A DNA stretch of 64,000 nt from an uncultured Pseudomonadota bacterium (GTDB lineage Bacteria > Pseudomonadota > Alphaproteobacteria > RF32 > CAG-239). The notes beneath the pieces were generated by a model. The model made no database searches and had not been told where the DNA came from. It saw only the letters and a program-made list of their open reading frames with translations. The DNA is taken from positions 88,900-152,899 of the forward strand of contig CADAAN010000001.1 in the NCBI GenBank assembly GCA_902785935.1. The letters run 5' to 3'. Positions 1 through 64,000 of this stretch are shown piece after piece; positions within the stretch are counted from its first letter, which is position 1, and each line of letters begins with the position of its first letter. The translations under genes were made by a program, and so were the position numbers.

Positions 1-929
1 GCAATAATTTTTGTTTGTCCGCGACGGTTAAAATTTCCGATTAAAAGCCCTGTACAGGCAATCAAAGCAAAAACAAGATTATACCATGGTGTTGTAATGC
101 GCCGATTACCTTCAACAATGTGTTTACGTTGATCTGCAACAGATAAATTTGTGTCTCCGCCGGCATTTAATAACTGTAAAAGCGATTTTTCGCGCACGCT
201 TGCCGGCTTTAAGCCGCTTTTACCAAACGCTCCTAAATCAACTGAATAGCGCTCAAATTTTAATGATGTAAAACGCGAACTTTCAACATCAATTTCTTGT
301 CTGACACCATTAACAAGGATAATACGCGGATGATCATCCTTATATAAAATACGCCCTCTTTCGGCCGATAAAGTCACTTTTTGTTTGGGATTAGTTTCAT
401 CACTGAGCAAAATACCCGAAACAGAACCATCTTTTTCATGCTTTGTAATAAATACAGTCAAATTTTCTTTTAAACTGGTAAATTCACCTTCGCGAAACAT
501 CAGATGCGAGACATTATTTCTGATTTCCCATTCAAGCCGACGAAAAGCCCCTTCTGCTTTCGGAATACCTATATTTTGAACATAAATACTGAAAAATGAA
601 AGCACAATACCAATAAAAAACGCCCCTGCGGCATTTTTCAGCGGGCTGATACCCGAAGCTTGCATAATCACAAGCTCCCTGTCTGATAAAAGCCTGTTGT
701 ATACAAACAGTACTGCCGCAAAAACCGCAATCGGAGACAAAAGACTGAAAAGCTGCGGCATTAAAAGTGTTGTCAGCTCAACAAAAAGCCTGAGCGGCAA
801 ACCTTTGTTTGTCACCATTTCAACAAATCTCAGTGATTGTGTAAGCCAAAGCATGGACAATAACGAAAAAACAACCAGCAAAAAACCACTGAAAATTTGC
901 GATGATATGTATCTTGTTAATTTTTTCAT
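1..929 (-). CDS. LPS export ABC transporter permease, LptF/LptG (YjgP/YjgQ) family; partial, C-terminus lies beyond window start
   Basis: Open minus-strand frame from ATG at 929 running off the window (absent from the ORF track because it is incomplete). N-terminus MKKLTRYISSQIFSGFLLVVFSLLSMLWLTQSL and multi-TM pattern typical of LptF/G. Confidence 0.6.
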   Translation of the reverse strand, partial: MKKLTRYISSQIFSGFLLVVFSLLSMLWLTQSLRFVEMVTNKGLPLRLFVELTTLLMPQLFSLLSPIAVFAAVLFVYNRLLSDRELVIMQASGISPLKNAAGAFFIGIVLSFFSIYVQNIGIPKAEGAFRRLEWEIRNNVSHLMFREGEFTSLKENLTVFITKHEKDGSVSGILLSDETNPKQKVTLSAERGRILYKDDHPRIILVNGVRQEIDVESSRFTSLKFERYSVDLGAFGKSGLKPASVREKSLLQLLNAGGDTNLSVADQRKHIVEGNRRITTPWYNLVFALIACTGLLIGNFNRRGQTKII

Positions 930-1001
930 GAAATGTAATATACATCAAGCTAAAATATAAAAAAACAACAATCTGCCATTACTTCACAGATTATTTATCA
1001 T

Positions 1002-1601
1002 TCAGTATTCAAAAATCGATGTGCTGTCTTTGACATACATGTTCAAATATTGCTCAATATTTTCTTGCATTTTCGTATTATAATCATTCATCAGTTTTTG
1101 AACCATTTCATGCCAATATTTTTCTTTTTGTTCAAGCGGTGTATCAATCGGTATACCAAGCTCGCGCCACGCTTCGATTGAAGTTTGTGCGGTAGAACCG
1201 TTTGCATCAACAACCTTCAAAACCGTTGATAATGTTGCACGATATTTCAGGCTGTCTTTATGAAAAAGATCTTTTGCTTTTTCTTCCGTTTCAGTCACAG
1301 ATGCATCTTTAATCACAAATTCTGCCGTACGATTAACGCTGAAATCAACGGCTTGCAGGCGATCTGTCGCCCAAACTCTGGCAGCTCGTTCAAGCGAAAC
1401 GGGAAAGAGGTGTTCAACATTCGGCTTTGTAAACGAGGGCGAAAATTCGGATGTAATATCAATTTTATTGACCAAAAGCTCTATCTTCGGCTCATTATTA
1501 AAGCGCGGTTCAAGATAGCGCTTGGGTTCAGCGGTCTCTTTTTGTGAGGCACAGGCGCTGAGCAACATCACAAACGCTAACAAAATATGCTTCAACGACA
1601 T
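1002..1601 (-). CDS. hypothetical lipoprotein (signal peptide with LSAC lipobox)
   Basis: 199-aa ORF; N-terminal MSLKHILLAFVMLLSAC lipoprotein signal; no confident family recognised. Confidence 0.45.
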   Translation of the reverse strand: MSLKHILLAFVMLLSACASQKETAEPKRYLEPRFNNEPKIELLVNKIDITSEFSPSFTKPNVEHLFPVSLERAARVWATDRLQAVDFSVNRTAEFVIKDASVTETEEKAKDLFHKDSLKYRATLSTVLKVVDANGSTAQTSIEAWRELGIPIDTPLEQKEKYWHEMVQKLMNDYNTKMQENIEQYLNMYVKDSTSIFEY

Positions 1602-1658
1602 TTTTAAGTTCCTTTTGCTTTTATTTGCATTAATAATGCTTTTATTACAAAAAACAAA

Positions 1659-2600
1659 TTATTGCAAGCATTTTTCTTTCAAATGAAGTTCCGAGCGTTT
1701 AAAAACATACTTTTGGCCGCAAAAATGACAGGTTGCTTCAATATTGCCTTGGTCATCTGCCATATCATCCAAATCTTTTGGGTCGAAAGAAGAAAGCGTG
1801 TTTTTTAGTTTTTCTTTATTGCAACGGCAACCAAAAACAAATTCTTTTTGAGCACTGATTTTAAGTTTGTTTGAATGGAATAGTCTTTCTAAAATTTCTT
1901 CGTTCGAAAGAGCGGTATCAAACACTTCTTGAGGCTTTAAGCTTTCAATAAATGCACCCGTATCTTCCCATACAAGGTTCATTTTTTCTTCATCCGTATC
2001 AATATCTTTACCGCCTTTTAACGGTACTTTTTGCAAAATAATACCTGCCGACAAAAAGCCTTCACCTTCTGTTTGAGGCCTTTGCAAAAATAGCTTTAAA
2101 TGTGTATCGATTTGCTCTGAATTTTTGAAATATCTTAAAGCAAGCTCGCTTAAATTTTTACCTTTAAGGTCAACAACGCCCTGATAAGGCGGCGTACCAT
2201 TTAACCCATCAACAGTCATAGCCATATATCCGCCACCGACAAGATGCGGCGTTTGCTCAATAATGTCCTGCGTTTTGCGCAAAGTTTTGGCTTTATTTAA
2301 TTGTTCTTCATTAAACTTAGCACAAGCACGAATCTGAGCGTTTGCCGTCACGTCGATCACTAAAAGCGAAACGGGTCCGTTTCCTTGAATTTGAAGTGTA
2401 AAAAGCCCGTCAAATTTAAGCATAGCCGAGCAAAGAGCTGCAAGCGTCGTTGTTTCCGCAAGCGCATTTGAAACATTAAGCGGATATTGATGATTGTTTA
2501 AAATGGTATTTAAGACCTTATCCAAGCGCACAAAACGCCCCATCAAAGCCCCGTCTTCAAGATAAAATGATACACATTGGTCAAAATTTTTGTTTTCCAA
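1659..2600 (-). CDS. hslO: redox-regulated chaperone Hsp33
   Basis: 313 aa; C-terminal zinc centre CRC...CHFC (C-x-C...C-x-x-C) and overall Hsp33 layout. Confidence 0.85.
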   Translation of the reverse strand: MENKNFDQCVSFYLEDGALMGRFVRLDKVLNTILNNHQYPLNVSNALAETTTLAALCSAMLKFDGLFTLQIQGNGPVSLLVIDVTANAQIRACAKFNEEQLNKAKTLRKTQDIIEQTPHLVGGGYMAMTVDGLNGTPPYQGVVDLKGKNLSELALRYFKNSEQIDTHLKLFLQRPQTEGEGFLSAGIILQKVPLKGGKDIDTDEEKMNLVWEDTGAFIESLKPQEVFDTALSNEEILERLFHSNKLKISAQKEFVFGCRCNKEKLKNTLSSFDPKDLDDMADDQGNIEATCHFCGQKYVFKRSELHLKEKCLQ

Positions 2601-2670
2601 AACGATATTCCTTGTTATAATACAAATACTTTAACACCTATTTAGTTTAATTTGAAAGATTTTTCAAGAG

Positions 2671-3222
2671 ATGATTGAAGACACGCTGAAAAAAACAAAA
2701 CCAAAGCCAAAAAAAATAACAAAATCAAGGCTTAAAAATATCGGTCTTTATTATCTTGAGCGTTTTGAAAGCTCTACAAAAAACCTCAAAGATGTCTTAA
2801 AGCGTCGTGTTGATAAATATGCTTATCAAAATCCGGAATTTAACAAAGACGAAGCATACGGGTTTGTTGATGAAATTGTTTGTGAATTTGAAAATTCAGG
2901 CTATGTCAGCGACACGCGTTTTGCCGAGCTCAAAGTCAGAGATTATTTGTCCGCCGGAAAATCCGCTCGTTATATCAAGACAAAATTAAAATCGAAAGGC
3001 ATTGACGAATCATCCGTTGATGCTTTAATTGACGCACAAGATTATGATCCGAAATCCGCAGCTTTAAGGCTTGCGCAAAAAAAACACATCGGCCCTTTCA
3101 GAATAAATGAGGATGACAGAAAACTTAATATGAAAAAAGATTTGGGGATACTTTTAAGAGCGGGCTTTGATTATGACACAATCACGGATATTTTAGCCAT
3201 AACTTTTGAAAACGGAGAATAA
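2671..3222 (+). CDS. recX: RecX-like regulatory protein
   Basis: 183 aa, basic N-terminus followed by helical repeats resembling RecX; divergent from hslO. Confidence 0.5.
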   Translation: MIEDTLKKTKPKPKKITKSRLKNIGLYYLERFESSTKNLKDVLKRRVDKYAYQNPEFNKDEAYGFVDEIVCEFENSGYVSDTRFAELKVRDYLSAGKSARYIKTKLKSKGIDESSVDALIDAQDYDPKSAALRLAQKKHIGPFRINEDDRKLNMKKDLGILLRAGFDYDTITDILAITFENGE

Positions 3223-3224
3223 CC

Positions 3225-4535
3225 ATGAAAATCGCAATTATCGGAACAGGATATGTCGGCTTACCGAGTGGCATCGGATTTGCTAGTTTAGGGCATAACG
3301 TTGTTTGTATCGATAAAGATGAAAACAAAATCAAAAATTTACAAGAGGGTCGGTTAACTTTATACGAAGACGGCCTTCAGGATTTGTTTTTAAAAGTTCT
3401 TCAAAACGGTCGATTAAAACTGACGACTTCAACTCAAGCCGTTAAAGATGCCGATATTGTCATTTTGGCTGTCGGAACGCCGCCCCACCCCGAAACGGGT
3501 GAGGCCGATTTGCGCTATATTTATGCCGCGGCTGAAGAATTAGCCCCTCATTTAACGGGTTATACCGTTATTGCCGATAAATCAACCGTTCCCGTCGGCA
3601 CGGGAGATATGGTTGAAAAAATCATTGCAAAAAACAACAAAAATGCGGATTTTGATGTGGTTTCGCTGCCTGAATTTTTGCGTGAAGGCTTTGCTCTTCA
3701 TGATTTTTTTCATCCTGACAGAGTGGTTGTCGGCGCAAATAAACCTCGCGCATGTGAGGTAATTAAAAATCTTTATGCATCATTTGAAGATAAAATCAAT
3801 ATGATTTTTGTATCGCGTCCGTCTGCTGAAACAATTAAATATGCCTCAAATGCATTTTTAGCGATGAAGATTCATTATATCAATGAAATGGCAGATTTTT
3901 GCGAAAAATCAGGTGCAAATATCAACGAAGTCGCGCTTGGAATGGGGCTTGACAGCCGTATCGGCAACAAATTTTTGAATGCCGGCCCCGGTTACGGCGG
4001 AAGCTGTTTTCCGAAGGATACTTTAGCCATGTCCTTAATGGCTGAAAAATACGGCGTTGAAATGAGCCTTATCAACAGGACAATTGCCGGCAATAAAGAA
4101 CGTAAAATCAAAATGGCTGAGCGAATTTTATCTTCTGTTCAAAATATTAAAAATCCTAAAATCGGCGTCTTGGGTCTGGCATTTAAAAACGGGACGGACG
4201 ATGTGCGCGAAAGTCCGGCCATAGAGATTATATCACAAATGCTCAAATTCAACAAAAATATTAATATAACAGCCTTTGATTATCAAGCAAATGAAAATGC
4301 AAAGAAGATTTTGGACAATCAAATCAACTATGCCTCATCGCCAGAAAATGTCTTTGACAACGCGGATGTTGTTGCTGTTTTGACCGAATGGAAAGAATTT
4401 AAAACGCTCGATTTTGAAAAATTGTCTGCAAAAATGCACACAAAACGAATTGTTGATTTGCGCAACATCTTAGATGAAGACAAACTTAAAAATCTCGGAT
4501 TTGAATACTCTAAAATAGGGAGTTTTCAAAAATAA
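3225..4535 (+). CDS. nucleotide-sugar dehydrogenase (UDP-glucose 6-dehydrogenase family)
   Basis: 436 aa; N-terminal Rossmann MKIAIIGTGYVGLPSG, catalytic GGSCFPKD motif. Confidence 0.8.
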   Translation: MKIAIIGTGYVGLPSGIGFASLGHNVVCIDKDENKIKNLQEGRLTLYEDGLQDLFLKVLQNGRLKLTTSTQAVKDADIVILAVGTPPHPETGEADLRYIYAAAEELAPHLTGYTVIADKSTVPVGTGDMVEKIIAKNNKNADFDVVSLPEFLREGFALHDFFHPDRVVVGANKPRACEVIKNLYASFEDKINMIFVSRPSAETIKYASNAFLAMKIHYINEMADFCEKSGANINEVALGMGLDSRIGNKFLNAGPGYGGSCFPKDTLAMSLMAEKYGVEMSLINRTIAGNKERKIKMAERILSSVQNIKNPKIGVLGLAFKNGTDDVRESPAIEIISQMLKFNKNINITAFDYQANENAKKILDNQINYASSPENVFDNADVVAVLTEWKEFKTLDFEKLSAKMHTKRIVDLRNILDEDKLKNLGFEYSKIGSFQK

Positions 4536-4644
4536 TCATGTGGTGTAAAATTGTAATTTTGATAAATCGTCATATTTTATTTGACGAAACAAAATATTTA
4601 AGCTATGACAGTAAATCATAAATTCATTTTTGAAAGGTAAAATT

Positions 4645-5124
4645 ATGGCATTTAAAAATAAAAAAGAACCGCAACAACAGGCAAACGAGGCATCAGAACC
4701 TCAGGTTTCGCTCTTAATTAACAGTCAGTATATCAAAGACTTGTCGCTTGAAATTCCGCATGCACCACAAGTTTTTAAGAAGATGAGCAAACAACCCTCG
4801 CTTAAAGTTGACGTTAATGTTGCAACACAAAAAATTGAAGAAAACGGATACACCGTTGATTTGAATATTGCATTAAATGCTGATACGGTTGATGAAAAGC
4901 TGTTTATTTTAGAGCTGACATATTCTGCTTTTGTTACTTTGAACGCTCCTGAAGAACATCTTGAACCGATTTTAAATATTGAAATTCCGAGATTGACCTT
5001 CCCGTTTGCACGCAACGTGATTGCTCAGTGTTTGATGGAAAGCGGACTTCCGCCGATTATGATGAATCCGATTGATTTTGCGGCACTTTACAGTGCACGC
5101 CTTGCACAAAAGGGGAGCAATTAG
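4645..5124 (+). CDS. secB: protein-export chaperone SecB
   Basis: ~160 aa, MAFKNKKEPQQQANE..., SecB length and pattern; start moved to the ATG at 4645 (the ORF track starts at an upstream TTG); AAGG RBS upstream. Confidence 0.7.
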   Translation: MAFKNKKEPQQQANEASEPQVSLLINSQYIKDLSLEIPHAPQVFKKMSKQPSLKVDVNVATQKIEENGYTVDLNIALNADTVDEKLFILELTYSAFVTLNAPEEHLEPILNIEIPRLTFPFARNVIAQCLMESGLPPIMMNPIDFAALYSARLAQKGSN

Positions 5125-5127
5125 ACC

Positions 5128-5598
5128 TTGCGTTTAGCGCTTTTTCAACCGGATATTGCACAAAATACAGGCACGCTTTTAAGGTTATCGGCGTGCCTTG
5201 ATTTGCCGATGGATATCATAGAACCATGCGGTTTTTTGTTTAATGATAAGGGCTTAAAGCGTGCGGGTATGGATTATCTTGAATTTGCAAATTACAGACG
5301 CCATGCATCATGGGACGATTTTTTAAGCTATCGCGCAGAGCATCAAAAAGATTATGGGCGTATCATTTTATTAACAACGCACGCAAGCCGTCCGTACACG
5401 GATTTTTGTTTTGAAAAAAACGATATTATTCTGATGGGACGTGAAAGTGCCGGTGTACCTGAAATTGTACACCAAACGGCCGATGCCAGACTTTTAATCC
5501 CGATGAACAAAAATGCACGTTCAATCAATGTTGCATTATCCGCCGTAATGGTTGTCGGTGAGGCTTTAAGACAAACAAACCTCTTTCCAAAACCTTAA
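5128..5598 (+). CDS. trmL: tRNA (cytidine/uridine-2'-O)-methyltransferase TrmL (SpoU family)
   Basis: 156 aa, strong similarity to TrmL N-terminus (LFQPDIAQNTGTLLRLSACLDLPMDIIEPCGF); TTG start. Confidence 0.75.
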   Translation: MRLALFQPDIAQNTGTLLRLSACLDLPMDIIEPCGFLFNDKGLKRAGMDYLEFANYRRHASWDDFLSYRAEHQKDYGRIILLTTHASRPYTDFCFEKNDIILMGRESAGVPEIVHQTADARLLIPMNKNARSINVALSAVMVVGEALRQTNLFPKP

Positions 5599-5608
5599 AA
5601 TCAGATAA

Positions 5609-6145
5609 ATATATGATGTATATATCGGTTTTAAAAATGCGGCTTTTCAGGATGATAGGAAGATAACAAATGCCGAGCTTCCGGCTAACTTGAAACAAAT
5701 CGGACATGCGGCTTTTTACAATACAAGCATCGAATATTTTGCAATTCCGGAGGGATTTAAAAAAAATAATAGCTCTGATTATCAATTGTCAAACAACACT
5801 CATCAGCTCGGAAGTGTTGCACTCAAAGGTATTATTATTGATAGGGATGCGTATTTTGACAAAGATATGCTCTTAGGGGCAAATTTATCAAACATCGAAT
5901 CGATTTATTGCGAAAAATCAAATATAAATTGTCAATCACTCAAAGATGATAACGACTTAAAGAATAAGCTTATTCTTTATGATAAGCAAAGCGACGGCAA
6001 TTCTATGTTAAAATGTAATGGTAAAACCTATCAAAGTATTAATGACCTCTTAAAAGGCAATTATGACGTACGCCGAATCTATACCATTGAAGAAGCCAAC
6101 TTTGTCGCCGGTGAAAAAAATACTTTTTCAATAAGGTACAGATAA
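5609..6145 (+). pseudogene. 5'-truncated remnant of a BspA-type LRR protein carrying the conserved KIRYR C-terminal tail
   Basis: Open frame begins directly after a stop at 5606-5608 with no signal peptide; contains BspA-like LRR motif (IGHAAFYNTSIEYFAIPEG) and ends RRIYTIEEANFVAGEKNTFSIRYR, the tail shared with five other loci. Confidence 0.5.
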
Positions 6146-6212
6146 TTTTTTAACTGTTTGATTTTTCAGTAAAAAATATAAAATGTTTCACGTGAAACAT
6201 CTTAAAAACAGG

Positions 6213-7556
6213 TTATTTTCCGATGCAAAATGAAGAAAATATCTTATCTAAAATTTCATTAACTTCAATTCTGCCCGTGATTTTACCAATAGCACGGGCG
6301 GCAATACGAATATCTTCTGCCCCAAGTTCAATCGGCTTTTCAAAACTAAACCTGTCCAAATTTTCCAAACACTCTTCAAGCGCTTCACGATAGCGAGCCC
6401 GCGTCATCAGATATCCGTTTTGAGAACCTATGCCTGTTTTGATTTTTTGCGTAATCGCTTCAAAAACTTCTTTAAGACCTGCTTTTGTTTTGGCAGAAAT
6501 GAGATAACAACCCTCATTTTTTAATTTAGAACATTGTTCATCTGTCAATATATCTGACTTATTTGCTAAATATAAAATCTTATTTTGAATATCTTTCGGC
6601 AAACTTAAAAATATTTGTTTTGTACTTTGTGTTCCGTCAAAAACAGCTAAAATAAAATCAGCTTCATTCATTTTTTGATAAGCGATCTCAATCCCTTGTT
6701 TTTCAATTATATCTTCTGTCTTCCGAAGACCGGCCGTATCGGTGAGTATGACAGGATAACCATTGACATCCAGATGAATATCTATTGCATCGCGCGTTGT
6801 CCCCGCAATATCCGATACAATTACAGCTTTTCTATCTGTAATAGCATTAATTAAGCTTGATTTACCGGCATTTGTCGGTCCAATAATCGCAACCTTAAAA
6901 CCGTCACGCAATCGCTCACCGATATTTGCATTTTGAATATGATTTCTGATATCTGTTTTAAGTTTAAATACAGTGTTCAAATTTTGTTCAATGACTTCTT
7001 TTGAAATTTCTTCATCCGGAAAATCAATATATGCTTCTAAGTAGGCGTAAATCCTCAAAAGTTCTTCTCTCCAACCTTCATAAAGATTTTTTAAGTTACC
7101 TGACATTTGCAAAACAGCCTGCCTTTGCTGTTCTGATGTTTCAGCATCAATCAAATCGGCAAGACCTTCCGCCTCGGTCAAATCCATTTTTTGGTGATAA
7201 AATGCACGTTTTGAAAACTCTCCAGCTTCAGCCGTTCTGAAATCAGCAATCATTGATAAGCTTTCTAAAACAGAGCTTAAAACAGCCTTTGAGCCATGCG
7301 TTTGAATTTCAACAATATCTTCACCCGTAAAAGAATTTGGCGCCTTAAAATATAAAACAAGGCCTTCATCCAAAATTTTATGCGTTTTTGCGTGATATAT
7401 TTTTGAAAAATAAGCATGTCTCGGTGTTATTTTTAAAACATCAATATCCGTCATTTTTTGAATCGCATCAAGCGCATTTTTACCTGAAATTCTGACAACG
7501 GCAACACCTGATTTTCCATAAACCGTCGAAAGCGCATATATCGTATGACCACACAT
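6213..7556 (-). CDS. mnmE: tRNA modification GTPase MnmE (TrmE)
   Basis: 447 aa, G-domain motifs (GPTNAGKSSL), C-terminal CIGK. Confidence 0.9.
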   Translation of the reverse strand: MCGHTIYALSTVYGKSGVAVVRISGKNALDAIQKMTDIDVLKITPRHAYFSKIYHAKTHKILDEGLVLYFKAPNSFTGEDIVEIQTHGSKAVLSSVLESLSMIADFRTAEAGEFSKRAFYHQKMDLTEAEGLADLIDAETSEQQRQAVLQMSGNLKNLYEGWREELLRIYAYLEAYIDFPDEEISKEVIEQNLNTVFKLKTDIRNHIQNANIGERLRDGFKVAIIGPTNAGKSSLINAITDRKAVIVSDIAGTTRDAIDIHLDVNGYPVILTDTAGLRKTEDIIEKQGIEIAYQKMNEADFILAVFDGTQSTKQIFLSLPKDIQNKILYLANKSDILTDEQCSKLKNEGCYLISAKTKAGLKEVFEAITQKIKTGIGSQNGYLMTRARYREALEECLENLDRFSFEKPIELGAEDIRIAARAIGKITGRIEVNEILDKIFSSFCIGK

Positions 7557-7558
7557 TT

Positions 7559-7846
7559 TTATATCCTTTCAAAAATACCGTCTGTAATCGGCGGTAAAAA
7601 ATAATTTGTCACCTTTGGTAAAAACTCAATACCGTCAACTCTTGACCATAACGGACCCTTGCGACATAAGGCGATTATTTCTTCAACATCTACTTCCTTA
7701 CCTTTGACCAAAACCTCAACAGAACCATCCTCGGCATTTCGTACCCAGCCGGAAAGGCCGCCGATTTTTTTAGCCGAATTTAACACAAAGCGCCGAAATC
7801 CGACGCCTTGTACACGACCTTTGATTTTAAAATAAATTTCATGCAT
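7559..7846 (-). CDS. acyP: acylphosphatase
   Basis: 95 aa; GRVQGVGFR and GWVRN signatures. Confidence 0.75.
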   Translation of the reverse strand: MHEIYFKIKGRVQGVGFRRFVLNSAKKIGGLSGWVRNAEDGSVEVLVKGKEVDVEEIIALCRKGPLWSRVDGIEFLPKVTNYFLPPITDGIFERI

Positions 7847-10008
7847 TATTTTTTATTTTTACCGCTGTTTCCGGTCAATAAATTAAACATACCTTTCGCC
7901 GCACCACCAACCAAATCGGCACTGCCGCCGACAACGGCACCGGCCGCACCTGTCACGGCATCAATACCGCCGGTTACGGCATTTGATGTACCTTGATAAG
8001 CATTTTGCGCACCGGCTTTAACACCTTTAGGTGCCTCAAACATATCTGAATACACTGTATCTTTTAAGGCTGTATAACACGGAGCCGGATCTGCATCAAG
8101 CAAAAGTTGAGAACCTAAATACATAGGACCCGTCATTGCAACACCAACCACATTTTTAACCACGGATGCCGTATCCACCGCAATACCCGGATTTGAAACC
8201 GTACCGCCTATTTTAATCAGTGATGACAGGGCTTGTGCAATATTTGTATCTGTCAAGTTGCCGTTAAAAGGCTTAATCGCAATATCGATTTTATCGTTTT
8301 TCAAATTGATATTACCGTCACCGACAATCAACATTTTTTTAGAATCAAAAACAATACCTTTCGGAAACGTTGCCATGCCGTTTTTGAAATCCGCACGCAA
8401 AACTGCACATTTTAACGACATTTTCGGATCTTTTGCCTCAATACTCAAAGCCGATAAAAGCTGCGTTATAAAATTGCCTTTCAAATATTTCATCGCACCG
8501 GCACGAAGTCTTGATTTTTCCATAACAAACAAAACTTGTCCGTCAAGATTTTCTACCAATTTCGGATATGTTTCACCGCTTGTTTTAAGTACAATATTGA
8601 TATCTGTTCTGCCGCCCTCTAAAACGCCGAAATTTGATGTTCCGCTCGGATCTAACGACTTAATAAAATCCTGTGCCACAATACCTTTGCCACCTAAATT
8701 AATGTCAAATATATTCCCATTACCGTTAACAGTTACATATCCCGAAACAACACCTCCGCCTGCCGTAAAACTTAAAGGATTTAAGCTTAAAACACCGTTT
8801 TTCAAATCAGCGGTTGTCACAACATCCGAAATTGAAATATCCTCATTAACAATAAGCTGTTTAATATCAGCTTTGATATTGGCATTAACAGTGTTCAATG
8901 CCGATAAATCAAGGTTTTCATTTGGTACAAATTTTGCCGCATTTGCAGAACTTATCAGCTCAAAATAAGCTGTTTTTTGTGTGTTTTGAAGCTTTGTTAA
9001 ATCAATTAAATTGCTTTTAATACTGCCGTTAATTACAGGTCTTGATCCAGAAATATCTGCATTTATTAAACCTGAAATCACATTACCGCCGAAATCAAGC
9101 TTTGAAATATCTGCTTTTATCTTTTGTAAATTGCCTGAAACTTTACCGATAAAATCCGTTTTAGGTAAATCAAAATTACCTTTCGGCGATGATAAACTTA
9201 AATCACTTTCAAAGCTCAAATCACCTGTTAAATCATTAAGAAGCGCCTTTGCTTTTAACATTGCACCATACGCTTTTGTATCAAGCGTAATATGATAGGG
9301 TTTATTTTCAAGAATTGTATTAACAGAATCACCTGTTGCTGTACCTTTGATTTCATCACCGTTAAAAATAACATCAAAAATTAAATCAATATCATCATTA
9401 TTATCTTGAGCTTCCAATTCAAAATTTTTAATTGTCACGGCTGTTTTGGTATCGGATTTTTCGTCCGTATAATTGATAATTCCGTTTTTAATATTGATTC
9501 TTTGAGCAAAAAAGCTTGCAAGAAAAGGCGCCGCGGCACCGTTGACTTCTTCTTTTTCTTGTTTTTCTTCTTTTACTTCTTGCTCTTCGTTTTCATTTTT
9601 CTCACCCGGTTTTTCAAAAATCCAGTTTGCAACGCCATCTTTATTAACAGCTAAATTAACCACCGGGTCAATCACATTAATTTCACCAATTTCGATTTCT
9701 TTATCCAAAAGCGGTAAAATCGCGAGCGAAACATCGGCTTCTTTAATGCTAATCATATCTTTTTTCTTCGCCCAAGATGCATTTTCAAACACGGCATTTT
9801 GAATAGCTACTGTCGGAATAAGCGAAATTTTAAGTTTGATATCGCCGTTTAACGCAAGTTTTCGACCCGTTTGTTCATAAACGATTTTTTCAATCTTCGG
9901 CTTATACTCATTTAAATCAAATTGGCTGATAAAAATCACAACACCGATAATTGCCGCAACAACAACAAACGATATAATTCCCAAAATCCACTTCAAAACC
10001 TTGTTCAT
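7846..10008 (-). CDS. AsmA family outer-membrane assembly protein
   Basis: Start moved to internal MNKVLKWILGIISFVVVAAIIGVVIF (TM anchor), which avoids overlap with the upstream gene; N-terminal region resembles AsmA. Confidence 0.7.
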   Translation of the reverse strand: MNKVLKWILGIISFVVVAAIIGVVIFISQFDLNEYKPKIEKIVYEQTGRKLALNGDIKLKISLIPTVAIQNAVFENASWAKKKDMISIKEADVSLAILPLLDKEIEIGEINVIDPVVNLAVNKDGVANWIFEKPGEKNENEEQEVKEEKQEKEEVNGAAAPFLASFFAQRINIKNGIINYTDEKSDTKTAVTIKNFELEAQDNNDDIDLIFDVIFNGDEIKGTATGDSVNTILENKPYHITLDTKAYGAMLKAKALLNDLTGDLSFESDLSLSSPKGNFDLPKTDFIGKVSGNLQKIKADISKLDFGGNVISGLINADISGSRPVINGSIKSNLIDLTKLQNTQKTAYFELISSANAAKFVPNENLDLSALNTVNANIKADIKQLIVNEDISISDVVTTADLKNGVLSLNPLSFTAGGGVVSGYVTVNGNGNIFDINLGGKGIVAQDFIKSLDPSGTSNFGVLEGGRTDINIVLKTSGETYPKLVENLDGQVLFVMEKSRLRAGAMKYLKGNFITQLLSALSIEAKDPKMSLKCAVLRADFKNGMATFPKGIVFDSKKMLIVGDGNINLKNDKIDIAIKPFNGNLTDTNIAQALSSLIKIGGTVSNPGIAVDTASVVKNVVGVAMTGPMYLGSQLLLDADPAPCYTALKDTVYSDMFEAPKGVKAGAQNAYQGTSNAVTGGIDAVTGAAGAVVGGSADLVGGAAKGMFNLLTGNSGKNKK

Positions 10009-10012
10009 TTTA

Positions 10013-10945
10013 TTATTTCTCCTTAAAATTAAAACCGAGTGATTTGATATCTGCCATAAAATAATCAGGAATTTTAGCTTTGACAACAGTTTTTTTATTT
10101 AATACGTCAGATAAATCAATTTTATAACTGTGCAGGTGTAATTTTAAGCTCAAATTTGCCTTTTTTGCATCTTCACGTCGGCCGTATTTTGTATCTCCGA
10201 CAATCGGCAGGCCGATGTGTGCCAAATGCACTCTGATTTGATGTGTCCTGCCCGTTAAAGGTTCTGCTTCAACCAAACAGAATTTTTGCCCGATATTATC
10301 CAAAATTCTGTAATTTGTAACAGCTTTTTGTCCGTCTTCTACAACCACCATCTTTTCACCAATTTTTTCAAGCGGTGCTTTGATTTGGCCTTCATTTGAT
10401 TTTGCACAGCCGGCACAAAGAGCTAAATATGTTTTTTTGATTTTATGTGTTCTGAAAGCTTCTGTCAAAGCAAGTGTTGATTTTCTGTTTTTTCCTAAAA
10501 CCAAAATTCCGGATGTATCTTTATCGATTCGGTGTGTAAGTTTCGGCCTTTCCTGACCATCTGATTTTAAGGCATCCAAAAGACCGTCTATATGTTTTGA
10601 CTGATTTGTTCCGCCTTGAACAGCAAGTCCAGACGGTTTATTTAAGATAATTATATCATTATCTTCATAAATGACCATATTTTGTATCAATAAAGCATCA
10701 TCTTTTTTTATAAAGTTTTCTTTTTTTTGTGCCTTTTGCTCATCAAGCGGCGGAAGACGTAATTCCTGCCCTTTTAAAAGCCGTGTTGAGGTTTCGGCAC
10801 GTTTGCCGTCAACCTTGATTTGTTTTGTTCGAAGTAATTTTTGAAGATGCGATAGCGAAAGTGACGGATATTCTCGCAAAAACCAGCGATTAAGTCTTAT
10901 ACCGTCATCATCTTCTTTGATTTTTACAACCGTAACACCGGCCAT
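10013..10945 (-). CDS. RluA-family 23S rRNA pseudouridine synthase (RluC/RluD-like, S4 domain + catalytic domain)
   Basis: 310 aa; S4-like N-terminus, catalytic HRIDKDTSG motif. Confidence 0.8.
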   Translation of the reverse strand: MAGVTVVKIKEDDDGIRLNRWFLREYPSLSLSHLQKLLRTKQIKVDGKRAETSTRLLKGQELRLPPLDEQKAQKKENFIKKDDALLIQNMVIYEDNDIIILNKPSGLAVQGGTNQSKHIDGLLDALKSDGQERPKLTHRIDKDTSGILVLGKNRKSTLALTEAFRTHKIKKTYLALCAGCAKSNEGQIKAPLEKIGEKMVVVEDGQKAVTNYRILDNIGQKFCLVEAEPLTGRTHQIRVHLAHIGLPIVGDTKYGRREDAKKANLSLKLHLHSYKIDLSDVLNKKTVVKAKIPDYFMADIKSLGFNFKEK

Positions 10946-11380
10946 TTAACGGCCTCCCCTTTTTTTGTTGTTTGGTGTCCCTATACGGCGCGGTACATAA
11001 GGTTTTACTTTGTTTTTCTGTTCTTTATAAATATAAGAAGCCGTTATCATTTCAGGGAGTTTAGGTAGTTCCTGAATCTTAAATTCTATCGGTTCAAGAT
11101 TTTTTTTGATTTCTTTAATCCTTTGCTCAAAAACATCTTCCGGAACACCAAAATCCGCACCTGATGAATTAAGTAAATCTTTTTGTTCTGTTTTTGATAA
11201 AATCACAGCCGCAACACCGGCAGTATTATGTATATAGTGAGAAAAAACCTCTTTTGGAGATAAGATAACAATATCCACGTCTTTTTTTTCACGAAGTTTT
11301 TCGATTTCTTCCTGTTTTAAGGTTTCAAAAGTTTCTTCGGATATAATGATTTTTTTGATGTTTTCTTCATGATTTGTCAT
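10946..11380 (-). CDS. hypothetical protein
   Basis: 144-aa ORF tightly packed between rluC-like and rarA (4-nt overlap), operon context. Confidence 0.4.
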   Translation of the reverse strand: MTNHEENIKKIIISEETFETLKQEEIEKLREKKDVDIVILSPKEVFSHYIHNTAGVAAVILSKTEQKDLLNSSGADFGVPEDVFEQRIKEIKKNLEPIEFKIQELPKLPEMITASYIYKEQKNKVKPYVPRRIGTPNNKKRGGR

Positions 11381-12687
11381 TTTTTTTGCCTTTCCTGTTT
11401 TTGTTTTCTTAAATTGTCAAAATAATCAATACGTTTTTTAATTTCGCGCTCAAAACCACGTTCAACCGGCTCATAAATTTTAACACGCTCCATCGTATCC
11501 GGAAAATAATTTTGCCCTGAAAAACCGTCTTTTAAATCCTGATCATAAATATACCCTTCATGATATCCGAGATTTTTCATCAGTTTTGTCGGCGCGTTCA
11601 AAATGTGTTTCGGCGGCATTAAAGAACCTGTTTTTTTTGCCAAACCGTATGCCTTATCCATCGCTTTATAAACAGCAGCCGATTTCGGTGCTGTTGCAAG
11701 ATAAGCCGTCAATTGCATCACGGCTAAATCACCTTCCGGTGAACCTAAACGCTCATATGTTTCTGCTAAAGCTATTGCCTCAACAATCGCATTCGGGTCG
11801 GCAAGTGACACGTCCTCAATCGCAAAGCGCACCAGACGGCGCAAAATATATCGAGGATCTTCACCTGAGATTAACATCCTTGCCACCCAATAGAGCGCCG
11901 CATCAACATCCGAACCTCTGAGTGATTTATGCACGGCTGAAATCAGATTGTAATGTCCATCGCGGCCTTTATCATAAACAGGCGCACGCGAGCGAACAAT
12001 ATTCATAACATTTTCTTTATTAAAAATTTCACCTTGCTTGGCATACGCCCAAATACTTTCCGCTAAATTTAAAATATAACGTCCGTCACCGTCTGCAATT
12101 TGTTTTAAGAATGTGCGCGCTTCATCATCAATCGGCAATTTTTGCCCGATTTCTTTTTCCGCACGCGAAAGCAAAATTTCAAAATCATCTTCATTTAAAC
12201 GATTGAGTACAAAAACCTGACAACGTGATAATAAAGCGGCGTTAAGTTCAAATGACGGATTTTCCGTTGTTGCCCCGACCAAAATCACCGTACCGTCTTC
12301 AACATAAGGTAAAAACCCGTCTTGCTGAGATTTATTAAAACGATGAATTTCATCAACAAATAAAAGTGTCCCTTTTCCTTGGTTTGAACGCCGTTCAATC
12401 GCATATTGAAAAACACGCTTTAAATCAGCTACACCTGAAAAAACAGCTGAAATTTGCTCAAAATAAAGATTTGTATGCTCTGCCATCAAGCGTGCGATTG
12501 TTGTTTTACCGCATCCGGGAGGGCCCCATAAAATAAATGATGTAATTTTACCTGTTTCAAGCATACGTTTTAATGGTGCATTATCACCCGTTAATTGTTC
12601 CTGACCGACAACTTCATTTAAATTTTGAGGACGTAATCTGTCTGCAAGCGGACGTTTGAGTTGTGCTGAAAAAAGCGTATCTTCCAT
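11377..12687 (-). CDS. rarA: replication-associated recombination protein A (AAA+ ATPase RarA/MgsA)
   Basis: Walker A GPPGCGKTT, LRP.L..V.GQ motif; start placed at internal MEDTLF. Confidence 0.9.
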   Translation of the reverse strand: MEDTLFSAQLKRPLADRLRPQNLNEVVGQEQLTGDNAPLKRMLETGKITSFILWGPPGCGKTTIARLMAEHTNLYFEQISAVFSGVADLKRVFQYAIERRSNQGKGTLLFVDEIHRFNKSQQDGFLPYVEDGTVILVGATTENPSFELNAALLSRCQVFVLNRLNEDDFEILLSRAEKEIGQKLPIDDEARTFLKQIADGDGRYILNLAESIWAYAKQGEIFNKENVMNIVRSRAPVYDKGRDGHYNLISAVHKSLRGSDVDAALYWVARMLISGEDPRYILRRLVRFAIEDVSLADPNAIVEAIALAETYERLGSPEGDLAVMQLTAYLATAPKSAAVYKAMDKAYGLAKKTGSLMPPKHILNAPTKLMKNLGYHEGYIYDQDLKDGFSGQNYFPDTMERVKIYEPVERGFEREIKKRIDYFDNLRKQKQERQKK

Positions 12688-12688
12688 C

Positions 12689-13906
12689 TTATCTGCCCTC
12701 ACGGCCCGTATTAGAGTGTGCTATAATTTGATTTTGTTTGGCTTTTTTAAGCTCTTCTTTTAATTTATTTTGCTGCATTTTTTTATATTCATCTTTTCTG
12801 AACTGGATTTCACGTTTTTCATTTTCTTTTTCTTCTTTTTCTTTGCGTACTTCATATTTTTTTTCTTCCAGCTGGCGGCGCATTTTTTCATGCCGCTCTT
12901 TTTCAATTTGCTCCGGCGTTTTTAAATTGCGGCTATGGAATTTATCTAAAATTTCTTCATCCGTATCCTGACGCTTTAAGAAAGCATCGTAAAGTTTTTT
13001 TCCGGCACGCATAATATCTTCAATCCGAACACCGGGATGTTTTCGTGCATCCCAAACGCCGGCCGGTCCGACAGCAAAGAAAAATTCCGTTAAATCAATA
13101 CCTCTTGATTTTTTCTTTTTCTTCTTCGGTGCTAAAATTTCTTTCAATTCCTTAGGTGTTACGGGGCGCCCTAAAGCTTGTTCTATTTGCGCTTGAGAAA
13201 TAATACATTCACTCAAATCAAGCTCATAAATATTCACACCCGTAAAATTACAACCTGTAAAATCAACACCGCGCAAATCAAGTTGCTTTAAATCAATTTT
13301 TGATAAATCAAGCAATGTCAGATTAATACGTCTTAAATTAAGTTTATGCGGATAGTAAGTCGCCAAAAATTCAACCAGCTCCTGAAGTTCTTGCAATGCG
13401 ATTTCATCCATATCAACATCAAGCAAAATCGCATCTTCAATATCCGCATCTTTTAGTTTTACACCGCGCATTTTAGCGCCGGTAAAGTTTGTCCCTTTTA
13501 AAACAGCGCCCGTAAAAACGGCATTGTTTAAGTTTGCACCGGATAAATCCGCCTCAGTCAAATTTGCACCCGAAAAATCAACACCTTGTAAATCGGCATT
13601 TTTTAGATCGGTATAACTTAAATCAGCATTTGAAAAATCAGCATTTTTCAAATTTTGTTTTGCAAATTTTTCACCAATTAAACTTTGTGCATGAAAATTT
13701 TGGCCATTGTTTTTATGAAATGTTTGAAGTGAAAGTTTATCATCACCTTCTTTAATCGTTACATCAGAAATCGCTTGCCATGAAAAATTATTTTCATAAA
13801 GCCTATCTAAATTATACTCTTTCAGGCTTTCATCAGAACGTGTCTGACGGACTTTTTCTTTCAAATCCGAAATATGAAATGATTTTTTTTCACCTATTTC
13901 CGACAC
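12689..13906 (-). CDS. pentapeptide-repeat protein with Lys/Glu-rich coiled-coil C-terminal tail
   Basis: Long run of A(D/N)L..A.L pentapeptide repeats (NADLSYTDLKNADLQGVDFSGANLTEADLSGANL...) followed by KE-rich tail. Confidence 0.7.
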   Translation of the reverse strand: MSEIGEKKSFHISDLKEKVRQTRSDESLKEYNLDRLYENNFSWQAISDVTIKEGDDKLSLQTFHKNNGQNFHAQSLIGEKFAKQNLKNADFSNADLSYTDLKNADLQGVDFSGANLTEADLSGANLNNAVFTGAVLKGTNFTGAKMRGVKLKDADIEDAILLDVDMDEIALQELQELVEFLATYYPHKLNLRRINLTLLDLSKIDLKQLDLRGVDFTGCNFTGVNIYELDLSECIISQAQIEQALGRPVTPKELKEILAPKKKKKKSRGIDLTEFFFAVGPAGVWDARKHPGVRIEDIMRAGKKLYDAFLKRQDTDEEILDKFHSRNLKTPEQIEKERHEKMRRQLEEKKYEVRKEKEEKENEKREIQFRKDEYKKMQQNKLKEELKKAKQNQIIAHSNTGREGR

Positions 13907-13971
13907 TTTTTTATCCTTTTATATAAAACAACGTCAGTTTATCTTATTTTTATAACAAAAACAAGATTTTT

Positions 13972-14637
13972 TTAAATCATTTTTTCTATCGTTTTTTGAA
14001 TATCTTTCATGTCATCAAAAACATAATTAACTTGAAGATTTTTGACTTCATTAAAATAATCTTTATTAAAAGGATTAATGTATTTTGTAAAACAAATCGG
14101 CATCATTTGTGCTTTTAAGGCTGCTTTAAGTCCTGCAACAGAATCTTCAATAACGATACAATCTTGAGGTTTAACACCTGATTTTTGAGCCGCAAGTAAA
14201 AACAAATCAGGCTCAGGTTTTCCTTTTTGAACCATATCGGCCGTAAAAACTTTATCAGGCGTAAAGTAATCACTCAAACCGACAATTTTTATCTTTATTG
14301 CTGTTTTTTCTTTCAAACCACCGGTTGCAATGCATTGTTTGATATTAAGATTTAATATATCTTGAACACCATCTGTTAAATCAAAACCTTTTTCATACAT
14401 TGCCTTATAGTCAAGTTCTTTATTTTTTATCCAAAAATCATTGGTTGTATGCAAACCTAATTTATCCAAAACTTCACGTTTTGTTTTATCACTCATACCG
14501 AGTAAATAGTTTGATGTTGTTGAAAAATCCCAGTTAAGACCGAATGTTTCGTTAATGGTTATCATTCTGTTATAAAGCCATAATTTTTCGGTATCTGCCA
14601 AAACGCCGTCAAAATCCCATATGATTAATTTTTTCAT
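13972..14637 (-). CDS. HAD-superfamily hydrolase (beta-phosphoglucomutase-like)
   Basis: N-terminal IWDFDGVLADTE (DxDG motif I). Confidence 0.7.
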   Translation of the reverse strand: MKKLIIWDFDGVLADTEKLWLYNRMITINETFGLNWDFSTTSNYLLGMSDKTKREVLDKLGLHTTNDFWIKNKELDYKAMYEKGFDLTDGVQDILNLNIKQCIATGGLKEKTAIKIKIVGLSDYFTPDKVFTADMVQKGKPEPDLFLLAAQKSGVKPQDCIVIEDSVAGLKAALKAQMMPICFTKYINPFNKDYFNEVKNLQVNYVFDDMKDIQKTIEKMI

Positions 14638-15320
14638 TTAAGCCAAATCGCCTCTTTTATTTTGTTTTCTAAAAAATTTTGATGAGCTTGTTCTTCTTCA
14701 TGAGTTATACTAAAATGCCGAACTTGATAAACCTTATTTTGAACAGTGTTCACTTCTTGAGTTTTTTGGACCTCAACACTTAAATTCATAGATGGTTCGG
14801 CACCGCCTAAAAGCTCAAGGTAAACTTCAGCCAAAAGCTCAGCATCTAATAAAGCGCCGTGTTTTGTACGTTTTGAGTTATCTATATTATAGCGATGGCA
14901 AAGCGCATCCAAATTGTTACGTGCACCCGGAAATTTACTTTTTGCTATTTCAAGCGTATCAATCACTTCGTGATTATTTAATGTATCAAATCCGTTATGT
15001 TTAAGCTCATAATTGATAAAACTCATATCAAAAGGTGCATTATGTGCCACCATAATACCATCATCACCGACAAAAGATAAAAAATCCTTTGCAATTTCGG
15101 AAAAACGCGGATAGTTTTTTAAAAATTCGGTTGATAAACCATGAATTTTAAAAGCGTCTTCAGGCACATCTCTTAGAGGATTGATATACTGATGATAAGT
15201 TCTGCCCGTCGGGATATGATTGATTAATTCAATCGCTCCGATTTCAACCAGCTTATCACCCTGATGCGGATCAAAACCTGTTGTTTCTGTATCAAAAACA
15301 ATTTCTCTAAGCACTTTCAA
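14634..15320 (-). CDS. dnaQ: DNA polymerase III epsilon subunit (3'-5' exonuclease)
   Basis: Exo I motif VFDTETTG, Exo II/III motifs; adjacency to coaE as in many alphaproteobacteria. Confidence 0.85.
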   Translation of the reverse strand: MKVLREIVFDTETTGFDPHQGDKLVEIGAIELINHIPTGRTYHQYINPLRDVPEDAFKIHGLSTEFLKNYPRFSEIAKDFLSFVGDDGIMVAHNAPFDMSFINYELKHNGFDTLNNHEVIDTLEIAKSKFPGARNNLDALCHRYNIDNSKRTKHGALLDAELLAEVYLELLGGAEPSMNLSVEVQKTQEVNTVQNKVYQVRHFSITHEEEQAHQNFLENKIKEAIWLK

Positions 15321-15891
15321 TCCTTTTTAAAATATTTAATAACTCTGTTTTAATTATACCTAATGTTTTATTTGTGTCTATTACAAAATCAGCTTTTTTA
15401 TCATATTTTTCAAAACTTTTTTGATTATCAATGATATTTAAATATTCCCCTTCATCTATCAAATCACGTTTCATCACCCTTTTTTGCATCACATCATTCG
15501 GCGCAGAAGTTTGGATTATGTATGTACAATATTTATCAAGTCCCATTTGATATAAAAGTGCACTTTCAAAAAAGAAAATATATTTGCTTTTTTGATAATG
15601 GTGTATTGTCTTTTTTAAAAGAGATATTAAATAAGGATGCGTCAACGCTTCAAGTTTTTGAAGTTGCTTTTTATCTGAAAAAACAATCTTTCTTAAAATT
15701 TTTTTATCAAACTTATTATTATAAAAGGTTTGCGGATAATTTTGCCGGATTATACTTAAAAATTCAGGGTTAAAATACATCTTTCGGCACCATTGATCCA
15801 TATCATAAACAACATACCCTGATGATTTTAATATATTTCCGATTGTTGTTTTGCCGCTTCCTATTAAACCGGTAATACCGATAAGATACAT
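15307..15891 (-). CDS. coaE: dephospho-CoA kinase
   Basis: P-loop GITGLIGSGKTT; start moved to internal MYLIGITG. Confidence 0.8.
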   Translation of the reverse strand: MYLIGITGLIGSGKTTIGNILKSSGYVVYDMDQWCRKMYFNPEFLSIIRQNYPQTFYNNKFDKKILRKIVFSDKKQLQKLEALTHPYLISLLKKTIHHYQKSKYIFFFESALLYQMGLDKYCTYIIQTSAPNDVMQKRVMKRDLIDEGEYLNIIDNQKSFEKYDKKADFVIDTNKTLGIIKTELLNILKRIESA

Positions 15892-16298
15892 TTTTTTAAC
15901 TTTCTTTTTTTTATACACACTTTATTAACCATTTATGTGTATAACTTGTTATATTGTGGGTTAGTTTAGCTTTTTATGCACGTTATTTAAATACTTTTAA
16001 AAGATTTATAAACATGTTGATATTTTTATCAACATTATGTGTATTATGTTTATAATACCTTATTTAATATTTTAAATATCTGAAAACAAATAAAAACATT
16101 TTTTTATTTTATGTTTATAAAACTGTTTATAAAAAATAATCAACAATTTTAACAAGCATATACAATGTACAACAATTTTTTTTAAATTTTTAAAGTAGAC
16201 AGGCTTGGCTGTTGATAATAAAAAATAGTAAAATAATTAAAAATAATATTGACAATTAAATTAAAATATGAAAAAAGAAATATGTTTTGATAAAAAAT

Positions 16299-16375
16299 GC
16301 GCTCTTAGCTCAGCAGGATAGAGCAACAGCCTTCTAAGCTGTGGGTCGGGCGTTCGAATCGCCCAGAGCGCGCCA
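16299..16375 (+). tRNA. tRNA-Arg (anticodon TCT)
   Basis: Cloverleaf read directly: acceptor gcgctct/agagcgc, D-arm tagctcagcaggatagagc, anticodon stem acagc/gctgt with loop cTTCTAa, T-arm gggcgttcgaatcgccc, encoded CCA. Confidence 0.9.
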
Positions 16376-16389
16376 ATACAAAAAAAGAC

Positions 16390-16414
16390 AGCCCCAGTAA
16401 GGGGCTATTTTTTT
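16390..16414 (+). terminator. intrinsic terminator after tRNA-Arg
   Basis: agcccc-agtaa-ggggct hairpin followed by T7 run. Confidence 0.6.
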
Positions 16415-16680
16415 GTATCGTGAAAAGCACCGGCAAGGCTGGTGTTCGAAAGAGCTTATAGCGAGGGGTAGAAAAATAAATTCCTTATGATAGGATGAAG
16501 TGTCTGGCAGACGCAAAACAGCCCCGTTTAGGGGCTGCAAGTGGTAAAGGCTTTTGCCGTTAATAAAGAACCGCCGGCTATGCCGGCAGGTTGCTTTTTT
16601 TAACTGCTTTAATGGACTGGGCTGCAGCTTAAAAAGCCTCGCTCGATCTTGTCGTGTGTCGACGTTGCCGACACACACTG

Positions 16681-16865
16681 CGATTTCGAACCGCTTGCCT
16701 CTTCACCTCAGGTAAAATAGCCAACAAAAAACCTCCCACAAGGGGAGGTTTCATGTTGGCTGCCCATCCTGTACAGTGACGCAACTTTTACAACAACACC
16801 GCAAAGAAGTAATTTCCATCAAAGACCAACTCCGTTATGTGAGGGAAAGATTAGCAGCATAATTC
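16681..16865. repeat. direct repeat copy 1 (core ~105 bp ~90% identical to copy 2, plus weaker upstream extension with preceding hairpin)
   Basis: 16758-16865 aligns to 17924-18031 with ~12 mismatches; both preceded by a hairpin and a tt(t)cgaaccg motif. Confidence 0.7.
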
Positions 16866-17021
16866 TTGTATGTGAAACTTATCATACATTACACTTATTC
16901 TAAGAAAATTGTTAATATATAAAAAAAACATATTTCATAAAATTTCACAACAAAAATGCTTGCTTTTTCCATTAGATGCTATATAATCCAACAAAAAATA
17001 CAATTATGTTATAATATAATT

Positions 17022-17753
17022 ATGAAAAAGAAAGTGAAAAAATTATTAGACAAGCAACAAATTGAGTTGCTGGAAAGTTTTTCTGCAAGAGAAGCCCAAA
17101 TTGTTTTGCTAGAACAAGCTAAAAAAGGATGGCTTTGTCCTAAAGTGCAAAAAAAGCTTTTTTCGATGCCTAATGGTATGGAAATCTTAATTATCCAAGC
17201 GCAAAATGGTCCTATTTCTGCTTACGTACAGATGCTGTTATTTGATTATCCTAATGGATTGAAAGTCCTAATGAAACAGGCCGAACGTGGCGAACTTCAT
17301 ACCAAATTGCAAAGAAAGATTTGTTCCCTTCCTAATGCCTCAAAGTTTTTATTGGCACAATCTAGAAAAGGACAACTTGATTTCGATACTTTGAGAAAGG
17401 CTATGGATTTGTCTGATGGATCCGAAATTACTCTTGAACAAGCAAAAAAAGGTCATCTTTTTCACGAAGATATTCAAATGAAAGCCTGTTCACTTCCTAA
17501 CGCAGATGAAATCATGTTAGAGGAAGCAAAAAACGGCTATATCTATAGTGATAAAGTTCTGCTAAAGGCTTGCGAACTATCGAATGCAGAAGAAATTATT
17601 CAGGCTCAGGCAACCAAGCATGCACTCCGTGATTGTGTACAAATCAAAGCAATGGACTTTAGATGCGGAAGAGAAATTATGGTAGCGCAAATGCGTTTGG
17701 GAAGTCTCTGTAGTGAAGCTCAGCGTAAAGCTATCTCATTGGGCTATATTTAG
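17022..17753 (+). CDS. tandem-repeat protein (8 x ~27-aa repeats, motif ..I.L.QA..G.L....Q.K.CSLPNA)
   Basis: ORF with eight consecutive degenerate 27-aa repeats; start placed at the ATG at 17022 (MKKKVKK) instead of the upstream in-frame ATG. Confidence 0.5.
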   Translation: MKKKVKKLLDKQQIELLESFSAREAQIVLLEQAKKGWLCPKVQKKLFSMPNGMEILIIQAQNGPISAYVQMLLFDYPNGLKVLMKQAERGELHTKLQRKICSLPNASKFLLAQSRKGQLDFDTLRKAMDLSDGSEITLEQAKKGHLFHEDIQMKACSLPNADEIMLEEAKNGYIYSDKVLLKACELSNAEEIIQAQATKHALRDCVQIKAMDFRCGREIMVAQMRLGSLCSEAQRKAISLGYI

Positions 17754-17862
17754 GCCTAAACTTTGAGTCAAAAAAGCGATTGTCAAATAAATGGCAATCG
17801 TTTTTTTGATATTCGATTGAAAAATTCTGTATGTTAAGAAATTTCAAAATAGGTCTATTCGA

Positions 17863-18031
17863 ACCGATAAAAATGAAGAAAAAACAAGGGCTTACGATAC
17901 AAAATCGAAGCCCTGTTCAAATTGGCTGGGCGTCCTGTACAGTGCCGCAACTTTTACAACAACACCGCAAGGAAGTAATTGCCATCAAAGAACAACTCAG
18001 TTTTGTTAGGGAAAGATTAGCAGCTTAAATC
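17863..18031. repeat. direct repeat copy 2 (overlaps 3' end of a 65-aa ORF 17831-18028)
   Basis: See copy 1; the two copies flank the repeat-protein gene. Confidence 0.7.
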
Positions 18032-18250
18032 GGTGTTATAAAGATTTTTACGTAATCTGACCTCTGGGGGGATGGGGCATTCCTCTTGCCATCCCCTCTT
18101 TATGCCGCTTTACGTATGAGGCATAAAATTTATTTTCACTTCCGAATAGATAAAAAAATTCGTTTAGATCAAATTTTTTCAAATTTTTATCTTTTAAACC
18201 ATGTTCTAACAAATAGAGAAACATAAATTTTAGAAAGGAGGTGATTAAAA

Positions 18251-18469
18251 ATGTTGTATAGAGTTTTTGAATCTGATAATGTAAAAGTAAAGGATCCAAT
18301 ATATTTTTCTACGTCTTTTGACAATTTAGAAGAAGCATTACAGTGGTTTAACGATTTGACTGATACATATAAAGACAATCGCAAATCTTATGTTTCTTTG
18401 TGTGCAATTTTTGATGAAGATTACCCTAAAATCAAAAAAAAGACCAAAAGACAAAGTAAAAGTAAATAA
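18251..18469 (+). CDS. hypothetical small protein (72 aa)
   Basis: Preceded by an unusually strong SD (aaaggaggtgattaaaaATG) and followed by an intrinsic terminator. Confidence 0.5.
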   Translation: MLYRVFESDNVKVKDPIYFSTSFDNLEEALQWFNDLTDTYKDNRKSYVSLCAIFDEDYPKIKKKTKRQSKSK

Positions 18470-18492
18470 TAATAAACTTTAGTTACACAATA

Positions 18493-18529
18493 AGCCAACC
18501 GTATTTATAACTAACGGTTGGTTTTTTTA
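18493..18529 (+). terminator. intrinsic terminator
   Basis: ccaaccgt-loop-acggttgg 8-bp stem followed by T7. Confidence 0.65.
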
Positions 18530-18649
18530 TATTCCTACCAACTTCGAATCTAAACAAAATCAACTCAAATCAAATTTTTTATCAAATTTATTCATTCTCA
18601 CGAAAATTTTTTTTGATCTCAGCAGTTCTTACAAACAGGAGAACTGAAA

Positions 18650-19690
18650 ATGAGATGCAATCAAAGACCATTCAAAAAGAATAAAACGGCAAAAAAAACG
18701 CCAGAGAAACCAACAAATGAAGAGTTGGAATCCTTTGTTAGCAACGTCTTTCAAACAATAACCTCTTTAAATTCTGTAGCTTCCAGTAATATTTATATTA
18801 CTTATAACAATATTTATACTTATAAATGTATTTTCAATAGTATAAAGAAACCTATTGATATCAATAAAATTCATTTAAAAGATTGGAAAAGAGTTAATCC
18901 AACAGAACGTTCAGCATTCTTTTCATACTTCTTAGCAGCGAATCCAAATTATGCAAACATATTTCCATTTACTCTTAATCTATCAAATGAAATGGCAGAA
19001 TCTTACGCTGACCTAACATATCCTGAGAAGGAAATATGTATTAGAAAAAGATTGAATGATGAGTTTCTGCATAAAATACATTATATACCGATGTACAGCT
19101 TTGTAATTGAAACAATACCTTATCTGCATATTCACGGTGTAATACAAGTTGATCCGACGTCGAGAGAAAAGCTGAGAGAAGCTATGAAAATTGCTGCTTT
19201 TGGGCGTGATTATGCACAATCGACAATCCATAGGAGGATGTTGAGAATTGAAAAAAAATACAGAAAAACACCTGACCACTGGTTTCGCTATATCCATAAA
19301 TACGAATCAGCAATGGAATCACTATTTATGACTACCTCTCTAAAACGTCTGATCCAATCGCAATATGAAACACTCCGCAAAGACTTGAATGATTACCAAA
19401 AATCAAAGAAATCTACACCTAACACACCAAAAATTACTGAAGAATATATACCAGAACCAAGAATTGAACACCCATATAAACCGAAAACAGATACAGTATG
19501 CCAAACAATTGATCCTTATGAACAATCCTTCCAACAAGTAGCAGATGATAACGAAACACATAATGATATTGAATCCGAAAAGTATATTAGCAACAATATT
19601 ATCAGGGAATATACACTTATCAAACCATATACCCTAAGCTCAAATTATCAACGTCTATACATAAGTTACATTCCACCACCGCTTGTTTGA
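18650..19690 (+). CDS. putative rolling-circle replication initiator / HUH endonuclease-like protein
   Basis: 346 aa; candidate HUH motif (YLHIHGVIQV) followed ~45 aa later by a Tyr-rich motif (KKYRKTPDHWFRYIHKY, Y..KY), the order expected for Rep motif 2 then motif 3. AT-rich codon usage unlike the flanking core genes. Confidence 0.35.
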   Translation: MRCNQRPFKKNKTAKKTPEKPTNEELESFVSNVFQTITSLNSVASSNIYITYNNIYTYKCIFNSIKKPIDINKIHLKDWKRVNPTERSAFFSYFLAANPNYANIFPFTLNLSNEMAESYADLTYPEKEICIRKRLNDEFLHKIHYIPMYSFVIETIPYLHIHGVIQVDPTSREKLREAMKIAAFGRDYAQSTIHRRMLRIEKKYRKTPDHWFRYIHKYESAMESLFMTTSLKRLIQSQYETLRKDLNDYQKSKKSTPNTPKITEEYIPEPRIEHPYKPKTDTVCQTIDPYEQSFQQVADDNETHNDIESEKYISNNIIREYTLIKPYTLSSNYQRLYISYIPPPLV

Positions 19691-19718
19691 TGTATTATTA
19701 TGCTTTACTTGATTGTGT

Positions 19719-20159
19719 TTATATTATTTGTACTGTTGGGTTAAAAATGCAAATCATATTGTCAAACATACCGCATTTATTAGTAACGGTTTGTCCGAAT
19801 GAGTTTACCCCTTCAAATCTAATTCTACCTTTAATGTATCGTATTTCACAGTTGGGTAATATAATCTCATGAAATATTTTAGTTGAAGTTGAAACAGGGA
19901 GTAACATTACAACGAGTTTATTTTTTAGGTATTCTGTATATGCTTTCCTAATGAATAAATCCTTTAGTGGTCTGGAATATGGTGGGTTAACAAAATTACT
20001 ATTACCCCATTCAACTTCTAAACCATTCCAAAGTTCCAGATTATGACAAAGAGGACACGGATCAAAGTCGAAATGGAACTCTTTATCCAGTTCTTCATAT
20101 AAATACTTTGGAGTTTTCCAATCATCCGTTACTGTCAAATTTCTATCTTTCATATTCAT
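19719..20159 (-). CDS. phage-type DNA N6-adenine methyltransferase (Dam, PF05869-like)
   Basis: 146 aa; FDFDPCP ... NPPYS catalytic motif order characteristic of phage N6A methyltransferases. Confidence 0.65.
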   Translation of the reverse strand: MNMKDRNLTVTDDWKTPKYLYEELDKEFHFDFDPCPLCHNLELWNGLEVEWGNSNFVNPPYSRPLKDLFIRKAYTEYLKNKLVVMLLPVSTSTKIFHEIILPNCEIRYIKGRIRFEGVNSFGQTVTNKCGMFDNMICIFNPTVQII

Positions 20160-20265
20160 ATAGAACTGGAATAAGCGGTAGTTAGCATAGATTCGGTGAT
20201 TATAACAACAAAAAAAAGAGGTATATAAAACACCTCTTTCAATGCTTTGGTTATTTAATGTATAC

Positions 20266-20592
20266 TCAAAATTCTGATGTTAGTAGTATACTTAGCACAC
20301 GATTGGTAAGCGTTATATCAGCAGGATTTGGCGATGCATATTCGTATTCTTTATCATAATAGTCTATTTTCCACATTATTTGCTTGCCGTTATAGTCAAA
20401 TTTTCCCATATCATGCTCAAAATAGGGATCGTTTGCTGTTGTGAAGTCATCATAAGTAGAAACTAAAAGCATAATAGCAGCTACATCCATCTTTGGTAAT
20501 GCTCTTATTCCTCTACTTAATACAACTTTTCCACCTGTAAAGTTTTTGCGGAAATCATCATTCAAATACCTGATAAGTTTTGTACTTCCCAT
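20266..20592 (-). CDS. hypothetical protein
   Basis: 108-aa ORF in the phage/plasmid-like module, RBS-like aggataaacaATG. Confidence 0.4.
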   Translation of the reverse strand: MGSTKLIRYLNDDFRKNFTGGKVVLSRGIRALPKMDVAAIMLLVSTYDDFTTANDPYFEHDMGKFDYNGKQIMWKIDYYDKEYEYASPNPADITLTNRVLSILLTSEF

Positions 20593-20606
20593 TGTTTATC
20601 CTAATT

Positions 20607-20738
20607 TTAATATAACGGAACTATTTCTGTAAAAACAGCTGCCGATTTCTTTTTTTCTTCATAACAAAAATCCATTGCTTGCCTTAAAGAATAAAACAGA
20701 AAAGGCATTCTGACGTTATTTATGATTACTTGGTACAT
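20607..20738 (-). CDS. possible small protein (43 aa) with strong SD
   Basis: ggaggataacaatATG on the minus strand (too short for the ORF track); MYQVIINNVRMPFLFYSLRQAMDFCYEEKKKSAAVFTEIVPLY. Confidence 0.3.
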   Translation of the reverse strand: MYQVIINNVRMPFLFYSLRQAMDFCYEEKKKSAAVFTEIVPLY

Positions 20739-20836
20739 ATTGTTATCCTCCTATCTATATTGGTTTTTAGATAACAGTATAGCATCGTTTCTTTATATAA
20801 GAACAGTAAAAAAAGTATGATTAATTTTTGTATGAA

Positions 20837-21220
20837 TTAAATTGATACAGGTTGATGCGAAAATATTAGTGCAACAACGTCTTTTCGTTTGTTTTGATCA
20901 ACTACTTTACCATTGATAAACCAAATCTTCGGGACATTACCAAGTATAAATTGGAAAAGCCGTGAACTTGTTGAAACCGAAAGAATTATAACAGAGTCAC
21001 GTCCACGCACAAATTCCCAAAATGCTTGTTCAACTGCCTGCGCCTTTTCTTTTTTGTTTTTGTTAAGTAGGTTTATGATATTGATATGGGCTGCAGAAGT
21101 ACCAAACTTAGAAGAATTTGAAAATGAGTGAAATATTTTTTGTTGTACTTCTGCAAGATTCATAGTCTTTACCAATGAAATGTTCCCATATCTTATTAAT
21201 AGAACTCGGTTTTTTAACAA
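20837..21220 (-). CDS. hypothetical protein
   Basis: 127-aa ORF, module context. Confidence 0.4.
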   Translation of the reverse strand: MLKNRVLLIRYGNISLVKTMNLAEVQQKIFHSFSNSSKFGTSAAHINIINLLNKNKKEKAQAVEQAFWEFVRGRDSVIILSVSTSSRLFQFILGNVPKIWFINGKVVDQNKRKDVVALIFSHQPVSI

Positions 21221-21408
21221 AAATTACTTGTCGACAACTTAAAAGTAATTTGCCCACAGATGATAAATCAGAAAACCGTCATAGAGTCGTTTTTAGACTC
21301 GCTGAGGTGGTGCTTCTGTTTTTTGTGGTAAACTTATGCTTGAAACCACGAATCACACCACAGAGTCCTTAAAACCAAAATAAATGGTATCAAAATTTAA
21401 AATTGGAT

Positions 21409-21762
21409 TTACTTTTTTGATTTACATAAACCTTCAATCTGTTTTTCCAGAATGTGCAGCGTGTTTTCATCTAATTTCCTTAATAACACTATGATACGGT
21501 TTATGGTGTTTTCGTTCGATTTTTTGTAATCAGAACTGTTAACATCATCAACATCAAGAATGGTAAGTAGGCTAACATCTAAGCTTTGAGCTATTTTTTT
21601 GAGTGTACTGATTTTCGGATCGCCTAAACCACGCTCTAAATTGGAAATTGTATTTACCACCCTTTCACATCTTGCGGCTAATTCCTCTTGGCTGACACCT
21701 TTTGTCTTTCTCAAAAAGGCTATTTTTCTTCCGATGTTATATATAAAATCGTCTTTATGCAT
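21409..21762 (-). CDS. XRE/Cro-C1-type helix-turn-helix transcriptional regulator
   Basis: HTH signature KGVSQEELAARCERVVNTISNLERG; divergent from the giant surface-protein gene. Confidence 0.7.
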   Translation of the reverse strand: MHKDDFIYNIGRKIAFLRKTKGVSQEELAARCERVVNTISNLERGLGDPKISTLKKIAQSLDVSLLTILDVDDVNSSDYKKSNENTINRIIVLLRKLDENTLHILEKQIEGLCKSKK

Positions 21763-21949
21763 TGGTTATACTCCACAAATGATGTTACTACCATTGCAGT
21801 TTATGTTCCACGCAACAAATTGGTATTTTTTAGTATTGACAATCCAAAAATACAAATATATTGTGATATATATAGTAATCTATTGTGAGATTTTAATCGT
21901 AGATTAGTATATAGCCATTATTACTGAACGCCACAGAGAGATACGTACT

Positions 21950-24900
21950 ATGAACTTGAATATAAAATTAATGCTTTTTATAGCAATTTTTTCTACTTTT
22001 TCCTATGAAACTCAGGCACGATATTTATCTACAGGTGATATTTATGAATATGCCAGAACTCGTAATTACTGGGCATTATCGAAAATTGCACGATATGTTG
22101 ATATGCAAGATGGTAGTGGTAACACAGCCTTGTGTTTAGCTGTTGCTAACAAAGATGAAAAAGCTTATAATGTTTTAATCCAGTATGGTGCAAATCCTCA
22201 ACCTTATTGTTTACAGTCGGCAATTGTGGCAAGTGGCAGCAGTGGAACATTTTTAGGTATGGGAACGACTGGGTGGCTAACCACAGGAGCAATAGTTGCC
22301 GCTGGCGCAGGAGTTGCAGCTGCTGCTGGTGGAGGCGGTGGCGGAGGTGGTTCGTCAGATTCATCATCTTCAAACAATCCCTCTCCATCAATTACTTGTG
22401 TAAATGGTTCAATAAGTAGTGGTCAATGCCAATGTGATGAAGGTTGGATTGGTGACACTTGTGACACAGTGCAAACCTGTTCTTATAATACAACATCATG
22501 TTCAAGTGGTTATGAAGAAACTGGTAATACATGCAAATCAGGCAGCATAACGTATAAAGAATGTAAAGCCAAAACAGTTCCGAGTGGATACACAATAACA
22601 CCATGTGGTGATGGTTATATGCAAATTGGTACATTTTTATCAGGAACACAGACTTATTACAAATGCCAAGCAAATACTTGCGCGGGATATCAATCCAGTT
22701 GCGGTGATGGTTATCATGCAACAACAGATACTTGTTTATCTGGTACAACAACTATGTATAAATGTGAAGCAAATGTGTGTGAAGGGTATGTGGATGGTTG
22801 TAGTTCGGGTTATCACGCAACAACAGACACTTGTTTGTCTGGTGCTAAAACTATGGTGAAGTGTGAAATCAATGATTGTTCTGAATACCAAACAAGTTGC
22901 GGTGAAGGATATAATGCAACACAAAGTTGTTTAAGTGGGAATACGCCATATTATACTTGTACACCAAAAGAAGTACCTACTGGGTATACCTCAACACCTT
23001 GCAGTGAAGGATATATTACAAAAGATACCATTATATCTGGTACAACACCTTATTATAAATGCGAAGTAAATGCTTGTACTGGATATGTGACAAGTTGTAA
23101 TCAAGGTTATCACACAACAGCGGATACTTGTAAATCAGGTTCAAAGACTATGTACAAATGTGAAGCTGATAGTTGTACTGGTTATAACTATACAGTTTGT
23201 CCAACGGGGTATGCGCAAAGTGATAGCTGCTTATCGGGTCTTACAATGAAGTATAAATGTGAGAATTGTGCAAACGGTTACGGAAGAGATGAAAAAGGTA
23301 ATTGTGTAACAAAAGAGGCAGATAAAGTCATAGCTACAGGAACCGCAAATAATATAGATCGTACTTATACTGATACCTTAACCATAAAAGGGTACAAAGA
23401 TTTATATGTTTTCAAAGGAAATTACACTTACGCTGCTAATGCTGAAACATCTGGGACATCTTCTTATCAAACAATAATTATGGACGTAATAAAAAAAGGA
23501 GATGGCGATTTCTATGGTGTGTTTAATAGTCAAGGTTCTAGCTATAATTCCAAAAACGCTGATGGAACTATCAAATTAGAAAAAACTGGTGACGGAGATG
23601 TGTATGCCCTTTGGGGAGAAGACGGTGTATCTAATTCGTCAGCATCAGGATCATATGGTGAGACAGCCACAGGTAATATTGAAATTTTGAATAACGGAAA
23701 TGGTAATATATATGGTGGTTATTCCAAAGAAGGTTCTACTATCAATGCATATTCAGGCAAATCATCAGGTATTGCTAATGGAGCAAGTACTGGTATCATA
23801 AAGATGTTAAATAATGGAGACGGAAATGTATACGGTTTACTATCCGATACAAAAACAGGAACTAACGCCAGTTCCGTTAATACTGTAGGCAAAAATTATA
23901 GCACTACATCCTCTGCAGAAGGACGTATAATTATCAATAATACAGGAGATGGTGACGTGTATGGAATTAAAAGCGGTTCGGATGTATATAATACCTCTAG
24001 CCTAATAAGAGGTGGTGCATCTGGTAGTGATATTAGATACGGAAATACAAATGTAGATGGATATATACGAATAAAGAACAGCGGAGGAGGAAATTCGTAT
24101 GGACTGTATGGTACAAACACGTATAGCTCATCATTTGAAAGTGATGCAGAATATACAACTGTTGTTGCCTTACAAACTTCTAATAGTGTAATAGATATTT
24201 TGAATTTAGGTAAAGGCAATGCATATGGTATGTATGCGGTAGGAACAAGCTCTGCCGTTGCCAAGGCCGAGAACCGTACTTATTCTGGCAGTTTTTCTCT
24301 TTATCCAGACCAAACGTATTCAGCAACATCCAATATTAAAATATTAAATAATGATGATGGATTTGTTGTAGGAATTTATAGCAAAGGAAAAGTTACAAAT
24401 GATGGCAATATTACTATTCATAATCTTGGAGAGGGAACAGCTATAGGAATTTATGCTGGTAATGCCATTCAAAATTCAACAGTAACAAATTCTGGAAGTA
24501 TCAATATTACACGTGTTAATTACATAGATGACAACGCTACACAAGATGATACATCAGATGATGAGAATTATACAGCTACATCTATGGCTGGTGGTACAAG
24601 TATCGGTATCTATGGGGCTTCAGGTTCAACAATTAAAAATACGGGGACGATTACAATTAGCGGAGCTTCCATAGCCTATGGTATTTATGCTGAATCGGGA
24701 GCAACAGTCAAAAATACTGGCACAATAACGATTGATGGTAATACAAATCATGTAAATAAAATCAAGCTTAACGGTTCACCGCTTTTTCAAGACGGTAAAC
24801 TGATTGTTACAAACAACACTCAAAGCAGTCTGATGTCTGTATCAAGTGTTAAACCAGCTTCACTAAATCTAAACGATTTTGGAGGAACTGTAGTAGCGTC

Positions 24901-26125
24901 TGATACTTCACAGTTTACTGTGGAAGGTGCGATATCTGGTGATTTGGCCATTAATAACAATGTGATTGAAAATGGTTTTGATACGACATATTCTGTAAAA
25001 GATATGATTCAGGCTTCTGATGCCAGTGGCTTAAATTTGCAATCACAATCGGCTTTATTTGATGCCTCGTTACAAAACAATACCGATGCCGTGATGACGA
25101 TGAAAGCGTTTAACGATGTGGTTGAAAACAGCTCGGTTGCCGACTTCTTACAAAAAAACTATGCAGCAAACAATAACGAAGATTTGTTCAAAGTTCTGAA
25201 ATCTGCCGAAACTGTGGCTCAACTCAACAGCAATATTGATGATTTGTTCGGCAAAGATATGCTTTCACGTATGGCGTTTGAAGATTTATCGATGCTCCGT
25301 GAAGTCAGTTTGGATATGAATAATCACCTATTCGAAAAAGAAGGTTCGTTTGCTTTCGGAGAAAATATATCGCCTTCAAGCTACGACAATAACATCGGAT
25401 CTGTAGGACGTTATTCATTGAATGGATATAATAATGGAAAAATGAGCTTTGGGCTTGGCGTATCAATCACCGATGTTAGCACTGATGACGGGCATAGTGA
25501 CAACCGACGCTTTGACCGTAGTTTTATGATGAGTGCTCCAATCGGCTATAAAACACACGGATTTGAGTTGATCACGGCTCCGAAAATGGGTTATACCGAT
25601 GGAACTTATGATCGTGAAGGCTTTAATAACAAGACTTATGAGGGCAAAATCCAAAAACGTATGTTCGCTTTGATGAATGAAGCACGTTACCCAATTAAAT
25701 TCGGTGGTTTAAGATTTACGCCAACGGCTGAATTTAATATGATTGGTTATAATATCAAAGGTCATGAGGACGAACAACAATATGCATTGCGGATTAAGTC
25801 ACAAAACCATTATTCGGTTGAAACAGGTCTTGGTTTGATGGCTGAAAAAGAGTTTAAGCCGTTCAAAAATCACAAGTTTAGCGTAAATGGCGGTGTTACG
25901 GTTTATCATGAATTTGCTAATCCGTATGAGCTTGATGTAGCTATGAGTGGTATGTCTGGTACGTATCGCTTACATGATGAAAAACGCAGCGACAATCGTG
26001 CCGTTGTTCGCTTAGGTTTTGATTATAAACTGAAAGATGATCTTGATGTTACGGCGCATTTGCTAACTAATATTGACCGTGAATATCGTACAGACGCTGG
26101 CATCGACTTGAAATATCACTTTTAG
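21950..26125 (+). CDS. giant surface protein: signal peptide, ankyrin repeats, Gly/Ala-rich hydrophobic segment, Cys-rich EGF-like tandem repeats, G(D/N)G(D/N)VYG passenger repeats, C-terminal autotransporter-type beta-barrel
   Basis: 1391 aa. N-terminus MNLNIKLMLFIAIFSTFSYETQA. Ankyrin-like SGNTALCLAVANKDEKAYNVLIQYGANP. Hydrophobic/G8 segment GAIVAAGAGVAAAAGGGGGGGGSS. 38-aa Cys repeats (C..GY....DTCLSG..TMYKCE). C-terminal ~280 aa with alternating beta-strand pattern ending ...DLKYHF (terminal aromatic). Confidence 0.8.
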   Translation: MNLNIKLMLFIAIFSTFSYETQARYLSTGDIYEYARTRNYWALSKIARYVDMQDGSGNTALCLAVANKDEKAYNVLIQYGANPQPYCLQSAIVASGSSGTFLGMGTTGWLTTGAIVAAGAGVAAAAGGGGGGGGSSDSSSSNNPSPSITCVNGSISSGQCQCDEGWIGDTCDTVQTCSYNTTSCSSGYEETGNTCKSGSITYKECKAKTVPSGYTITPCGDGYMQIGTFLSGTQTYYKCQANTCAGYQSSCGDGYHATTDTCLSGTTTMYKCEANVCEGYVDGCSSGYHATTDTCLSGAKTMVKCEINDCSEYQTSCGEGYNATQSCLSGNTPYYTCTPKEVPTGYTSTPCSEGYITKDTIISGTTPYYKCEVNACTGYVTSCNQGYHTTADTCKSGSKTMYKCEADSCTGYNYTVCPTGYAQSDSCLSGLTMKYKCENCANGYGRDEKGNCVTKEADKVIATGTANNIDRTYTDTLTIKGYKDLYVFKGNYTYAANAETSGTSSYQTIIMDVIKKGDGDFYGVFNSQGSSYNSKNADGTIKLEKTGDGDVYALWGEDGVSNSSASGSYGETATGNIEILNNGNGNIYGGYSKEGSTINAYSGKSSGIANGASTGIIKMLNNGDGNVYGLLSDTKTGTNASSVNTVGKNYSTTSSAEGRIIINNTGDGDVYGIKSGSDVYNTSSLIRGGASGSDIRYGNTNVDGYIRIKNSGGGNSYGLYGTNTYSSSFESDAEYTTVVALQTSNSVIDILNLGKGNAYGMYAVGTSSAVAKAENRTYSGSFSLYPDQTYSATSNIKILNNDDGFVVGIYSKGKVTNDGNITIHNLGEGTAIGIYAGNAIQNSTVTNSGSINITRVNYIDDNATQDDTSDDENYTATSMAGGTSIGIYGASGSTIKNTGTITISGASIAYGIYAESGATVKNTGTITIDGNTNHVNKIKLNGSPLFQDGKLIVTNNTQSSLMSVSSVKPASLNLNDFGGTVVASDTSQFTVEGAISGDLAINNNVIENGFDTTYSVKDMIQASDASGLNLQSQSALFDASLQNNTDAVMTMKAFNDVVENSSVADFLQKNYAANNNEDLFKVLKSAETVAQLNSNIDDLFGKDMLSRMAFEDLSMLREVSLDMNNHLFEKEGSFAFGENISPSSYDNNIGSVGRYSLNGYNNGKMSFGLGVSITDVSTDDGHSDNRRFDRSFMMSAPIGYKTHGFELITAPKMGYTDGTYDREGFNNKTYEGKIQKRMFALMNEARYPIKFGGLRFTPTAEFNMIGYNIKGHEDEQQYALRIKSQNHYSVETGLGLMAEKEFKPFKNHKFSVNGGVTVYHEFANPYELDVAMSGMSGTYRLHDEKRSDNRAVVRLGFDYKLKDDLDVTAHLLTNIDREYRTDAGIDLKYHF
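22670..23300 (+). repeat. intragenic tandem repeats (~114 bp / 38 aa Cys-rich units) inside the giant protein gene
   Basis: Near-identical nucleotide units, e.g. ggttatca(t/c)gcaacaacaga(t/c)acttgttt(a/g)tctggt... repeated. Confidence 0.7.
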
Positions 26126-26145
26126 CAATAACAACCGAAACGAAT

Positions 26146-26176
26146 CGACCGCTGCATTTATTTGTGGCGGTTTTTT
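26146..26176 (+). terminator. intrinsic terminator after giant protein gene
   Basis: ccgctgc-atttatttg-tggcgg hairpin followed by T6. Confidence 0.6.
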
Positions 26177-26344
26177 GTAATAGGTAGAAGTAAATGAGTA
26201 TATTTTATCGGTAATCTTAGGCGTACTTCAGTATTACCAAAAAAAATGCTCCAAAATGGTAATATTAAGGTTATTTTTTACTTGACAACTAAAAAGTAAA
26301 TGATATACTAAGACTATAATATTACTTTTTGAAAGGTTAGAACG

Positions 26345-26917
26345 ATGAAATTTTTATATGCTCGTGTTTCAAGTTCAGACGGTTCGCAAAAACTCGATCG
26401 TCAACTTGTGGAATCTGGTAAATATGATGAAATTTTTGAAGATTACGCTTCAGGTGGTTCAACAAATCGTCCTAAACTGCAAGAAATGTTGAAATGGATT
26501 AGAAAAGGTGATGTGGTGGAAGTTCATAGCATTGACCGCTTAGCAAGAAACATCAATGACCTACTGCAAATCGTTAAAACCATTACAGAAGAACGTCACG
26601 CTGAAATCTACTTTATCAAAGAAAATCTACGTTTTACTGATGATACCGATAATCCATTTAACAAACTAACCCTTCAAATCATAGGTAGTATAGCCGAATT
26701 TGAAAGAAATATGATTAAAATGCGTCAGAAGGAAGGTATTGCTATTGCCAAAGCAAAAGGTGTTTATTCTAAGGAACGGAGCAAAAAATTATCGCTATCC
26801 AAACAAGCCGAATTGAAAAAAGACATTCAAGATAAAGTCCGTGTATGTGAAATCCTCAAGAAATACGGAATAACGAAACCCACATATTATCGCTATAAAG
26901 CACAATGGGAAGAATAA
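26345..26917 (+). CDS. small serine recombinase (resolvase/invertase family) with C-terminal HTH
   Basis: 190 aa; N-terminal YARVSSSDGSQKLDRQ catalytic-serine motif; TTGACA-17-TATACT-like promoter upstream. Confidence 0.85.
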   Translation: MKFLYARVSSSDGSQKLDRQLVESGKYDEIFEDYASGGSTNRPKLQEMLKWIRKGDVVEVHSIDRLARNINDLLQIVKTITEERHAEIYFIKENLRFTDDTDNPFNKLTLQIIGSIAEFERNMIKMRQKEGIAIAKAKGVYSKERSKKLSLSKQAELKKDIQDKVRVCEILKKYGITKPTYYRYKAQWEE

Positions 26918-26946
26918 TAGTAAATGGTTGTAATTTTCCGAAGTTC

Positions 26947-27288
26947 TCAGCCAAAATCTTTCTTTAGGAGTTGTATATATTCTTCTATATGTGCAAGTAG
27001 CTGATCATCTAACTGGTAAATCGTTTGTATGACCTGATTTTCCTTCCTGATACGTGTGACTGATTTGTTTTTTGTTATCCGTGCGTCTAGTAATTCATCA
27101 ATACTTATATCAAAGTAATTAGCTAAAGCACAAACCAACTCTAACTTTGGTATTACTTTTCCTGTTTCCAAATTTGATATTGTTCTCCAACTGACACCTA
27201 CTGCTTCAGCTAATTGTTCTTGAGTTAGCTTTTTTGTTTTGCGTAATGCTTGAACTTTTGAACCAATTTGAACAGGATCAACAGTCAT
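26947..27288 (-). CDS. XRE-family HTH transcriptional regulator
   Basis: HTH LTQEQLAEAVGVSWRTISNLETGK; immediately downstream of the nuclease gene on the same strand. Confidence 0.7.
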   Translation of the reverse strand: MTVDPVQIGSKVQALRKTKKLTQEQLAEAVGVSWRTISNLETGKVIPKLELVCALANYFDISIDELLDARITKNKSVTRIRKENQVIQTIYQLDDQLLAHIEEYIQLLKKDFG

Positions 27289-27289
27289 T

Positions 27290-27757
27290 TTACTTTTTCT
27301 CTTTGGATTTTTTCAATACACTTGATGGTATGTACTTATTACAACCACCTTGATCAAGCATATATTGGTTAACATCAATCACACCAGCGGATTTTATGTC
27401 ATCCAGATACACTTTTCCTAAAATACGACCAAAAGAATCACGTTTTTCCCACTCAACCCGTATATACCGATGATCTTTAAGTAGATTTTTTAGCTGTTTC
27501 CGTGATTGCTTACCGTGTTTAATGACTTCATCAACCGACAAACCATAGTATTTTTGCTGAAATCTGGTGTTGCTATTCTTTCCTGTTTCATAGCAATCAA
27601 CATCCAGCAAGCGAATTTTAGTCGTTTCATTATTAACCAGAGCCGTCAATGTATCGCCATCGTTAATCTTGATGATAGTTGCAACAAATTCGTGTGCTGA
27701 TACCGATTGCACCAACAAAATCGTGAATAAAACCAGATAAAAAACCGTTTTTTTCAT
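27290..27757 (-). CDS. secreted thermonuclease (SNase/micrococcal-nuclease-like)
   Basis: Start placed at MKKTVFYLVLFTILLVQSVSA (signal peptide); SNase-type motifs (IKINDGDTLT...IRLLDVDCYE). Confidence 0.7.
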   Translation of the reverse strand: MKKTVFYLVLFTILLVQSVSAHEFVATIIKINDGDTLTALVNNETTKIRLLDVDCYETGKNSNTRFQQKYYGLSVDEVIKHGKQSRKQLKNLLKDHRYIRVEWEKRDSFGRILGKVYLDDIKSAGVIDVNQYMLDQGGCNKYIPSSVLKKSKEKK

Positions 27758-28370
27758 CAACTCTTCCATAAAAGAAGACCACCTTTTGATTAAGGCGGTC
27801 GGAGAGTTCAAAATCAAGTCTACGAGTTGATCCTTCCAACCTTTAGAGCAAAACTCCTATTGTATACGTTGGAAGCTCCCCGACCATCATCGGGGATATA
27901 TACATCATCAGCCTTTATACAAGCTGACAATGTTGTCGGCGTATATCCACACCGCGTAGACAGAGGTTTTGAAGCCCTCCGCACCTTTTCGGGCACTGAG
28001 CACAGAATAAACCTGTGCCTAACCAGACAATATAGCAAGAATCTTAAAAATCAATAAAAAAGGAGAAAGAAGTTAAAAAGCCTTCTAATTCCGTACATTT
28101 TACTCAGCTAAAATTTCCGTTTATGTCAGATAAATGGAAATTTATTTTCGAAAGTGTCGTCAAGAAAAGAATTCTAAAAATGTAACTAGCGACATTGGGT
28201 TTTCGTCCGCTAGGAGACCTTAGCTTAAGTTACAAAAATGAAAAACTTAGAAGAAGACATAAAAAAACTAATCGGTGCGACAGATGAAACGTTAGATCAA
28301 ACCGAAACATTATTTAAATTTACAAAAGCAATGGAATGTTTGAACAATTGTATAAAGGAGGGAAAAAACA

Positions 28371-29702
28371 ATGAAAGCAGTGACGTTTGCAAGAGTTTCG
28401 TCAAAATATCAGGAACAGAATTACAGTCTGGAAGGGCAAAATACACACCTTTTCAATTATGCCAAAGCAAATAAACTCGACGTTATAAAATCTTATGAGA
28501 TTTCTGAAAGTGCGACAAGAGGTGATCGCACAAAATTTAAGGAAATGATAGATTTTTGTTGTTCGCAAAAGGAATGTGTTTCAATCATAGTAGACGATGT
28601 TGACCGCCTTTTGAGAACGTTTTCGGATGCGCCAGAGATTGAAAAACTTGTACAAGAAGGACAAATAGAGATACATTTCTATAATACGTCTCTTATTTTG
28701 ACGAAAAATTCAACACCTGATGATTATTTAAAATTTCACGAATTAGTTTTAGATTCGGAAAAATATATAGCAAAGTTTAAGAAAAATACAGCTCGTGGTC
28801 GAAATGAAAAAGTTATGGAAAAATGTATGGCCGCTTGGAAAGCACCTTGTGGTTATGAGAATTTTGAGCAAGATGATAAAAAAAAATCGATTCGAAAAAA
28901 AGAACCAGATGCCACAAATCTAAAGAAACTTTTTGAACTTTATTCCTTAGGCGGAACATCAATTCGTAAATTAGTTGCTTTAGCTGATGAGTACGGAATC
29001 AAAACAAAAAATGGAAATAAAATTGGTGTATCCACTATGATTGGGATTTTAAAAAACCCGTTTTATTACGGAGAAATGTGTTATAATGGTAAATTATATC
29101 GACACAATCACGGTGCTATAATATCAAGAGAGTTATGGGAAGCTTGTCAAAAACAGCATAAGCTTCAATCATCAAAGTCATTCAAGCAAGGTCGAATTCC
29201 TTATCTGTATCGGAATGTTTTTAAGGATTGGTACAAAAACCTTACTTGCTCTTGTGAAACAAAGAAAAACAAGTATATCTATATAAGTTACTATAGAGAT
29301 TCTAAGTATAGGTCTTATGTGAATGAAAATGATATTAATGACCAAATTGTTAGCATTCTAAACCAAATTTCAATACCAAAAAATTTTATAGATGATTATA
29401 ATCTTTATATACAATCAACACAACAAGATGAAATTGCATTTAAAGCTGCTGAAAATGGGCATATCAAGGCTGAAATAACAAAATATGATAATAGATTAAG
29501 CAGATTACTTGATAGATTTCTTGATAATGAAATGCCAGAAGAAGAATATGAAAAGAAAAAGCAGGAATATGAAGAAGAAAAATCAAAACTCGAAAAGAAA
29601 ATCCAAAATCAAGGTACAATTGAACCTGATTCAAAACAAATTTCAACAGAATCAATTCATTTATTCTCTCGTTTAGGTGATTCCAAATGGGACTGGATAT
29701 AA
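28371..29702 (+). CDS. large serine recombinase (paralog A), probably frameshifted at its 3' end
   Basis: N-terminal catalytic domain (FARVSSKYQEQNYSLEGQ), recombinase domain and zinc-ribbon (APCGYENF...CSC), strong SD aaggaggg. The ORF stops at 29702 but homology to paralog B continues in another frame to ~29827 (NKQMLLRLIFKELKIRDG vs NKQLLLHFIFEKLELKEG). Confidence 0.8.
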   Translation: MKAVTFARVSSKYQEQNYSLEGQNTHLFNYAKANKLDVIKSYEISESATRGDRTKFKEMIDFCCSQKECVSIIVDDVDRLLRTFSDAPEIEKLVQEGQIEIHFYNTSLILTKNSTPDDYLKFHELVLDSEKYIAKFKKNTARGRNEKVMEKCMAAWKAPCGYENFEQDDKKKSIRKKEPDATNLKKLFELYSLGGTSIRKLVALADEYGIKTKNGNKIGVSTMIGILKNPFYYGEMCYNGKLYRHNHGAIISRELWEACQKQHKLQSSKSFKQGRIPYLYRNVFKDWYKNLTCSCETKKNKYIYISYYRDSKYRSYVNENDINDQIVSILNQISIPKNFIDDYNLYIQSTQQDEIAFKAAENGHIKAEITKYDNRLSRLLDRFLDNEMPEEEYEKKKQEYEEEKSKLEKKIQNQGTIEPDSKQISTESIHLFSRLGDSKWDWI

Positions 29703-29891
29703 AAAACAAGCAAATGTTACTGAGATTGATATTCAAAGAACTCAAGATTCGAGATGGAAATGTTGGGTATAGCCTTAACGAACCATTTTCCTATTTTATT
29801 AAACAAGAATCTCAAGCATCAGCATAACTTTATTAATTAATTTGATTAAATTTCGAAGCTCTGGTAAATTTACCAAAAAGGAAACGAAACT

Positions 29892-31583
29892 ATGAAAGCG
29901 GTAATTTTAACAAGAGTTTCTTCAAAAGAACAAGAAGAAGGGCACAGCTTACCTGCCCAAAATGCAAGGTTAATTGAATATGCCAAGAGAAAGAATCTCG
30001 AAATAATTCGCACATTTCAAATTATCGAATCATCAACACGAGGAAAGCGCAAAGAGTTTATGGCAATGATAAACTTTTGCAAACAACAAAAGGAAACCAT
30101 TGCAATCGTTTGTGAAAATATTGACCGCCTCCAAAGGAGTTTTCGTGAGTCGGTGTTGTTAGACGATTTAATCCGTAAAGAAATAGTTGAACTTCACTTT
30201 TTTCGTGAGGGTATGATAATTGGCAAAAGCTCTACTTCCACCGACATTATGCGTTGGGATTTTGGTGTAATGGGTGCCAAGGCATATGTTCTTCAGCTTT
30301 CTGAAAATGTAAGAAGATCTTTAGAATACAAACTGAATAATGGGGAAGTAATAGGACCAGCACCTTGCGGATATGAGAATTATATAAATGAATACGGGAA
30401 ACATTCTATTCGGAAAAAAGAACCAGAGGCAACTTATCTCAAGAATTTGTTTGAATTATATTCCATTGGTAGTACATCCATCCACCAGTTAACTAAGATG
30501 GCTAATGATTACGGTATCAGAAGTAGAATGGGGAACAAACTTGGTGTGACGTCAATGATTGTAATATTAGATAATCCATTCTACTATGGGGAGATGCTTG
30601 CAAAAGGGCGATTACACCGACATATCTACGATCCGTTAATTACAAAAGAACTTTGGGATGCTTGCCAAGAACAACGGAAACTTCAAACAACGAAACCATT
30701 CAAGCAAGGAGAAATACCTTTTCTTTACAGGGGAATCTTTACGGATCATTACAAACAAAAGATATGTTCCTGCGAGATCAAAAAGAAGAAGTTTGTATAT
30801 GTGGTATGTTACAAAGAAAATGGAACACGAATTTATATACCTGAATATGTTATTGACAAGCAAGTTGAAGATATTTTAGATGATGTAGCTGTACCTGAAC
30901 AAACCATTTCTGATTTTAAGGAATACATTAAATCAAGTAAACAAGCGGAATTGGATTATCAAAGATCCGAATTAGAACGAATAGATGCTAAGCTAAAGAA
31001 AATCGACCAGCGTATGACGGCACTGTTTAATATGCGTTTAGACCAAGAAATAACCAAAGAAGAGTATGAAACCAAACGTGATGAGTATAAACTTGAAAGA
31101 TCTCGATTGGAATTACTGAGAAACGCCCATCACTTAGCAGATGACGGATTTAATGAGACAGTTTTGAATATGTTTGACCTGTTAACATCTGCAAAGGGCG
31201 TATTCAAATCAAATACCAGCGTTCAAAACAAACAATTACTGCTGCATTTCATATTTGAGAAATTGGAACTTAAAGAAGGTGTTATCAGTTATAAGCTGAA
31301 ATCTCCATTCTGCTACACCAAAGTTGATAGTTCGATGTCCAGTATGTCTCCTGTACCAGCAAAAAACGCCAAAAATTGGGAACTCATTGAAAATACAGAA
31401 TTAAATGGCAAATTTGGGGTAATTTCAGGTAATTTTGATGAAGACGTCTGGGAACCGTGTGGAAGCGCTGAAAACAAAGGGCTCTCGACGTGTTGCGAGA
31501 ACCCTGTACAGTTTGGCTGCTTCACCTGGACTCGAACCAAGATTGACGGAGTCAGAATCCGCTGTCCTACCATTAGACGATGA
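29892..31583 (+). CDS. large serine recombinase (paralog B) with ~60-aa C-terminal read-through across tRNA-Gln
   Basis: ~45% identical to paralog A over the catalytic, recombinase and zinc-ribbon domains. Homology with A ends near ...SPFCYTKVD (about 31340), but the frame stays open to 31583, spanning the complementary strand of the tRNA-Gln. Confidence 0.8.
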   Translation: MKAVILTRVSSKEQEEGHSLPAQNARLIEYAKRKNLEIIRTFQIIESSTRGKRKEFMAMINFCKQQKETIAIVCENIDRLQRSFRESVLLDDLIRKEIVELHFFREGMIIGKSSTSTDIMRWDFGVMGAKAYVLQLSENVRRSLEYKLNNGEVIGPAPCGYENYINEYGKHSIRKKEPEATYLKNLFELYSIGSTSIHQLTKMANDYGIRSRMGNKLGVTSMIVILDNPFYYGEMLAKGRLHRHIYDPLITKELWDACQEQRKLQTTKPFKQGEIPFLYRGIFTDHYKQKICSCEIKKKKFVYVVCYKENGTRIYIPEYVIDKQVEDILDDVAVPEQTISDFKEYIKSSKQAELDYQRSELERIDAKLKKIDQRMTALFNMRLDQEITKEEYETKRDEYKLERSRLELLRNAHHLADDGFNETVLNMFDLLTSAKGVFKSNTSVQNKQLLLHFIFEKLELKEGVISYKLKSPFCYTKVDSSMSSMSPVPAKNAKNWELIENTELNGKFGVISGNFDEDVWEPCGSAENKGLSTCCENPVQFGCFTWTRTKIDGVRIRCPTIRR

Positions 31584-31587
31584 AGCA
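31514..31587 (-). tRNA. tRNA-Gln (anticodon CTG)
   Basis: Minus-strand cloverleaf read directly: acceptor tgcttca/tgaagca, anticodon stem gcgga/tccgt with loop ttCTGac, T-arm cttggttcgagtccagg, discriminator g plus CCA; resembles enterobacterial tRNA-Gln anticodon/T arms. Confidence 0.8.
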
Positions 31588-31648
31588 ATTAAACTCGATT
31601 TGAGGTTTCTATATTCTTTTTTTATATTAATGTCAAATATTTTTTTGT

Positions 31649-31679
31649 TTGACAAGCAATTTTTTTTGTGTTTTAATAT
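31649..31679 (+). promoter_or_regulatory. candidate sigma70-type promoter for the LRR-gene leader (TTGACA ... TAATAT)
   Basis: TTGACA at 31649-31654 and taatat at 31674-31679 (19-nt spacer), ~30 nt upstream of the conserved leader. Confidence 0.35.
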
Positions 31680-31707
31680 TACTTAGGCAGGCAAAATGTT
31701 TTGTTTG

Positions 31708-31959
31708 TGGAGTGCCCTGATAGGGTACGGGGCTTTAAAACAGCCTTTCAGATAGACAGTGAAGGATAACGCTGTATTTAGTGTTGTTTTTTTGTTTTAA
31801 ACAATAGTTATCCCCGACAGATGTTGGGGAGTCTGTAACGGATGTACAAGGATATATTCCTAAAGGTTATGGAAGTCATTTTCTATCTGATGATTGTTTT
31901 ACTCCCCGTCGCTCTTTAAAAGTGCGGCTTTTTTAAAACGTAAAAACAGGAGAAATAAT
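31708..31959 (+). promoter_or_regulatory. conserved structured 5' leader (copy 1) ending in a terminator-like hairpin immediately upstream of the RBS of the LRR gene
   Basis: ~75% identical to the minus-strand leader at 57368-57627. Shared blocks: ccctgatagggtacgggg, cagtgaaggataac.ctgt, tagtgttgttttttt, ttatccccga, ggaagtcattt, ccccgtcgctcttt..ggtgcg.cttttttt. Hairpins are maintained with compensatory changes. Confidence 0.5.
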
Positions 31960-32913
31960 ATGAAAAAAAATATTTTAACTTTAAGTTTGATTTTGTGTTT
32001 CAGTCCGATTGGTGTAGCTTCGGCAGATGTTATCAGTTGCACAAACGGCTTAAGAGAAGATGGTGTGACAGCTTGCGATAAGTGCGGGGATCATTGCGAT
32101 TGGGCATTTGATGAACAAACCGGAAATCTTAGCGTATCAGGCAGTGGTGATATGTATGATTTTAATATGACTTTGGACCCCGGACCATGGAAATGGTACA
32201 ACACAGCTCCGTGGAAGGATTTTGCAGGTGACATCACATCTTTGGATGTGAAAGGCTTGTCTTATATCGGAAACGGGGCATTCGGAGGGACTTTAAATAA
32301 CCTGACTTCAGTCAGTTTTGATGATAAGCTCGAACAAATAGGTGGGCAAGCTTTTGATACGGCAAATCTTTCAAATTTAAAACTTCCGGATTCCTTAAAA
32401 AGAATTGACTCTTGGGCTTTTTCCGGTAATCTCAATCTGGCATCCGTTGAAATACCTGATTCTTTGGAATACATAGCTGCCGCAGCATTCTGGAACAGTG
32501 ATATTTCCTCTCTTACATTGCCGGATACAACTGGTATTTCAATCAAGTATCCTTTTGGGGCAAGGCACCTTTCTGATATGCAGATTGTTTGTCGCGGTAG
32601 TGAGGAAAATTGCAACTACCTGAAAGAAAAATTGGCACATTATTGCACGAATCCGAGCGGAGTTGATTGTAATGATGAAACTTATCAAGTTGACTTATCA
32701 GGCAAATTCAGTTTAGCCAATAAGAATAATTGCAACAGTGCGACTTATTATTGGGACGGATTGAGTTGCAAAAAAGAAGGTATAAACGGTGAGAGAACTT
32801 GTGTCAACGGGTTTAGAAAAAATGAGGCATACTGCGCACGCGTCATTTACACCATCGATGAGGCAAATAAGGTGGCGGGCAAGACAAATTCGGTCAAAAT
32901 CAGGTATCGATGA
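31960..32913 (+). CDS. secreted BspA-type leucine-rich-repeat protein with conserved KIRYR C-terminal tail
   Basis: Start placed at MKKNILTLSLILCFSPIGVASA (signal peptide). BspA-like LRR repeats (IGNGAFGG..LTSVSFDDKLEQIGGQAFD...LKLPDSLKRIDSWAFSG). C-terminus RVIYTIDEANKVAGKTNSVKIRYR. Confidence 0.8.
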   Translation: MKKNILTLSLILCFSPIGVASADVISCTNGLREDGVTACDKCGDHCDWAFDEQTGNLSVSGSGDMYDFNMTLDPGPWKWYNTAPWKDFAGDITSLDVKGLSYIGNGAFGGTLNNLTSVSFDDKLEQIGGQAFDTANLSNLKLPDSLKRIDSWAFSGNLNLASVEIPDSLEYIAAAAFWNSDISSLTLPDTTGISIKYPFGARHLSDMQIVCRGSEENCNYLKEKLAHYCTNPSGVDCNDETYQVDLSGKFSLANKNNCNSATYYWDGLSCKKEGINGERTCVNGFRKNEAYCARVIYTIDEANKVAGKTNSVKIRYR

Positions 32914-32914
32914 T

Positions 32915-33712
32915 TTATGCCCAGATGATAAGCAAAATACCCAGTCCTACACGATAAACAACAAAGGGCAGGTATGTCCACTTTTGCAACCACTTCATCA
33001 TCAAAAAAATCACGGCATATGAAGCCAAGGCCGAATAAAAAACGGCATCAAGCGAAAGTAAAATTTCGCTGATATCGTTTTTCAAAAAAAGTCTGTATCC
33101 CTCTAAACAACCGGCAGCAAAAATCACCGGTATCGAGAGCAACATCGAAAATTTTGCCGCATCAAGGCGGTTGATTTTAAGAATCCTTGCCATTGTGATA
33201 CTTATACCCGAGCGCGACGTCCCCGGTATAAGTGCCAAACATTGTGCCAAACCGATAAAAAGTGCATCTTTTATGGTTATTTTATGAAGAGTTCGTGTGC
33301 TTAAAGCAAATTTATCCGCCACATAAAGCACAATACCGTAAATTAAAATATTAAAACCGATAATTTTTGGTGCACGCAATGCTTCAAGCCCAAAATTTCT
33401 GAGCCAAAATCCGACACAAAGTGCCGGTAGGCTTGCAATGATAAGCAAAAAAGCAAGTTTGTTATAAGGCAAGCTAAAATCAGGTTTTAACTTATTCAAA
33501 AAAACTTCTTTTATCATCAACAATATCGTTTTTCTGAAATAAAACAAAACAGCAAGCAATGAGCCTATATGCAATGCAACATCAAGACCGACACCCTGAT
33601 CGGGTAAATGTGCCGCCTTTGAAAACAAAATCAAATGGCCTGATGATGAAACAGGTAAAAATTCAGTCAAACCTTGAATAATCGCAAGACCGATAAGCTG
33701 AAAAAACGACAT
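32915..33712 (-). CDS. uppP: undecaprenyl-diphosphate phosphatase
   Basis: 265 aa, 8-TM BacA/UppP pattern with conserved SRSG and PGTSRSG-like motifs. Confidence 0.85.
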   Translation of the reverse strand: MSFFQLIGLAIIQGLTEFLPVSSSGHLILFSKAAHLPDQGVGLDVALHIGSLLAVLFYFRKTILLMIKEVFLNKLKPDFSLPYNKLAFLLIIASLPALCVGFWLRNFGLEALRAPKIIGFNILIYGIVLYVADKFALSTRTLHKITIKDALFIGLAQCLALIPGTSRSGISITMARILKINRLDAAKFSMLLSIPVIFAAGCLEGYRLFLKNDISEILLSLDAVFYSALASYAVIFLMMKWLQKWTYLPFVVYRVGLGILLIIWA

Positions 33713-33715
33713 TTT

Positions 33716-34465
33716 TTAATAACTCCGACATTTTTTATCATGAATATCCAAAAGGGCATGCGGCCGAAAACGAACACCGTTTAATACGGCGCCCCAGTGC
33801 AAATGAGGTCCCGTTGCGCGACCGCTTTTGCCGACAGAGGCAATAACATCACCTTTTTTAACCCGCTCGCCTTGACGAACATAAATATCATTTAAGTGCG
33901 CATAAATTGTTTTTAAGTCGCCGCCGTGATCTAAAATCACCATATTTCCGGTATAAAAATAATCAAAGCCCGCAAGCACCACAACACCGTTACCCGCCGC
34001 CTGAACGGGTGTATTGAAAGGAGCTGCGATATCCGTGCCGCTGTGCGGATTTTTTTTAATGCCGTTAAAAATACGCTGATACCCGAAATGCCCGCTGATA
34101 CGACCTTCAACAGGCATTATAAAACCGTTTTTCCAGTCATCAAGCAAATTGTCATTCTGTTTTAAGGCATTTTTGACATCACTTTGCTCATGCGTAATTT
34201 CTTTTTCGTGTTTTTTTGAGGGTATGACTTTATGTCCGGCAACGCCTTTGATTGATTGAATATCCCATTTTGTTTTTTTGATATCAAAGGTGATACCTTC
34301 AACGTTTATTGATTGAGCATCACGTTCAATCGCCTTTAAATAGGTTTTGTCTTTTGATTTAATCAGTAAAAGTTCACCCTGCTTCAAATCGCCGCAAATT
34401 TCAAACGCAAAAGCGTCAAATACCATCAAAAAACTAATCATCAAACAAATCAAACTGCCGCGCAT
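33716..34465 (-). CDS. M23 family metallopeptidase
   Basis: HxxxD ... HLH motifs (GPHLHWGAV); start uncertain (overlaps the xseA 3' end). Confidence 0.7.
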   Translation of the reverse strand: MRGSLICLMISFLMVFDAFAFEICGDLKQGELLLIKSKDKTYLKAIERDAQSINVEGITFDIKKTKWDIQSIKGVAGHKVIPSKKHEKEITHEQSDVKNALKQNDNLLDDWKNGFIMPVEGRISGHFGYQRIFNGIKKNPHSGTDIAAPFNTPVQAAGNGVVVLAGFDYFYTGNMVILDHGGDLKTIYAHLNDIYVRQGERVKKGDVIASVGKSGRATGPHLHWGAVLNGVRFRPHALLDIHDKKCRSY

Positions 34466-35732
34466 CTCTGACCTCCGCAATTTTTGTTTTGACGATACCA
34501 TCGACAAATCTGATATTCAGTTCACCGCTTTTTTTCGCATTTGTTGCATCATAAACCGTTTTAAAATGCCTGTTTGTCACCCATGCAAAACCGCGTTTTA
34601 AAACCTGTTCGACAGATACGGCGGAAAGCCGTGCACCAAAATTTTCAAGCGCGATTTTTTTCTTTTCAATCAAATTTAAAAGATAATAAGGCTTTAAGCC
34701 TATGGCGTGCAAACTTTGTGCTTTTGAGGACATATAGTACTTAAAAATGTTATTTAAGCGCAAAATTTTTTCATCAAAACGCTGACGATATTCTAATAAA
34801 ACTTGATTTAAATTGACAATTCCGCGTGAAATACCGACAAGCGATTGTCTTAAAATATCGATATAACGCGATATGGCATTTAAACTTCTTGCATCAAGCA
34901 TTTTAAGTGCACTGTTTAATTCAGACCTGACGGGAAGAGCAAATTCCGCCGCACCGGTCGGTGTAGGAGCCCTTTTATCGGCGACAAAATCAATCAGCAT
35001 TGTATCTGTTTCATGCCCGACTGCCGAAATAACCGGAATTTGGCTGTCATAAACAGCTCTGACAACCTCTTCTTCATTAAAAGGCCATAAATCTTCCAAA
35101 CTGCCGCCGCCGCGCGCCACAATCAAAACATCGGGTCTCGGAATTTTTGCATCTTTTGGCAAATTGTTAAAACCTTTGATGGCTGCGGCAATTTTTGATG
35201 CGGCACCTTCGCCTTGCACCAATGTCGGCCAAACAATTATTCTTGATGGAAATCTGTCTTTGACGCGGTGAATAATATCCCTGATGACGGCACCTGTGGG
35301 AGAAGTGACAACGCCGATAACATTCGGTAAAAACGGAATTTCTTTTTTATGTGCATTGTCAAAAAGACCTTCTTTAATGAATTGCTGTTTGCGTTCTTCT
35401 AATAATTTAAGCAACGCGCCTTGACCTGCAGGTTCTAAATGTTCAATCACCAGTTGATAAGATGATTTTCCTGAAAAAGTTGTAATTTTACCTGTGGCAA
35501 TAACTTCAAGTCCGTCTTCGATTTTAAGGGGCAGGTTGAGTGCAATACCCTTCCAACAAACAGCGCTTAAAACGGCATTTTGATCTTTTAAGGATAAGTA
35601 CCAATGACCGGAATCAGCTCTTTTCGCACCGAAAATTTCACCTTTGACACGAATTTTACCAAAAGTTGTTTCAACACATCTTTTGATGGCAAATGAAATT
35701 TCACTGACGCTGTATTCTCTGTTTTCTTCCAT
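34434..35732 (-). CDS. xseA: exodeoxyribonuclease VII large subunit
   Basis: 432 aa; N-terminal OB-fold region and conserved catalytic core. Confidence 0.9.
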   Translation of the reverse strand: MEENREYSVSEISFAIKRCVETTFGKIRVKGEIFGAKRADSGHWYLSLKDQNAVLSAVCWKGIALNLPLKIEDGLEVIATGKITTFSGKSSYQLVIEHLEPAGQGALLKLLEERKQQFIKEGLFDNAHKKEIPFLPNVIGVVTSPTGAVIRDIIHRVKDRFPSRIIVWPTLVQGEGAASKIAAAIKGFNNLPKDAKIPRPDVLIVARGGGSLEDLWPFNEEEVVRAVYDSQIPVISAVGHETDTMLIDFVADKRAPTPTGAAEFALPVRSELNSALKMLDARSLNAISRYIDILRQSLVGISRGIVNLNQVLLEYRQRFDEKILRLNNIFKYYMSSKAQSLHAIGLKPYYLLNLIEKKKIALENFGARLSAVSVEQVLKRGFAWVTNRHFKTVYDATNAKKSGELNIRFVDGIVKTKIAEVRDARQFDLFDD

Positions 35733-35870
35733 AATAAGGCGATTTTAACCTATTTATAAGCGGATTCAAGCCTTTTTTTAAGCTTTTAAGCTGAAAATAG
35801 ATATAAAAAAAGCTCTTTTTTATGAGATTAAATTTCACAAAAGAAAGAGCTTTTTTATTGACGATAATTT

Positions 35871-37133
35871 TTAGAACTTATAGTTCAATGACAGACCGAA
35901 AAGCTGTACGGAGTTTGTATAATCTGCCGTTACATTTTTACCTTTATTGCCTGTTAAAGCCGTATCAAGATGTGCTTTGTGTGCATAAATGTATGTATAA
36001 GCAACATCAAAGCTTAAATGTTCATTATATTGATAATTTAAGCCGGCTGAATACCATAATCTGTCAGAATCCGGAATACGCGGTGTTCTGTGTTGTAAGC
36101 GAACGGCAGCTTGGTCATAGGCCATACCTAATCTTAATTTCCATTGATTGTCGATTTGATAACTTGCACCAACGGCCCAAAAGTTTGTATCGCGCCATTT
36201 TTCTCTCACACCTTGTCCGCCGACCAGTGCATCATTTGATTTATATCTGATGTACAAATCTCTGAATGAGCTCCAAAAAACGCGTTGATATTCCGCCATC
36301 ACAGACCATTTGTCATTAATTTGATGAAAAACACCCATTGAAAGCATGGCAGGCGTATTTAAGTGTGCGGAAATACTTTGTGAACCGTCTGTTAAAAAAG
36401 TACCTGTTTGTTCATCACGTATTCTGTTTTTACCTTTTAATTTGTGCTGAACTTTGCTGCGATAAGATAAACCGACGCGCGTTTTTTCATTAAACTCATA
36501 CATCGAGCTTAATTGCCAACCAAAGTCAACAGCATCGCCTTGAACGGAAGAACTCAGTGAGCGAACACCCATGGAAGAAGGATATCTGCCGCCGTTTGTT
36601 AATTTTGCTTTTAAGTATTGAATCTGCAGACCGGCACCTAAAGAGAGTTTATCCGTCACTTTATAAGCGGCCATCGGCGTAAATGTTGCCGAAATAATTT
36701 TTGATGTTACACCATGCTCACGGCCCGCCCAATCTTCATCATATTTTGTAATCATTCCAAATGGTACATTCAAAGCAAGTGCAATAAATGCTTTGTCGTT
36801 TAATTGATGCGAAATTGCCATATTCGGTGCCACAGCGGCGTGAACCACATTATGCGAATCAGGATCTCTGTGTCCGCCCGCATCACGCACGTTTTTCATT
36901 TCAGCTTTCGGGGCAATATATGTGCCGCCCACATTGATATTTGTCCCTTTTTGGCGTGTAATACTCGCCGCATTGAAATACGCATAAGACAAATTCTCGG
37001 CGCCGGCTGTCGCGCCTGCGTATGCATTACCTTGAGCAGCGGCTGATTGTTCACGCAAATGATATCCTGCGGCTTGCACTTGAGCAGCGGCCAAAATTGT
37101 GCCCAGTGCCGTAAATGTTAAAAGCTTTTTCAT
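35871..37133 (-). CDS. outer-membrane transport protein, OmpP1/FadL/TodX family
   Basis: 420 aa, signal peptide, C-terminal ...NYKF terminal Phe, FadL-like strand pattern. Confidence 0.7.
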   Translation of the reverse strand: MKKLLTFTALGTILAAAQVQAAGYHLREQSAAAQGNAYAGATAGAENLSYAYFNAASITRQKGTNINVGGTYIAPKAEMKNVRDAGGHRDPDSHNVVHAAVAPNMAISHQLNDKAFIALALNVPFGMITKYDEDWAGREHGVTSKIISATFTPMAAYKVTDKLSLGAGLQIQYLKAKLTNGGRYPSSMGVRSLSSSVQGDAVDFGWQLSSMYEFNEKTRVGLSYRSKVQHKLKGKNRIRDEQTGTFLTDGSQSISAHLNTPAMLSMGVFHQINDKWSVMAEYQRVFWSSFRDLYIRYKSNDALVGGQGVREKWRDTNFWAVGASYQIDNQWKLRLGMAYDQAAVRLQHRTPRIPDSDRLWYSAGLNYQYNEHLSFDVAYTYIYAHKAHLDTALTGNKGKNVTADYTNSVQLFGLSLNYKF

Positions 37134-37277
37134 AAATTTTCCTTTCCATCAACGTTAAAACATATAACATTTCATCGCAGACAAAAGCGCATTTAAAAGG
37201 AAAAATCAAGTATTATTTTTAAAAAATCACAAAAATGTTACATTTTGTAATAAAATGTGATTTTATTTAACGAAAGA

Positions 37278-37562
37278 TTAATACCCGTAAACATTCAAGC
37301 AACGATGACTGTATAAGAAATAAGATTTTCTTGTCACATCATAATAAGTGACTTTTTGAATGCCGCCGTTGGCTGCTGCTCCCGGAATAGATACATTGCC
37401 GAACGGACCGAAAATTCCAAACACGAATAAAGCGCATTGACTGCCTGTTTTATCACCCATATCAATCGGATTTTTTGCTTTTGTACGCATCACGGGAATA
37501 GGTGTATACGAACAAGCGTTTATAATTAAACAAAGTCCCAAAACAAATAAAATTTTTTTCAT
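37278..37562 (-). CDS. hypothetical small lipoprotein
   Basis: 94 aa, lipobox LIINAC. Confidence 0.4.
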   Translation of the reverse strand: MKKILFVLGLCLIINACSYTPIPVMRTKAKNPIDMGDKTGSQCALFVFGIFGPFGNVSIPGAAANGGIQKVTYYDVTRKSYFLYSHRCLNVYGY

Positions 37563-37737
37563 CTCAAAGCCTTTTACGAATATATTACGGCTTTATTTTA
37601 AGTACAACATACCTTGAGGTCAAAGCATTTTTAAGTTTTATTTGCAAAATTTTTTAATAATCGTTGTTGACAAGTGTGCTTGAAAAGCATATGATGCCCT
37701 TTGTTGTATTTAACCGTTAAAGGTAATAAAAAATAAA

Positions 37738-39069
37738 ATGGACCCCTTTTATATCTACTTTTTTAAGTTTATTTTTGTTCTTATCCTTGTTTTGTTTAAT
37801 GCTTTTTTTGTTGTTTCGGAATTTGCGATTGTTAAAATCCGCCGCACAAAGCTTGAAGAATTGGTCGGCAATGGTAATAAACGCGCCGCAATCGCCTTAA
37901 AAATCACAGAGCATCTTGATAGTTATTTAAGTGCTATTCAGCTCGGTATTACATTGGCTTCATTAGGTTTAGGTTGGGTTGGTGAGCCGGCTGTTGCTAA
38001 GCTTTTTGAAGATTTAATGGGCGGCTTATTTCAAGACAACCCGATTTTGCTTCATTCGGTCAGTTTCGGTGTTGCGTTCGGTTTAATCACCCTTTTGCAC
38101 GTTGTTTTAGGTGAGTTGATTCCTAAGTCACTTGCCATTCAAAAGACAGAAGCATTTGTGCTTCATATTGCTTATCCGCTTTATACATTTAAGCGCATTT
38201 TTTACCCGTTTATTTGGATTTTAGATACCTTAACGCTCAAAATTTTGCACTTAATGGGGGTTGAGCCGGCTAAAGAAGAAGATATGGCGCACTCGGAAGA
38301 GGAAATTAAACTTATTGTTAATGCTTCTCAAAAAGGCGGTGTGATTGATGATACGGAACGCGATATTATCCAAAACGCCATCAGTTTTTCAGAAATTTTT
38401 GCTCATGAGGTGATGATTCCCCGTCAGGATATGCAGTGTTTGTACCTTGATGACAATTTTGACGATGTGATGAGCTTGGTCAAACGCACAAAGCATACGC
38501 GTTATCCTCTTTGCAACAAAGATAAAGACAATATTGTGGGTATGATTCATATCCGCGATTTACTGGAACATGCACAGGAAAATCTTGAAAAAGGACGTCT
38601 TAACAAAATTGCAAGACAGATTTTGTTTGTGCCTGAAAATCAATCAATTTCGGAGGTTTTGCACCTGATGATGCGTAAACATACACATGTTGCCGTCGTT
38701 GTGGATGAATACGGCGGGACGGCAGGTATGCTTTCAATGGAAGATATTTTAGAAGAACTTGTCGGCGAAATTATGGATGAACATGATATCAATGAGGTTG
38801 AAGAAATTCATAAAATCAATGACTGTATTTGTGAATTTGACGGTAAGGTTTTGGTTGAAGACGCTTATGACTGTATGTGTCTGCCACATTGTGAGCGTGA
38901 GGAAAGCACCATCGGCGGTTATGTTTTTACGCTTTTGGGTCGTGCACCGAAAATCGGTGATAAAGTTGAGGACGAATATTGCATTTATGAGGTTGTTTCT
39001 GCCGGAAAAATGCGTGTTAAACGTGTCAAAATGACCTTAAAAGAACAACAAAAAGATGACGAAGAGTAA
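37738..39069 (+). CDS. HlyC/CorC-family transporter (DUF21 + CBS pair + CorC_HlyC domain; TlyC-like)
   Basis: 443 aa; N-terminal 4-TM DUF21, two CBS domains, C-terminal transporter-associated domain. Confidence 0.85.
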   Translation: MDPFYIYFFKFIFVLILVLFNAFFVVSEFAIVKIRRTKLEELVGNGNKRAAIALKITEHLDSYLSAIQLGITLASLGLGWVGEPAVAKLFEDLMGGLFQDNPILLHSVSFGVAFGLITLLHVVLGELIPKSLAIQKTEAFVLHIAYPLYTFKRIFYPFIWILDTLTLKILHLMGVEPAKEEDMAHSEEEIKLIVNASQKGGVIDDTERDIIQNAISFSEIFAHEVMIPRQDMQCLYLDDNFDDVMSLVKRTKHTRYPLCNKDKDNIVGMIHIRDLLEHAQENLEKGRLNKIARQILFVPENQSISEVLHLMMRKHTHVAVVVDEYGGTAGMLSMEDILEELVGEIMDEHDINEVEEIHKINDCICEFDGKVLVEDAYDCMCLPHCEREESTIGGYVFTLLGRAPKIGDKVEDEYCIYEVVSAGKMRVKRVKMTLKEQQKDDEE

Positions 39070-39108
39070 TTAAAAAAAAACTTAAACTTGTGACGGTATT
39101 TTTCAAAC

Positions 39109-40113
39109 GTGTCAAAAACTTTTTCAAAAGCACTTCTTGATTGGTATGCTCGTTTCGGGCGCGATTTACCGTGGCGTTTTAAGGGCGGAGCGCACCCAAA
39201 TCCTTATATCGTACTTGTTTCAGAATTAATGCTTCAGCAAACAACGGTCAAAACAGTGCTTTCATATTTTGATAAATTTATCAAGCGCTTTCCTGATGTT
39301 CAAAGTTTGGCGTCAGCACCGTTGGAAGAAGTTTATTTATATTGGCAGGGCCTTGGTTATTATACGCGTGCAAAATCGCTGCATCAAAGTGCTCAAATCA
39401 TTGTTTCAGATTTTAATGGTGTTTTTCCAAGCAAAAAAGAAGATGTTTTAAGACTCAAAGGTTTCGGTGCATATACCGTTTCAAGTTTTTTGGCTTTTGC
39501 TTTCAATGCCCCTCAAACGGTTGTTGACGGTAATGTTATACGCATTATGGCGCGGCTTTACCATTTAACTGACCCTGTTGATGAGATTATGCAAGACGTT
39601 ATACAAAAAGCGCAAAATCTAACCGATACACAAAATGCGGCGGATTATGCCTCCGCAATTATGGATTTAGGCGCAACGATTTGTACTAAAAAAAATCCGC
39701 TTTGCAATCAATGTCCGGTTAGTGATTTTTGTCTTTCAAAAAATCTTGACGACAAGGAGCAAATTCCGTTAAAGAAAAAAATACTCAAAAAAGATTTTAA
39801 CGGATATGTTTATGTCATTAAAAACAAAAAAGGTGAAATTTTAATCAGAAAAAGGACTGAAAAAGGTCTTCTTTCCGGACTTTATGAATTTTTATGGAGC
39901 GAAAACAAGCTTTTTAACAACGCTTTTGAAACCGACCTGTATGTATCGCACGTCTTTACGCACATCAATATGAAGTTAAAAATTTGCACTTTAACAACTC
40001 AAAAGACACCTTCAGACGGTTTTTTTGTAAAGCCTGAAGATTTGAAAAAATATGCCTTTTCAACTTTAATGCAAAAAGTGATTAAAAAATCAGAATTTTT
40101 TATCTGTACCTGA
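39109..40113 (+). CDS. mutY: A/G-specific adenine DNA glycosylase
   Basis: HhH-GPD fold, 4Fe-4S cluster Cys motif (C.NQC.VSDFC), C-terminal NUDIX-like domain. Confidence 0.85.
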   Translation: MSKTFSKALLDWYARFGRDLPWRFKGGAHPNPYIVLVSELMLQQTTVKTVLSYFDKFIKRFPDVQSLASAPLEEVYLYWQGLGYYTRAKSLHQSAQIIVSDFNGVFPSKKEDVLRLKGFGAYTVSSFLAFAFNAPQTVVDGNVIRIMARLYHLTDPVDEIMQDVIQKAQNLTDTQNAADYASAIMDLGATICTKKNPLCNQCPVSDFCLSKNLDDKEQIPLKKKILKKDFNGYVYVIKNKKGEILIRKRTEKGLLSGLYEFLWSENKLFNNAFETDLYVSHVFTHINMKLKICTLTTQKTPSDGFFVKPEDLKKYAFSTLMQKVIKKSEFFICT

Positions 40114-40681
40114 TAGAAAAAGTATTGACCTCTCCGCTGGCATTTTCAGCTTCTTTTATGGTATAAATACGTTTTCCTTTATAATAAAAATTTGCTACAC
40201 TTTTCATTTTTTTTGTGTGTAAAAAATTTGTTTTGCATTGCTCTAAATCTCCATAACAGTTGATTTTGATATTCGGGCTGTCGCTAAAATCATCTTGATC
40301 AGCCCATACAGTTGTATCATGCATCGTTACACTTTGTAAGCCATGAATCTCATCAAACGCAGCAGTATCAACATATTGCACACTTTTTGAAAGTTCAATT
40401 GTTTCGATATGATAACAGTTAAAAAATGCGTTATACCCGACATTTGTTATTCCGTCATCAATAACAACTTTTTTGATATACCCTTTATAATCAGCCCATG
40501 GTAAATGAAATCTTTCATATTCATCATTATAACCTCTCATTTCACCATTTCCTTCAACACGCATTATACCGCTTTCGGTATCAAGTGTGGCCGTACACTG
40601 CTCCCCGCATTCATAAGTCTTTATTTCTGCCTTTGCACTAAAGCTTAAAAATAAGCTCAAAATCAAAACATATTTTTTCAT
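40100..40681 (-). CDS. secreted BspA-type LRR protein with KIRYR C-terminal tail
   Basis: Signal peptide MKKYVLILSLFLSFSAKA; LRR motifs (ITNVGYNAFFNCYHIETIELSKSVQYVDTAAFDE); C-terminus KRIYTIKEAENASGEVNTFSIRYR. Confidence 0.75.
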   Translation of the reverse strand: MKKYVLILSLFLSFSAKAEIKTYECGEQCTATLDTESGIMRVEGNGEMRGYNDEYERFHLPWADYKGYIKKVVIDDGITNVGYNAFFNCYHIETIELSKSVQYVDTAAFDEIHGLQSVTMHDTTVWADQDDFSDSPNIKINCYGDLEQCKTNFLHTKKMKSVANFYYKGKRIYTIKEAENASGEVNTFSIRYR

Positions 40682-41011
40682 AAGTTTTCTCCTTATTATG
40701 TAAAGTCACAAAAAATCACTTTGAAATAAAAATCCAAAGTGGAGGAGCTAGTAAACTGTCATCGTACAGTTTTTCTTATTCGTCACTAAATAGTGCTTAT
40801 CTCGAAAACTCCTCATTAAAGGAGTTGCACGATGAATGTGTTTACTAAACACCGCAACCATTTTGGTTACGCCCCAATTATCTCACAATAAAATTTGAAA
40901 GTCAAATAAAATTCTTATTTTTACTAAAAAAACAAAAAAATAATTGAAAAATAAAGATAGTTGAGTAAAATTATTTTGAGTTTTTTTGTTTTTATTTACA
41001 GGAGAAGTTTC

Positions 41012-41371
41012 ATGAAAAAAATATTTTTAACTGCAATTTTTGCATCTTTATTTACAACAGCATCTTATGCTCAGTTCACCGGCGGATTTGAAGGACCGAC
41101 AGCCGGCAGTGACAATATAATGACCGTTAAACAGGCTTTAGATTTAAGCGATAATTCAAGAGTTGTTCTAAAAGGTCGTATTATCAACAGTTTAGGTGAT
41201 GAAAAATATACTTTTACAGATGGTACCGCTGAAGTTATTATTGAAATTGATGATGAAGATTGGGGTGGAAGAAAAGTTACACCTCAGGATACGATTGAAA
41301 TTTTCGGTGAATTGGATAAAGAAATGTTTGAACCGACAAAGATCGAAGTCGATTCGTTTAATATCAAATAA
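41012..41371 (+). CDS. BOF (YgiW/YdeI) family OB-fold periplasmic protein
   Basis: Start at MKKIFLTAIFASLFTTASYA with GGAGA RBS; YgiW-like core (VVLKGRIINSLGDEKYTFTDGTAEVIIEIDDEDW). Confidence 0.7.
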   Translation: MKKIFLTAIFASLFTTASYAQFTGGFEGPTAGSDNIMTVKQALDLSDNSRVVLKGRIINSLGDEKYTFTDGTAEVIIEIDDEDWGGRKVTPQDTIEIFGELDKEMFEPTKIEVDSFNIK

Positions 41372-41443
41372 AGTGCTTTTTTGATTCAGATAAAAAAATC
41401 GCCCCATTATTTTGAGGCGGTTTTTTTTATTTTGTAACATTTA

Positions 41444-42925
41444 TCAGTTACAGCGATTTTCTTCAGTTGTTGTTTCTGCCGTAAATGTCAATGTCTTTTT
41501 CTCATCAGCATTTAATAAAATACGCCATTGATATATATTCGCGTTTTTATCCGAATAAGCGCCTTTTGAGCTTTCGTTTAAGATTTTTGTTTGCGCATGA
41601 AGCGGTTGATAAAAGACGATATCTGCTTTTTTATCACCGCCGTTATGAAAATCGACAACACTTCTGTACTGGCGCACAATTTTATAACGAGGGCATTTAC
41701 CATCTTTATCTTTTAAAACCTCATCTCGGATTTTTTTAACTTCAGCGACTTTACCGCTCACAAACACGTCAAACATCTGACCTAAACGAAGCTCCGTCTT
41801 TTCGCCTTTTGCTGTTTGAGATATGCTGTTTTCGCCGATAAATTGAAGATTGCCTTTCGAGTCCTTTTCATAAAAACGAATAATACCCTGCGGCAGAGCA
41901 ATACCCAAATTCGATTCTTTATCGTTTGTAATGATATAATAAATATCGGGATGTATTTTTTCAAAATTTGAGGCATAATCTCCGCTAAAATAAAGACCGG
42001 AATTGATGCGTCCCTCTTTTTGGTAAGAAACGTCAAATTGCTCAATTAAAGAAAGCTGTTTTGTTTGGTTGTCATCAATATCGGTTCTGTTTGGCAGATT
42101 ATAAAGCTGATAAGCACTAAAACTTTCTGGCAAGACAGATGCATTTTCGGCTACTGCCATATCTGCCACACCAAGTGCTGCAGTTTTAAGCATCATGACG
42201 TTGCGCGGCGCGATGCCGTAAGTTTTAACCTCATTGACATTGCCCGCAATCAGCTGAACAGATGCATTTTGATAGCTGATGCCTGAATTGTTCGTGATGC
42301 TGACCCAGCCTGTTAAATCAAGCATTTTTTCATCTTTAATATCCGCAACATAATTTGTTTTCCACGAAAGACCGTTTGTTAAATAAGCAATCATTAAATC
42401 TTTCAAGGTCTCTTTCGGGCTTGAAATTTTTGCCGCAAGGGTTGGTTTTTGATTAAGGTTTTGCGGCAGATTTTCAAAAACAAGGCGGCCGTCGAAATTT
42501 GTTTCAATCCCATAATCAAACTTTAAGACCGGTGCACCGTTTTGAAAACTGAGTATTGTTGCGTTGTCAAAAATATTTTCACCCGTTTGAGGGTTGGTGC
42601 GAACGGTTTTGACTTTTTGGCCGACGGATTTTTCGGCAATATTATAAGCCGTCAATAAGGCGTAATCATAATTTTGCTCCAAAACGCGTATATCATCTGC
42701 CTCAATCATAACACTTTCAGGCTTGATATTTGAGGCAACGCCTTCAAACGATATCAGATTGATGCCTTTTTTGAAATTTACCTCACGAATATCTCTTATC
42801 AAAGCCAAGTCATTGTTATAAATTGTCATTGAGATATCTTTTGACTTGGGTTTTTCAATCGTTTGTGCCTGAATATCAAATGTTAAAAGGGCAAGGATAA
42901 GTGTTAAAAGTTGTTTTTTTATCAT
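41444..42925 (-). CDS. DUF4139-domain protein (secreted)
   Basis: 493 aa with signal peptide; domain architecture consistent with the DUF4140/DUF4139 family. Confidence 0.6.
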   Translation of the reverse strand: MIKKQLLTLILALLTFDIQAQTIEKPKSKDISMTIYNNDLALIRDIREVNFKKGINLISFEGVASNIKPESVMIEADDIRVLEQNYDYALLTAYNIAEKSVGQKVKTVRTNPQTGENIFDNATILSFQNGAPVLKFDYGIETNFDGRLVFENLPQNLNQKPTLAAKISSPKETLKDLMIAYLTNGLSWKTNYVADIKDEKMLDLTGWVSITNNSGISYQNASVQLIAGNVNEVKTYGIAPRNVMMLKTAALGVADMAVAENASVLPESFSAYQLYNLPNRTDIDDNQTKQLSLIEQFDVSYQKEGRINSGLYFSGDYASNFEKIHPDIYYIITNDKESNLGIALPQGIIRFYEKDSKGNLQFIGENSISQTAKGEKTELRLGQMFDVFVSGKVAEVKKIRDEVLKDKDGKCPRYKIVRQYRSVVDFHNGGDKKADIVFYQPLHAQTKILNESSKGAYSDKNANIYQWRILLNADEKKTLTFTAETTTEENRCN

Positions 42926-43076
42926 TCTTCATCTCCTTTACTGATTATTTTGTCCTTAAAATAAGCCATTTATAATAAAATCGCAAGAGATTTTAAAAAA
43001 AACTTATTGACAAGCAAAAAAAAATATGTATATTGCACTCAAATGTTTTATCAACCTTTTATGAGAGAATATAAAA

Positions 43077-43244
43077 ATGGCAAAAGCAGTAAAAGTTAAA
43101 GTTAAGTTAGAGAGCAGTGCCGGTACGGGTACATTCTATCTTGCTGAGAAGAATCCGAGAACTCATCCTGAAAAATTGGTTTTGAAGAAATATGATAAAA
43201 AATCAAAAAAACATGAAGAGTTCGTTGAAAAGAAATTGAAGTAA
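43077..43244 (+). CDS. rpmG: 50S ribosomal protein L33
   Basis: 55-aa ORF below the ORF-track size cutoff: MAKAVKVKVKLESSAGTGTFYLAEKNPRTHPEKLVLKKYDKKSKKHEEFVEKKLK, matches the L33 consensus (KL.SSAGTG.FY...KN.R..PEKL.L.KYDP). Confidence 0.85.
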   Translation: MAKAVKVKVKLESSAGTGTFYLAEKNPRTHPEKLVLKKYDKKSKKHEEFVEKKLK

Positions 43245-43271
43245 TTCTTTTTGTTCGGCACAAGATTGAAA

Positions 43272-43298
43272 AGCCTCTCAAAGCGAGAGGTTTTTTTT
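43272..43298. terminator. bidirectional intrinsic terminator between rpmG and xerC/D
   Basis: cctctc-aaagc-gagagg hairpin flanked by an A-run upstream and T8 downstream. Confidence 0.65.
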
Positions 43299-43304
43299 GT
43301 GGCA

Positions 43305-44270
43305 TTACTTGTCTGGTTTGTTCTCATTGTTTGATGCTGGGTACGCCTTATTGTATTCTTTTTGCAAGGTATCGAGAGAAACATTTGTATATCGTTCGGT
43401 TGTTGACAGCGATTCGTGACCCAAAAGTTCTTGAATAGCACGCAAATCGCAACCCTCATTTAAAAGATGTGTTGCAAAAGAATGCCTGAGCGTATGGGGC
43501 GTGACGCTGTCAGCAAGTCCGACAACTGCACGTATTTTTTGCATTTGGCGCTGAATAATCCGCGCGAGCAATCTTTCTCCTCTGGCACCGACAAAAAGCG
43601 GATCACCTGTTTTAAGAGGATAAGGTACTTTATCAAGATAAGCTTGAACGGCCTTGATGCTAATCGGCAAAAGTGGTACAAGACGCTCTTTTTTGCCTTT
43701 GCCTTTAATCATCAATGCGTTTTGACCTTCTTTGATATCGCCGATATTGAGGTTTAAGGCCTCTGAAATGCGCAAGCCCGAACCGTAAAGCAATATCATC
43801 ACCGCTTTATCGCGCAGACCCTGCCAATCAGACTTTGCAAAATCTGTGACTTGATCCAAAAGTTCAAATGCATCGGGAGCATCAATGGCTTTTGGCAGTG
43901 TTTTGTCTTTTTTAGGGCCTGAAATAATCGAAATGGCGTCGTTTTTAATGCCGTGCTTTTTATAAAGCCAGTTAAAAAAATTTTTTATCGCCGACAATTC
44001 ACGCGCAAGCGATGATTTTGAAATATTCAAAGAAGCCCGTGAACGGATATAACGCCTGAAGTCGTGTATTTCCATTTTTTCTAAAAAAGCAATGTCAATA
44101 TTCTTAAAAAAATTGATAAAAAAAGATAAATCGCGCATATAGGCATCAAGCGTGTGCACGCTGTAACGGCGCTCTTTTTCAAGCCAGTCCTTCCACGACA
44201 AAATCAAATCTTGAATTTCGGCCGGCGCATGAAATTTGATATCTTCTTTCATGACAGGCATCATACGCAA
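43305..44270 (-). CDS. site-specific tyrosine recombinase XerC/XerD
   Basis: 321 aa; conserved R..H..R..HS..ATH box (TLRHSFATHLL) and catalytic Tyr (ERYTN). Confidence 0.85.
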   Translation of the reverse strand: MRMMPVMKEDIKFHAPAEIQDLILSWKDWLEKERRYSVHTLDAYMRDLSFFINFFKNIDIAFLEKMEIHDFRRYIRSRASLNISKSSLARELSAIKNFFNWLYKKHGIKNDAISIISGPKKDKTLPKAIDAPDAFELLDQVTDFAKSDWQGLRDKAVMILLYGSGLRISEALNLNIGDIKEGQNALMIKGKGKKERLVPLLPISIKAVQAYLDKVPYPLKTGDPLFVGARGERLLARIIQRQMQKIRAVVGLADSVTPHTLRHSFATHLLNEGCDLRAIQELLGHESLSTTERYTNVSLDTLQKEYNKAYPASNNENKPDK

Positions 44271-44315
44271 AATTTGTTAAATAATGATAAAAAAATTGTT
44301 TTTTGTATTTGACAT

Positions 44316-44528
44316 TTGTTTTGTTATTGTGATGAAATCTTAAAAAGTCATGGTATATCAAGTTACAGCCTCACAGCTGCGCCATATACCGAAAAATATG
44401 ATGATGGGAGTGTCGGGATATTCAAAGACGGTAAACTACTTTCTTTAACAGGCAAGCGCATTTATACCATTGATGAGGCCAATGCCGTCGCAGGTAAGAC
44501 AAATTCGGTCAAAATCAGATATCGATAA
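44316..44528 (+). pseudogene. remnant carrying only the conserved KIRYR tail of the LRR family
   Basis: 70-aa ORF with no signal peptide or LRR body, ending GKRIYTIDEANAVAGKTNSVKIRYR; the 3' ~70 nt are nearly identical to the 3' end of the gene ending at 32913. Confidence 0.45.
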
Positions 44529-44553
44529 AAATCTTGCAAAATCCGTCTTATAT

Positions 44554-45093
44554 TTACTCTGTCGGGTTTTGTTTTTCCCGCTCTCTTTTTAAGGCTCGAT
44601 AAAGTTCCGGACGCATAAATTTTCCGCGCCAAATACCTTTTTTTGCCTTTTTTGCGCGTTTTTCAATTTTTTGATAAGCCTCATTTCGATAAGCAATCGC
44701 ATAACCGGCTTTGAGCATCTCAATATTAAGATTTAAATTTTCGATATGACAAACACTCAAATCGCGTTTATAGCGATCAACATCTTTAACGTCGCATTTG
44801 ACCTTAAAGCCCTGAGATATGCCTTCATCAATCATTTTTTTAAGATAATCTTTGGCATCCTGACCGCAAAAATAAGATTTACCGGTTTCATCAAAACATT
44901 CTTGAAAAAGCTCAGGCGTATCAATACCGATAAGCCTGATTCGCCGTGTACCGATTTCCAAACTGTCGCCGTCAACAACCTTAACCTCAGTTGAAGCAAG
45001 GGTTTCGGCCGTCAACTCGGCAATTAAAACAGCAATGATCAAAAAAATCAATTTTTTCATAAAGGGCAATATATCATTAAATATTTTTTTCAC
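44554..45093 (-). CDS. secreted thermonuclease (SNase-like), second copy in window
   Basis: Signal peptide (start may be the internal MKKLIFLIIAV); SNase motifs VVDGDSLEIGTRRIRLIGIDTPE. Confidence 0.7.
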   Translation of the reverse strand: MKKIFNDILPFMKKLIFLIIAVLIAELTAETLASTEVKVVDGDSLEIGTRRIRLIGIDTPELFQECFDETGKSYFCGQDAKDYLKKMIDEGISQGFKVKCDVKDVDRYKRDLSVCHIENLNLNIEMLKAGYAIAYRNEAYQKIEKRAKKAKKGIWRGKFMRPELYRALKREREKQNPTE

Positions 45094-45178
45094 AAGCTTT
45101 ATTTTTGTTTACGATTCGTTCATATTATCACGATATAATCACAACATATTTTAGGTTTAACCTTGCAAGGAAAAAATC

Positions 45179-46432
45179 GTGATTAAACATATTCACAGTA
45201 CTTTGGCAGTTGCGGTCTGTGCCTTTTTAGGCGCTTGCCACACATCGCCTTCAGAACCCGTTTTGCGTGCGCAGGAATTTCAGCCGCAAATGACTTATCC
45301 TTCATCGGTCGTCGTTTGTCGCTCAAAACAGTGTGCACCGGCAAAACTTTCTATGTCAAAAGAATACATTTATAATTCTTTGACACATCTTTTAGAACAA
45401 AACGTGCATGAAAAAGCGCTTGTTTGCCAAGCCGATCCGTTTACACACGTTTGTACGGAAGATTATGTCACCTTGCCGATTACGGTGGGTGTAACGCCGG
45501 CAAATTTATATATTGATGATGTTGAAATGACGGATGTTTCTGTCGGACTTAGTCGTCGTTCTATCGATTTGATCCTAAATTACGGTATTTCGTATAATGG
45601 TCAAACGCCGACTTGCAAACCGGCCAAAACACTCGTGTACGTCAAAAATACGCAAAATATTGTTTTGGAAGATGCCGGTTATACCTGCAAAATGACAACC
45701 ATCGGCAATACGGCCATCAAAACTTTGTTTGCCATTGATTATATCGATTTGGATTATGGATTTATCGGCGGATATTATTCCATCGGTTTATCCGGACCGG
45801 CATATGGCGGCAGAACAGGGTATATGATGTTTAAGTTTAAAAATGATGCATATCCGCTTTCGCCTGATTTGATTTTAGATGAGCCTTGGCCTGATTCACA
45901 AAAAGATGCTTTAAAGAAAAAAGAAGCAGAGTTAAAACAAAAAGAAGCTGAACTTAAAAAGCAAGATGAAGACTTAAAGGCAAGAGATGAGGCCATAAAG
46001 CAAAAAGAAGCTCTTATCGGTCAGGCCATTATGGATGAACAGGGTGAGCCTGTATATGAATTTACGGATGCAACGCTTTTTGAAGGAGCAGAATGTTATT
46101 CTACCGTCTTAGAGCCGATGCCTTGTTATGAAACATGGCCTTGTTATGAAGAGCCTGCCATCGGTAAGGTGATTTGTCCGGAACCGAAAGCCGAAACATT
46201 CACCATTATTCAAGATGACGGTACAAAAATCGAGCGCTCAAAGGGTGTGATTACGCCAAAGGCAGTTAAAAACGTCAAAGAAAAAGAAGCTGTCAATACA
46301 AAAGATGTCGCACCAAGTAAGTCCGAATCGACGACAATGTCCGTTTATGAGCCTTCCGTTTCACAAGATATGAAAGGAACGCAATATAATGGCGTTGAGG
46401 TCTTTCCGATTTATCAAAAAAAGAAAAAATAA
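45179..46432 (+). CDS. hypothetical lipoprotein with central KE-rich coiled coil
   Basis: Lipobox FLGAC; coiled-coil segment KKKEAELKQKEAELKKQDEDLKARDEAIKQKEA. Confidence 0.55.
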   Translation: MIKHIHSTLAVAVCAFLGACHTSPSEPVLRAQEFQPQMTYPSSVVVCRSKQCAPAKLSMSKEYIYNSLTHLLEQNVHEKALVCQADPFTHVCTEDYVTLPITVGVTPANLYIDDVEMTDVSVGLSRRSIDLILNYGISYNGQTPTCKPAKTLVYVKNTQNIVLEDAGYTCKMTTIGNTAIKTLFAIDYIDLDYGFIGGYYSIGLSGPAYGGRTGYMMFKFKNDAYPLSPDLILDEPWPDSQKDALKKKEAELKQKEAELKKQDEDLKARDEAIKQKEALIGQAIMDEQGEPVYEFTDATLFEGAECYSTVLEPMPCYETWPCYEEPAIGKVICPEPKAETFTIIQDDGTKIERSKGVITPKAVKNVKEKEAVNTKDVAPSKSESTTMSVYEPSVSQDMKGTQYNGVEVFPIYQKKKK

Positions 46433-46569
46433 CTTTTTAAAGCGTACAAAAACCTTAAAAAAGTCTCGCAGAACCGATGCGGGACTTTTTTCTTGTAAAC
46501 AAAGGACACAAAAATCGCCTCTTGCAAAATTTTATAAAATCAGCTATAAAAAATACCGAGGAATTAAAA

Positions 46570-47073
46570 ATGGCTCAAGATGATATCAAGTTAAAAAAAG
46601 CGTATTCACCGCAATCAAGGTTTAAAAACCAAAATGTTGAACCTGAATTTTGGCGTCATAAAAAGCTTGAAGAAATGAATAAAACGGAATGGGAACTTTT
46701 GTGTGACGGGTGCGGTAAATGTTGCCTCAATAAGCTTGAATATAAAGGCAAAATTTATTTTACAAATGCGCATTGCCGTTTTTTAAACCCTAAAAATTGT
46801 CTGTGCCGTATTTATCAAAACAGATTTGAAGTTGTTAAGGATTGTCGCGATATTGACTTAAAAGCCATCAGAGAAAAGCCGAGATGGCTGCCTAAAACGT
46901 GTGCTTATCTGCTTATTGATGAGGGTAATGATTTGCCCCCTTGGCATCCTTTAATCACGGGTAAAGCATCTTCTGTTTTTGATGCCGGCGTATCACTTAA
47001 AAACCGACCCGTTATCAGCGAATCAGAGGTTAAAGATTATGAAGATCACATTGTTGACTGGCAAGACCTTTGA
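46570..47073 (+). CDS. ycgN: YcgN-family (UPF0260) Cys-rich protein
   Basis: Start moved to MAQDDIKL; conserved LCDGCGKCCLNKL ... C.C motif and C-terminal WHPLITGK, matching YcgN. Confidence 0.65.
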   Translation: MAQDDIKLKKAYSPQSRFKNQNVEPEFWRHKKLEEMNKTEWELLCDGCGKCCLNKLEYKGKIYFTNAHCRFLNPKNCLCRIYQNRFEVVKDCRDIDLKAIREKPRWLPKTCAYLLIDEGNDLPPWHPLITGKASSVFDAGVSLKNRPVISESEVKDYEDHIVDWQDL

Positions 47074-47746
47074 CATAGAAAATACCTTTGATTTTCCGCT
47101 TATAATCAAATCATCGTTAAGAATAAAGCGTATGAGTTTACGCATTGATCATAAGTGCCGTGAGGTTATTTGTTCCGTACCGAAATTTTGTTCAAAGAAA
47201 AGAATAGTTGAATTTATCAACACATATCTTGATTGGATTGAAGAAAAATTGAGCAATTTGCCTGCTGTCAAAGATTTTGAGGACGGAGAACATATTAGCC
47301 TTTTCGGTAAGTCTGTTGTTATTTGTCATCAAGACGATTTCGGTGCGCCAAAACTTATTGAAGATAAGCTTTTTGTTGGTGGGGATAAAGCTTTTTTGCA
47401 CCGAAGAGTTAAAGATTTTATCAAACGTGAGGCAAAAAAAGAGTTTTTTCGCCGCTCTCAAATCCTTGCGGATAAACTTCAAGTCAAGCTTTCGGGTGTG
47501 ACAATTAAAGATACAAAATCACGCTATGGAAGCTGTTCAACTCTAAAACACATCAACTATAACTGGCGCATTGCTTTGGCACCCGATATGGTGATTGATT
47601 ATTTGATGGCTCACGAGGTTGCGCATTTAAAGCATCAAAATCATTCGTCCGCTTTTTGGCAGACCGTCAGGCTTTTGGATGTTAACTGCGATGAGGGAAA
47701 GTCATGGCTTTCGGTTCATGGCAACGAACTTTTTCTTTATAGATAA
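47039..47746 (+). CDS. M48-like metal-dependent hydrolase (YgjP/DUF45 family, HExxH)
   Basis: Start at internal MKITLLTGK; HEVAHLKHQNHS zinc motif near the C-terminus. Confidence 0.65.
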   Translation: MKITLLTGKTFDIENTFDFPLIIKSSLRIKRMSLRIDHKCREVICSVPKFCSKKRIVEFINTYLDWIEEKLSNLPAVKDFEDGEHISLFGKSVVICHQDDFGAPKLIEDKLFVGGDKAFLHRRVKDFIKREAKKEFFRRSQILADKLQVKLSGVTIKDTKSRYGSCSTLKHINYNWRIALAPDMVIDYLMAHEVAHLKHQNHSSAFWQTVRLLDVNCDEGKSWLSVHGNELFLYR

Positions 47747-47750
47747 AAAA

Positions 47751-48863
47751 TCAGTTTTTCTTTAAATAAACTTTTTCTTTAATCTCTTTGGCTTTTTTTG
47801 TAACTGCTTTTGCTTTTTGATTCAACTCATCAGCTTTTTGAAGCATTTTTTGCTTTAAAAGCTCTAACTTGCGTTGCTTTTTAATTTCTTTTTGGCGATA
47901 ACCCAAATACCCCTCATACGATAAAAGCGCAATACCCGAAATGACAAGCGGCAACAAATAATAAATGATGCGATAAGCAATCAAAGCCCCATATAAAAGC
48001 GCTTGATTTTCAGCCCCGGGGATGATATTTGCAAACACAAGCTCAAACACACCAAGTCCGCCCGGCACTTGGCTGTATACGCCCAAAATTTGCGCAATGA
48101 TAAACGCGCCGATAAAAACATTAAACTTTATATCCACAAAATGGGTCAACGTAAAATAAAGCACAAGTGACGCCATTAAAATATCAAGACTTCCGATAAC
48201 AATTTGTTCCAGTGCCATTTTAATGGTCGGCATTTTAAATTTAATCCCCTTAATGGTTACCGATTTTTTATAATAAAGTGCCGCCGTCAAATAAAGCCAT
48301 AATCCGATAAATGAGCCGAAAGCCACAACGGCTGTTGTATATTTTGATGCACTGGCCTCTCCAAAAGCATGCCCAGGTGTGATAAAATACCCGACAATAA
48401 TTAAAAAAAAGCACGCTACCAAATATGTAAAGCCGGAAAACGTAATCATTTTAACAATCTGATCAGCTTTGATACGCCAACGTGTATAAAGTCTGTAACG
48501 TATCGCGCCTCCAGAAACAATCGCGTGTCCGGCATTGTTACTGACACTAAAACCGATAAATCCGGCAAAAATCCACTTCCACGTATCAACTTTTTTCTTG
48601 ATATACTTTAAGGCCAAATAATCATATGATGACAAAGCCACATATCCGAAAAACGAGGCAATAGAGGCATAAATCAAATTTTTTGCCGGTATGCTTAAAA
48701 GCGCATTTTTGATGTCATCTAAATCATATTTTGAAAGCTGGCGATAAATCATGTACGCGGCTAAAGCAAAAAAGAAAAGTCCTGCCCATGAAATGATTTT
48801 TTTCAATACTTTTTTTGTTTTACGCGCAATGCCATGCGCATGCTTTGTGTCTTTAGTCAGCAT
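47751..48863 (-). CDS. integral membrane protein (UPF0104 / lysylphosphatidylglycerol-synthase-type TM domain family)
   Basis: Eight or more predicted TM helices; basic C-terminal tail; start placed at the internal Met to avoid overlap with the Sel1 gene. Confidence 0.5.
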   Translation of the reverse strand: MLTKDTKHAHGIARKTKKVLKKIISWAGLFFFALAAYMIYRQLSKYDLDDIKNALLSIPAKNLIYASIASFFGYVALSSYDYLALKYIKKKVDTWKWIFAGFIGFSVSNNAGHAIVSGGAIRYRLYTRWRIKADQIVKMITFSGFTYLVACFFLIIVGYFITPGHAFGEASASKYTTAVVAFGSFIGLWLYLTAALYYKKSVTIKGIKFKMPTIKMALEQIVIGSLDILMASLVLYFTLTHFVDIKFNVFIGAFIIAQILGVYSQVPGGLGVFELVFANIIPGAENQALLYGALIAYRIIYYLLPLVISGIALLSYEGYLGYRQKEIKKQRKLELLKQKMLQKADELNQKAKAVTKKAKEIKEKVYLKKN

Positions 48864-50046
48864 GGGTCCCCCTTTGTTTTTGTAAATTGCCGTCGATATA
48901 GCGCCTGATATTTTTACCAAAAGTTTGACGAATATATATGGTCAGTTCAGAAGGTTTTTCCTTGTATTTTTCAGCCGCACTTTGCGCTTCCAATAAATCT
49001 TCAATCTTCAAGGCTCCTTCAAGTGCATCGCGTTTTTGCGCCGCTTCCTGAGAACCGTAAACCGATGCCACGTTATAAGAAATATGTGCCTGCATCAGAT
49101 TTTGAGGAAACATCCTGCCTTCAGTCAAAATATCTGCCAAATGCATCATCGCTTCAACATTGCCCTGTGCGCCTGCCGCACGATAAAGTCCGACCGCATT
49201 GCCATAGTTTTTGGCAATACCTTCACCTTTAGCATACATATCCGCCAAAACAAGCTGACCCTCATCAAATTGAGCTTTTGCGGCTTTTTTGATAAGTTCA
49301 ACGGCTTTTCGCTGATCTTGTTGTACCACAAATCCTTTATGATAAGCATAACCCAGCATAAAATTAGCTGTATTATTGTCAGCTCCGGCGGCTTGCTCAA
49401 ACAAATCTATCGCCGGCTTAAAATACTGCGATTTACCGGAAGAAAGATAGATAAAACCTAAATTGACGGCGGCATCATCACTACCGTTTTGAGCCGCTTT
49501 TAAGAAAAGATCGGCAGCTTTTTGATAATCAACATCGGTGCCGATACCGCTGAAATAAAGACTTCCGAGATTGTTTAAGGCGATAATGTTATTTTTTTGA
49601 GCCGCAAGCTCGTAAAAATGGAATGCTTTTTGATAATCTGCCTCAACCCCGTCTTGTCCGTAAAGATACATATATCCTAAAGTCAAAGCCATATTTTCAT
49701 CACCGTTTTCGGCCAAACGCGTGGCGCGTTCAAGTTGTGTTTCTTTTTTCGGTGCAGATGAATCTGAATCTTGATTTATCGCTTGATTATCACCCTTTTC
49801 TTCTATTTTATCACTTGATGAAAAAATCGAAAGTGGTTTTTTGATAAACGAAAAATTCAAAAACGAAAAAATACCGCGGTCATCGGCGACATTTTCATCA
49901 GCTCTTTGCGTTTCATAAGATGCTTCTTTTTGTTGTACCTCATCTGAAACATCATCAACAATCGCACCTGCTAAATCAATACTTTGCGCATAGCCATGAT
50001 AAGCCAAAGTACTTAAAAACAGTATCAAAACAATCTTTTTTATCAT
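48853..50046 (-). CDS. Sel1-repeat (TPR-like) protein, secreted
   Basis: Signal peptide MIKKIVLILFLSTLAYHGYAQS; at least five Sel1 repeats (A...Y..A...G...A...LG..Y..G.GV..D...A). Confidence 0.8.
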   Translation of the reverse strand: MIKKIVLILFLSTLAYHGYAQSIDLAGAIVDDVSDEVQQKEASYETQRADENVADDRGIFSFLNFSFIKKPLSIFSSSDKIEEKGDNQAINQDSDSSAPKKETQLERATRLAENGDENMALTLGYMYLYGQDGVEADYQKAFHFYELAAQKNNIIALNNLGSLYFSGIGTDVDYQKAADLFLKAAQNGSDDAAVNLGFIYLSSGKSQYFKPAIDLFEQAAGADNNTANFMLGYAYHKGFVVQQDQRKAVELIKKAAKAQFDEGQLVLADMYAKGEGIAKNYGNAVGLYRAAGAQGNVEAMMHLADILTEGRMFPQNLMQAHISYNVASVYGSQEAAQKRDALEGALKIEDLLEAQSAAEKYKEKPSELTIYIRQTFGKNIRRYIDGNLQKQRGTHAD

Positions 50047-50144
50047 ATTTTATTCCTCTTTATGCGAGATAATAAAATACTTTATGTTAAAAAAGTATGA
50101 CTTTCAAGGCAAAATAATCAAAAATTTACGCAATGATGCAAATT

Positions 50145-50366
50145 TTAACGATATCTTATCTTAACCGAATTGACTTTACCTGCTACGGCATTCGCCTCAT
50201 CGATAGTATAGATGCGCTTGCCTTCAAAACCGAGGATATCGCCACTTGCATTTTTTATCGTTGTGCTACCATCCGCATTTGTCGATTCGCTATAAGCGTA
50301 TGAATTTTGTGAGCTTATTTCTGTTGAGTATTTGCCGCCGGAGAAACGGTAGTAAACACCAGACAA
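50145..50366 (-). pseudogene. remnant carrying the KIRYR tail of the LRR family
   Basis: 73-aa ORF with no signal peptide, ending GKRIYTIDEANAVAGKVNSVKIRYR. Confidence 0.45.
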
Positions 50367-50531
50367 CCGGTCACCATCTTTGTCATAAGTATATACCGAA
50401 CTTGGATTTTGTTGACAGATGCTGTTGGAACAACTGTAATATGTTTCTGTTCATTCAAATCTTGTCAAGCAAAAAAATCCTATTAATTTTCGGATGTTTT
50501 AAATTTGTTTAAAAAAAATAAATATTTTCTC

Positions 50532-50559
50532 TTGACAGATGAAAAAAGTTATGTATATT
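50532..50559 (+). promoter_or_regulatory. sigma70-type promoter for rplU-rpmA (TTGACA-16-TATATT)
   Basis: Consensus -35 and near-consensus -10 about 45 nt upstream of the rplU ATG. Confidence 0.55.
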
Positions 50560-50602
50560 GCAAAACACGTTTAATTTAAATTTAGAAAGTTTAGGTGAAA
50601 AA

Positions 50603-50914
50603 ATGTTCGCAGTTATTAAAACCGGCTCAAAGCAATACAAAGTCGCGGCAGGTGATGTGATTAAGGTTGAAAAACTTAGCGCAGCAGAAGGTTCTGAAGT
50701 GATTTTTGATGAAGTATTGGCTTTGGATGAAAAAATCGGCAAGCCTTTCGTTAAAGGTGCCAGCGTCAAAGCTACTGTTTTAAAACAAGCTAAAGACGCA
50801 AAGGTCATTATCTTTAAAAAGAAGAGAAGACAAAATTATCGCCGCAAAAACGGCCACAGACAACAAATTACACTCGTCAAAATTATGGACGTGTGTGCAA
50901 GTAAAGAAGCTTAA
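50603..50914 (+). CDS. rplU: 50S ribosomal protein L21
   Basis: [25 protein letters not shown]; start moved to the ATG at 50603 (103 aa). Confidence 0.9.
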
Positions 50915-50931
50915 AGTATAGGAGACACACG

Positions 50932-51183
50932 ATGGCACATAAGAAATCAGGCGGTAGCTCTAACAACGGACGTGATTCTATCGGACGTCGCTTGGGTGTT
51001 AAAAAATTCGGCGGTGAAGCCGTTATCCCCGGCAACATCATTATCCGTCAACGCGGCACAAAGTATCATCCGGGTGCTAATGTTGATATGGGTAAAGATC
51101 ACACAATTTTTGCCGTTGCTGAAGGCAAAGTTGCTTTCAAAGAGCAAGGTGATAAAATGTTCGTTTCCGTTGTGACGGAATAG
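50932..51183 (+). CDS. rpmA: 50S ribosomal protein L27
   Basis: [25 protein letters not shown] typical L27 N-terminus. Confidence 0.9.
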
Positions 51184-51221
51184 AGCATTGCTTTAAGGTC
51201 AAATTTAAAGGCGGGGTATAA

Positions 51222-52328
<1,107 letters not shown>

Positions 52329-52344
52329 TAAAAGGAGAAAAATT

Positions 52345-52686
52345 TTGAAAAAAGACGATAATGAAATCTTAAATTTAATCACAAAGATTTTGGATGACAA
52401 TAAAGCAGAAAATGTTGTTGTGATTGATTTAGAGGGCAAAACATCTATTGCCAATCAAATGGTTGTGGCATCAGGAAATTCCAACCGTCACGTGGCGGCG
52501 ATCGCTGATAAAATTTTAGAGGCTTTGAAAAAAGCCGGTTTTAAGGCAACGTCTGAAGGCACCGAAAAAGCAGATTGGGTGTTAATTGATGCTTTTGATG
52601 TGATTGTGCATATCTTCCGCCCCGAAGTGCGAGAGTTTTATAATTTAGAAAAAATGTGGCAGGCGATTGCCGAAAAAAGAAAATAA
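52345..52686 (+). CDS. rsfS: ribosomal silencing factor RsfS (Iojap)
   Basis: 113 aa, conserved VIDL.G....ADY.VI.SG.S.RH core. Confidence 0.85.
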   Translation: MKKDDNEILNLITKILDDNKAENVVVIDLEGKTSIANQMVVASGNSNRHVAAIADKILEALKKAGFKATSEGTEKADWVLIDAFDVIVHIFRPEVREFYNLEKMWQAIAEKRK

Positions 52687-52846
52687 TTTTTTTAAGATAC
52701 AATGCATTGGCGGATGAATAAAAATTTTCACCCGCCATATTTTGTACTCAAAAAGACTGAAAATAAAAGCATCATTTAATGATATTTTCAGGTCAAACAA
52801 ATACTTTTTCGATTCGCTATCGATAAAAGTTTGCAAGGCTCAATAC

Positions 52847-55800
52847 TTAAAATGCATACTTGAGGCCGATATCGGCTTTGGTGTTGTACTCGCTGTCAAT
52901 ATATGAAAAGATGTTTGCATAAATGGAGAGCTCTTTGACGTTGTATTCAAAGCTGTTTTTCAGCATGAAATAGTCCTTGCGGCGTCTTTCATCTTTAAGC
53001 AGATAAGCGCCTTCCATTTCACGCATTGAAACCTTTAAGTGATAAGGATCGCCAAATTCGTGATACATCATTAAAGTTGCGTTCATTTTGAGATTATCGT
53101 TGTTCTTTAAATCAAACTTTTTACCGATATTGACTCCGATACCGCTTTCAAGCGAAAAGGTATTTTGCTTTTTAATGCTCAGGGCAAAAGTTTTATTGTC
53201 CTCGCGGCCCTTGATTTGAGCCATGCTTGTATTAAGCGCAAATGTCGGTGAAACGTACCATCCGTCATTTTTGATAAGATAGCGTACCTCATTTGAAAAA
53301 CCGAAGGTTTGTTTTTCGATATGTCCGTCAAAACTTTGCTTGGCAAAACCGTCTCGCGTGTAGGTTCCGTAAGCATAGCCGATATGCGGCATGGATAAAA
53401 TCTCAAATCCGTCCTTTTCATACCCCAAAGGCATCATCATTTGAAAGTTTTCATCTTTTCGGGCAGGCTTAGAGGCATCGCGTTTTTGACGGCGTGTCGT
53501 TAAAGAAAGGCCTATGCCGAAGGTTTTGCCGTTTTCTTTTTTGCCGCTTAACATCCATGTTGAACGCGCATCTGATGTGTCTTTTAAGTAAAAAGGCTTT
53601 GTGTCACCCGTTAAAGCAAAATCAGACTTTGTATTGGCAAAAAACGCATCGCTGATATCAAAATTTAAGGTCTTTAAGGCCATCATATCGTCAAATGCAA
53701 AATCTTTTAAGCTGTCGCCCGTCAAATCATTCAGAGCGTTTTCAATGCCGCTGACATTTGTTTGCGATTTTAAGAGGCCGTAAAAAGCCTCATTGTTTTT
53801 TAAGGTATAGTTCTCTTCCAAAAAGTCGGCAAGAGAAGCGTTGTCCGTCAAATCAGAAAAAGCTTTTTTGCTCAATACGACATCGTTGCCGTTAAGCGAA
53901 GCGTCAAATAATGCCGATTCCGAGCTTAAATGAAGTGCGCTTGCGTCATCGGCATTAATTGCATTTTCAAGCGTATATGTTTGATTAAATCCGTTTTGAA
54001 CCGCATCTGTACCGATATTTAAGTTACCGGAAATACTGCCTTGAGCTGTAAAGCGGCCGGTTGATGTAAGTTTTACCCCGCCGGAACCTAAATTAAGTGA
54101 GCTTAAAGAAACGATGTTGCCGTCGTTAACGAGTGTTGCGCCGCTTTCAAGATAAATCGCTTTATCACCAAAAGGTGTCGTGCATCCTGAAGACGTGCAA
54201 TAAGTGCTGTAATTTGTACTGTTAAGCGCACTGTTGTTGATTGAAATAACAAACGTATCTTTAATGGTAACAACCGCGTTGTTTTTTGCCCAAATGCCAT
54301 ACGTTGTGACACCATCTTGTCCATAAACATCAATACGTCCCGAATTTGTGACGCTTCCGCCGTCACTGTATATGCCGCAGGCAATACCCGATGAGCCCGT
54401 GTTTTTGACATAAACGGATTTATCCGGAAATGTGGCTGAATTTGTGACATTGCCGCCGACATTATAAATGCCATAAACATTGCCGTCATAAGTTGTGGCT
54501 AAAATCGAAGACGTGTTATCGATTGCTGAATTGCCGCTTGCATAAATGCCGTAAGCGTCACCTTTTGTTGTTGAAACAATTAAAGCACCGCTCGATGTCC
54601 CCCAAGAATTTGTAAATGTAGCGTCCTTGATGTAAGCTCCGTAAACATCATTTCCGTTGCTTTGAATCATTATTTGTCCGCCGTTTGAAATTGTACCCCC
54701 GTTTAGTGCGTGAATGCCGTATGCTTTGGCATTTGTTGATGTCACGTCAAGATAATTTGAGGAGATTAAAGAACCGTTTGAGGCGCTGAAAATACCATAA
54801 GCGTTGCCGTTAACCGATTCGACCGATGACGGATATGACAAGGTCACATCACCCTCAGCATAAAATCCGTAAGCATCTCCTGACGCCGCTTTGGCCGATA
54901 AAAGCGCTCCGCTTACAACAGAACCCTTTGAATAAAGCCCGTAAACACTGCCGCTGCCTGTACTTTTGGCTATAACGGAAGATGTTAATGTGGCAAGAGT
55001 GTGTGTTATGTTATCAGTGTCAGTATAGGATTGCGAGCTGTTTTCATTATAAATTGTGCCTGATGTTGCTCCGTTATATATGCCGTACACATCGCCGCTG
55101 CCGGCATTTGAAACATTAACAACACTATCCATAAAAAGTGAAGAATAAACATTTTTTGAACTATCTTCATCATCTTCATAATATCCGGCCGTACCATCAA
55201 AATAAGTATTGTAAATGTTGCCGTTGCCGTAAATACCATATACTTTTCCGTCGCCGTTTGAGGTGATTGAAACAGAAGCGTCTAAAGTGCCTTGAACAAT
55301 ACCGTTTTCAAGATAGATATAGTTGTTATAAATATCCGTTGCTGTTGCGGAATACATACCGTAAACATTACCGCTGCCGTTTTTTATAGCCTTGATTGTT
55401 GAAGTTTTTGAGCCGATGCTATGCAAAGGTGTGTCATCTCCAACGATGGATGTCGCACCCTCATCCGTTAAGTATTTGTAGGTATTAACAAATGTTGTTT
55501 GGTCGAGATTTGGCGCACGCTCGCCGTAAGTGTCTTCTGCATCATAAAACAAACCAAAAACATTTTGGTATGTTGTGCTGTTTAAGGATATATTGCCCGT
55601 TTGGTTATAGTTTGTATTAACATTGTTACCAAGCATCGGAGCACTTTGAATAACACATTCGCCGATTGCATTGTATCCGTAACCTGAAGCGCAGGCGCCG
55701 CAATTTGTGCCGGTGTATCCCTCATCGCACTTGCAAACAGCACCGATTTGTACGCCGTGACCGCAATCGTCAATTGTTTTGTAACAATCAGGTGTGCCGT

Positions 55801-56401
55801 AATGTCCGTAGCCCGAAGCACAATCATTACACTTATCGCCGGCATAACCTGTGTAACACGTGCAAACGCCTGAATCATTGTAATACCCGTGGACACAGTT
55901 CGGATCTGTGGAACTCCCGCCGCCACCGCCACCACCGCCGGAAACAGCTAAAGCCGTACCTCCGGCAACAGCGGCAATGCCTGCTCCGATTAAAGCTTTT
56001 GTCTTCCAGCTCATGGCGGGTTTGCCATATTTAGCCATGGCTGCCGTATCTTGATTTTTAACCGGATTTGACACGACCGATTGCATAAAATCACGATAAC
56101 CATTGATTTCCCAAGTGCATTCGTGTGAAGGGTTGGCACCCGCCATTAAAAATGTTTTATACGCGCGTCTATTCCCCCTTTTGGCAGCAACGCACAAACC
56201 AGTATCACCATTTGCATTGACAGAATCAATATACATCCCGCGACTGACGGCATTTGTAATGACATCGACATTTCCGGCAGCCGCATAGGCATAAAGCCGC
56301 TCAAAGCTTTCGGGAGATAAACGTGGAATATAGGCAAAAGCCTTTGATGTCATCAGACATAAAAAGCCGGTTAAGACAAAACAAAAGCGCTTCAATCTCA
56401 T
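52847..56401 (-). CDS. giant surface protein paralog: signal peptide, ankyrin repeats, Gly/Ala-rich hydrophobic segment, EGF-like Cys-rich region, G.G.VYG passenger repeats, autotransporter-type beta-barrel
   Basis: 1184 aa. Signal peptide MRLKRFCFVLTGFLCLMTSKAFA, ankyrin-like GDTGLCVAAKRGNRRAYKTFLMAGANP, hydrophobic/G8 segment ALIGAGIAAVAGGTALAVSGGGGGGGGSS, Cys-rich C.C..GY.G..C..C region. C-terminal ~280 aa barrel ending ...GLKYAF. Same architecture as the 21950-26125 product. Confidence 0.8.
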   Translation of the reverse strand: MRLKRFCFVLTGFLCLMTSKAFAYIPRLSPESFERLYAYAAAGNVDVITNAVSRGMYIDSVNANGDTGLCVAAKRGNRRAYKTFLMAGANPSHECTWEINGYRDFMQSVVSNPVKNQDTAAMAKYGKPAMSWKTKALIGAGIAAVAGGTALAVSGGGGGGGGSSTDPNCVHGYYNDSGVCTCYTGYAGDKCNDCASGYGHYGTPDCYKTIDDCGHGVQIGAVCKCDEGYTGTNCGACASGYGYNAIGECVIQSAPMLGNNVNTNYNQTGNISLNSTTYQNVFGLFYDAEDTYGERAPNLDQTTFVNTYKYLTDEGATSIVGDDTPLHSIGSKTSTIKAIKNGSGNVYGMYSATATDIYNNYIYLENGIVQGTLDASVSITSNGDGKVYGIYGNGNIYNTYFDGTAGYYEDDEDSSKNVYSSLFMDSVVNVSNAGSGDVYGIYNGATSGTIYNENSSQSYTDTDNITHTLATLTSSVIAKSTGSGSVYGLYSKGSVVSGALLSAKAASGDAYGFYAEGDVTLSYPSSVESVNGNAYGIFSASNGSLISSNYLDVTSTNAKAYGIHALNGGTISNGGQIMIQSNGNDVYGAYIKDATFTNSWGTSSGALIVSTTKGDAYGIYASGNSAIDNTSSILATTYDGNVYGIYNVGGNVTNSATFPDKSVYVKNTGSSGIACGIYSDGGSVTNSGRIDVYGQDGVTTYGIWAKNNAVVTIKDTFVISINNSALNSTNYSTYCTSSGCTTPFGDKAIYLESGATLVNDGNIVSLSSLNLGSGGVKLTSTGRFTAQGSISGNLNIGTDAVQNGFNQTYTLENAINADDASALHLSSESALFDASLNGNDVVLSKKAFSDLTDNASLADFLEENYTLKNNEAFYGLLKSQTNVSGIENALNDLTGDSLKDFAFDDMMALKTLNFDISDAFFANTKSDFALTGDTKPFYLKDTSDARSTWMLSGKKENGKTFGIGLSLTTRRQKRDASKPARKDENFQMMMPLGYEKDGFEILSMPHIGYAYGTYTRDGFAKQSFDGHIEKQTFGFSNEVRYLIKNDGWYVSPTFALNTSMAQIKGREDNKTFALSIKKQNTFSLESGIGVNIGKKFDLKNNDNLKMNATLMMYHEFGDPYHLKVSMREMEGAYLLKDERRRKDYFMLKNSFEYNVKELSIYANIFSYIDSEYNTKADIGLKYAF

Positions 56402-56494
56402 TTTTTGTTCCGATTTTTGGTTACAATTGGTGCTGATTATAAAGCGCTATTTGTAAATTTTGCGTTAAAAACAGATGACTTTAAGGGCTTAAAA

Positions 56495-57367
56495 TTATCT
56501 GTATCTGATGCTGACGCGATTTGTTTTGCCCGCAACTTGATTTGCCTCATCGATGGTATAGATACGCTTTTCTGTTCGGCTCCCGAAATGTGCCGCAATA
56601 TTGCCTTTAGCGTCTAAAACGTATTGCACCCCGTTGATTTCTTTTGTTGTTGCTTTCATAGATTTTAATTCGGGATATCCTGCGTCGTCTAAATTTTTAT
56701 CGCATTTATCCGTATCCCCGATGCAATAAATTTTTATCCTTGATGTATCCGTTAAGGGCTCCCCCTCAACCTCCGGTTTAAATATCGCTCCGAATTTTGT
56801 ATCTTCACCGATTGTCAATGTTTCAATCTCACACCAACTTAAAGCCAAATCCGCGATAGAGGTCACCGAATTAGGAATAATGATATCCTTAAAAGTTCCG
56901 CCTCTGAAGGCTATATCAATCGTTTCAACAGAATCCGGTATATTTAAGCGGTCAATATGACTCCAGTCAAAAGATGCATATTCCAATTTTTTAACCGTAT
57001 CCGGAATAATGATTTCAGGTGCCGTAATTCCGCGAAAAGCGTAACCGTTAACCGCTTCTAAACCGGAGGGAATCTTAATCGAATTTTGGCTTATCATACC
57101 CGAAAAAGCAGAGTCACCAAGATCTTTGATAGAAGAATCAATTTCAATACCTTTGACTGAGCTTGTTTGATCCTTCCAAGGCGCATTTTTATTATCATAC
57201 CAAGATCCTATATTTCCTTTGCCATTTGTTCCACGAATAGACAATATGCCATTTTCAATTTGCCACTCGCAATTTGCCGTATTACCATTGGCGTCTGTGC
57301 CGCAAGCTTCCCATGCATTGGCATTAAAACTTAAAACCAAACCCAAAACAAAAATCCATTTTTTCAT
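56495..57367 (-). CDS. secreted BspA-type LRR protein with KIRYR C-terminal tail
   Basis: Start at MKKWIFVLGLVLSFNANA (signal peptide); LRR motifs (IKDLGDSAFSG...IPSGLEAVNGYAFRG...IPDTVKKLEYASFD...IPDSVETID); C-terminus KRIYTIDEANQVAGKTNRVSIRYR. Confidence 0.8.
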   Translation of the reverse strand: MKKWIFVLGLVLSFNANAWEACGTDANGNTANCEWQIENGILSIRGTNGKGNIGSWYDNKNAPWKDQTSSVKGIEIDSSIKDLGDSAFSGMISQNSIKIPSGLEAVNGYAFRGITAPEIIIPDTVKKLEYASFDWSHIDRLNIPDSVETIDIAFRGGTFKDIIIPNSVTSIADLALSWCEIETLTIGEDTKFGAIFKPEVEGEPLTDTSRIKIYCIGDTDKCDKNLDDAGYPELKSMKATTKEINGVQYVLDAKGNIAAHFGSRTEKRIYTIDEANQVAGKTNRVSIRYR

Positions 57368-57627
57368 ACCATTTCTCCAAATTCTTGTTAAAATCATTAA
57401 AAAAGTCGCACCTTAAAAGAGCGACGGGGAATGCGAAAATCATAGTATCTGAAATGACTTCCGAGGCCTTTAGATGGAATATCTTGAACATTCGCCACGG
57501 ATTCCCCGACTTTTTCGGGGATAAATGTTGGTTTAAAATAAAAAAACAACACTACAAAAACAGTGTTATCCTTCACTGCAGACACTAAGGCCTTCGCAAG
57601 CCCCGTACCCTATCAGGGTACTCAACA
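57368..57627 (-). promoter_or_regulatory. conserved structured 5' leader (copy 2) with terminator-like hairpin just upstream of the RBS of the LRR gene
   Basis: Reverse complement aligns to 31708-31959 over its full length, including the terminal gtcgc-tcttttaaggt-gcgac hairpin plus T6 ending ~25 nt before the ATG; a TTGACA lies ~50 nt upstream on the minus strand. Confidence 0.5.
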
Positions 57628-57765
57628 GAAAAATATTCTTCCTGTTTGAAAGTTATTGTGGCACATTTTAAGATAAATGTCAAAGAAAAATTTTTTTGAG
57701 TTGATAATGGTTTTCAAATGCGCTATATAAGAAGAAAAACAAGAAAAATTGAGGGAATTATAACC

Positions 57766-58404
57766 ATGTCGGCTTATTTGGATTTAATTTTTTTGAGCAT
57801 CGTTGTTGTGCTGATTTTTATGCGCTTGAACAATGTTCTTGGCAAAAAAACACAAATGCAGATCAAAATATTAAACAGACAGGATTTTGAAAAATTTTAT
57901 CAAACCATTCGTGATGAATTTGAAGCAAATGAAAAAATCAACGGCGCCGATGTTGTTACAAATGCTTCGGCAAATGTGTTGGAACAAATTCCTGATTTTG
58001 ATAAGGCGGATTTTTTGTCACGCGCAGCCAAAGCTTTTGAAATGGTTTTAACGGCATTTGCGGCGCGGGATAAATCTACGCTTGAAATGCTTGTGGCTCC
58101 AAAACTTTATCAAAAATTTTGCGATATTATTGCTGAGCGTGAAGCTGAAAATATTACGGCAGAAACGGATTTAATCCGGATTGAAGAACTAACCATCAAA
58201 GATGCTAAGATTTCAGCCAAAGGTGTGGCAAAAATCGTCGTTGAGTTTATAACAGATCAAATCAATGTATTAAAAAACAGTGAAGGGGTCGTTATTGAGG
58301 GTGATGAAAATTTTGTTCAAAAAATTACGGATATGTGGACATTTGAAAGAGATCTTCATCAAAAATCTCCCGTATGGCTTTTAACTTCAACAAAGAAAAA
58401 ATAA
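57766..58404 (+). CDS. Tim44-like domain protein (alphaproteobacterial type)
   Basis: Start at MSAYLDLIFLSIVVVLIFMRL (TM anchor); C-terminal Tim44-like region (KITDMWTFERD). Confidence 0.65.
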   Translation: MSAYLDLIFLSIVVVLIFMRLNNVLGKKTQMQIKILNRQDFEKFYQTIRDEFEANEKINGADVVTNASANVLEQIPDFDKADFLSRAAKAFEMVLTAFAARDKSTLEMLVAPKLYQKFCDIIAEREAENITAETDLIRIEELTIKDAKISAKGVAKIVVEFITDQINVLKNSEGVVIEGDENFVQKITDMWTFERDLHQKSPVWLLTSTKKK

Positions 58405-59537
58405 TGAAAAAAATCGGACTTTTGTTTTTTGCGGTACTTATCGCCTCTTGCACGCTCAAAAATAGCGAAAAAGATACCGGCGGCATCAGGCTTGAAAAAG
58501 CATCTTTTTCTGCGCTCAAAGGGTTTGAAAGCGATGATTTTGATGAGATAAAAAAGGCTTTTGCCTTAAATTGCACGGTTATTGAAAAAAAGCCGGATAT
58601 TTTAAGCCGCGGTCAAATCAAAATCAATAAAGACGCTTATCTTGATGTTTGCAGACGTTATAAAGCGGCCGATTTTTCAAAAAAATCGGATTTTAAGGCT
58701 TTTATTAAAGATAATTTTGAACCTTTTCTTGTGACTTATAACGGTTCGGACATCGGTAAATTTACCTCGTATTATGAAGCAGAACTACGGGCATCCGAAA
58801 AAAAACACGGCAAATATCAATACCCGATATACGGCAAGCCCAAAGATTTGGTTGAAATCAACTTAAAAGATTTTGATGAAACTTTACCGAATAAACGGAT
58901 TTTAGGTCGCGTTGAGGGGCAAAAGCTTGTGCCTTATCTGACGCGTGAGCAGATTGAAACAAAAGGTCTTGATGCACCGGTGATATTGTGGGGCGATGAT
59001 AAAGTCGATATTTTTTTGATGCAAATTCAGGGTTCGGCTGTTGCACTTTTGGATGACGGAAGGTCGGTGCGTGTTTCTTATGCCGACAACAACGGACACC
59101 GATTTGTCGGTATCGGCGGGTTGCTCTTAAAAAAAGGATTGTTAAAACCGGGTGAAGTATCGATGGATAAAATCAGCGATTGGCTCAAAAATAATCCTGA
59201 AATTGCAGAAGTGAATATGAACGAAAATCCGCGTTTTATATTTCATCAAATTTCAAATGCAGATGGTCCGCTCGGTGCACTCGGCGTGCCTTTGACGGCG
59301 GGGCGGAGTTTAGCTGTCGATACGGAATTTATACCGCTTGCGAGCCTTATTTGGCTTGAAACGACAGAGCCTTCGGGCAAGCCGCTTGAAAAAATGGTGA
59401 CGGCGCAGGATATCGGTGCTGCCATTAAAGGTGCTGTCAGGGGCGATTATTTTTGGGGACACGGACATCAGGCCTTGCTTGAAGCGGGCAAAATGAATGC
59501 AACCGGCCGCTATTATATTTTGTTGCCGAGGCAATAA
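58404..59537 (+). CDS. mltA: membrane-bound lytic murein transglycosylase A (lipoprotein)
   Basis: Start at MKKIGLLFFAVLIASC (lipobox); MltA-specific and 3D-domain regions. Confidence 0.75.
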   Translation: MKKIGLLFFAVLIASCTLKNSEKDTGGIRLEKASFSALKGFESDDFDEIKKAFALNCTVIEKKPDILSRGQIKINKDAYLDVCRRYKAADFSKKSDFKAFIKDNFEPFLVTYNGSDIGKFTSYYEAELRASEKKHGKYQYPIYGKPKDLVEINLKDFDETLPNKRILGRVEGQKLVPYLTREQIETKGLDAPVILWGDDKVDIFLMQIQGSAVALLDDGRSVRVSYADNNGHRFVGIGGLLLKKGLLKPGEVSMDKISDWLKNNPEIAEVNMNENPRFIFHQISNADGPLGALGVPLTAGRSLAVDTEFIPLASLIWLETTEPSGKPLEKMVTAQDIGAAIKGAVRGDYFWGHGHQALLEAGKMNATGRYYILLPRQ

Positions 59538-59538
59538 A

Positions 59539-60069
59539 ATGTCTGAAAAAATATCTGATGACGATAAAAAAATTTGGCTTGAAGCAACAAAAGACGTTCA
59601 AAAAATCAATGTGCCGGACAGAGTGCCTCAAAAGCCCAAAAAGAAAGGGGTGAGAAAAAAAATCGGTATCACAAATGATGTAACTTATCAAAATTTTCAC
59701 CACCGGCTTGAGCTTGATACAGCCGCGGATATTGATAAAAATACAATGCGTCGTTTCAAAAAAGAAGAATTTGGTGTTGAGGCAACGCTTGATTTGCATG
59801 GCATAACGACGGACAAAGCCTATCAGATTGTTAAAAATTTTGTTATTTCATCGTATTTACAAAAAAAGCGAGCGGTGCTTATTGTCACGGGTAAGGGTCT
59901 TGTACACCAAACACAAGATATTTATGATGCTAAAGGTGTCTTAAAACAATTGGTGCCTGAGTGGCTTAAATCAGATGAACTCAGTCATATGATTTTGACT
60001 TATATCCACCCTTCGGAAAAGCTCGGCGGTAGTGGAGCGCTTTATATTTTACTTCGGCGCAAAAGATAG
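59539..60069 (+). CDS. Smr-domain protein
   Basis: Start at MSEKISDDDKK; C-terminal Smr domain (LDLHGITTDKAYQIVKNFV...VLIVTGKG). Confidence 0.7.
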   Translation: MSEKISDDDKKIWLEATKDVQKINVPDRVPQKPKKKGVRKKIGITNDVTYQNFHHRLELDTAADIDKNTMRRFKKEEFGVEATLDLHGITTDKAYQIVKNFVISSYLQKKRAVLIVTGKGLVHQTQDIYDAKGVLKQLVPEWLKSDELSHMILTYIHPSEKLGGSGALYILLRRKR

Positions 60070-60159
60070 ATTGTTTTTTTCGGGGGATGGTTGATGCTCT
60101 GTTCTTGCAAAGATGATTTCGGCTGTTAAAATCAAGAGCATGGATACAAGGAAAATAAT

Positions 60160-61503
60160 ATGTTGCAACTTTTATTAAATCATCGTCTTTTGGTTGTTTT
60201 GAGCGTGACTTGCGTGCTTTTGTTTGTCCTTTTTTCGGTCTTTTTTATCCTTTGGCTTTGCAAAAACAAACACATCAAAAAACTTGAAAAAGAGCATGTG
60301 GAACTTGATATTTGGCGCACCTTAAAGGAAGAAGAAACTCAAAATCAAAAACAAAGTATTGAAACTTTAACGATGGAAAAACTCAATCTTTTAAGGCAAA
60401 ACGAGCGTCTTAAGGCCGATTATGACGCGCAGGAAAAGTACCTTAAAGAGCAAATATCTTTTTTAGAGCGTAATAAAGAAGAACTGACGCTTAAATTTCA
60501 AAATATTTCAAGCGAAGTCATTAAGGCGCAAAATCAATCTTTCAACGAAAACCAAAAGACAACACTCGGTCTTTTGTTAAAGCCTTTTGCCGATGAGCTG
60601 GCCGAATTTAAGAAAAAAATGGCCGATTCGCACGATGATCGCATTAAATTTGACGCACAAATCAAAAGCTTGTTTGATTTGAATCAAAATTTGAGCAAAG
60701 AGGCCGAAAATCTTGCAAACGCCCTAAAAGGCAATAAAAAAATTCAGGGCAATTGGGGCGAATTTCAGCTTGAGCGTGTTCTGGAGATTTCCGGTCTTGA
60801 AAAGGGTATCAATTATTTTTGTCAGGAAACATTTCGTGATGACAACAACAAAATGCTTCGCCCTGATGTCATCGTCAAATTACCCGATGACAGACAGGTG
60901 ATTATCGATTCTAAAGTGTCGTTAAACGATTATATCGCTTTTATCAATGCCGAAGATGAAATTGAGCGCGCATCGGCATTAAAACGTCATATTGCGGCGA
61001 TAAAAAAACATATCGATGAACTTTCATCTAAAGAATATCAAAAACTTATCAAAGATGACGGGCTTGATTATGTGATGATTTTTATCCCGATTGAAGGCGC
61101 GTATGTTGAGGCCGTTAAAGAAGATACAGGCTTGTATGATTATGCTTTTTCAAAAAATATTGCCATTACGACACCGTCTTCTTTGCTACCGTTGCTCAAG
61201 ACGATTGAAAATCTTTGGCAACTTGATAAACGCAATAAAAATGCAGCTGAACTAGCTGTTCTCGGTGGTAAAATCTATGATAAATTGGCCGGTTTTGTAG
61301 ATGATATGAAACAAGTCGACAAGGCTATATCCTCGGCACATGCGCATTATGACGATGCCATGACAAAGCTTACCGGCAAAGGCGGGGCACTTTCGTTTGC
61401 CGAAAAGCTTAAACAAAAAGGTGCCAAAACTTCAAAACAAATTGCCGTTGAAAGCCGGCGGGATAATATAATCACGTTTGATGAAAGGGTTGAAAATGAA
61501 TAA
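60160..61503 (+). CDS. rmuC: DNA recombination protein RmuC
   Basis: N-terminal TM segment, long coiled coil, C-terminal RmuC domain with GNWGEFQLERVLE motif. Confidence 0.8.
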   Translation: MLQLLLNHRLLVVLSVTCVLLFVLFSVFFILWLCKNKHIKKLEKEHVELDIWRTLKEEETQNQKQSIETLTMEKLNLLRQNERLKADYDAQEKYLKEQISFLERNKEELTLKFQNISSEVIKAQNQSFNENQKTTLGLLLKPFADELAEFKKKMADSHDDRIKFDAQIKSLFDLNQNLSKEAENLANALKGNKKIQGNWGEFQLERVLEISGLEKGINYFCQETFRDDNNKMLRPDVIVKLPDDRQVIIDSKVSLNDYIAFINAEDEIERASALKRHIAAIKKHIDELSSKEYQKLIKDDGLDYVMIFIPIEGAYVEAVKEDTGLYDYAFSKNIAITTPSSLLPLLKTIENLWQLDKRNKNAAELAVLGGKIYDKLAGFVDDMKQVDKAISSAHAHYDDAMTKLTGKGGALSFAEKLKQKGAKTSKQIAVESRRDNIITFDERVENE

Positions 61504-62581
61504 GATTATTTTTACGGGCGGCGGCAGTGCCGGTCATGTGACCTTAAATTTAGCGCTTATACCGTATTTTTTGCAAAACGGATGGGAAGTGCGATATATC
61601 GGCTCTAAAACAGGCATTGAAAAGGATTTAATCAAAAAATTTGATGCCGTGAAATATTATCCGATTGAAACAGGCAAGCTCAGACGCTATTTTTCGTGGC
61701 AAAATTTTATGGATGCCTTAAAAATTCCGCTCGGGATTATTCAGGCTGTCGGCATTATTTTGAAAGAAAAACCGGATATCATTTTTTCAAAAGGCGGATT
61801 TGTATCATTTCCGGTGGTTTTGGCGGGCTATGTGTGCGGTGTTCGGTCCGTAATGCATGAATCGGATGTGACCCCCGGTCTTGCCAACAAAATGTCCCTG
61901 CCCTTTGTAACAAAGTTTTTTACGACATTTGATGATACGATTAAATATGTCAAAAATAAATCCAAAGTTGATTATATCGGCCCTGTGCTTTCCGACAGAT
62001 TTGAAGGCGCGGATAAAAAACGCGGACTTGATTTATGCGGTTTTGATGAAAACAAACCCGTGTTGATGTTTGTCGGGGGGTCACTCGGCGCAAAAACCAT
62101 CAACGATGCCGTGCGCAAAAATTTAGATTCCTTGCTTGAAAAATATCAGGTTATTCATATCTGCGGACGCGGCCAAATCGATGAGCAGCTTAAAACAAAT
62201 GGATATTGTCAGTTTGATTATGTCGATACGGCTTTTAAGGACTTGATGGAAGCTTCTGATGTTGTGATTTCGCGCGCGGGATCAAACGCGATTTTTGAAC
62301 TTTTGAGCTTAAAAAAGCCGATGGTTTTGGTGCCCCTTCCCTGCGCATCAAGCCGCGGCGAACAAAGCCTGAATGCAAAATCATTTGCCTCAAAGGGGTT
62401 TGCCGAAGTTATTGCTGATGAAAAGCTCGGCGATTCAGAACTTTTGCTTAAAACAATCGATGATGTGTTTTCTCATCGAAAAACTTATCAAAAGGCAATG
62501 GAAGATGCTGATTTTAAATCCACAAATAACACAGAACTTGCCCTAAAAGTCGCCGCAATGGTTGAAAATAAAGAACATTAA
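61496..62581 (+). CDS. glycosyltransferase family 28 (MurG-like, N- and C-terminal GT28 domains)
   Basis: Start at MNKIIFTGGGSAGHV (glycine-rich loop); C-terminal donor-binding region; overlaps the rmuC stop by 8 nt. Not in a dcw-cluster context, so orthology to murG is unproven. Confidence 0.55.
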   Translation: MNKIIFTGGGSAGHVTLNLALIPYFLQNGWEVRYIGSKTGIEKDLIKKFDAVKYYPIETGKLRRYFSWQNFMDALKIPLGIIQAVGIILKEKPDIIFSKGGFVSFPVVLAGYVCGVRSVMHESDVTPGLANKMSLPFVTKFFTTFDDTIKYVKNKSKVDYIGPVLSDRFEGADKKRGLDLCGFDENKPVLMFVGGSLGAKTINDAVRKNLDSLLEKYQVIHICGRGQIDEQLKTNGYCQFDYVDTAFKDLMEASDVVISRAGSNAIFELLSLKKPMVLVPLPCASSRGEQSLNAKSFASKGFAEVIADEKLGDSELLLKTIDDVFSHRKTYQKAMEDADFKSTNNTELALKVAAMVENKEH

Positions 62582-62929
62582 TCGACTTAAAATGCGCATT
62601 TGTTGATATTCAGCCTGTCAGATTATCCTGACGGGCTGAAATCTTAAAAAACGAATCGGCAAAAAACATTTAAACACAAATTAGAATGTGTTTTTGATAA
62701 AATACATTTTTTTGTTGTGTGGATAATAAAAAAATACAATGGAAAGTCAACATATTAAAACTAATCGTCTGATTTTATTTGATTTTATTTTTTTATCCCA
62801 AGGGGCAAAAAAAAATATACTTATTTTTGAATAACATAGCTTTTTTTGAAAAAAAAATTTAAAAAAAATCTTGAGAAATTTGCATTATTTTGCAACACTG
62901 AGCGCATGTCAAAAATCAATCACTAAAAA

Positions 62930-62990
62930 TTATGTGCATACTATATATTGTTTGTTTACTTTTTTTAAACACAATATATGGTATTGTCTA
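62930..62990 (+). promoter_or_regulatory. candidate tandem NrdR-box-like palindromes upstream of nrdD
   Basis: acacaatatatggtat matches 14/16 of the NrdR-box consensus (acaCwAtATaTwGtgt); a weaker tactatatattgtt lies ~36 bp upstream. Confidence 0.25.
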
Positions 62991-63029
62991 AACCAATATA
63001 ACAAATTCAAAAATAGGATAAAAAACAAA

Positions 63030-64000
63030 ATGTCTGAGGCAATGCGCTTTAAAAATACAGTCGGTATCGAAAACGTTTCAAAACGCGATGGTACACTTTC
63101 CCCCTTTGATGCATCAAAAATCTATAATGCGATCTTAAAGGCCGGCAACACAACCTCTGAGTTGGATGAAAAAAAGGCTCGCAACGTGACGGAAAAAGTA
63201 TTGCTCGAAATTTCGATGCTTGAAGATAAAAAAGTTATTTCGATTGAAGAAATTCAGGATATGGTTGAAAAAATCCTGATTAAAGATAATTACTTCAAGA
63301 CGGCAAAGGCTTATATTCTTTATCGCGAAAAGCGCGCTTGGATGCGTCATGATAAAAAGACAATGGTTGATGTTGAAAGCTCAATTAATGAATATTTGCA
63401 AAAACTGGACTGGCGCGTCAATGCCAATGCCAATCAAGGCTATTCAAACGGCGGTTTGATTTTGAATGTGTCAGGAAAAGTGACGGCAAACTATTGGCTC
63501 AGCACGGTTTATCCGGCAGAAATGGGTGAGGCGCATCGCAACGGCGATATCCATATTCACGATTTGGATATGCTTGCAGCTTACTGCGCCGGTTGGTCGT
63601 TAAAAACGCTTTTAAAAGAAGGTTTCAACGGTGTCAGGGGCAAGGCTGAAGCTAATCCGCCAAAGCATTTGTCGGCTGCTACGGGACAAATGGTCAACTT
63701 TATGGGGACCTTGCAAAACGAATGGGCAGGCGCACAGGCTTTTTCGTCTGTTGATACATATCTTGCTCCGTTTATCAGAAAAGATAATCTTCCCTATAAA
63801 GAAGTTAAACAGTGCATGCAAGAGCTTGTTTACAACTTGAACGTTCCTTCTCGCTGGGGCTCTCAAACACCGTTTACAAACTTTACGTTTGACTGGGTTT
63901 GCCCTGAAGATTTACGTGATCAACACCCTTACATCGGCGGTCATATTGCAGGTCATGATGAAAACTTTATGCCGATTATCGAGGGTCAGGAAGAAATGCC
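63030..64000 (+). CDS. nrdD: anaerobic ribonucleoside-triphosphate reductase (class III), partial, continues beyond window end
   Basis: Open frame from ATG 63030 to the window end (not in the ORF track); ATP-cone-like N-terminus and a conserved NrdD block (HRNGDIHIHDLDML...GFNGVRGKAEANPPKHLSAATGQMVNFMG). Confidence 0.75.
   Translation, partial: MSEAMRFKNTVGIENVSKRDGTLSPFDASKIYNAILKAGNTTSELDEKKARNVTEKVLLEISMLEDKKVISIEEIQDMVEKILIKDNYFKTAKAYILYREKRAWMRHDKKTMVDVESSINEYLQKLDWRVNANANQGYSNGGLILNVSGKVTANYWLSTVYPAEMGEAHRNGDIHIHDLDMLAAYCAGWSLKTLLKEGFNGVRGKAEANPPKHLSAATGQMVNFMGTLQNEWAGAQAFSSVDTYLAPFIRKDNLPYKEVKQCMQELVYNLNVPSRWGSQTPFTNFTFDWVCPEDLRDQHPYIGGHIAGHDENFMPIIEGQEEM

Follow-up and report, generated by a model that had tools for sequence, protein, structure and literature searches.

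BspA-type LRR surface proteins, such as Tannerella BspA and those of PDB entries 4h09, 4fd0 and 4fs7, consist of a signal peptide followed by an LRR solenoid, are expanded in host-associated organisms, and carry C-terminal modules of their own (a T9SS CTD in Bacteroidota; Ig-like, dockerin or cell-wall anchor modules in Firmicutes). Pneumococcal PcpA and Listeria InlB likewise place a constant basic C-terminal element after a variable LRR binding domain; these anchors, choline-binding repeats or GW modules, hold the protein non-covalently on the cell surface, and other adhesin families, too, carry a constant anchor behind their variable binding domain. Sorting signals such as the T9SS CTD, LPXTG, PEP-CTERM and GlyGly-CTERM are lineage-specific, strictly terminal, borne by many unrelated Sec-exported proteins and present in tens of copies per genome. 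At the RNA level, c-di-GMP riboswitches, EAR RNA and RfaH- or LoaP-dependent leaders control surface genes from the 5' UTR, in the sense orientation. The window analysed here, a stretch of 64,000 nucleotides from an uncultured alphaproteobacterium, encodes proteins that recall each of these systems: they share the signal peptide, LRR_5 repeat type and fold of the BspA-type proteins, the architecture of the adhesins and the terminal placement and copy number of sorting tags, and part of the family is preceded by a sense-oriented leader. They end, however, in a tail that none of the non-alphaproteobacterial BspA-type hits carried.

Exactly six copies of this tail were found in the window by a six-frame motif search, as (K/R)RIYTI(D/E)EAN.VAG..N.V.IRYR followed by a stop codon (ending at 6145, 32913 and 44528 on the forward strand, and beginning at 40100, 50145 and 56495 on the reverse strand; Table 1). 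An earlier note on this DNA had described three intact secreted LRR genes and three remnants with a common tail, and six-frame search, Pfam and tblastn bore this out; its "six-member" family is correct as the window's share, but the family as a whole has hundreds of members. Each of the three intact BspA-type LRR genes begins with MKK, then a hydrophobic stretch and an AxA-type site, in line with a signal peptide, and their scores against PF13306 (LRR_5) range from 41.8 to 71.6 bits, for a gathering cut-off of 27.7. The tail of gene 1 has R-V where the consensus has K-R, while that of gene 2, KRIYTIKEAENASGEVNTFSIRYR, is the most divergent of the window tails; no leader RNA was found upstream of gene 2 by profile search. 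A 1184-aa autotransporter-like ORF lies directly downstream of gene 3; it was rejected as a partner of the family, as it is not a general feature of family loci.

The other three copies are 5'-truncated, and none has a start codon or a signal peptide. The remnant at 5609-6145 shows 82% identity with the full-length homologue P0157 over 178 aa (tblastn), and its LRR HMM match covers the C-terminal half only. It starts right after an upstream SpoU methylase gene. The remnants at 44528 and 50145 keep only the last 50-97 residues, the homology of the latter being traceable to about 50426, and their tails form an inverted pair 5.6 kb apart (I1, 81 nt, 84% complementarity). It should be noted that an intact tail alone is no proof of current function, since in the window three copies out of six are dead remnants whose tails are perfect.

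Table 1. Tail-bearing genes and remnants, leader RNA copies and associated elements in the window (coordinates in nucleotides from its first letter).
Feature	Position	Strand	Description
5'-truncated remnant	5609..6145	+	Residues 142-316 of full-length homologue P0157; intact tail 6071-6142
SNase-like gene	27290-27765/27817		Secreted, staphylococcal-nuclease-like (Pfam SNase); in recombinase-rich island; behind leader copy 3
Leader copy 3	27769..27997	-	More diverged; nhmmer E=6e-15; upstream of SNase-like gene
Leader copy 1	31709..31938	+	Upstream of gene 1; nhmmer E=3e-51; MFE z-score -5.6; terminator hairpin ~31907-31927
Intact family gene 1	31960..32913	+	317 aa; signal peptide, LRR_5 body (Pfam E=7e-20), Cys-rich pre-tail region, tail
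Gene 1 tail codons	32839-32910	+	Motif search
Intact family gene 2	40100..40681	-	193 aa; short LRR_5 protein; tail codons 40103-40174
Remnant	44316..44528	+	YD-like pre-tail hairpin and tail only; tail codons 44454-44525; no start codon, no LRR
Remnant	50145..50366	-	YD-like pre-tail region and tail only; tail codons 50148-50219
Intact family gene 3	56495..57367	-	290 aa; signal peptide, LRR_5 body, three pre-tail beta strands, tail
Gene 3 tail codons	56498-56569	-	Motif search
Leader copy 2	57397..57625	-	Upstream of gene 3; MFE z-score -7.6; terminator ~57405-57425
Promoter-like site	57683-57655		TTGACA-17-(TG)CACAAT; upstream of leader copy 2

The tail comprises 24 residues (consensus KRIYTIDEAN.VAG..N.V.IRYR-COOH) and is present in one copy per protein. 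Its distance from the free C-terminus is invariant: the motif started 24-25 residues (once 28) from the C-terminus in all of 225 proteins and 23-28 codons ahead of the stop in all of 137 six-frame hits, with no internal occurrence in either set, and the HMMER match ended on the last residue in all 150 matches listed. Twelve of the 24 positions are at least 93% conserved (239 proteins), K occupies position -24 in 86% and R position -23 in 99%, and a penultimate Y is followed by R (85%) or K (15%) as the final residue. Conserved hydrophobics (V/F, I, Y) alternate with variable positions along the last strand. As the earlier note had stated, the LRR bodies are strongly diverged and the tail is conserved far more tightly: pairwise identity among window members is 18-35% for bodies and 50-79% for tails, and the mean over 61 family members is 0.29 and 0.67, respectively. 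The same note held that the last ~70 nt are conserved at the DNA level, which is true of the pairs 32913/44528 and 44528/50145, the only ones with about 80% identity, but overstated otherwise. Indeed, the tail DNA of the window (72 nt) is 53-82% identical, with 17-62% identity at third codon positions, long identical runs are absent from most tail pairs, and identical residues are mostly encoded by different codons. Synonymous sites being thus close to random, selection acts on the protein, and it is purifying selection at this level that holds the tail sequence constant.

A search with an HMM of the tail, suggested in the earlier note as a measure of copy number, revealed a very large family: at E<=1e-3, an exhaustive HMMER search of representatives in public data gave at least 742 clusters of proteins (at 50% identity), and one rumen MAG has more than 55 tail loci. 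A scan of 185,579 GTDB species genomes gave 86 confirmed loci; the 80 of these 86 that were examined all lay in five rumen alphaproteobacterial MAGs, so that within this sample the family is confined to small-genome rumen Alphaproteobacteria. The tail hosts belong to the uncultured rumen Proteobacteria of under 1.5 Mb described in PMC6785717; the rumen is rich in small-genome Alphaproteobacteria, which have been proposed as core members of its community (PMC6785717). Nothing specific was found in the literature on rumen alphaproteobacterial LRR families or on a matching RNA motif. The tail was present on about 90 of the 120 best gene 3 homologues and absent from Firmicutes and Bacteroidota LRR_5 hits, and it is kept in gene 3 orthologues of many MAGs (44-69% identity); orthologues and paralogues of related genomes thus both carry it. 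Short tail-bearing ORFs were also common elsewhere, in a 44-residue profile search of a word-indexed database. A phage origin was rejected, as 2.9 million viral contigs contained no tail and a single occurrence of the leader.

All full-length members start with a Sec-type signal peptide, in agreement with the earlier note's observation of the tail on signal-peptide-bearing proteins, and 99 of the 111 full-length tail proteins match LRR_5 (Pfam). Other carriers combine a signal peptide, YD/RHS-type repeats and the same tail, without LRR; the tail is therefore a portable module, independent of the body that carries it. The tail stays unchanged behind pre-tail regions of no fewer than three unrelated kinds, one of them the Cys-rich region of gene 1. 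In most cases it is preceded by YD-like hairpins or by a conserved 'GK.Y.S..D...GNY' segment, and the pre-tail beta-hairpins recall choline-binding or YD hairpins. The tail is basic (net charge +3.5, pI 10), as opposed to an acidic body (-12.5, pI 4.7). The top Foldseek hits of the gene 3 body in the PDB (4h09, 4cp6, 4fd0, 4fdw, 4fs7 and 4gt6) were BspA-type LRR surface proteins, and structural matches of the LRR body include gut-bacterial surface LRR proteins and, among the best, pneumococcal PcpA. The AlphaFold2 model of gene 3 reached a mean pLDDT of 90.3, versus 65-73 in the tail, where only a short helix was predicted. In two unrelated bodies, this short helix was modelled over IDEAN.VA and flanked by coil of lower confidence, with a tail pLDDT of 65-73 in one body type and 48-63 in the other. 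Such a picture would fit an element added on to the protein and dependent on a partner for its fold, and the moderate pLDDT would also be compatible with weak packing of the tail on its own protein.

The tail itself had no match in Pfam, NCBIfam or PDB sequences; without a domain hit and with its strict terminal position, it is not merely the end of a known domain. This was one of three observations that would have spoken against the earlier note's reading, and none of the three was made. In PDB sequences, the best hit of its profile was the N-terminus of ribosomal protein L1 (E=0.11), judged to be a chance strand-helix match. Several established signals were considered and set aside. A sortase, exosortase or rhombosortase signal was rejected because the tail has no transmembrane helix, no hydrophobic run longer than 3 and ends in IRYR; the NCBIfam LPXTG, PEP-CTERM and GlyGly-CTERM models gave no hit to it. 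A T9SS CTD is a beta-sandwich of 70-100 residues, as opposed to 24 here, the hosts are Alphaproteobacteria and not Bacteroidota, and the CTD profiles of Pfam and NCBIfam gave no hit. The beta-signal of outer-membrane beta-barrels ends in an aromatic residue, usually Phe, and not in R/K, and the bodies are soluble LRR solenoids; the alternating V/I/Y of the tail is similar to this signal, as a resemblance only. A type I secretion (RTX-type) signal does not agree with the Sec-type signal peptide of all full-length members. The PcpA and InlB anchors are repeated modules of 20-80 residues on monoderm teichoic acids, whereas the tail, in a diderm, consists of one unit of 24 residues, and CW_binding_1 or GW/SH3b were not hit by Pfam in 111 members; this likeness is an analogy only. 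An origin from an RHS/YD repeat was also rejected: RHS_repeat matches occur in bodies (e.g. P0264 residues 201-230) but never in the last 24 residues, and the tail core was modelled as a helix, not a hairpin. The resemblance of 'YTIDEAN.V' to Y.YD..G.L is a loose one. A resemblance of the tail to the helix-turn-helix of MerR/excisionase proteins (yTI.EaA...G....lRYy) was dropped in view of a single helix in AlphaFold2 and no Pfam HTH hit.

A second conserved element lies upstream of many family genes. A leader of roughly 230 nt precedes about half of the tail family, and 32 of 36 hits in GTDB loci; it is also found before pilin-like, OMP, glycosyltransferase and nuclease genes, and the position of copy 3 before a nuclease-like gene indicates that it is not confined to the LRR family. 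Nearly all full-length leader hits are sense-oriented and directly precede an ORF, at a fixed distance from its start codon. Copy 1 folds into a multi-helix structure closed by a long-range stem, and its terminator hairpin is followed by a U-run, at a distance of about 20 nt from the ribosome-binding site; most copies indeed have a covarying GC-rich hairpin and a U-run 10-40 nt before a GGAG ribosome-binding site. Among 120 distinct sequences, pairing was kept in 92.2% of alignment cells, versus 78.0% in shuffles and 37-46% with partners slid, double-change cells numbered 1094 versus 353 in shuffles, and the long-range helix was compensatory at 8 of 8 pairs. As in the riboswitch and antitermination leaders mentioned above, several helices and conserved unpaired blocks are followed by an intrinsic terminator; the leader differs from catalogued ones in having no match among 4227 Rfam 15 families. 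In the window and eight metagenome loci, only tRNAs reached the gathering scores of the Rfam 15 covariance models, and the best hit on the leader at E<=10 scored 18 bits, versus cut-offs of at least 40. The leader is a well-supported and apparently uncatalogued structured RNA, which by its covariation and expression platform may be regarded as a candidate, and a candidate only, for cis-regulation of the riboswitch/attenuator type.

As to the role of the tail, the reading that we favour, albeit tentatively, is that of a handle common to the family which, once the proteins have been exported by Sec, serves to sort them or to anchor them at the surface. To our knowledge, no known diderm sorting signal resembles the tail, and the analogy with sorting is for this reason one of architecture. 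The tail defines a very large family of acidic repeat proteins that are exported by Sec and diversify fast, most of them LRR_5 and a minority YD/RHS-like. From a mechanistic point of view, one conserved partner would recognise the tail as a common handle after export, and would then either deliver the protein to the cell surface or keep it attached there without a covalent bond. The basic tail may take the form of a strand, a short helix and an amphipathic strand, with beta-strand augmentation as a possible mode of docking onto an envelope protein; electrostatic contact with the anionic outer-membrane surface may contribute. The terminator-containing leader RNA would switch many family genes and, as it would also control pilin-like, outer-membrane and polysaccharide genes, may place the family in a co-regulated cell-surface programme. 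The co-occurring secretion machinery sought after the earlier note did not emerge: the 420 ORFs around 80 family loci included no recurrent neighbour or operon partner, and no partner, transporter or processing enzyme for the tail was identified in the window or around family loci. Family genes are scattered singly among housekeeping genes, and the co-regulated pilin-like genes are likewise scattered singletons. In one related MAG, a VirB8 homologue and a PilS/bundlin-domain protein are encoded near pilin-like genes, which is a lead, not a link, to a tail machinery.

The tail could instead be purely structural, with no targeting, as a C-terminal cap, a hairpin-stabilising mini beta-alpha-beta unit or an oligomerisation motif. 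This would be in line with the hairpins or GNY segment that usually precede it, with the loose likeness to the YD repeat core and with the IYTIDEA strand-helix motif at the ribosomal L1 N-terminus, according to which it can be an ordinary folding unit; one body type is moreover common to about 90% of carriers, which is compatible with a family-specific structural role. We nevertheless consider it rather unlikely, since the same tail follows at least three unrelated pre-tail types, is far more conserved than the domains supposedly stabilised, was packed confidently in neither body type by AlphaFold2, and ends the protein exactly at Y-[RK], which is unusual for a cap. The basic C-terminus, with its R...R.R pattern, may also recall a signal for translocation, whether to the outside of the cell or to the inside of a eukaryotic host (a rumen protist or epithelium), for instance a positively charged VirB/D4 type IV secretion C-terminal signal on a periplasmic intermediate. 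A VirB8 homologue is indeed encoded in a related MAG, and the expanded LRR repertoire, together with a genome of less than 1.5 Mb, suggests life in association with a host. Such a role is improbable, however, as all members have Sec signal peptides while most T4SS substrates are cytoplasmic, as known T4SS signals are loose charge patterns and not 12 invariant residues, and as T4SS genes were found neither in the window nor near family loci.

Cleavage at the K-R before IYT, which would yield a 22-residue peptide either removed or active alone, could account for the conserved pair at -24 and -23 and for the fixed length; with R-V at this place in gene 1 and no associated protease found, we give it very little credence. 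The proposal, made in the earlier note, of a homology patch for recombination fared worse. Gene conversion would then shuffle LRR bodies, with truncated copies as silent donor cassettes, in keeping with the tails of the three truncated copies, the short tail-bearing ORFs found elsewhere, the 81-nt inverted pair (84%) and a variable middle between conserved 5' leader and 3' tail. Yet the tail DNA is in most pairs too diverged for RecA-dependent exchange, given its near-random synonymous sites and lack of long identical runs, and a crossover at the extreme 3' end would swap nothing coding. In addition, the remnants were found via the tail itself, which biases its retention in them, and the leader is kept by RNA structure, as covariation indicates, and not by DNA identity; we thus see hardly any chance for this explanation. 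A single recent segmental duplication of whole genes, also raised in the earlier note, has only the similarity itself in its favour and is refuted by the diverged bodies, the unrelated flanking DNA, the retention of the tail in gene 3 orthologues of many MAGs and the near-random synonymous sites.

The lineage that hosts this family is uncultured and functionally opaque, and more than 55 tail genes in one genome likely represent several percent of its coding capacity. That these proteins are alike only in a 24-residue tail points to a central role of the tail and its reader in adhesin presentation. Should the tail prove to be a tag for sorting or anchoring, the few signals of this type known from diderm bacteria would gain one of a new kind, and the surface proteins of the lineage could be catalogued by means of a simple sequence handle. 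The leader, with its clear terminator read-out and a coherent cell-surface regulon, is a candidate riboswitch or antiterminator. A bolder proposal, which we regard as doubtful at present, is that the IRYR tail, as a short, non-hydrophobic and exactly terminal peptide of Sec-exported proteins, is the address tag of an undescribed diderm sorting or anchoring pathway, and that the pseudoknot-like leader is at the same time a new riboswitch or antitermination class switching LRR adhesins, pilin-like proteins, outer-membrane proteins and glycosyltransferases. If true, tail and leader would together form a new two-part system by which bacteria with only about 1-1.5 Mb of genome deploy a hypervariable repertoire of adhesins.

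The 24-residue C-terminal tail is a lineage-specific module carried by a massively expanded family of secreted repeat proteins, and it is both real and larger in extent than first thought. A six-frame search found exactly six copies of the motif in the window, each with a stop codon directly after it (table below), and this search, together with the ORFs and their LRR_5 matches, confirmed the coordinates and description of the six copies given in an earlier note. The three complete ORFs all begin with a typical Sec signal peptide and pass the Pfam gathering score for BspA-type LRR_5, while the other three copies are truncated at the 5' end. One of the latter directly abuts, at its start, the end of a neighbouring methylase gene; the other two keep the last 50-97 residues and nothing more. 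Such short tail-only ORFs or remnants, of 39-90 aa, are common in other contigs of the lineage (P0121-P0148; L023, minus strand, L030 and L068), which indicates that members of the family are gained and lost rapidly, and some of these ORFs and remnants are probably gene fragments cut at contig ends. The two shortest remnants of the window form an inverted pair, which may have been left behind by an ancient inversion or deletion between family genes.

The term "six-member family" used in the earlier note holds for the window, but not as a limit of the family, of which six copies are a small sample. A search for copy number with a tail profile, as the note had proposed, was run exhaustively with HMMER (44 columns, against 1.84 billion cluster representatives) and returned 742 clusters at E<=1e-3, of which 189 also pass E<=1e-10; in 150 of the 150 matches listed, the match ended at the last residue of the protein. 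When one genome per GTDB species was scanned for the pattern, 86 tail loci were confirmed, and the 80 listed all lie in five rumen alphaproteobacterial MAGs, with more than 55 of them in the single MAG RUG11221. The tail is also kept in relatives: of the best 120 gene 3 homologues, about 90 end in it or in a close variant (...KRIYSIEEASLVSKKTGNTFKLRYK), the tail-bearing ones coming from MAGs labelled Alphaproteobacteria, and it is absent from the Firmicutes and Bacteroidota LRR_5 matches among these homologues. The window itself belongs to a 98-kb scaffold from a rumen metagenome, and such MAGs correspond to the uncultured Proteobacteria of the rumen, below 1.5 Mb in genome size, that PMC6785717 reports. 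An origin of the tail or of the leader RNA (see below) as a phage feature was ruled out.

Features of the window and of fetched contigs from related MAGs or metagenomes (L numbers); tail-copy stops were located by motif search
Feature	Location	Strand	Description
Gene 1	31960-32913	+	complete tail-family ORF; stop ends at 32913
Gene 2	40100-40681	-	complete tail-family ORF; stop begins at 40100
Gene 3	56495-57367	-	complete tail-family ORF; stop begins at 56495
Truncated copy	5609-6142	+	82% identity to residues 142-316 of a full-length homologue; stop ends at 6145
Truncated copy	44316-44528	+	stop ends at 44528
Truncated copy	50145-50366	-	stop begins at 50145
Inverted remnant pair	44450-44530, 50143-50223		81 nt, 84% complementary; brackets a 5.6-kb block with six ORFs
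Leader copy 1	31709-31938	+	gene 1
Leader copy 2	57397-57625	-	gene 3
Leader copy 3, diverged	27769-27997	-	precedes a secreted nuclease gene
Tandem leader sub-domain	L170:14113-14822	-
Tandem leader sub-domain	L094:8669-9508	+
Tandem leader sub-domain	L115, L119, L108
Island	26345-31587		three serine recombinase genes, XRE regulator, leader-controlled secreted SNase
Last recombinase ORF of island	29892-31583
tRNA-Gln	31514-31587	-
ORF, 1391 aa	21950-26125	+	no Pfam match on record
Tandem repeats in this ORF	22622-23262		at least five, 99 nt (33 aa), Cys-containing
ORF, 1184 aa	52847-56401	-	directly downstream of gene 3; no Pfam match on record
tRNA-Arg	16299-16375
Direct repeat	16750-16865, 17916-18031		116 nt, 88% identity, either side of an unannotated 265-aa ORF
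Related MAG contigs	L209:6649-7413, 12438-14528; L208:1-987		VirB8 homologue, 696-aa protein, Fe-hydrogenase

The position and sequence of the tail are tightly constrained. Counted from the protein end, the motif starts at a distance of 24 residues in 196 proteins, 25 residues in 28 proteins and 28 residues in a single one. All fetched loci were also translated in six frames; there, each of the 137 occurrences falls 23-28 codons ahead of a stop, and no internal motif occurred in the proteins or in these translations. Half of the 24 positions (R-23, I-22, Y-21, T-20, E-17, A-16, N-15, G-11, N-8, I-4, Y-2 and R/K-1, counted back from the C-terminus) are at least 93% conserved among 239 proteins, and among 61 family members the tail has a mean pairwise identity of 0.67, compared with 0.37 for the signal peptide and 0.29 for the body. 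Likewise, the window copies share 18-35% identity between bodies versus 50-79% between tails. At the DNA level, where conservation had been claimed, identity is modest instead (53-82% over 72 nt, with 17-62% at third positions), and residues identical between window tails mostly use different codons. Synonymous sites of the tail are near random, and its conservation therefore reflects purifying selection on the peptide. The same observation rules out gene conversion as the cause and led us to reject two explanations raised earlier, namely a homology patch for recombination and one recent duplication.

The tail is shared by different kinds of protein. LRR_5 was matched in 99 of 111 full-length tail proteins, and several others without LRR (P0164, P0166, P0176, P0205, P0226, P0232, P0248 and P0264) carry this tail behind a signal peptide and hairpin repeats of YD/RHS-like or MORN-like type. 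The sequence just before the tail is of at least three kinds that are unrelated to each other: hairpins of YD-like type, a 'GK.Y.S..D...GNY' segment and, in gene 1, a Cys-rich stretch. The tail is basic (mean net charge +3.5, pI 10) and the bodies that carry it are acidic (-12.5, pI 4.7); in its last strand, variable positions alternate with conserved hydrophobic ones. In the AlphaFold2 model of gene 3, confidence is high for the LRR body (mean pLDDT 90.3), and the tail, at pLDDT 65-73, shows only a short helix over IDEANQVA; this helix recurred in a YD-type member (pLDDT 48-63). The tail had no match in Pfam, NCBIfam or PDB sequences, and is thus not the end of a known annotated domain. The LRR body resembles LRR surface proteins of gut bacteria and pneumococcal PcpA, an LRR adhesin with a C-terminal choline-binding anchor.

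About half of the tail-family genes have a structured leader RNA ahead of them. Genes 1 and 3 share approximately 75% identity over about 230 nt of upstream DNA, despite near-random synonymous sites in the genes themselves. In other MAGs, 57 regions upstream of family genes were searched with a profile built from these two copies, and 30 matched. In an alignment of 29 sequences, 42 pairs were predicted, 23 with compensatory changes, and 96.7% of cells paired versus 84.3% when shuffled and 38-49% with partners slid. A metagenome scan for four invariant blocks gave at least 120 contigs, mostly from rumen samples and some from human gut, and a profile search (nhmmer) confirmed the leader in 118 of those listed. 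With 120 distinct sequences, a 55-pair structure was obtained (92.2% paired versus 78.0% after shuffling and 37-46% with partners slid). An 8-bp long-range helix, compensatory at 8 of 8 pairs with four or five pair types each, is either an extension of the closing stem or a pseudoknot with the invariant AGUCAU...AUGAUU hairpin; of the two, the nested form agrees better with the predicted single-sequence folds, whose z-scores are -5.6 and -7.6. At the 3' end, a covarying GC-rich hairpin and a U-run make up an intrinsic terminator 10-40 nt before the ribosome-binding site. The orientation is always sense, a promoter-like site lies just upstream of copy 2, and no Rfam 15 family matched, even at E<=10.

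The genes behind the leader are mostly tail-bearing LRR genes (32 of 36 matches in GTDB loci; 60 of 115 metagenome loci among the matches listed). Others encode prepilin-type pilin-like proteins, an outer-membrane beta-barrel protein, a lipoprotein, GT2, pyruvyl-transferase and GT-D-like enzymes, an XRE regulator and secreted nucleases, including one behind the third copy of the window. The leader thus looks like a candidate terminator-based riboswitch or antitermination leader for a cell-surface regulon, and its location ahead of cell-surface genes gives independent support to a surface role of the tail family. In some contigs, several of them from human-gut metagenomes, the 3' sub-domain alone (model positions ~117-214) occurs as a tandem array of two to five units, in some cases followed by a full copy, which suggests a modular or tandem arrangement of the core.

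Several neighbouring features were also recorded. The last recombinase ORF of the island overlaps tRNA-Gln, which suggests this tRNA as the integration site of an element. Just past this island begin the leader of gene 1 and the gene itself. The 1184-aa ORF looks like an autotransporter: it combines a signal peptide with a run of Gly, EGF-like motifs rich in Cys and numerous 'G.VYG(I/L)Y' repeats, and its C-terminus reads ...GLKYAF. The 116-nt direct repeats, just downstream of tRNA-Arg, are possible attachment sites for a small element that has integrated there; genes for Dam methylase and DUF3768 lie in the region next to them. In related MAG contigs, the 696-aa protein bears PilS/bundlin (type IVb pilin) domains, and the pilin-like family behind the leader has more than 4000 database relatives.

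From a mechanistic point of view, the best reading available, which we infer tentatively, is that of a putative sorting or surface-retention tag, whereby one conserved partner would read the tail as a common handle after export. This reading draws on the Sec signal peptide, the exact terminal position, the extreme conservation and the portability between body types, as well as on lineage restriction, high copy number and low-confidence, unpacked models. The tail belongs to no known tag family: lacking a transmembrane helix, it is of neither the sortase nor the exosortase type, a T9SS CTD would be longer, its last residue is R/K and not aromatic, unlike in an outer-membrane beta-signal, and its carriers have Sec signals, which sets it apart from type I secretion signals. 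Co-occurring secretion machinery was looked for near the family loci, as suggested earlier; no gene recurs there and no neighbour is a candidate partner, the family genes being scattered singly among housekeeping genes. A purely structural role, as a cap or an oligomerisation motif, is a serious rival to the tag. Two minor ones are a basic signal resembling those of type IV secretion, in favour of which a VirB8 homologue is present in a related MAG, and a pro-peptide delimited by K-R.

The leader RNA is well supported and merits a follow-up of its own. The tail module, previously undescribed, would be a C-terminal family tag on surface proteins, a kind already known, and the possibility that it marks a new pathway is a meaningful one.

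Follow-up and report, generated by a model that had tools for sequence, protein, structure and literature searches.

It is established that the half-sites of serine integrases span roughly 25 bp (PMC3783163), and in known serine integrases the contacts of a C-terminal coiled coil set directionality (PMC2475636, PMC3783163). Few published serine integrases act at tRNA genes, but precedent exists, as the Paracoccus phage vB_PamS_Pami6 integrates at tRNA-Met (PMC6536676). A first-pass annotation of the DNA analyzed here, a stretch of 64,000 nucleotides that we call the window, had described large serine recombinases (LSRs) at a tRNA locus as comparatively unusual; this is true of published cases, and in metagenomes the clade found here is large.

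The same annotation had proposed that one or several tandemly integrated elements lie between two tRNA genes. ARAGORN and Rfam recover both bracketing tRNAs, and the insert between them is real, but it is narrower than proposed (16763-31519, 14.8 kb) and uses the tRNA-Gln alone. It consists of two tandem mobile elements, E1 and E2, at the 3' end of tRNA-Gln(CTG), with junctions defined to the base:

16299-16375, + strand: tRNA-Arg(TCT) (ARAGORN and Rfam), a host neighbour gene with no attachment role
16420-16600, unstranded: hairpin-rich, GC-rich spacer with terminator-like hairpins reported by the scan
16600-16762, unstranded: structured unit of about 165 nt, at whose start the 3' end of tRNA-Gln is present in decayed form
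16763-17928, + strand: E1, a 1.17-kb mini-element without a recombinase (P' arm with tail exon, one gene, P arm with terminator)
17929-31519, + strand: E2, a 13.6-kb recombinase-carrying element limited by the internal junction and attR
31514-31587, - strand: tRNA-Gln(CTG) (ARAGORN and Rfam), the integration target

The left junction, between 16762 and 16763, is 387 nt past tRNA-Arg, which has a terminator of its own at 16390-16406. E1 holds both att arms and one orphan gene and nothing else, and its layout (P', one gene, P) is also present in the related locus L121. The GC content of E2 is 0.347; the AT-richness that the annotation had seen at 18-21.8 kb is genuine though modest, with a GC content of 0.318 over 17929-21900 versus 0.381 ± 0.018 in 4-kb flank windows, about 3.5 standard deviations lower. 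Repeat-rich noncoding DNA was likewise borne out by a 116-nt direct repeat (16750-16865 and 17916-18031, 88% identical) and by numerous hairpins.

To describe the junctions, we list the attachment sites together with the recombinase genes that they interrupt or adjoin:

16745-16790, + strand: attL (B-core-P'), GGAGGTTTCATG TTGGCTGC CCATCCTGTACAGTGACGC
16763-16862, + strand: detached 3' exon, copy a; after ...GTTTGGCTG it reads in frame CPSCTVTQLLQQHRKEVISIKDQLRYVRERLAA, then stop
17858-17928, + strand: E1 P arm, a remnant (final 71 nt) of a different recombinase gene, ending TTGGCTG
17905-17955, + strand: internal junction (P1-core-P2'), CCCTGTTCAAA TTGGCTG GGCGTCCTGTACAGTGCCGC, both arms of P type
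17929-18028, + strand: detached 3' exon, copy b, at the left end of E2; it encodes ...ASCTVPQLLQQHRKEVIAIKEQLSFVRERLAA, then stop
28371-29702, + strand: LSR1, large serine recombinase (Pfam), 42% identical to LSR2
29892-31583, + strand: LSR2, large serine recombinase (PF00239 and PF07508)
31478-31505, - strand: element-carried terminator (terminator scan; fold -17.7 kcal/mol)
31490-31540, + strand: attR (P-core-B'), GAGAACCCTGTACAGT TTGGCTGC TTCACCTGGACTCGAACC

Alignment of the sequence 3' of tRNA-Gln with 16.4-18.1 kb, a check suggested at first pass, found these att junctions; nothing att-like was present at 26.1-26.4 kb, the second place suggested. The core TTGGCTGC occupies 16756-16763 in attL (symmetry centre TG at 16761-16762) and 31513-31520 in attR (TG at 31518-31519), an 8-bp identity antisense to the tRNA end GCAGCCAA. 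Read from the sequence, strand exchange falls inside the 8-bp core, and the terminal nucleotides of tRNA-Gln (..CAGCCA) come from the element. The exact 10-mer CCTGTACAGT occurs in the window only at 16768, 17934, and 31503, each time beside TTGGCTG; allowing up to one mismatch gave 7 matches in the window versus a mean of 0.9 in shuffled sequence. In the reconstructed attP, inverted TGTACAG arms lie 14 nt apart on either side of a central TG, a layout identical to that of the attP of a free phage genome, L012, and the predicted attB and attP are ..GGTTTCATGTTGGCTGCTTCACCTGG.. and ..CCTGTACAGTTTGGCTGCCCATCCTGTACAGTG.., respectively. L012, in which an endolysin gene lies past attP, is 100% identical over 11606 nt to an integrated relative, L013, and the two diverge directly after TGGCTG, 6 nt into tRNA-Gln. 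The attL of the window breaks at the position found in this pair and in an independent attL from L121, where this P' arm meets another host arm at exactly that nucleotide.

The integrated LSR2 is 563 aa long and ends ...CPTIRR, its last 21 codons and stop (31520-31583) being antisense to tRNA-Gln. When 29892-31519 was joined to 16763 onward, a 575-aa ORF ending RYVRERLAA resulted, and joining LSR2 at 31519 to 17929 gave an in-frame ORF ending SFVRERLAA. On this evidence, which is that of the sequence alone, attP sits within the 3' end of the LSR gene, and the integrase tail differs between the free and the integrated form. The tail motif was found in copy a, a second time at 17972-18028, and joined to the recombinase gene in tRNA-less loci, and nowhere else. 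The 575-aa free-form product has a disordered linker, whose DNA doubles as terminator and left half-site, and after it a conserved helical tail, about 33 aa long, that ends -LAA; AF2 modelling of a free-form homologue gave block-mean pLDDT values mostly of 70-90 for the core (1-476), disorder for residues 480-535, and a helix for the tail (pLDDT 74-81). The conserved tail is, to judge from the way it varies, translated, because substitutions in the tail exon fall 156:95:278 by codon position, mostly at third positions, and the final Ala-Ala and stop are preserved through GCA, GCT, and GCG codons. Copy b and the left end of an E2-like element in L121 differ in 3 of the last 22 codons, and window and L121 are 84% identical over 17923-19405.

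LSR2 belongs to a large uncharacterised LSR clade aimed at tRNA 3' ends, and many uncharacterised metagenomic relatives share this attP-in-integrase build. Among the 120 best LSR2 homologues, a crude pattern match scored 75 as having antisense-tRNA peptide ends, while 25 others end AA (19 of them [LVIFM]AA), most of the AA-ending proteins carrying the motif R.E[IV]L..[KR][ED]QL before the end; a few relatives end LVA or LVV. A convergent tRNA (Gln, Asn, Leu, Lys, Arg, Ala, Glu, His, or Pro) lies within 500 nt in 43 of 88 related loci, and in all 43 the LSR ORF is open into the tRNA. The tail of the integrated form varies with the target tRNA, and tRNA-less relatives have the same tail joined directly to the recombinase gene; L014 and L038, too, are free forms whose tails are intact. 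The protein P0001 is 91% identical to LSR2, with a tail encoded by a slightly different tRNA-Gln.

At the E1/E2 junction, the E1 P arm is 100% identical to positions 1614-1684 of L019, the 3' end of a recombinase gene that shares 57% identity with LSR2, and the terminator hairpin of this arm (- strand) folds at -17.5 kcal/mol. Two P-type arms fit the entry of E2 into the attR of a resident element; the junction is not a canonical attP x attB product, and we assume that an attB-like attR was required. The element-carried terminator now lies 3' of tRNA-Gln within the LSR2 ORF, where it aligns with the conserved 'KKQEV..NLTS' of the relatives. The strong terminator fold at 16715-16765 (- strand; -29.6 kcal/mol, z -5.9) we take to be the displaced original tRNA-Gln terminator, now 14.8 kb away; scan and fold support both terminators. 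The structured unit at 16600-16762 terminates in a terminator hairpin and TTGGCTG, which form the B arm of attL. L121 contains four more copies of this unit, in which compensatory changes preserve 12 base pairs, and a simple integration model leaves the units in both L121 and the window unexplained.

The genes carried by the two elements are as follows:

16956-17753, + strand: ORF of 265 aa with a 27-aa repeat, the sole gene of E1, an orphan
18066-18140, + strand: hairpin pair upstream of the Rep-like gene, kept in the window, L121, and L122
18251-18469, + strand: 72-aa ORF with a strong Shine-Dalgarno sequence, called in all contigs, conserved beside the Rep-like gene
18650-19690, + strand: Rep-like protein, 346 aa, with conserved motifs FTLN, LHIHG, and YIxKY, read by eye
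19719-20159, - strand: orphan Dam-type N6-adenine DNA methyltransferase (PF05869, E 9e-20; phrog_111; PADLOC orphan methyltransferase)
20266-20592, - strand: DUF3768 protein (PF12599, E 3e-29), a conserved backbone with the Rep-like gene
21409-21762, - strand: XRE-family regulator (PF01381)
21950-26125, + strand: predicted surface protein, 1391 aa, with a signal-like N-terminus and the C-terminus ...KYHF
26345-26917, + strand: small serine recombinase of resolvase/invertase type (PF00239, E 6e-37; phrog_125 DNA invertase)
26947-27817, - strand: XRE regulator (26947-27288) and SNase (27290-27817) pair (Pfam/PHROGs)

Several gene assignments made at first pass, namely the Dam methyltransferase, two XRE regulators, resolvase, SNase, and two LSRs, have Pfam/PHROGs support, and the 27-aa repeat of the 265-aa protein is confirmed by a lag-27 autocorrelation of 0.50 versus a shuffle maximum of -0.26. 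TRF detected no repeat in this ORF at the DNA level, Pfam, PHROG, NCBIfam, and PADLOC gave no match, and a homologue search returned none. Two labels found no profile support. The "HUH Rep" has no match among Pfam, PHROG, and NCBIfam profiles, an AF2 pLDDT of 43, and only 8 homologues including the identical sequence itself, none functionally annotated; going by its motifs, it is possibly an HUH-type replication initiator. The "ankyrin-autotransporter" has Cys-rich 33-aa repeats that correspond to 99-nt DNA repeats (D1-D3), its profile matches to Ank (E 0.018) and EGF are sub-threshold, and domain profiles detected no autotransporter domain. The hairpins at 18066-18140, whose loop CTTTACGTAT is conserved, are a candidate replication origin. 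The backbone of E2 comprises the Rep-like, DUF3768, and XRE genes; the Rep-like/DUF3768 linkage is repeated in L120, and a 70-aa counterpart of the 72-aa ORF occurs in L120 and L121. The N-terminus of the SNase looks, by eye, like a signal peptide, and the XRE/SNase pair is kept beside the recombinase pair in L009 and L010.

Taken together, these results favour, with a probability of about 0.8, two tandem elements at tRNA-Gln that carry attP within the integrase gene and exchange its tail on integration, and we infer that this tail swap may serve as a state-dependent switch. In the free circular form, the LSR gene encodes the 575-aa protein. Integration relocates the exon for the tail to the opposite end of the element and lets the LSR ORF run into the tRNA antisense strand, the conserved helix being swapped for a tRNA-encoded tail; the element restores the tRNA 3' end and brings a new terminator. 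E2 would have inserted into the attR of an element already resident. The two LSR C-termini could act as a state sensor: an ssrA-like tail may keep the free-form integrase short-lived until integration succeeds, and the integrated isoform would be without this tag. Excision would require a directionality factor, and none was identified.

A tentative alternative for the role of the tail is that the C-terminal helix works as a recombination module and not as a degradation tag; it might be auto-inhibitory, or might dock a directionality factor or the coiled coil, in which case the free form would favour integration and the integrated form excision. The amphipathic helix is conserved over about 22 residues, beyond the last three, and the coiled coils of known serine integrases offer a precedent. 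Against this, the invariant feature is the C-terminal Ala-Ala, and AF2, which gives per-residue confidence only, lends docking no structural support. The module and the tag are mutually compatible.

The island could also be a fixed remnant, no longer mobile in this lineage, which we consider unlikely. The island has the same place and arrangement in all four contigs of this organism, which derive from at least three independent assemblies, and it may therefore be fixed in this organism. A 4-nt deletion at about 29678 shifts the reading frame of LSR1 in the window (486 aa when intact), E1 is reduced to a stump, and the spacer at 16420-16600, in a stretch with a GC content of 0.475 (16376-16762), contains B-arm-like (16425-16455 and 16519-16545) and P-arm-like terminator (16571-16589) hairpins that resemble decayed older junctions, their likeness to the B arms of L121 being judged by eye. 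A search of JGI metagenomes for the predicted attB came back empty, and neither an empty attB nor a circular junction of this element occurred in the collections searched, which exclude its source reads; the organism is present in few samples. A related MAG has a larger rearrangement including core genes (HAD, dnaQ, coaE), not a clean empty site. However, LSR2, both tail exons, both arms, and the perfect 8-bp palindromes are intact in the window, and LSR1 is intact in a sister assembly, with intact orthologues in L001, L008, and L009. The first-pass annotation had looked to empty sites in related genomes as the deciding comparison; no empty allele was found, but mobility draws support from relatives seen both free and integrated and from the recurrence of this recombinase pair with varied cargo and host contexts. 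Elsewhere, where the cargo is either a type I restriction-modification system plus WYL or Fic together with AAA and an HSP70-like protein, LSR1 and LSR2 again lie as a pair beside an identical tRNA-Gln, and the identical tRNA-Gln adjoins LSR2 orthologues in L008-L011.

Another reading accepts the architecture but gives the tail swap no part in regulation: attP would overlap the end of the integrase gene by chance, and the tail would be conserved merely as P' half-site DNA. We consider it improbable. The pre-tail linker is indeed shaped by DNA-level signals (terminator hairpin and half-site) and predicted to be disordered, and in more distant members of the clade only about 34 nt separate the conserved core from the start of the tRNA. 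The conserved tail, however, reaches about 100 nt beyond the crossover, farther than a half-site, every member keeps the LSR ORF open through AT-rich DNA for about 190 nt, and the third-position bias and synonymous Ala-Ala codons argue against conservation as DNA. That two unrelated islands, one per tRNA, lie side by side, the left one having entered via tRNA-Arg and later lost its integrase, is very improbable: both tRNA 3' ends point into the region and the left part (18-21.8 kb) exceeds the right in AT content, but fragments of tRNA-Arg are repeated nowhere in the region, the tail exons at 16763 and 17929 have the orientation and frame that LSR2 requires, and the Rep-like and DUF3768 backbone begins with the same tail exon in L120 and L121.

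We return to a tail swap that would report the state of the element. The suggestion that the free-form tail acts as a degradation tag draws on the C-terminal [LVIF]AA and on analogy with a known system, the ssrA degradation tag, which the end of this tail resembles.

The island at positions 16763-31519 lies at the 3' end of a tRNA-Gln(CTG) gene. The first-pass annotation had proposed one or several tandemly integrated elements with serine recombinases at this tRNA locus, a reading that is supported here and whose junctions can now be placed more precisely. The two bracketing tRNA genes were confirmed by ARAGORN and Rfam, with their 3' ends facing inward, and profile searches agree with the annotated Dam-type methylase, two XRE regulators, resolvase, SNase, and two large serine recombinases (LSR1 and LSR2); a DUF3768 protein also has profile support. 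What had not been remarked was that the LSR2 gene is split by integration and that a large clade shares this design.

Features of the island and its flanks
16299-16375 (+ strand), tRNA-Arg(TCT)
16763-17928, mini-element E1: tail exon (the detached 3' end of a recombinase gene), orphan repeat protein, last 71 nt of a different LSR gene
17929-31519, element E2, in order: tail exon, hairpins (18066-18140), 72-aa ORF, Rep-like gene, Dam, DUF3768, XRE, 1391-aa surface protein, small resolvase, XRE regulator with SNase, LSR1, LSR2
28371-29702, LSR1 (profile searches)
29892-31583, LSR2 (profile searches)
31514-31587 (- strand), tRNA-Gln(CTG)

Both recombinases have the catalytic domain PF00239 (E 1.9e-15 for LSR2 and 6e-15 for LSR1) followed by the Recombinase domain PF07508 (E 8.7e-12 and 2.4e-15, respectively). 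In the RVS[ST]xxQ motif, R8, S10, and E13 are retained in at least 90% of the free-form relatives, and Q14 is invariant in alignment A1. No Pfam match to a zinc-ribbon domain was obtained in the LSR, which has 2-3 conserved Cys only, and the AF2 model of P0027, a free-form LSR2 homologue, shows short strands at 283-317 and then long helices at 350-412. The best match of the LSR2 clade to cultured-phage integrases is at ~23% identity, and among solved structures the closest match is the TP901-1 catalytic domain (E 1e-4). Against the Ccr models, whose cut-offs are 700-900, the scores are 41-52 bits, and the XisF cut-off is also far from reached. By domain content, the LSRs are serine integrases, distant from all those characterised so far. 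In a sister assembly (L001), LSR1 is an intact recombinase of 486 aa; a 4-nt indel at 29678 separates the two versions, with GGTGATTCC in the window, where the 4 nt are deleted, the frame is shifted, and the product has 443 aa, and GGTGACATATTCC in the intact gene. That another contig (L118) ends exactly at the position of this indel suggests that both variants are present in the population.

The LSR2 ORF has no stop ahead of the tRNA gene, and its last 21 codons are the antisense of tRNA-Gln. A protein search with LSR2 gave 602 relatives at E <= 1e-10 among the candidates scored. Alignments and a tally of the best 120 revealed that ~75 have C-terminal peptides encoded by the antisense strand of tRNA 3' ends (examples are ..CFTWTRTKIDGVRIRCPTIRR, ..WGGWIRTNECRHQKPMPYHLATPQ, ..NWLLHMDSNHD, and ..GEPDGIRTHDPLIKSQMLYRLSYGP), while 25 of the 120 end in AA, 19 of these in [LVIFM]AA, mostly after R.E[IV]L..[KR][ED]QL. 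Related loci were retrieved from IMG/VR (16) and from metagenomes (79). A convergent tRNA gene was found at most 500 nt away in 43 of the 88 loci holding the LSR C-terminal region, and in all 43 the LSR ORF is open into the tRNA, be it for Gln, Asn, Leu, Lys, Arg, Ala, Glu, His, or Pro. The conserved core is separated from the tRNA end by ~34 nt or ~176-195 nt; in a distant part of the clade (28-47% identity; L024, L048, L054, L057, and others), the tRNA 3' end comes at a near-constant 33-36 nt past the ..PF.. end of the core. The distant free-form tails resemble the tRNA T-arm peptide (..LDAFRT.. and ..LDGFRT.. versus ..LDSNQ..), which suggests that the P' arm of the element's site copies the B' arm of the host's.

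Two IMG/VR sequences, L012 and L013, are 100% identical over 11606 nt and split right after TGGCTG, 6 nt into tRNA-Gln(TTG). Past the split, L013 continues into the tRNA, while L012 runs on into phage DNA with an endolysin; thus L012 is the free genome, with attP, and L013 is the prophage junction, attR. Upstream genes of L012 encode a helicase loader, an exonuclease, and a dUTPase. In two further free forms (L014 and L038), the LSR ORFs end in ..HRAEVLAIKDQLDFVRQKVAA and ..FVRQKFAA. The breakpoint of the L012/L013 pair sets the sites in the window, where the exact 10-mer CCTGTACAGT occurs in three copies (16768, 17934, and 31503), each adjoining TTGGCTG.

Attachment sites in the window, set by the L012/L013 breakpoint
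attR: GAGAACCCTGTACAGTTTGGC-TG-CTTCACCTGGACTCGAACC, break between 31519 and 31520
attL: GGGGAGGTTTCATGTTGGC-TG-CCCATCCTGTACAGTGACGC, break between 16762 and 16763
internal site: GAAGCCCTGTTCAAATTGGC-TG-GGCGTCCTGTACAGTGCCGC, break between 17928 and 17929

When LSR2 is joined at 31519 to either 16763 or 17929, the reading frame is maintained and gives a 575-aa protein ending in ..HRKEVISIKDQLRYVRERLAA or ..HRKEVIAIKEQLSFVRERLAA, which is the tail seen in free-form relatives. In a six-frame motif search, this tail was found only at those two positions of the window and, in tRNA-less loci, running on directly from the LSR gene. In the reconstructed attP, inverted TGTACAG arms lie 14 nt apart with TG at the center, and the attP of L012 has the same geometry with the arms TGTTCAG and CTGGACA. 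The predicted composite attP is ACAGTTTGGCTGCCCATCCTGTAC and the predicted attB is TTCATGTTGGCTGCTTCACCTGG, with identity between attP and attB limited to the 8 bp TTGGCTGC. An independent attL in another alphaproteobacterial MAG (L120/L121), GCCCCCTTTCGGGGGCTCATTAGTGGCTG joined to GGCGTCCTGTACAGTG, has the same P' arm next to a different host arm and breaks at the same nucleotide as the window. A crossover within the palindrome CCTGTACAGT was rejected, because the breaks in L012/L013 and L121 come after TGGCTG and no other joint is in frame. It was likewise rejected that the element carries the tRNA itself, the free-form loci being without a tRNA.

Taken together, these comparisons show, at the level of sequence, that a predicted serine integrase whose gene spans attP integrates site-specifically at the 3' end of tRNA-Gln, that the element restores the tRNA end and substitutes its own putative terminator, and that the integrase has two alternative predicted C-termini. 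Since each integrase gene of this kind spans attP, one gene would yield two proteins, one in the free and one in the integrated state.

Judged by its codons, the tail is a translated exon: pairwise comparison of seven tail exons gave 156:95:278 substitutions at codon positions 1, 2, and 3, and the terminal Ala-Ala and stop are preserved via GCA, GCT, and GCG codons. In the AF2 model of the free-form P0027, the core (1-476) has a block-mean pLDDT of mostly 70-90, residues 480-535 are disordered, and the final ~30 residues are helical (pLDDT 74-81). On its opposite strand, the linker DNA holds a terminator hairpin (31478-31505), which now follows tRNA-Gln, and it also encodes the left half-site; this double content accounts for the conserved KKQEV..NLTSVQ stretch of the relatives. 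A strong hairpin at 16715-16765 (-29.6 kcal/mol, z -5.9), now 14.8 kb from tRNA-Gln, is presumed to be the original tRNA-Gln terminator.

Alphaproteobacterial ssrA tags end in ..AA. We hypothesize that the free-form tail ends like such a tag, the likeness consisting solely of its [LVIF]AA ending, and that the integrase would be unstable until integration takes the tag away. Excision would need a directionality factor, for which no candidate was identified among the small E2 ORFs. The same logic of a tag that persists until integration has been recorded for the repressor, and also for the integrase, of phages with integration-dependent immunity (PMC3694055, PMC6109161). Alternatively, the C-terminal helix may adjust directionality, which in phiC31 is under the control of a C-terminal motif (PMC2475636).

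The left backbone of E2 (tail exon, 70-aa ORF, Rep-like gene, and DUF3768) recurs in L120-L122 with other cargo, for example MmeI, helicase, Y-family polymerase, and radical-SAM/HxsD genes. The right module, LSR1 with LSR2, adjoins an identical tRNA-Gln in the related loci L008-L011, joined by the XRE-SNase pair in L009 and L010; these loci have as cargo either a type I restriction-modification system and WYL, or Fic together with AAA and an HSP70-like protein, and the host flanks differ too. The AT-rich stretch that had been noticed by eye is borne out by a GC of 0.318 at 17929-21900 versus 0.381 ± 0.018 in the flanks. With PADLOC, no named defence system was found among the E2 proteins tested, apart from the orphan methylase and HTH regulators; the SNase gave one weak match (PDLC01096 'SNc+LTD', E 5e-07).

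Two of the first-pass labels have no profile behind them. HUH Rep (18650-19690) is backed by motifs seen by eye: in the 346-aa Rep-like protein, FTLN, LHIHG, and YIxKY are conserved in 8 sequences, no profile matched, and the AF2 model has a pLDDT of 43. Two conserved hairpins lie upstream of the 72-aa and Rep-like genes (window 18066-18140, L121 9423-9500, and L122 172-250), with the loop CTTTACGTAT of the second kept; those at 18066-18140 are a candidate origin of rolling-circle replication, provided that the 346-aa protein is an HUH Rep. For the ankyrin-autotransporter (21950-26125), the ankyrin match is sub-threshold. This 1391-aa protein had no informative match in Pfam, NCBIfam, or the PDB sequences and no match to a barrel translocator domain, a C-terminal ...KYHF picked out by eye being the one feature that points to an autotransporter. 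Within its ORF, 22600-23270 contains 99-nt (33-aa) Cys-rich tandem repeats, C..GY....C.SG....YKCE, whose DNA copies are 61-81% identical and whose similarity to other proteins amounts to weak EGF-like matches.

E1 holds a 265-aa ORF for which the annotated 27-aa repeat proved correct, the 27-residue period being significant; no homologue of this protein was found. The 71-nt remnant of a different LSR gene at the end of E1 is 100% identical to L019, and, as E1 ends in this remnant, the E1/E2 junction has both arms of the P type. In the simplest history, E2 would have entered the attR of a resident element that was later reduced to E1. The likeness of the left arms, ..TTCATGTTGGC in attB and ..TTCAAATTGGC in attP, makes such an event plausible.

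Near E1 and in L121, we observed a structured unit of ~165 nt (window 16600-16762; L121 6336-6455, 7448-7615, 7612-7765, and 9125-9290). At its start is a copy of the final 19 nt of tRNA-Gln, which has decayed in the window unit, and at its end are a terminator hairpin and GTTGGCTG; 12 of its base pairs are kept via compensatory changes. The junction between two units in L121 (~7612) looks like an unoccupied attB (B joined to B'). Searches of IMG/VR with this 165-nt unit, with the predicted attP, and with the P' arm plus tail exon each gave 0 matches. Single-gene segments of 0.9-1.4 kb were seen at L121 6556-7448, L121 7762-9125, and window 16763-17928, encoding proteins of 216 aa, 213 aa (Phage_30_3), and 265 aa (the repeat protein), respectively. 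One side of each segment is a partly decayed tail exon with the P' arm; the opposite side is a P arm with terminator in E1 and in the second L121 segment and is degenerate in the first. These segments could be stumps left by deletion, or else cassettes that can be mobilised in trans. The P'...P segments in L121 suggest serial accretion at the site, possibly of cassettes moved in trans. A wider reading, which we regard as rather unlikely, makes the 3' flank of tRNA-Gln a landing pad for serine recombinases, with serial accretion, one-gene cassettes that the split-gene integrase moves in trans, and the ~165-nt units, each with its tRNA 3' end copy and terminator, regenerating attB. Each cassette would comprise a P' tail exon, one gene, and a P arm with terminator, E1 being one and L121 having at least two. 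If true, such a landing pad with two state-dependent integrase isoforms would be integron-like gene capture built on a serine recombinase.

The first-pass annotation had suggested looking for an empty site in related genomes. The four contigs of this organism, from at least three independent assemblies, are all occupied, none being free of the element, and the window is nearly identical to scaffold_449 of the ENA assembly ERZ28613383. No clean empty site or circle of this element was found among UppP relatives in GTDB genomes, JGI metagenomes, and IMG/VR, and an exact search of JGI metagenomes for the predicted attB, allowing both crossover models, gave 0 matches. The tail exon was not found within the 10-kb flanks of other integrated loci, which indicates that those elements are larger than 10 kb. 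The UppP search in GTDB genomes returned two related MAGs, L003 and L004. In L004, the position equivalent to window 32.9 kb is joined to that of 13.9 kb, and since the core genes dnaQ and coaE are also absent, this is a larger rearrangement and not an empty site. Compared with window 13900-32940, L004 has xseA-M23-uppP followed by tRNA-Leu, an MFS gene, and a pentapeptide-repeat gene, so that the block HAD-dnaQ-coaE-tRNA-Arg...tRNA-Gln-LRR is placed differently there; in L003, the genes after uppP are tRNA-Thr and a toxin-antitoxin pair, AbiE. Synteny breaks downstream of uppP. Several proteins with BspA-type leucine-rich repeats (PF13306) are encoded at 31894-32913, 40355-40729, and 56918-57400; one of these genes lies directly beside tRNA-Gln, and a similar gene lies beside the orthologous tRNA-Gln in L008.

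These results describe a large, uncharacterised clade of putative serine integrases that target tRNA 3' ends of at least nine kinds. By spanning attP, the integrase gene may let a mobile element sense its own state in a compact manner. The crossover falls within the integrase ORF, a fixed distance away from the tRNA end, and att sites can therefore be read directly from genomes; the clade is a ready catalogue of orthogonal integrase/att pairs aimed at highly conserved targets. To its uncultured alphaproteobacterial host, which judging by the sample names probably comes from a rumen metagenome, the island brings a predicted 1391-aa surface protein, an orphan methylase, and a predicted secreted nuclease.

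Like the phiC31, Bxb1, TP901-1, and A118 integrases, the LSRs combine a resolvase catalytic domain with a Recombinase domain, the integrase gene adjoins attP, and the sites are short, their imperfect inverted arms flanking a central dinucleotide, and very little is identical in attP and attB (8 bp here). Unlike in those systems, the target is a tRNA 3' end rather than a protein-coding gene, and attP lies inside the integrase ORF, so that the C-terminus depends on the integration state. As with CcrA/CcrB of SCCmec, two adjacent paralogous large serine recombinases stand at one end of a cassette with variable cargo, and tandem arrangement is possible; however, the target is tRNA-Gln and not the 3' end of rlmH (orfX), the LSRs are not members of CcrA, CcrB, or CcrC, and LSR1 is frameshifted in the window. 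Work on Streptococcus ICESt1/ICESt3 reportedly described CIMEs and the tandem accretion of ICEs and IMEs through tyrosine recombinases, with attL and attR sharing a long identical core. E1 is like a CIME in having att arms, lacking a recombinase, and lying in tandem beside an autonomous element potentially able to act on it in trans, whereas accretion here needs an attR that mimics attB. In contrast to a classical tRNA-linked island, there is no tyrosine integrase in the region, and the flanking identity is 8 bp rather than direct repeats of at least ~15 bp.

In the literature, tyrosine integrases are associated with tRNA and tmRNA genes and serine integrases with coding regions (PMC6109161), and the main systematic LSR survey nowhere mentions tRNA (PMC10083194). 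A serine recombinase at a tRNA gene is known from the alphaproteobacterial temperate Paracoccus phage vB_PamS_Pami6, which integrates at tRNA-Met (PMC6536676) and which the present element resembles in this respect. The known cases of attP within a gene are the BPs-like repressor and the SSV-type tyrosine integrases of archaea, whose activity is lost through their own integration (PMC7253208). In the searchable literature, where absence is not proof, no account of a serine integrase that has attP within its own ORF was found. Comparable state-sensing is described, in the literature searched, only for the repressor genes of tyrosine-recombinase phages and for the archaeal SSV integrases.

Integration-dependent immunity was reportedly described for the mycobacteriophages BPs, Brujita, and Charlie by Broussard et al. 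in 2013. Here as in those phages, the 3' end of a gene contains attP, and their integrase also bears a C-terminal degradation tag (PMC3694055, PMC6109161); there, however, the repressor gene is split by a tyrosine integrase, while here the serine integrase gene itself is split. There is also a parallel in layout with the 'suicidal' SSV-type integrases of archaeal viruses and plasmids: recombination takes place at a site within the integrase ORF, a tRNA gene is targeted, and the integrase gene is partitioned (PMC7253208, PMC8371274). Those are archaeal tyrosine recombinases whose gene is cut into two inactive pseudogenes (PMC7253208, PMC8371274), whereas here only the last ~33 codons are exchanged, between a 575-aa free form and a 563-aa integrated form, and the predicted catalytic and DNA-binding domains stay intact.

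Follow-up and report, generated by a model that had tools for sequence, protein, structure and literature searches.

What kind of sequence is it that stands, in two nearly identical copies, on either side of a gene for a tandem-repeat protein in the 64,000-nt stretch of DNA analyzed here (the window), and how did it come to be there twice? The initial annotation had offered three explanations, the att-like ends of a mini-element of ∼1.2 kb, a duplicated small RNA (sRNA) or 3′-UTR, and a decayed duplicate of a small gene. Our comparisons point to another source. The repeated segment, which we call X, is very probably the displaced 3′ coding end of a phage-type large serine recombinase (LSR) gene that was split by integration at a tRNA-Gln gene.

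A repeat search recovered a direct repeat of 116 nt with 88% identity (16750–16865 against 17916–18031; 102 of 116 bases match without gaps). Within it, the core at 16758–16862 (copy 1, X1) and 17924–18028 (copy 2, X2), both on the plus strand, is identical at 94 of 105 positions (89.5%), in agreement with the ∼90% reported initially. Over the 100 nt beyond the core, identity drops to the random level (31% upstream and 29% downstream). Of the repeat length first given as 105–185 bp, the 105-nt core stands, while the extension to 185 bp consists of a shared layout of hairpin and ttcgaaccg motif that cannot be aligned. That layout itself had been described correctly: a hairpin lies before each copy (16719–16761, −29.6 kcal/mol, z −5.9, for copy 1; 17886–17916, z −4.4, for copy 2), and TTCGAACCG is found upstream of both, at 16685–16693 and 17859–17867. 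As a bare DNA motif, TTCGAACCG showed no enrichment within the 64-kb window. A 37-nt core pattern with up to three mismatches allowed occurred twice in the window, with zero occurrences expected.

The same reading frame is open in both copies and ends at homologous TAA codons (16860–16862 and 18026–18028), translating as GCPSCTVTQLLQQHRKEVISIKDQLRYVRERLAA in copy 1 and GWASCTVPQLLQQHRKEVIAIKEQLSFVRERLAA in copy 2. In copy 1, it extends over 48 codons and has no in-frame ATG; in copy 2, the open stretch comprises 72 codons, including ATGs at 17831 and 17873, and the copy makes up the 3′ part of a 65-aa ORF (17831–18028). The shared stop, the missing ATG of copy 1 and the 65-aa ORF are as the initial annotation had them. 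Differences between the two copies fall 4, 1 and 6 times on the first, second and third codon positions, a third-position enrichment that is weak for the pair alone, and the modest excess noted initially became strong with more distant copies (1, 1 and 10 between loci L006 and L008; 0, 1 and 6 between copy 1 and L008). Across lineages, pN/pS in the X frame was 0.04–0.6, in comparison with 0.9–2.4 in the other two frames. This plus-strand-frame substitution pattern implies that X is translated, or was until recently.

Our scans of public DNA used exact core words of 20–21 nt and were too strict for the relatives of X, which were found by protein searches. The exact words located the core in a single further species-level genome, the MAG of an alphaproteobacterium from sheep rumen (L004), and gave one chance match in the metagenome collection (L005) and none in the viral collection. 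A search with the 65-aa ORF, followed by a profile search, retrieved ∼20 small called ORFs that have only the C-terminal ∼34 residues in common and belong to two main types, ending in ...QLLQQHRKEVIAIKEQL..VRERLAA* and ...MFINHRSEILSMKEQVQLIRGVLAA*. The N termini of these ORFs are unrelated, and X has no conserved start. The upstream region of one relative, P0002, recurs in P0021, where it is followed by an antisense translation of tRNA-Gln in place of X. Loci L011 and L006 likewise have a neighborhood in common (NTP_transferase, PolyA_pol and a gene of 149/151 aa), and the same flank adjoins tRNA-Gln in L011 and X in L006.

In the window, a tRNA-Gln (CUG) gene that would be the integration target lies on the minus strand at 31514–31587 (ARAGORN and Rfam, 57.7 bits), beside two LSR genes in tandem on the plus strand. 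The first LSR (28371–29702; 443 aa) has no long tail and matches the Pfam families Resolvase (PF00239, E 6.2e-15) and Recombinase (PF07508, E 2.4e-15). The second (29892–31583; 563 aa; PF00239, E 1.9e-15, and PF07508, E 8.7e-12) is in the integrated form: its ORF reads through a hairpin and the junction sequence TTTGGCTG into the antisense of the tRNA (...ENPVQFG|CFTWTRTKIDGVRIRCPTIRR*, with the bar at the junction), its last 21 codons being antisense tRNA-Gln and its C terminus reading ...PTIRR. For a zinc ribbon, no Pfam family was found at E ≤ 0.01, and a charged, helix-like stretch is visible at residues ∼340–420 of the second LSR translation. Alignment across 15 loci placed the junction at 31512–31519. 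The heptamer TTGGCTG is common to the junction, to 17921–17929 and to 16755–16762, and the crossover was assigned within it; the GGC at 31515 in the LSR ORF and the GGC that opens X (17924 and 16758) have the same codon phase. When the second LSR is joined to X2, the reconstructed fusion (LSR2+X2) reads ...ENPVQFG|WASCTV...RERLAA*. The intact, unsplit homologs that we recovered reached at most ∼61% identity to the window's own LSR, and the fusion is therefore a reconstruction, not an observed sequence. Of the dyad symmetry expected at an LSR att site, the best instance in the reconstructed attP centers on the TG of GGCTGG and matches at 11/20, a value equaled by 35% of shuffles.

To class C termini across the family, we used the LSR up to the junction G fused to X copy 2 as a query, which gave 599 homologs at E ≤ 1e-20, and sorted the best 120 of the 599 by score with regular expressions. 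Of these best 120, 28 have an X-like tail that continues the enzyme without a break, 74 have an antisense-tRNA tail and 18 are other or truncated; the X-like and the tRNA-fused C termini diverge at the same G codon. The X-like tails of intact homologs follow the pattern …HR.EV.AIK.QL.YVR.KLAA*, as in P0029 (...EPQNIIKKQEVRPQNLTSVQCG|CPNCTIFELQTLRILRAHRAEVLAIRQQLSYVREKLAA, with ...LTSVQCG before the junction) and P0027 (...SVQYG|WQKEEYVERKSAQLYCVLVNHRSEILEMKEQVQLIRSLFAA). Within the same best 120, 24 of the 28 intact tails end in [LFIV]AA (13 LAA, 6 FAA, 3 IAA and 2 VAA), and 9 of the 74 tRNA-fused tails match the tRNA-Gln(CUG) tail of the window.

We then compared gene neighborhoods at three contigs with the intact form (L013, L014 and L015) and at three integrated loci. 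The former are free phage contigs without a tRNA and encode RecT, YqaJ, SSB, Dam, lysis genes, tail genes, XkdX and a DGR reverse transcriptase. The pre-junction tail of P0041 is near-identical to that of P0029, and the P0041 ORF overlaps an antisense tRNA-Gln(UUG) in a prophage (L017) that has the same gene order, SSB–GapR–...–recombinase. At L016, an LSR 86% identical to that of the window occurs in the same tandem LSR pair and runs into tRNA-Gln(CUG). The split-gene architecture and its generality are evident in these comparisons: intact tails on free phages together with tRNA-fused integrated forms imply that the attP lies inside the integrase gene and that integration swaps the last ∼34 residues.

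The same recombinase tails account for the sequence to the left of the copies. The tail of the intact phage protein P0029 aligns without a break over 17846–18025 (tblastn, E 2.7e-14), the tail of the window's own LSR aligns to 17840–17926 (tblastn) and the left flank of copy 2 has 95% identity to the flank in L007. Since intact tails are contiguous across 17846–18025, the left flank of copy 2 is the stump of a recombinase tail, and 17846–17923 on the plus strand is a fossil of the last 26 pre-junction codons (KIGLFEPIKMKKKQGLTIQNRSPVQIG), which holds ttcgaaccg as the codons F-E-P along with the hairpin at 17886–17916. The 65-aa ORF is a fossil, consisting of recombinase tail and X. The idea of a decayed duplicate small gene survives in part, as X is a gene fragment under coding constraint, but its source is a recombinase of ∼575 aa and not a small gene.

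Over copy 1, the intact phage tails align from the junction onward only (16758–16859; P0029, E 4.9e-11, and P0045, E 6.8e-11, by tblastn). To its left, downstream of a tRNA-Arg(UCU) gene at 16299–16375 (plus strand), the segment 16615–16757 is a probable decayed recombinase-tail fossil on the plus strand, in which TTCGAACCG is now out of frame. Over 53 nt, this flank matches its counterpart in L008 at 87% identity, and in-frame translation of the counterparts in L006, L011 and L012 gives ..WFEPNDKSATKKAPEKGLISG|. The left flanks of the X copies resemble recombinase tails and not native tRNA flanks, consistent with tandem stacking.

With the flanks so assigned, the features that had marked the copies have a common origin in the recombinase tail. 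The motif TTCGAACCG is the codons F-E-P of a conserved tail motif (C/F/W)EP; the hairpin before the copies is the terminator stem for the tRNA, encoded antisense in the recombinase tail; and the K-K-Q codons of the tail are the antisense of the terminator U-tract. On the minus strand, the hairpin at 17886–17916 is a stem followed by UUGUUUUUU. The corresponding element of the second LSR is a predicted intrinsic terminator for tRNA-Gln on the minus strand at 31478–31505 (terminator scan; −18.9 kcal/mol, z −4.0), which sits directly after the tRNA on that strand and within the LSR ORF, and a homologous hairpin is found inside the intact recombinase gene of the free phage L013. Near the hairpin before copy 1, we also observed a stem AGCCAAC...GTTGGCT that is a real fold with apparent compensatory changes; we take it to belong to the region of the decayed tail and its terminator.

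Under the mechanism that we propose, the attP would lie inside the LSR gene, ∼34 codons before the stop, and recombination at the 3′ end of tRNA-Gln through the shared core TTGGCTG would split the gene. The gene body would be left beside the tRNA, with its frame continuing into the antisense tRNA as a new tail of 21 residues, and the original tail X would end up at the opposite end of the inserted element, to be joined to the LSR body again on excision. The predicted excision joins ...CAGTTTGGCTG to GGCGTCCTGTACAG..., with a predicted attP junction of ...GAGAACCCTGTACAGTTTGGCTGGGCGTCCTGTACAGTGCC for the tail of the second LSR and X2 or, alternatively, ...CAGTTTGGCTGCCCATCCTGTACAGTGACG for the same tail and X1. 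The predicted empty sites consist of the flank ending at 17923 followed by GGCTGCTTCACCTGG (X2) or the flank ending at 16757 followed by GGCTGCTTCACCTGG (X1). The tRNA would lose its terminator on integration, and the hairpin and U-tract encoded antisense in the LSR tail would replace it; the phage, in effect, would pre-install within its integrase ORF a terminator for a tRNA parted from its own.

The island so delimited spans 13.6 kb (17924–31517), with X2 at the far, recombinase-distal end and the LSR pair at the tRNA-Gln end. Its cargo (18029–28370), as seen in Pfam and PHROG scans, includes a Dam methylase, DUF3768, two HTH regulators (21409–21762 and 26947–27288, neither at a junction), an unknown protein of 1391 aa, a small resolvase and an SNase-like nuclease; these scans revealed no phage structural genes in it. 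The gene between the two copies (17022–17753, plus strand) encodes a protein of 243 aa with ∼8 divergent repeats of ∼27 aa. The protein had no Pfam or PHROG match and 28 weak matches among 1.84 billion representative proteins, and Tandem Repeats Finder detected no DNA-level tandem repeat in the gene. We read the repeat-protein gene as cargo of an older, decayed element, to which copy 1 most likely belongs.

A history of tandem remnants at one tRNA-Gln is the reading that we favor for the locus as a whole, with moderate confidence. From left to right, the stack would comprise the tail fossil (16615–16757), an older remnant (16758–17923) made up of X1, the repeat-protein gene and a recombinase-tail stump of 78 nt, the island (17924–31517) and the tRNA-Gln. 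In such a tandem array, each internal junction would restore a tail|X unit, as seen at 17846–18028. The insertion order, the assignment of a cognate LSR to each X, given two LSRs in tandem, and the re-use of an occupied site are tentative parts of this reading.

The arrangement could also be taken for a self-contained mini-element of ∼1.2 kb, carrying the repeat-protein gene between att-like ends and mobilized in trans by the recombinase of the island. The direct repeats do bracket a single gene, GGCTG and then CCTGTACAG, plausibly a half-site for a recombinase, stand at the start of both copies, and the copy 1 junction could in principle recombine with the tRNA junction and excise a larger element that includes the repeat-protein gene. 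Serine integrases make no long target duplications, however, and the repeat here is coding sequence of the recombinase itself. Between the repeat-protein gene and copy 2 lies a recombinase-tail stump, as at a tandem junction, and in other genomes X is single and stands beside unrelated cargo (SnoaL, a resolvase, RM systems). The mini-element is therefore improbable. What holds of the original proposal is that each copy starts at the recombination junction GGCTG; rather than marking both ends of a single element, the copies appear to represent one kind of end, the recombinase-distal one, in each of two successive elements, with no recombinase between them.

That X is a duplicated small RNA gene of the minus strand (∼105 nt and a terminator), with an incidental plus-strand frame, is very improbable. 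The substitutions track the plus-strand codon frame, 28 of the best 120 of the 599 homologs have X joined directly to a recombinase ORF, and no Rfam family matched either strand, with the region 16200–18300 giving chance-level matches only, even at E ≤ 10. The sRNA reading draws on the strong hairpins with U-tracts that follow both copies on the minus strand, and on the minus-strand 3′ end of X (CAGCCA), which resembles the 3′ end of tRNA-Gln and has the same position relative to the terminators; the placement of X as a recombinase tail, however, explains these terminators as those of the tRNA. The duplicated sRNA or 3′-UTR of the initial annotation is not supported, for the same reasons.

An independent small protein gene or tmRNA-like tag template would fit the ssrA-tag-like end of the frame (...RLAA*) and a peptide conserved at the protein level without a conserved start codon, but it is hardly credible given that the called ORFs have unrelated N-terminal portions, that the peptide is the C terminus of a 575-aa enzyme and that we found no tmRNA with ARAGORN, no tmRNA family match at E ≤ 10 and no tRNA-like domain. 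A permuted two-piece tmRNA, considered on account of the LAA end and the T-loop-like TTCGAA motifs, was also rejected, as no acceptor/T-arm geometry could be fitted on either strand.

If X is the exchanged C terminus of the recombinase, the exchange itself may have a role. Conserved and amphipathic, the segment that is displaced appears to resemble an ssrA-type C-terminal degron, its ...LAA-type ends being of the kind recognized by ClpXP. The integrase might be unstable in the free phage and stable in the prophage, or the tail might tune its directionality. We put forward only tentatively that these LSRs, a family widespread in temperate phages that targets tRNA 3′ ends and has the attP in its ORF, have a built-in integration sensor, the tail swap changing the stability or directionality of the integrase. 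The free phage would then make an integrase with an amphipathic C-terminal helix and an ssrA-like ...LAA degron, the prophage integrase would bear a host-encoded antisense-tRNA tail, and a leftover X, such as copy 1, could serve as an alternative excision partner and lead to the capture of neighboring genes.

Integrase genes that contain their own attachment site have precedents. The target of Mx8 is a tRNA gene. According to a published account (PMC6070905, citing Tojo 1996 and Magrini 1999), the attP of Mx8 is embedded in the coding sequence of its integrase (IntP/IntX), and integration produces a recombinant gene in which the 3′ end of int is replaced. The system described here resembles Mx8 in having the crossover inside the integrase ORF and free and integrated forms with different C termini. 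The Mx8 Int is, however, a tyrosine recombinase from a myxobacterium, whereas ours is an LSR from uncultured gut and rumen Alphaproteobacteria and is an analogue, not a member; the swapped segment here is also only ∼34 residues long and ends in LAA. In the archaeal SSV-type (“suicidal”) integrases, the att lies within the integrase gene and forms with it a compact int-plus-att module; these enzymes are tyrosine recombinases described as exclusive to archaea, and the split likely inactivates the enzyme (PMC8371274). In our case, in contrast, the exchange affects only the extreme C terminus and leaves the catalytic and DNA-binding domains whole.

The integration-dependent immunity of mycobacteriophages (BPs, clusters G/I/N/P) places the attP inside the repressor gene's 3′ end, and integration strips off 33 C-terminal residues bearing an ssrA-like degradation tag, altering protein stability; the BPs-type integrase also bears a C-terminal proteolysis signal (PMC4557955). 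There the repressor is split and the integrase is a tyrosine recombinase, whereas here the serine integrase itself is split, and the putative degron role that may parallel the BPs-type tag removal is suggested by the ...LAA sequence. In canonical LSRs, the attP is not known to lie inside the integrase gene and the targets are usually protein-coding genes, a tRNA 3′ end being an unusual target for the class. The LSRs of phiC31, Bxb1, A118 and SPbeta are expected to use short att sites, to make no long target duplication and to be under directionality control (PMC3556126, PMC12286644). The recombinase studied here has the same domain architecture and differs from the canonical enzymes in its tRNA 3′-end target and in the replacement terminator supplied from within its own ORF.

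A limited literature search found no description of an attP-in-integrase split for serine recombinases. The closest precedents (Mx8, SSV-type and BPs-type) all use tyrosine recombinases; if the sensor reading is true, the system described here would parallel, among serine recombinases, both Mx8 IntP/IntX and integration-dependent immunity. For the window, an odd repeat and a 65-aa “hypothetical protein” become recognizable scars of site-specific integration, and a 13.6-kb island and an older remnant are now defined at tRNA-Gln. More broadly, the results point to a sizeable LSR family (599 homologs at E ≤ 1e-20) that is unusual in three respects: its targets are conserved tRNA genes; the attP is inside its own ORF, so that the protein differs between the free and the integrated state; and a terminator for the displaced tRNA is pre-encoded in antisense. 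Serine integrases are important tools of genome engineering, for which a tRNA-targeting set with a possible self-contained switch of directionality or stability would be of interest.

The split gene also leaves a signature: at one end an ORF enters an antisense tRNA, and at the opposite end stands an orphan “...LAA*” fragment. In metagenomes, this signature could help to place the boundaries of prophages and to separate phage contigs that are free from those that are integrated. Two loci fit the split-integrase explanation less easily: in L004 and L009, X lies 0.7–1.4 kb from tRNA-Gln without a recombinase, a layout that requires extensive decay of those elements.

The island carries a tandem pair of large serine recombinase (LSR) genes at 28371-29702 and 29892-31583, with a small resolvase gene close by (26345-26917), and the same arrangement is found in an integrated relative whose LSR is 86% identical (L016, 7456-11692). 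The first LSR of the pair is 443-487 aa in length, and only the second has the long tail reaching the tRNA. Directly past tRNA-Gln lies a gene for a BspA-type leucine-rich-repeat protein, both in the window (31894-32913) and in the relative (L016, 12190-12888).

In the C-terminal 60-100 residues of the best 120 of 599 LSR homologs (P0022-P0141; E <= 1e-20) and in window 31300-31517, the stretch that links the conserved recombinase domains to the junction, the GGCTG at which the reading frame enters the antisense tRNA-Gln, is modular in appearance, with two or three occurrences of the unit (C/F/W)E(P/L)-x-(K/N)(K/N)(Q/K)G(L/F/V). Judged from sequence, the repeated units look as if terminator or att modules of earlier date had been stacked into the LSR ORF.

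A segment of ~135-150 nt, consisting of a recombinase-tail-like part and two hairpins, was observed in four other loci (L011 10003-10167, L006 5287-5437, L012 10003-10163 and L008 ~3737-3895), in varying genomic contexts. In L011, a 15-nt sequence from the 3' end of tRNA-Gln (TGGCTGCTTCACCTG) stands as a direct repeat on either side of it. The segment could be either a minimal remnant or a small, independent mobile unit. Between tRNA-Arg and the first fossil, the window (16376-16615) contains no ORF of note and two G+C-rich hairpins (16388-16408 and 16571-16589), which score as bidirectional terminators and may be additional remnants.

In the regions L007 6001-6857 and L010 6535-7388, X, the terminal codons and stop of the LSR gene, is of a second type (..MFINHRSEILSMKEQVQLIRGVLAA*). 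Next to it on the opposite strand is a small resolvase gene (199 aa), followed by restriction-modification systems, so that such islands include defence genes in their cargo. Within the window, the 1391-aa island ORF (21950-26125, + strand) had zero matches in Pfam or PHROG. The 243-aa repeat protein (17022-17753, + strand), with ~8 divergent repeats of ~27 aa (..L.QA..G.L....Q.K.C.LPNA..) and no tandem repeat in its gene at the DNA level, was likewise without a Pfam or PHROG match, and 1.84 billion representative proteins yielded only 28 matches, all weak.

In two free phages with an intact integrase gene, the 3' end of this gene overlaps by ~44 nt a small convergent gene of 64 aa with a Pfam NRDD match (L013 3896-4090; L015 4828-5022). 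Past X, the window (18048-18224) and L008 also have a small ORF on the minus strand, the two having ...CTGACCTC.GGGGGGATGGGG in common. One of the phages encodes a reverse transcriptase (RVT_1; L013 5628-6719) adjoining tail-region genes, which suggests a diversity-generating retroelement.
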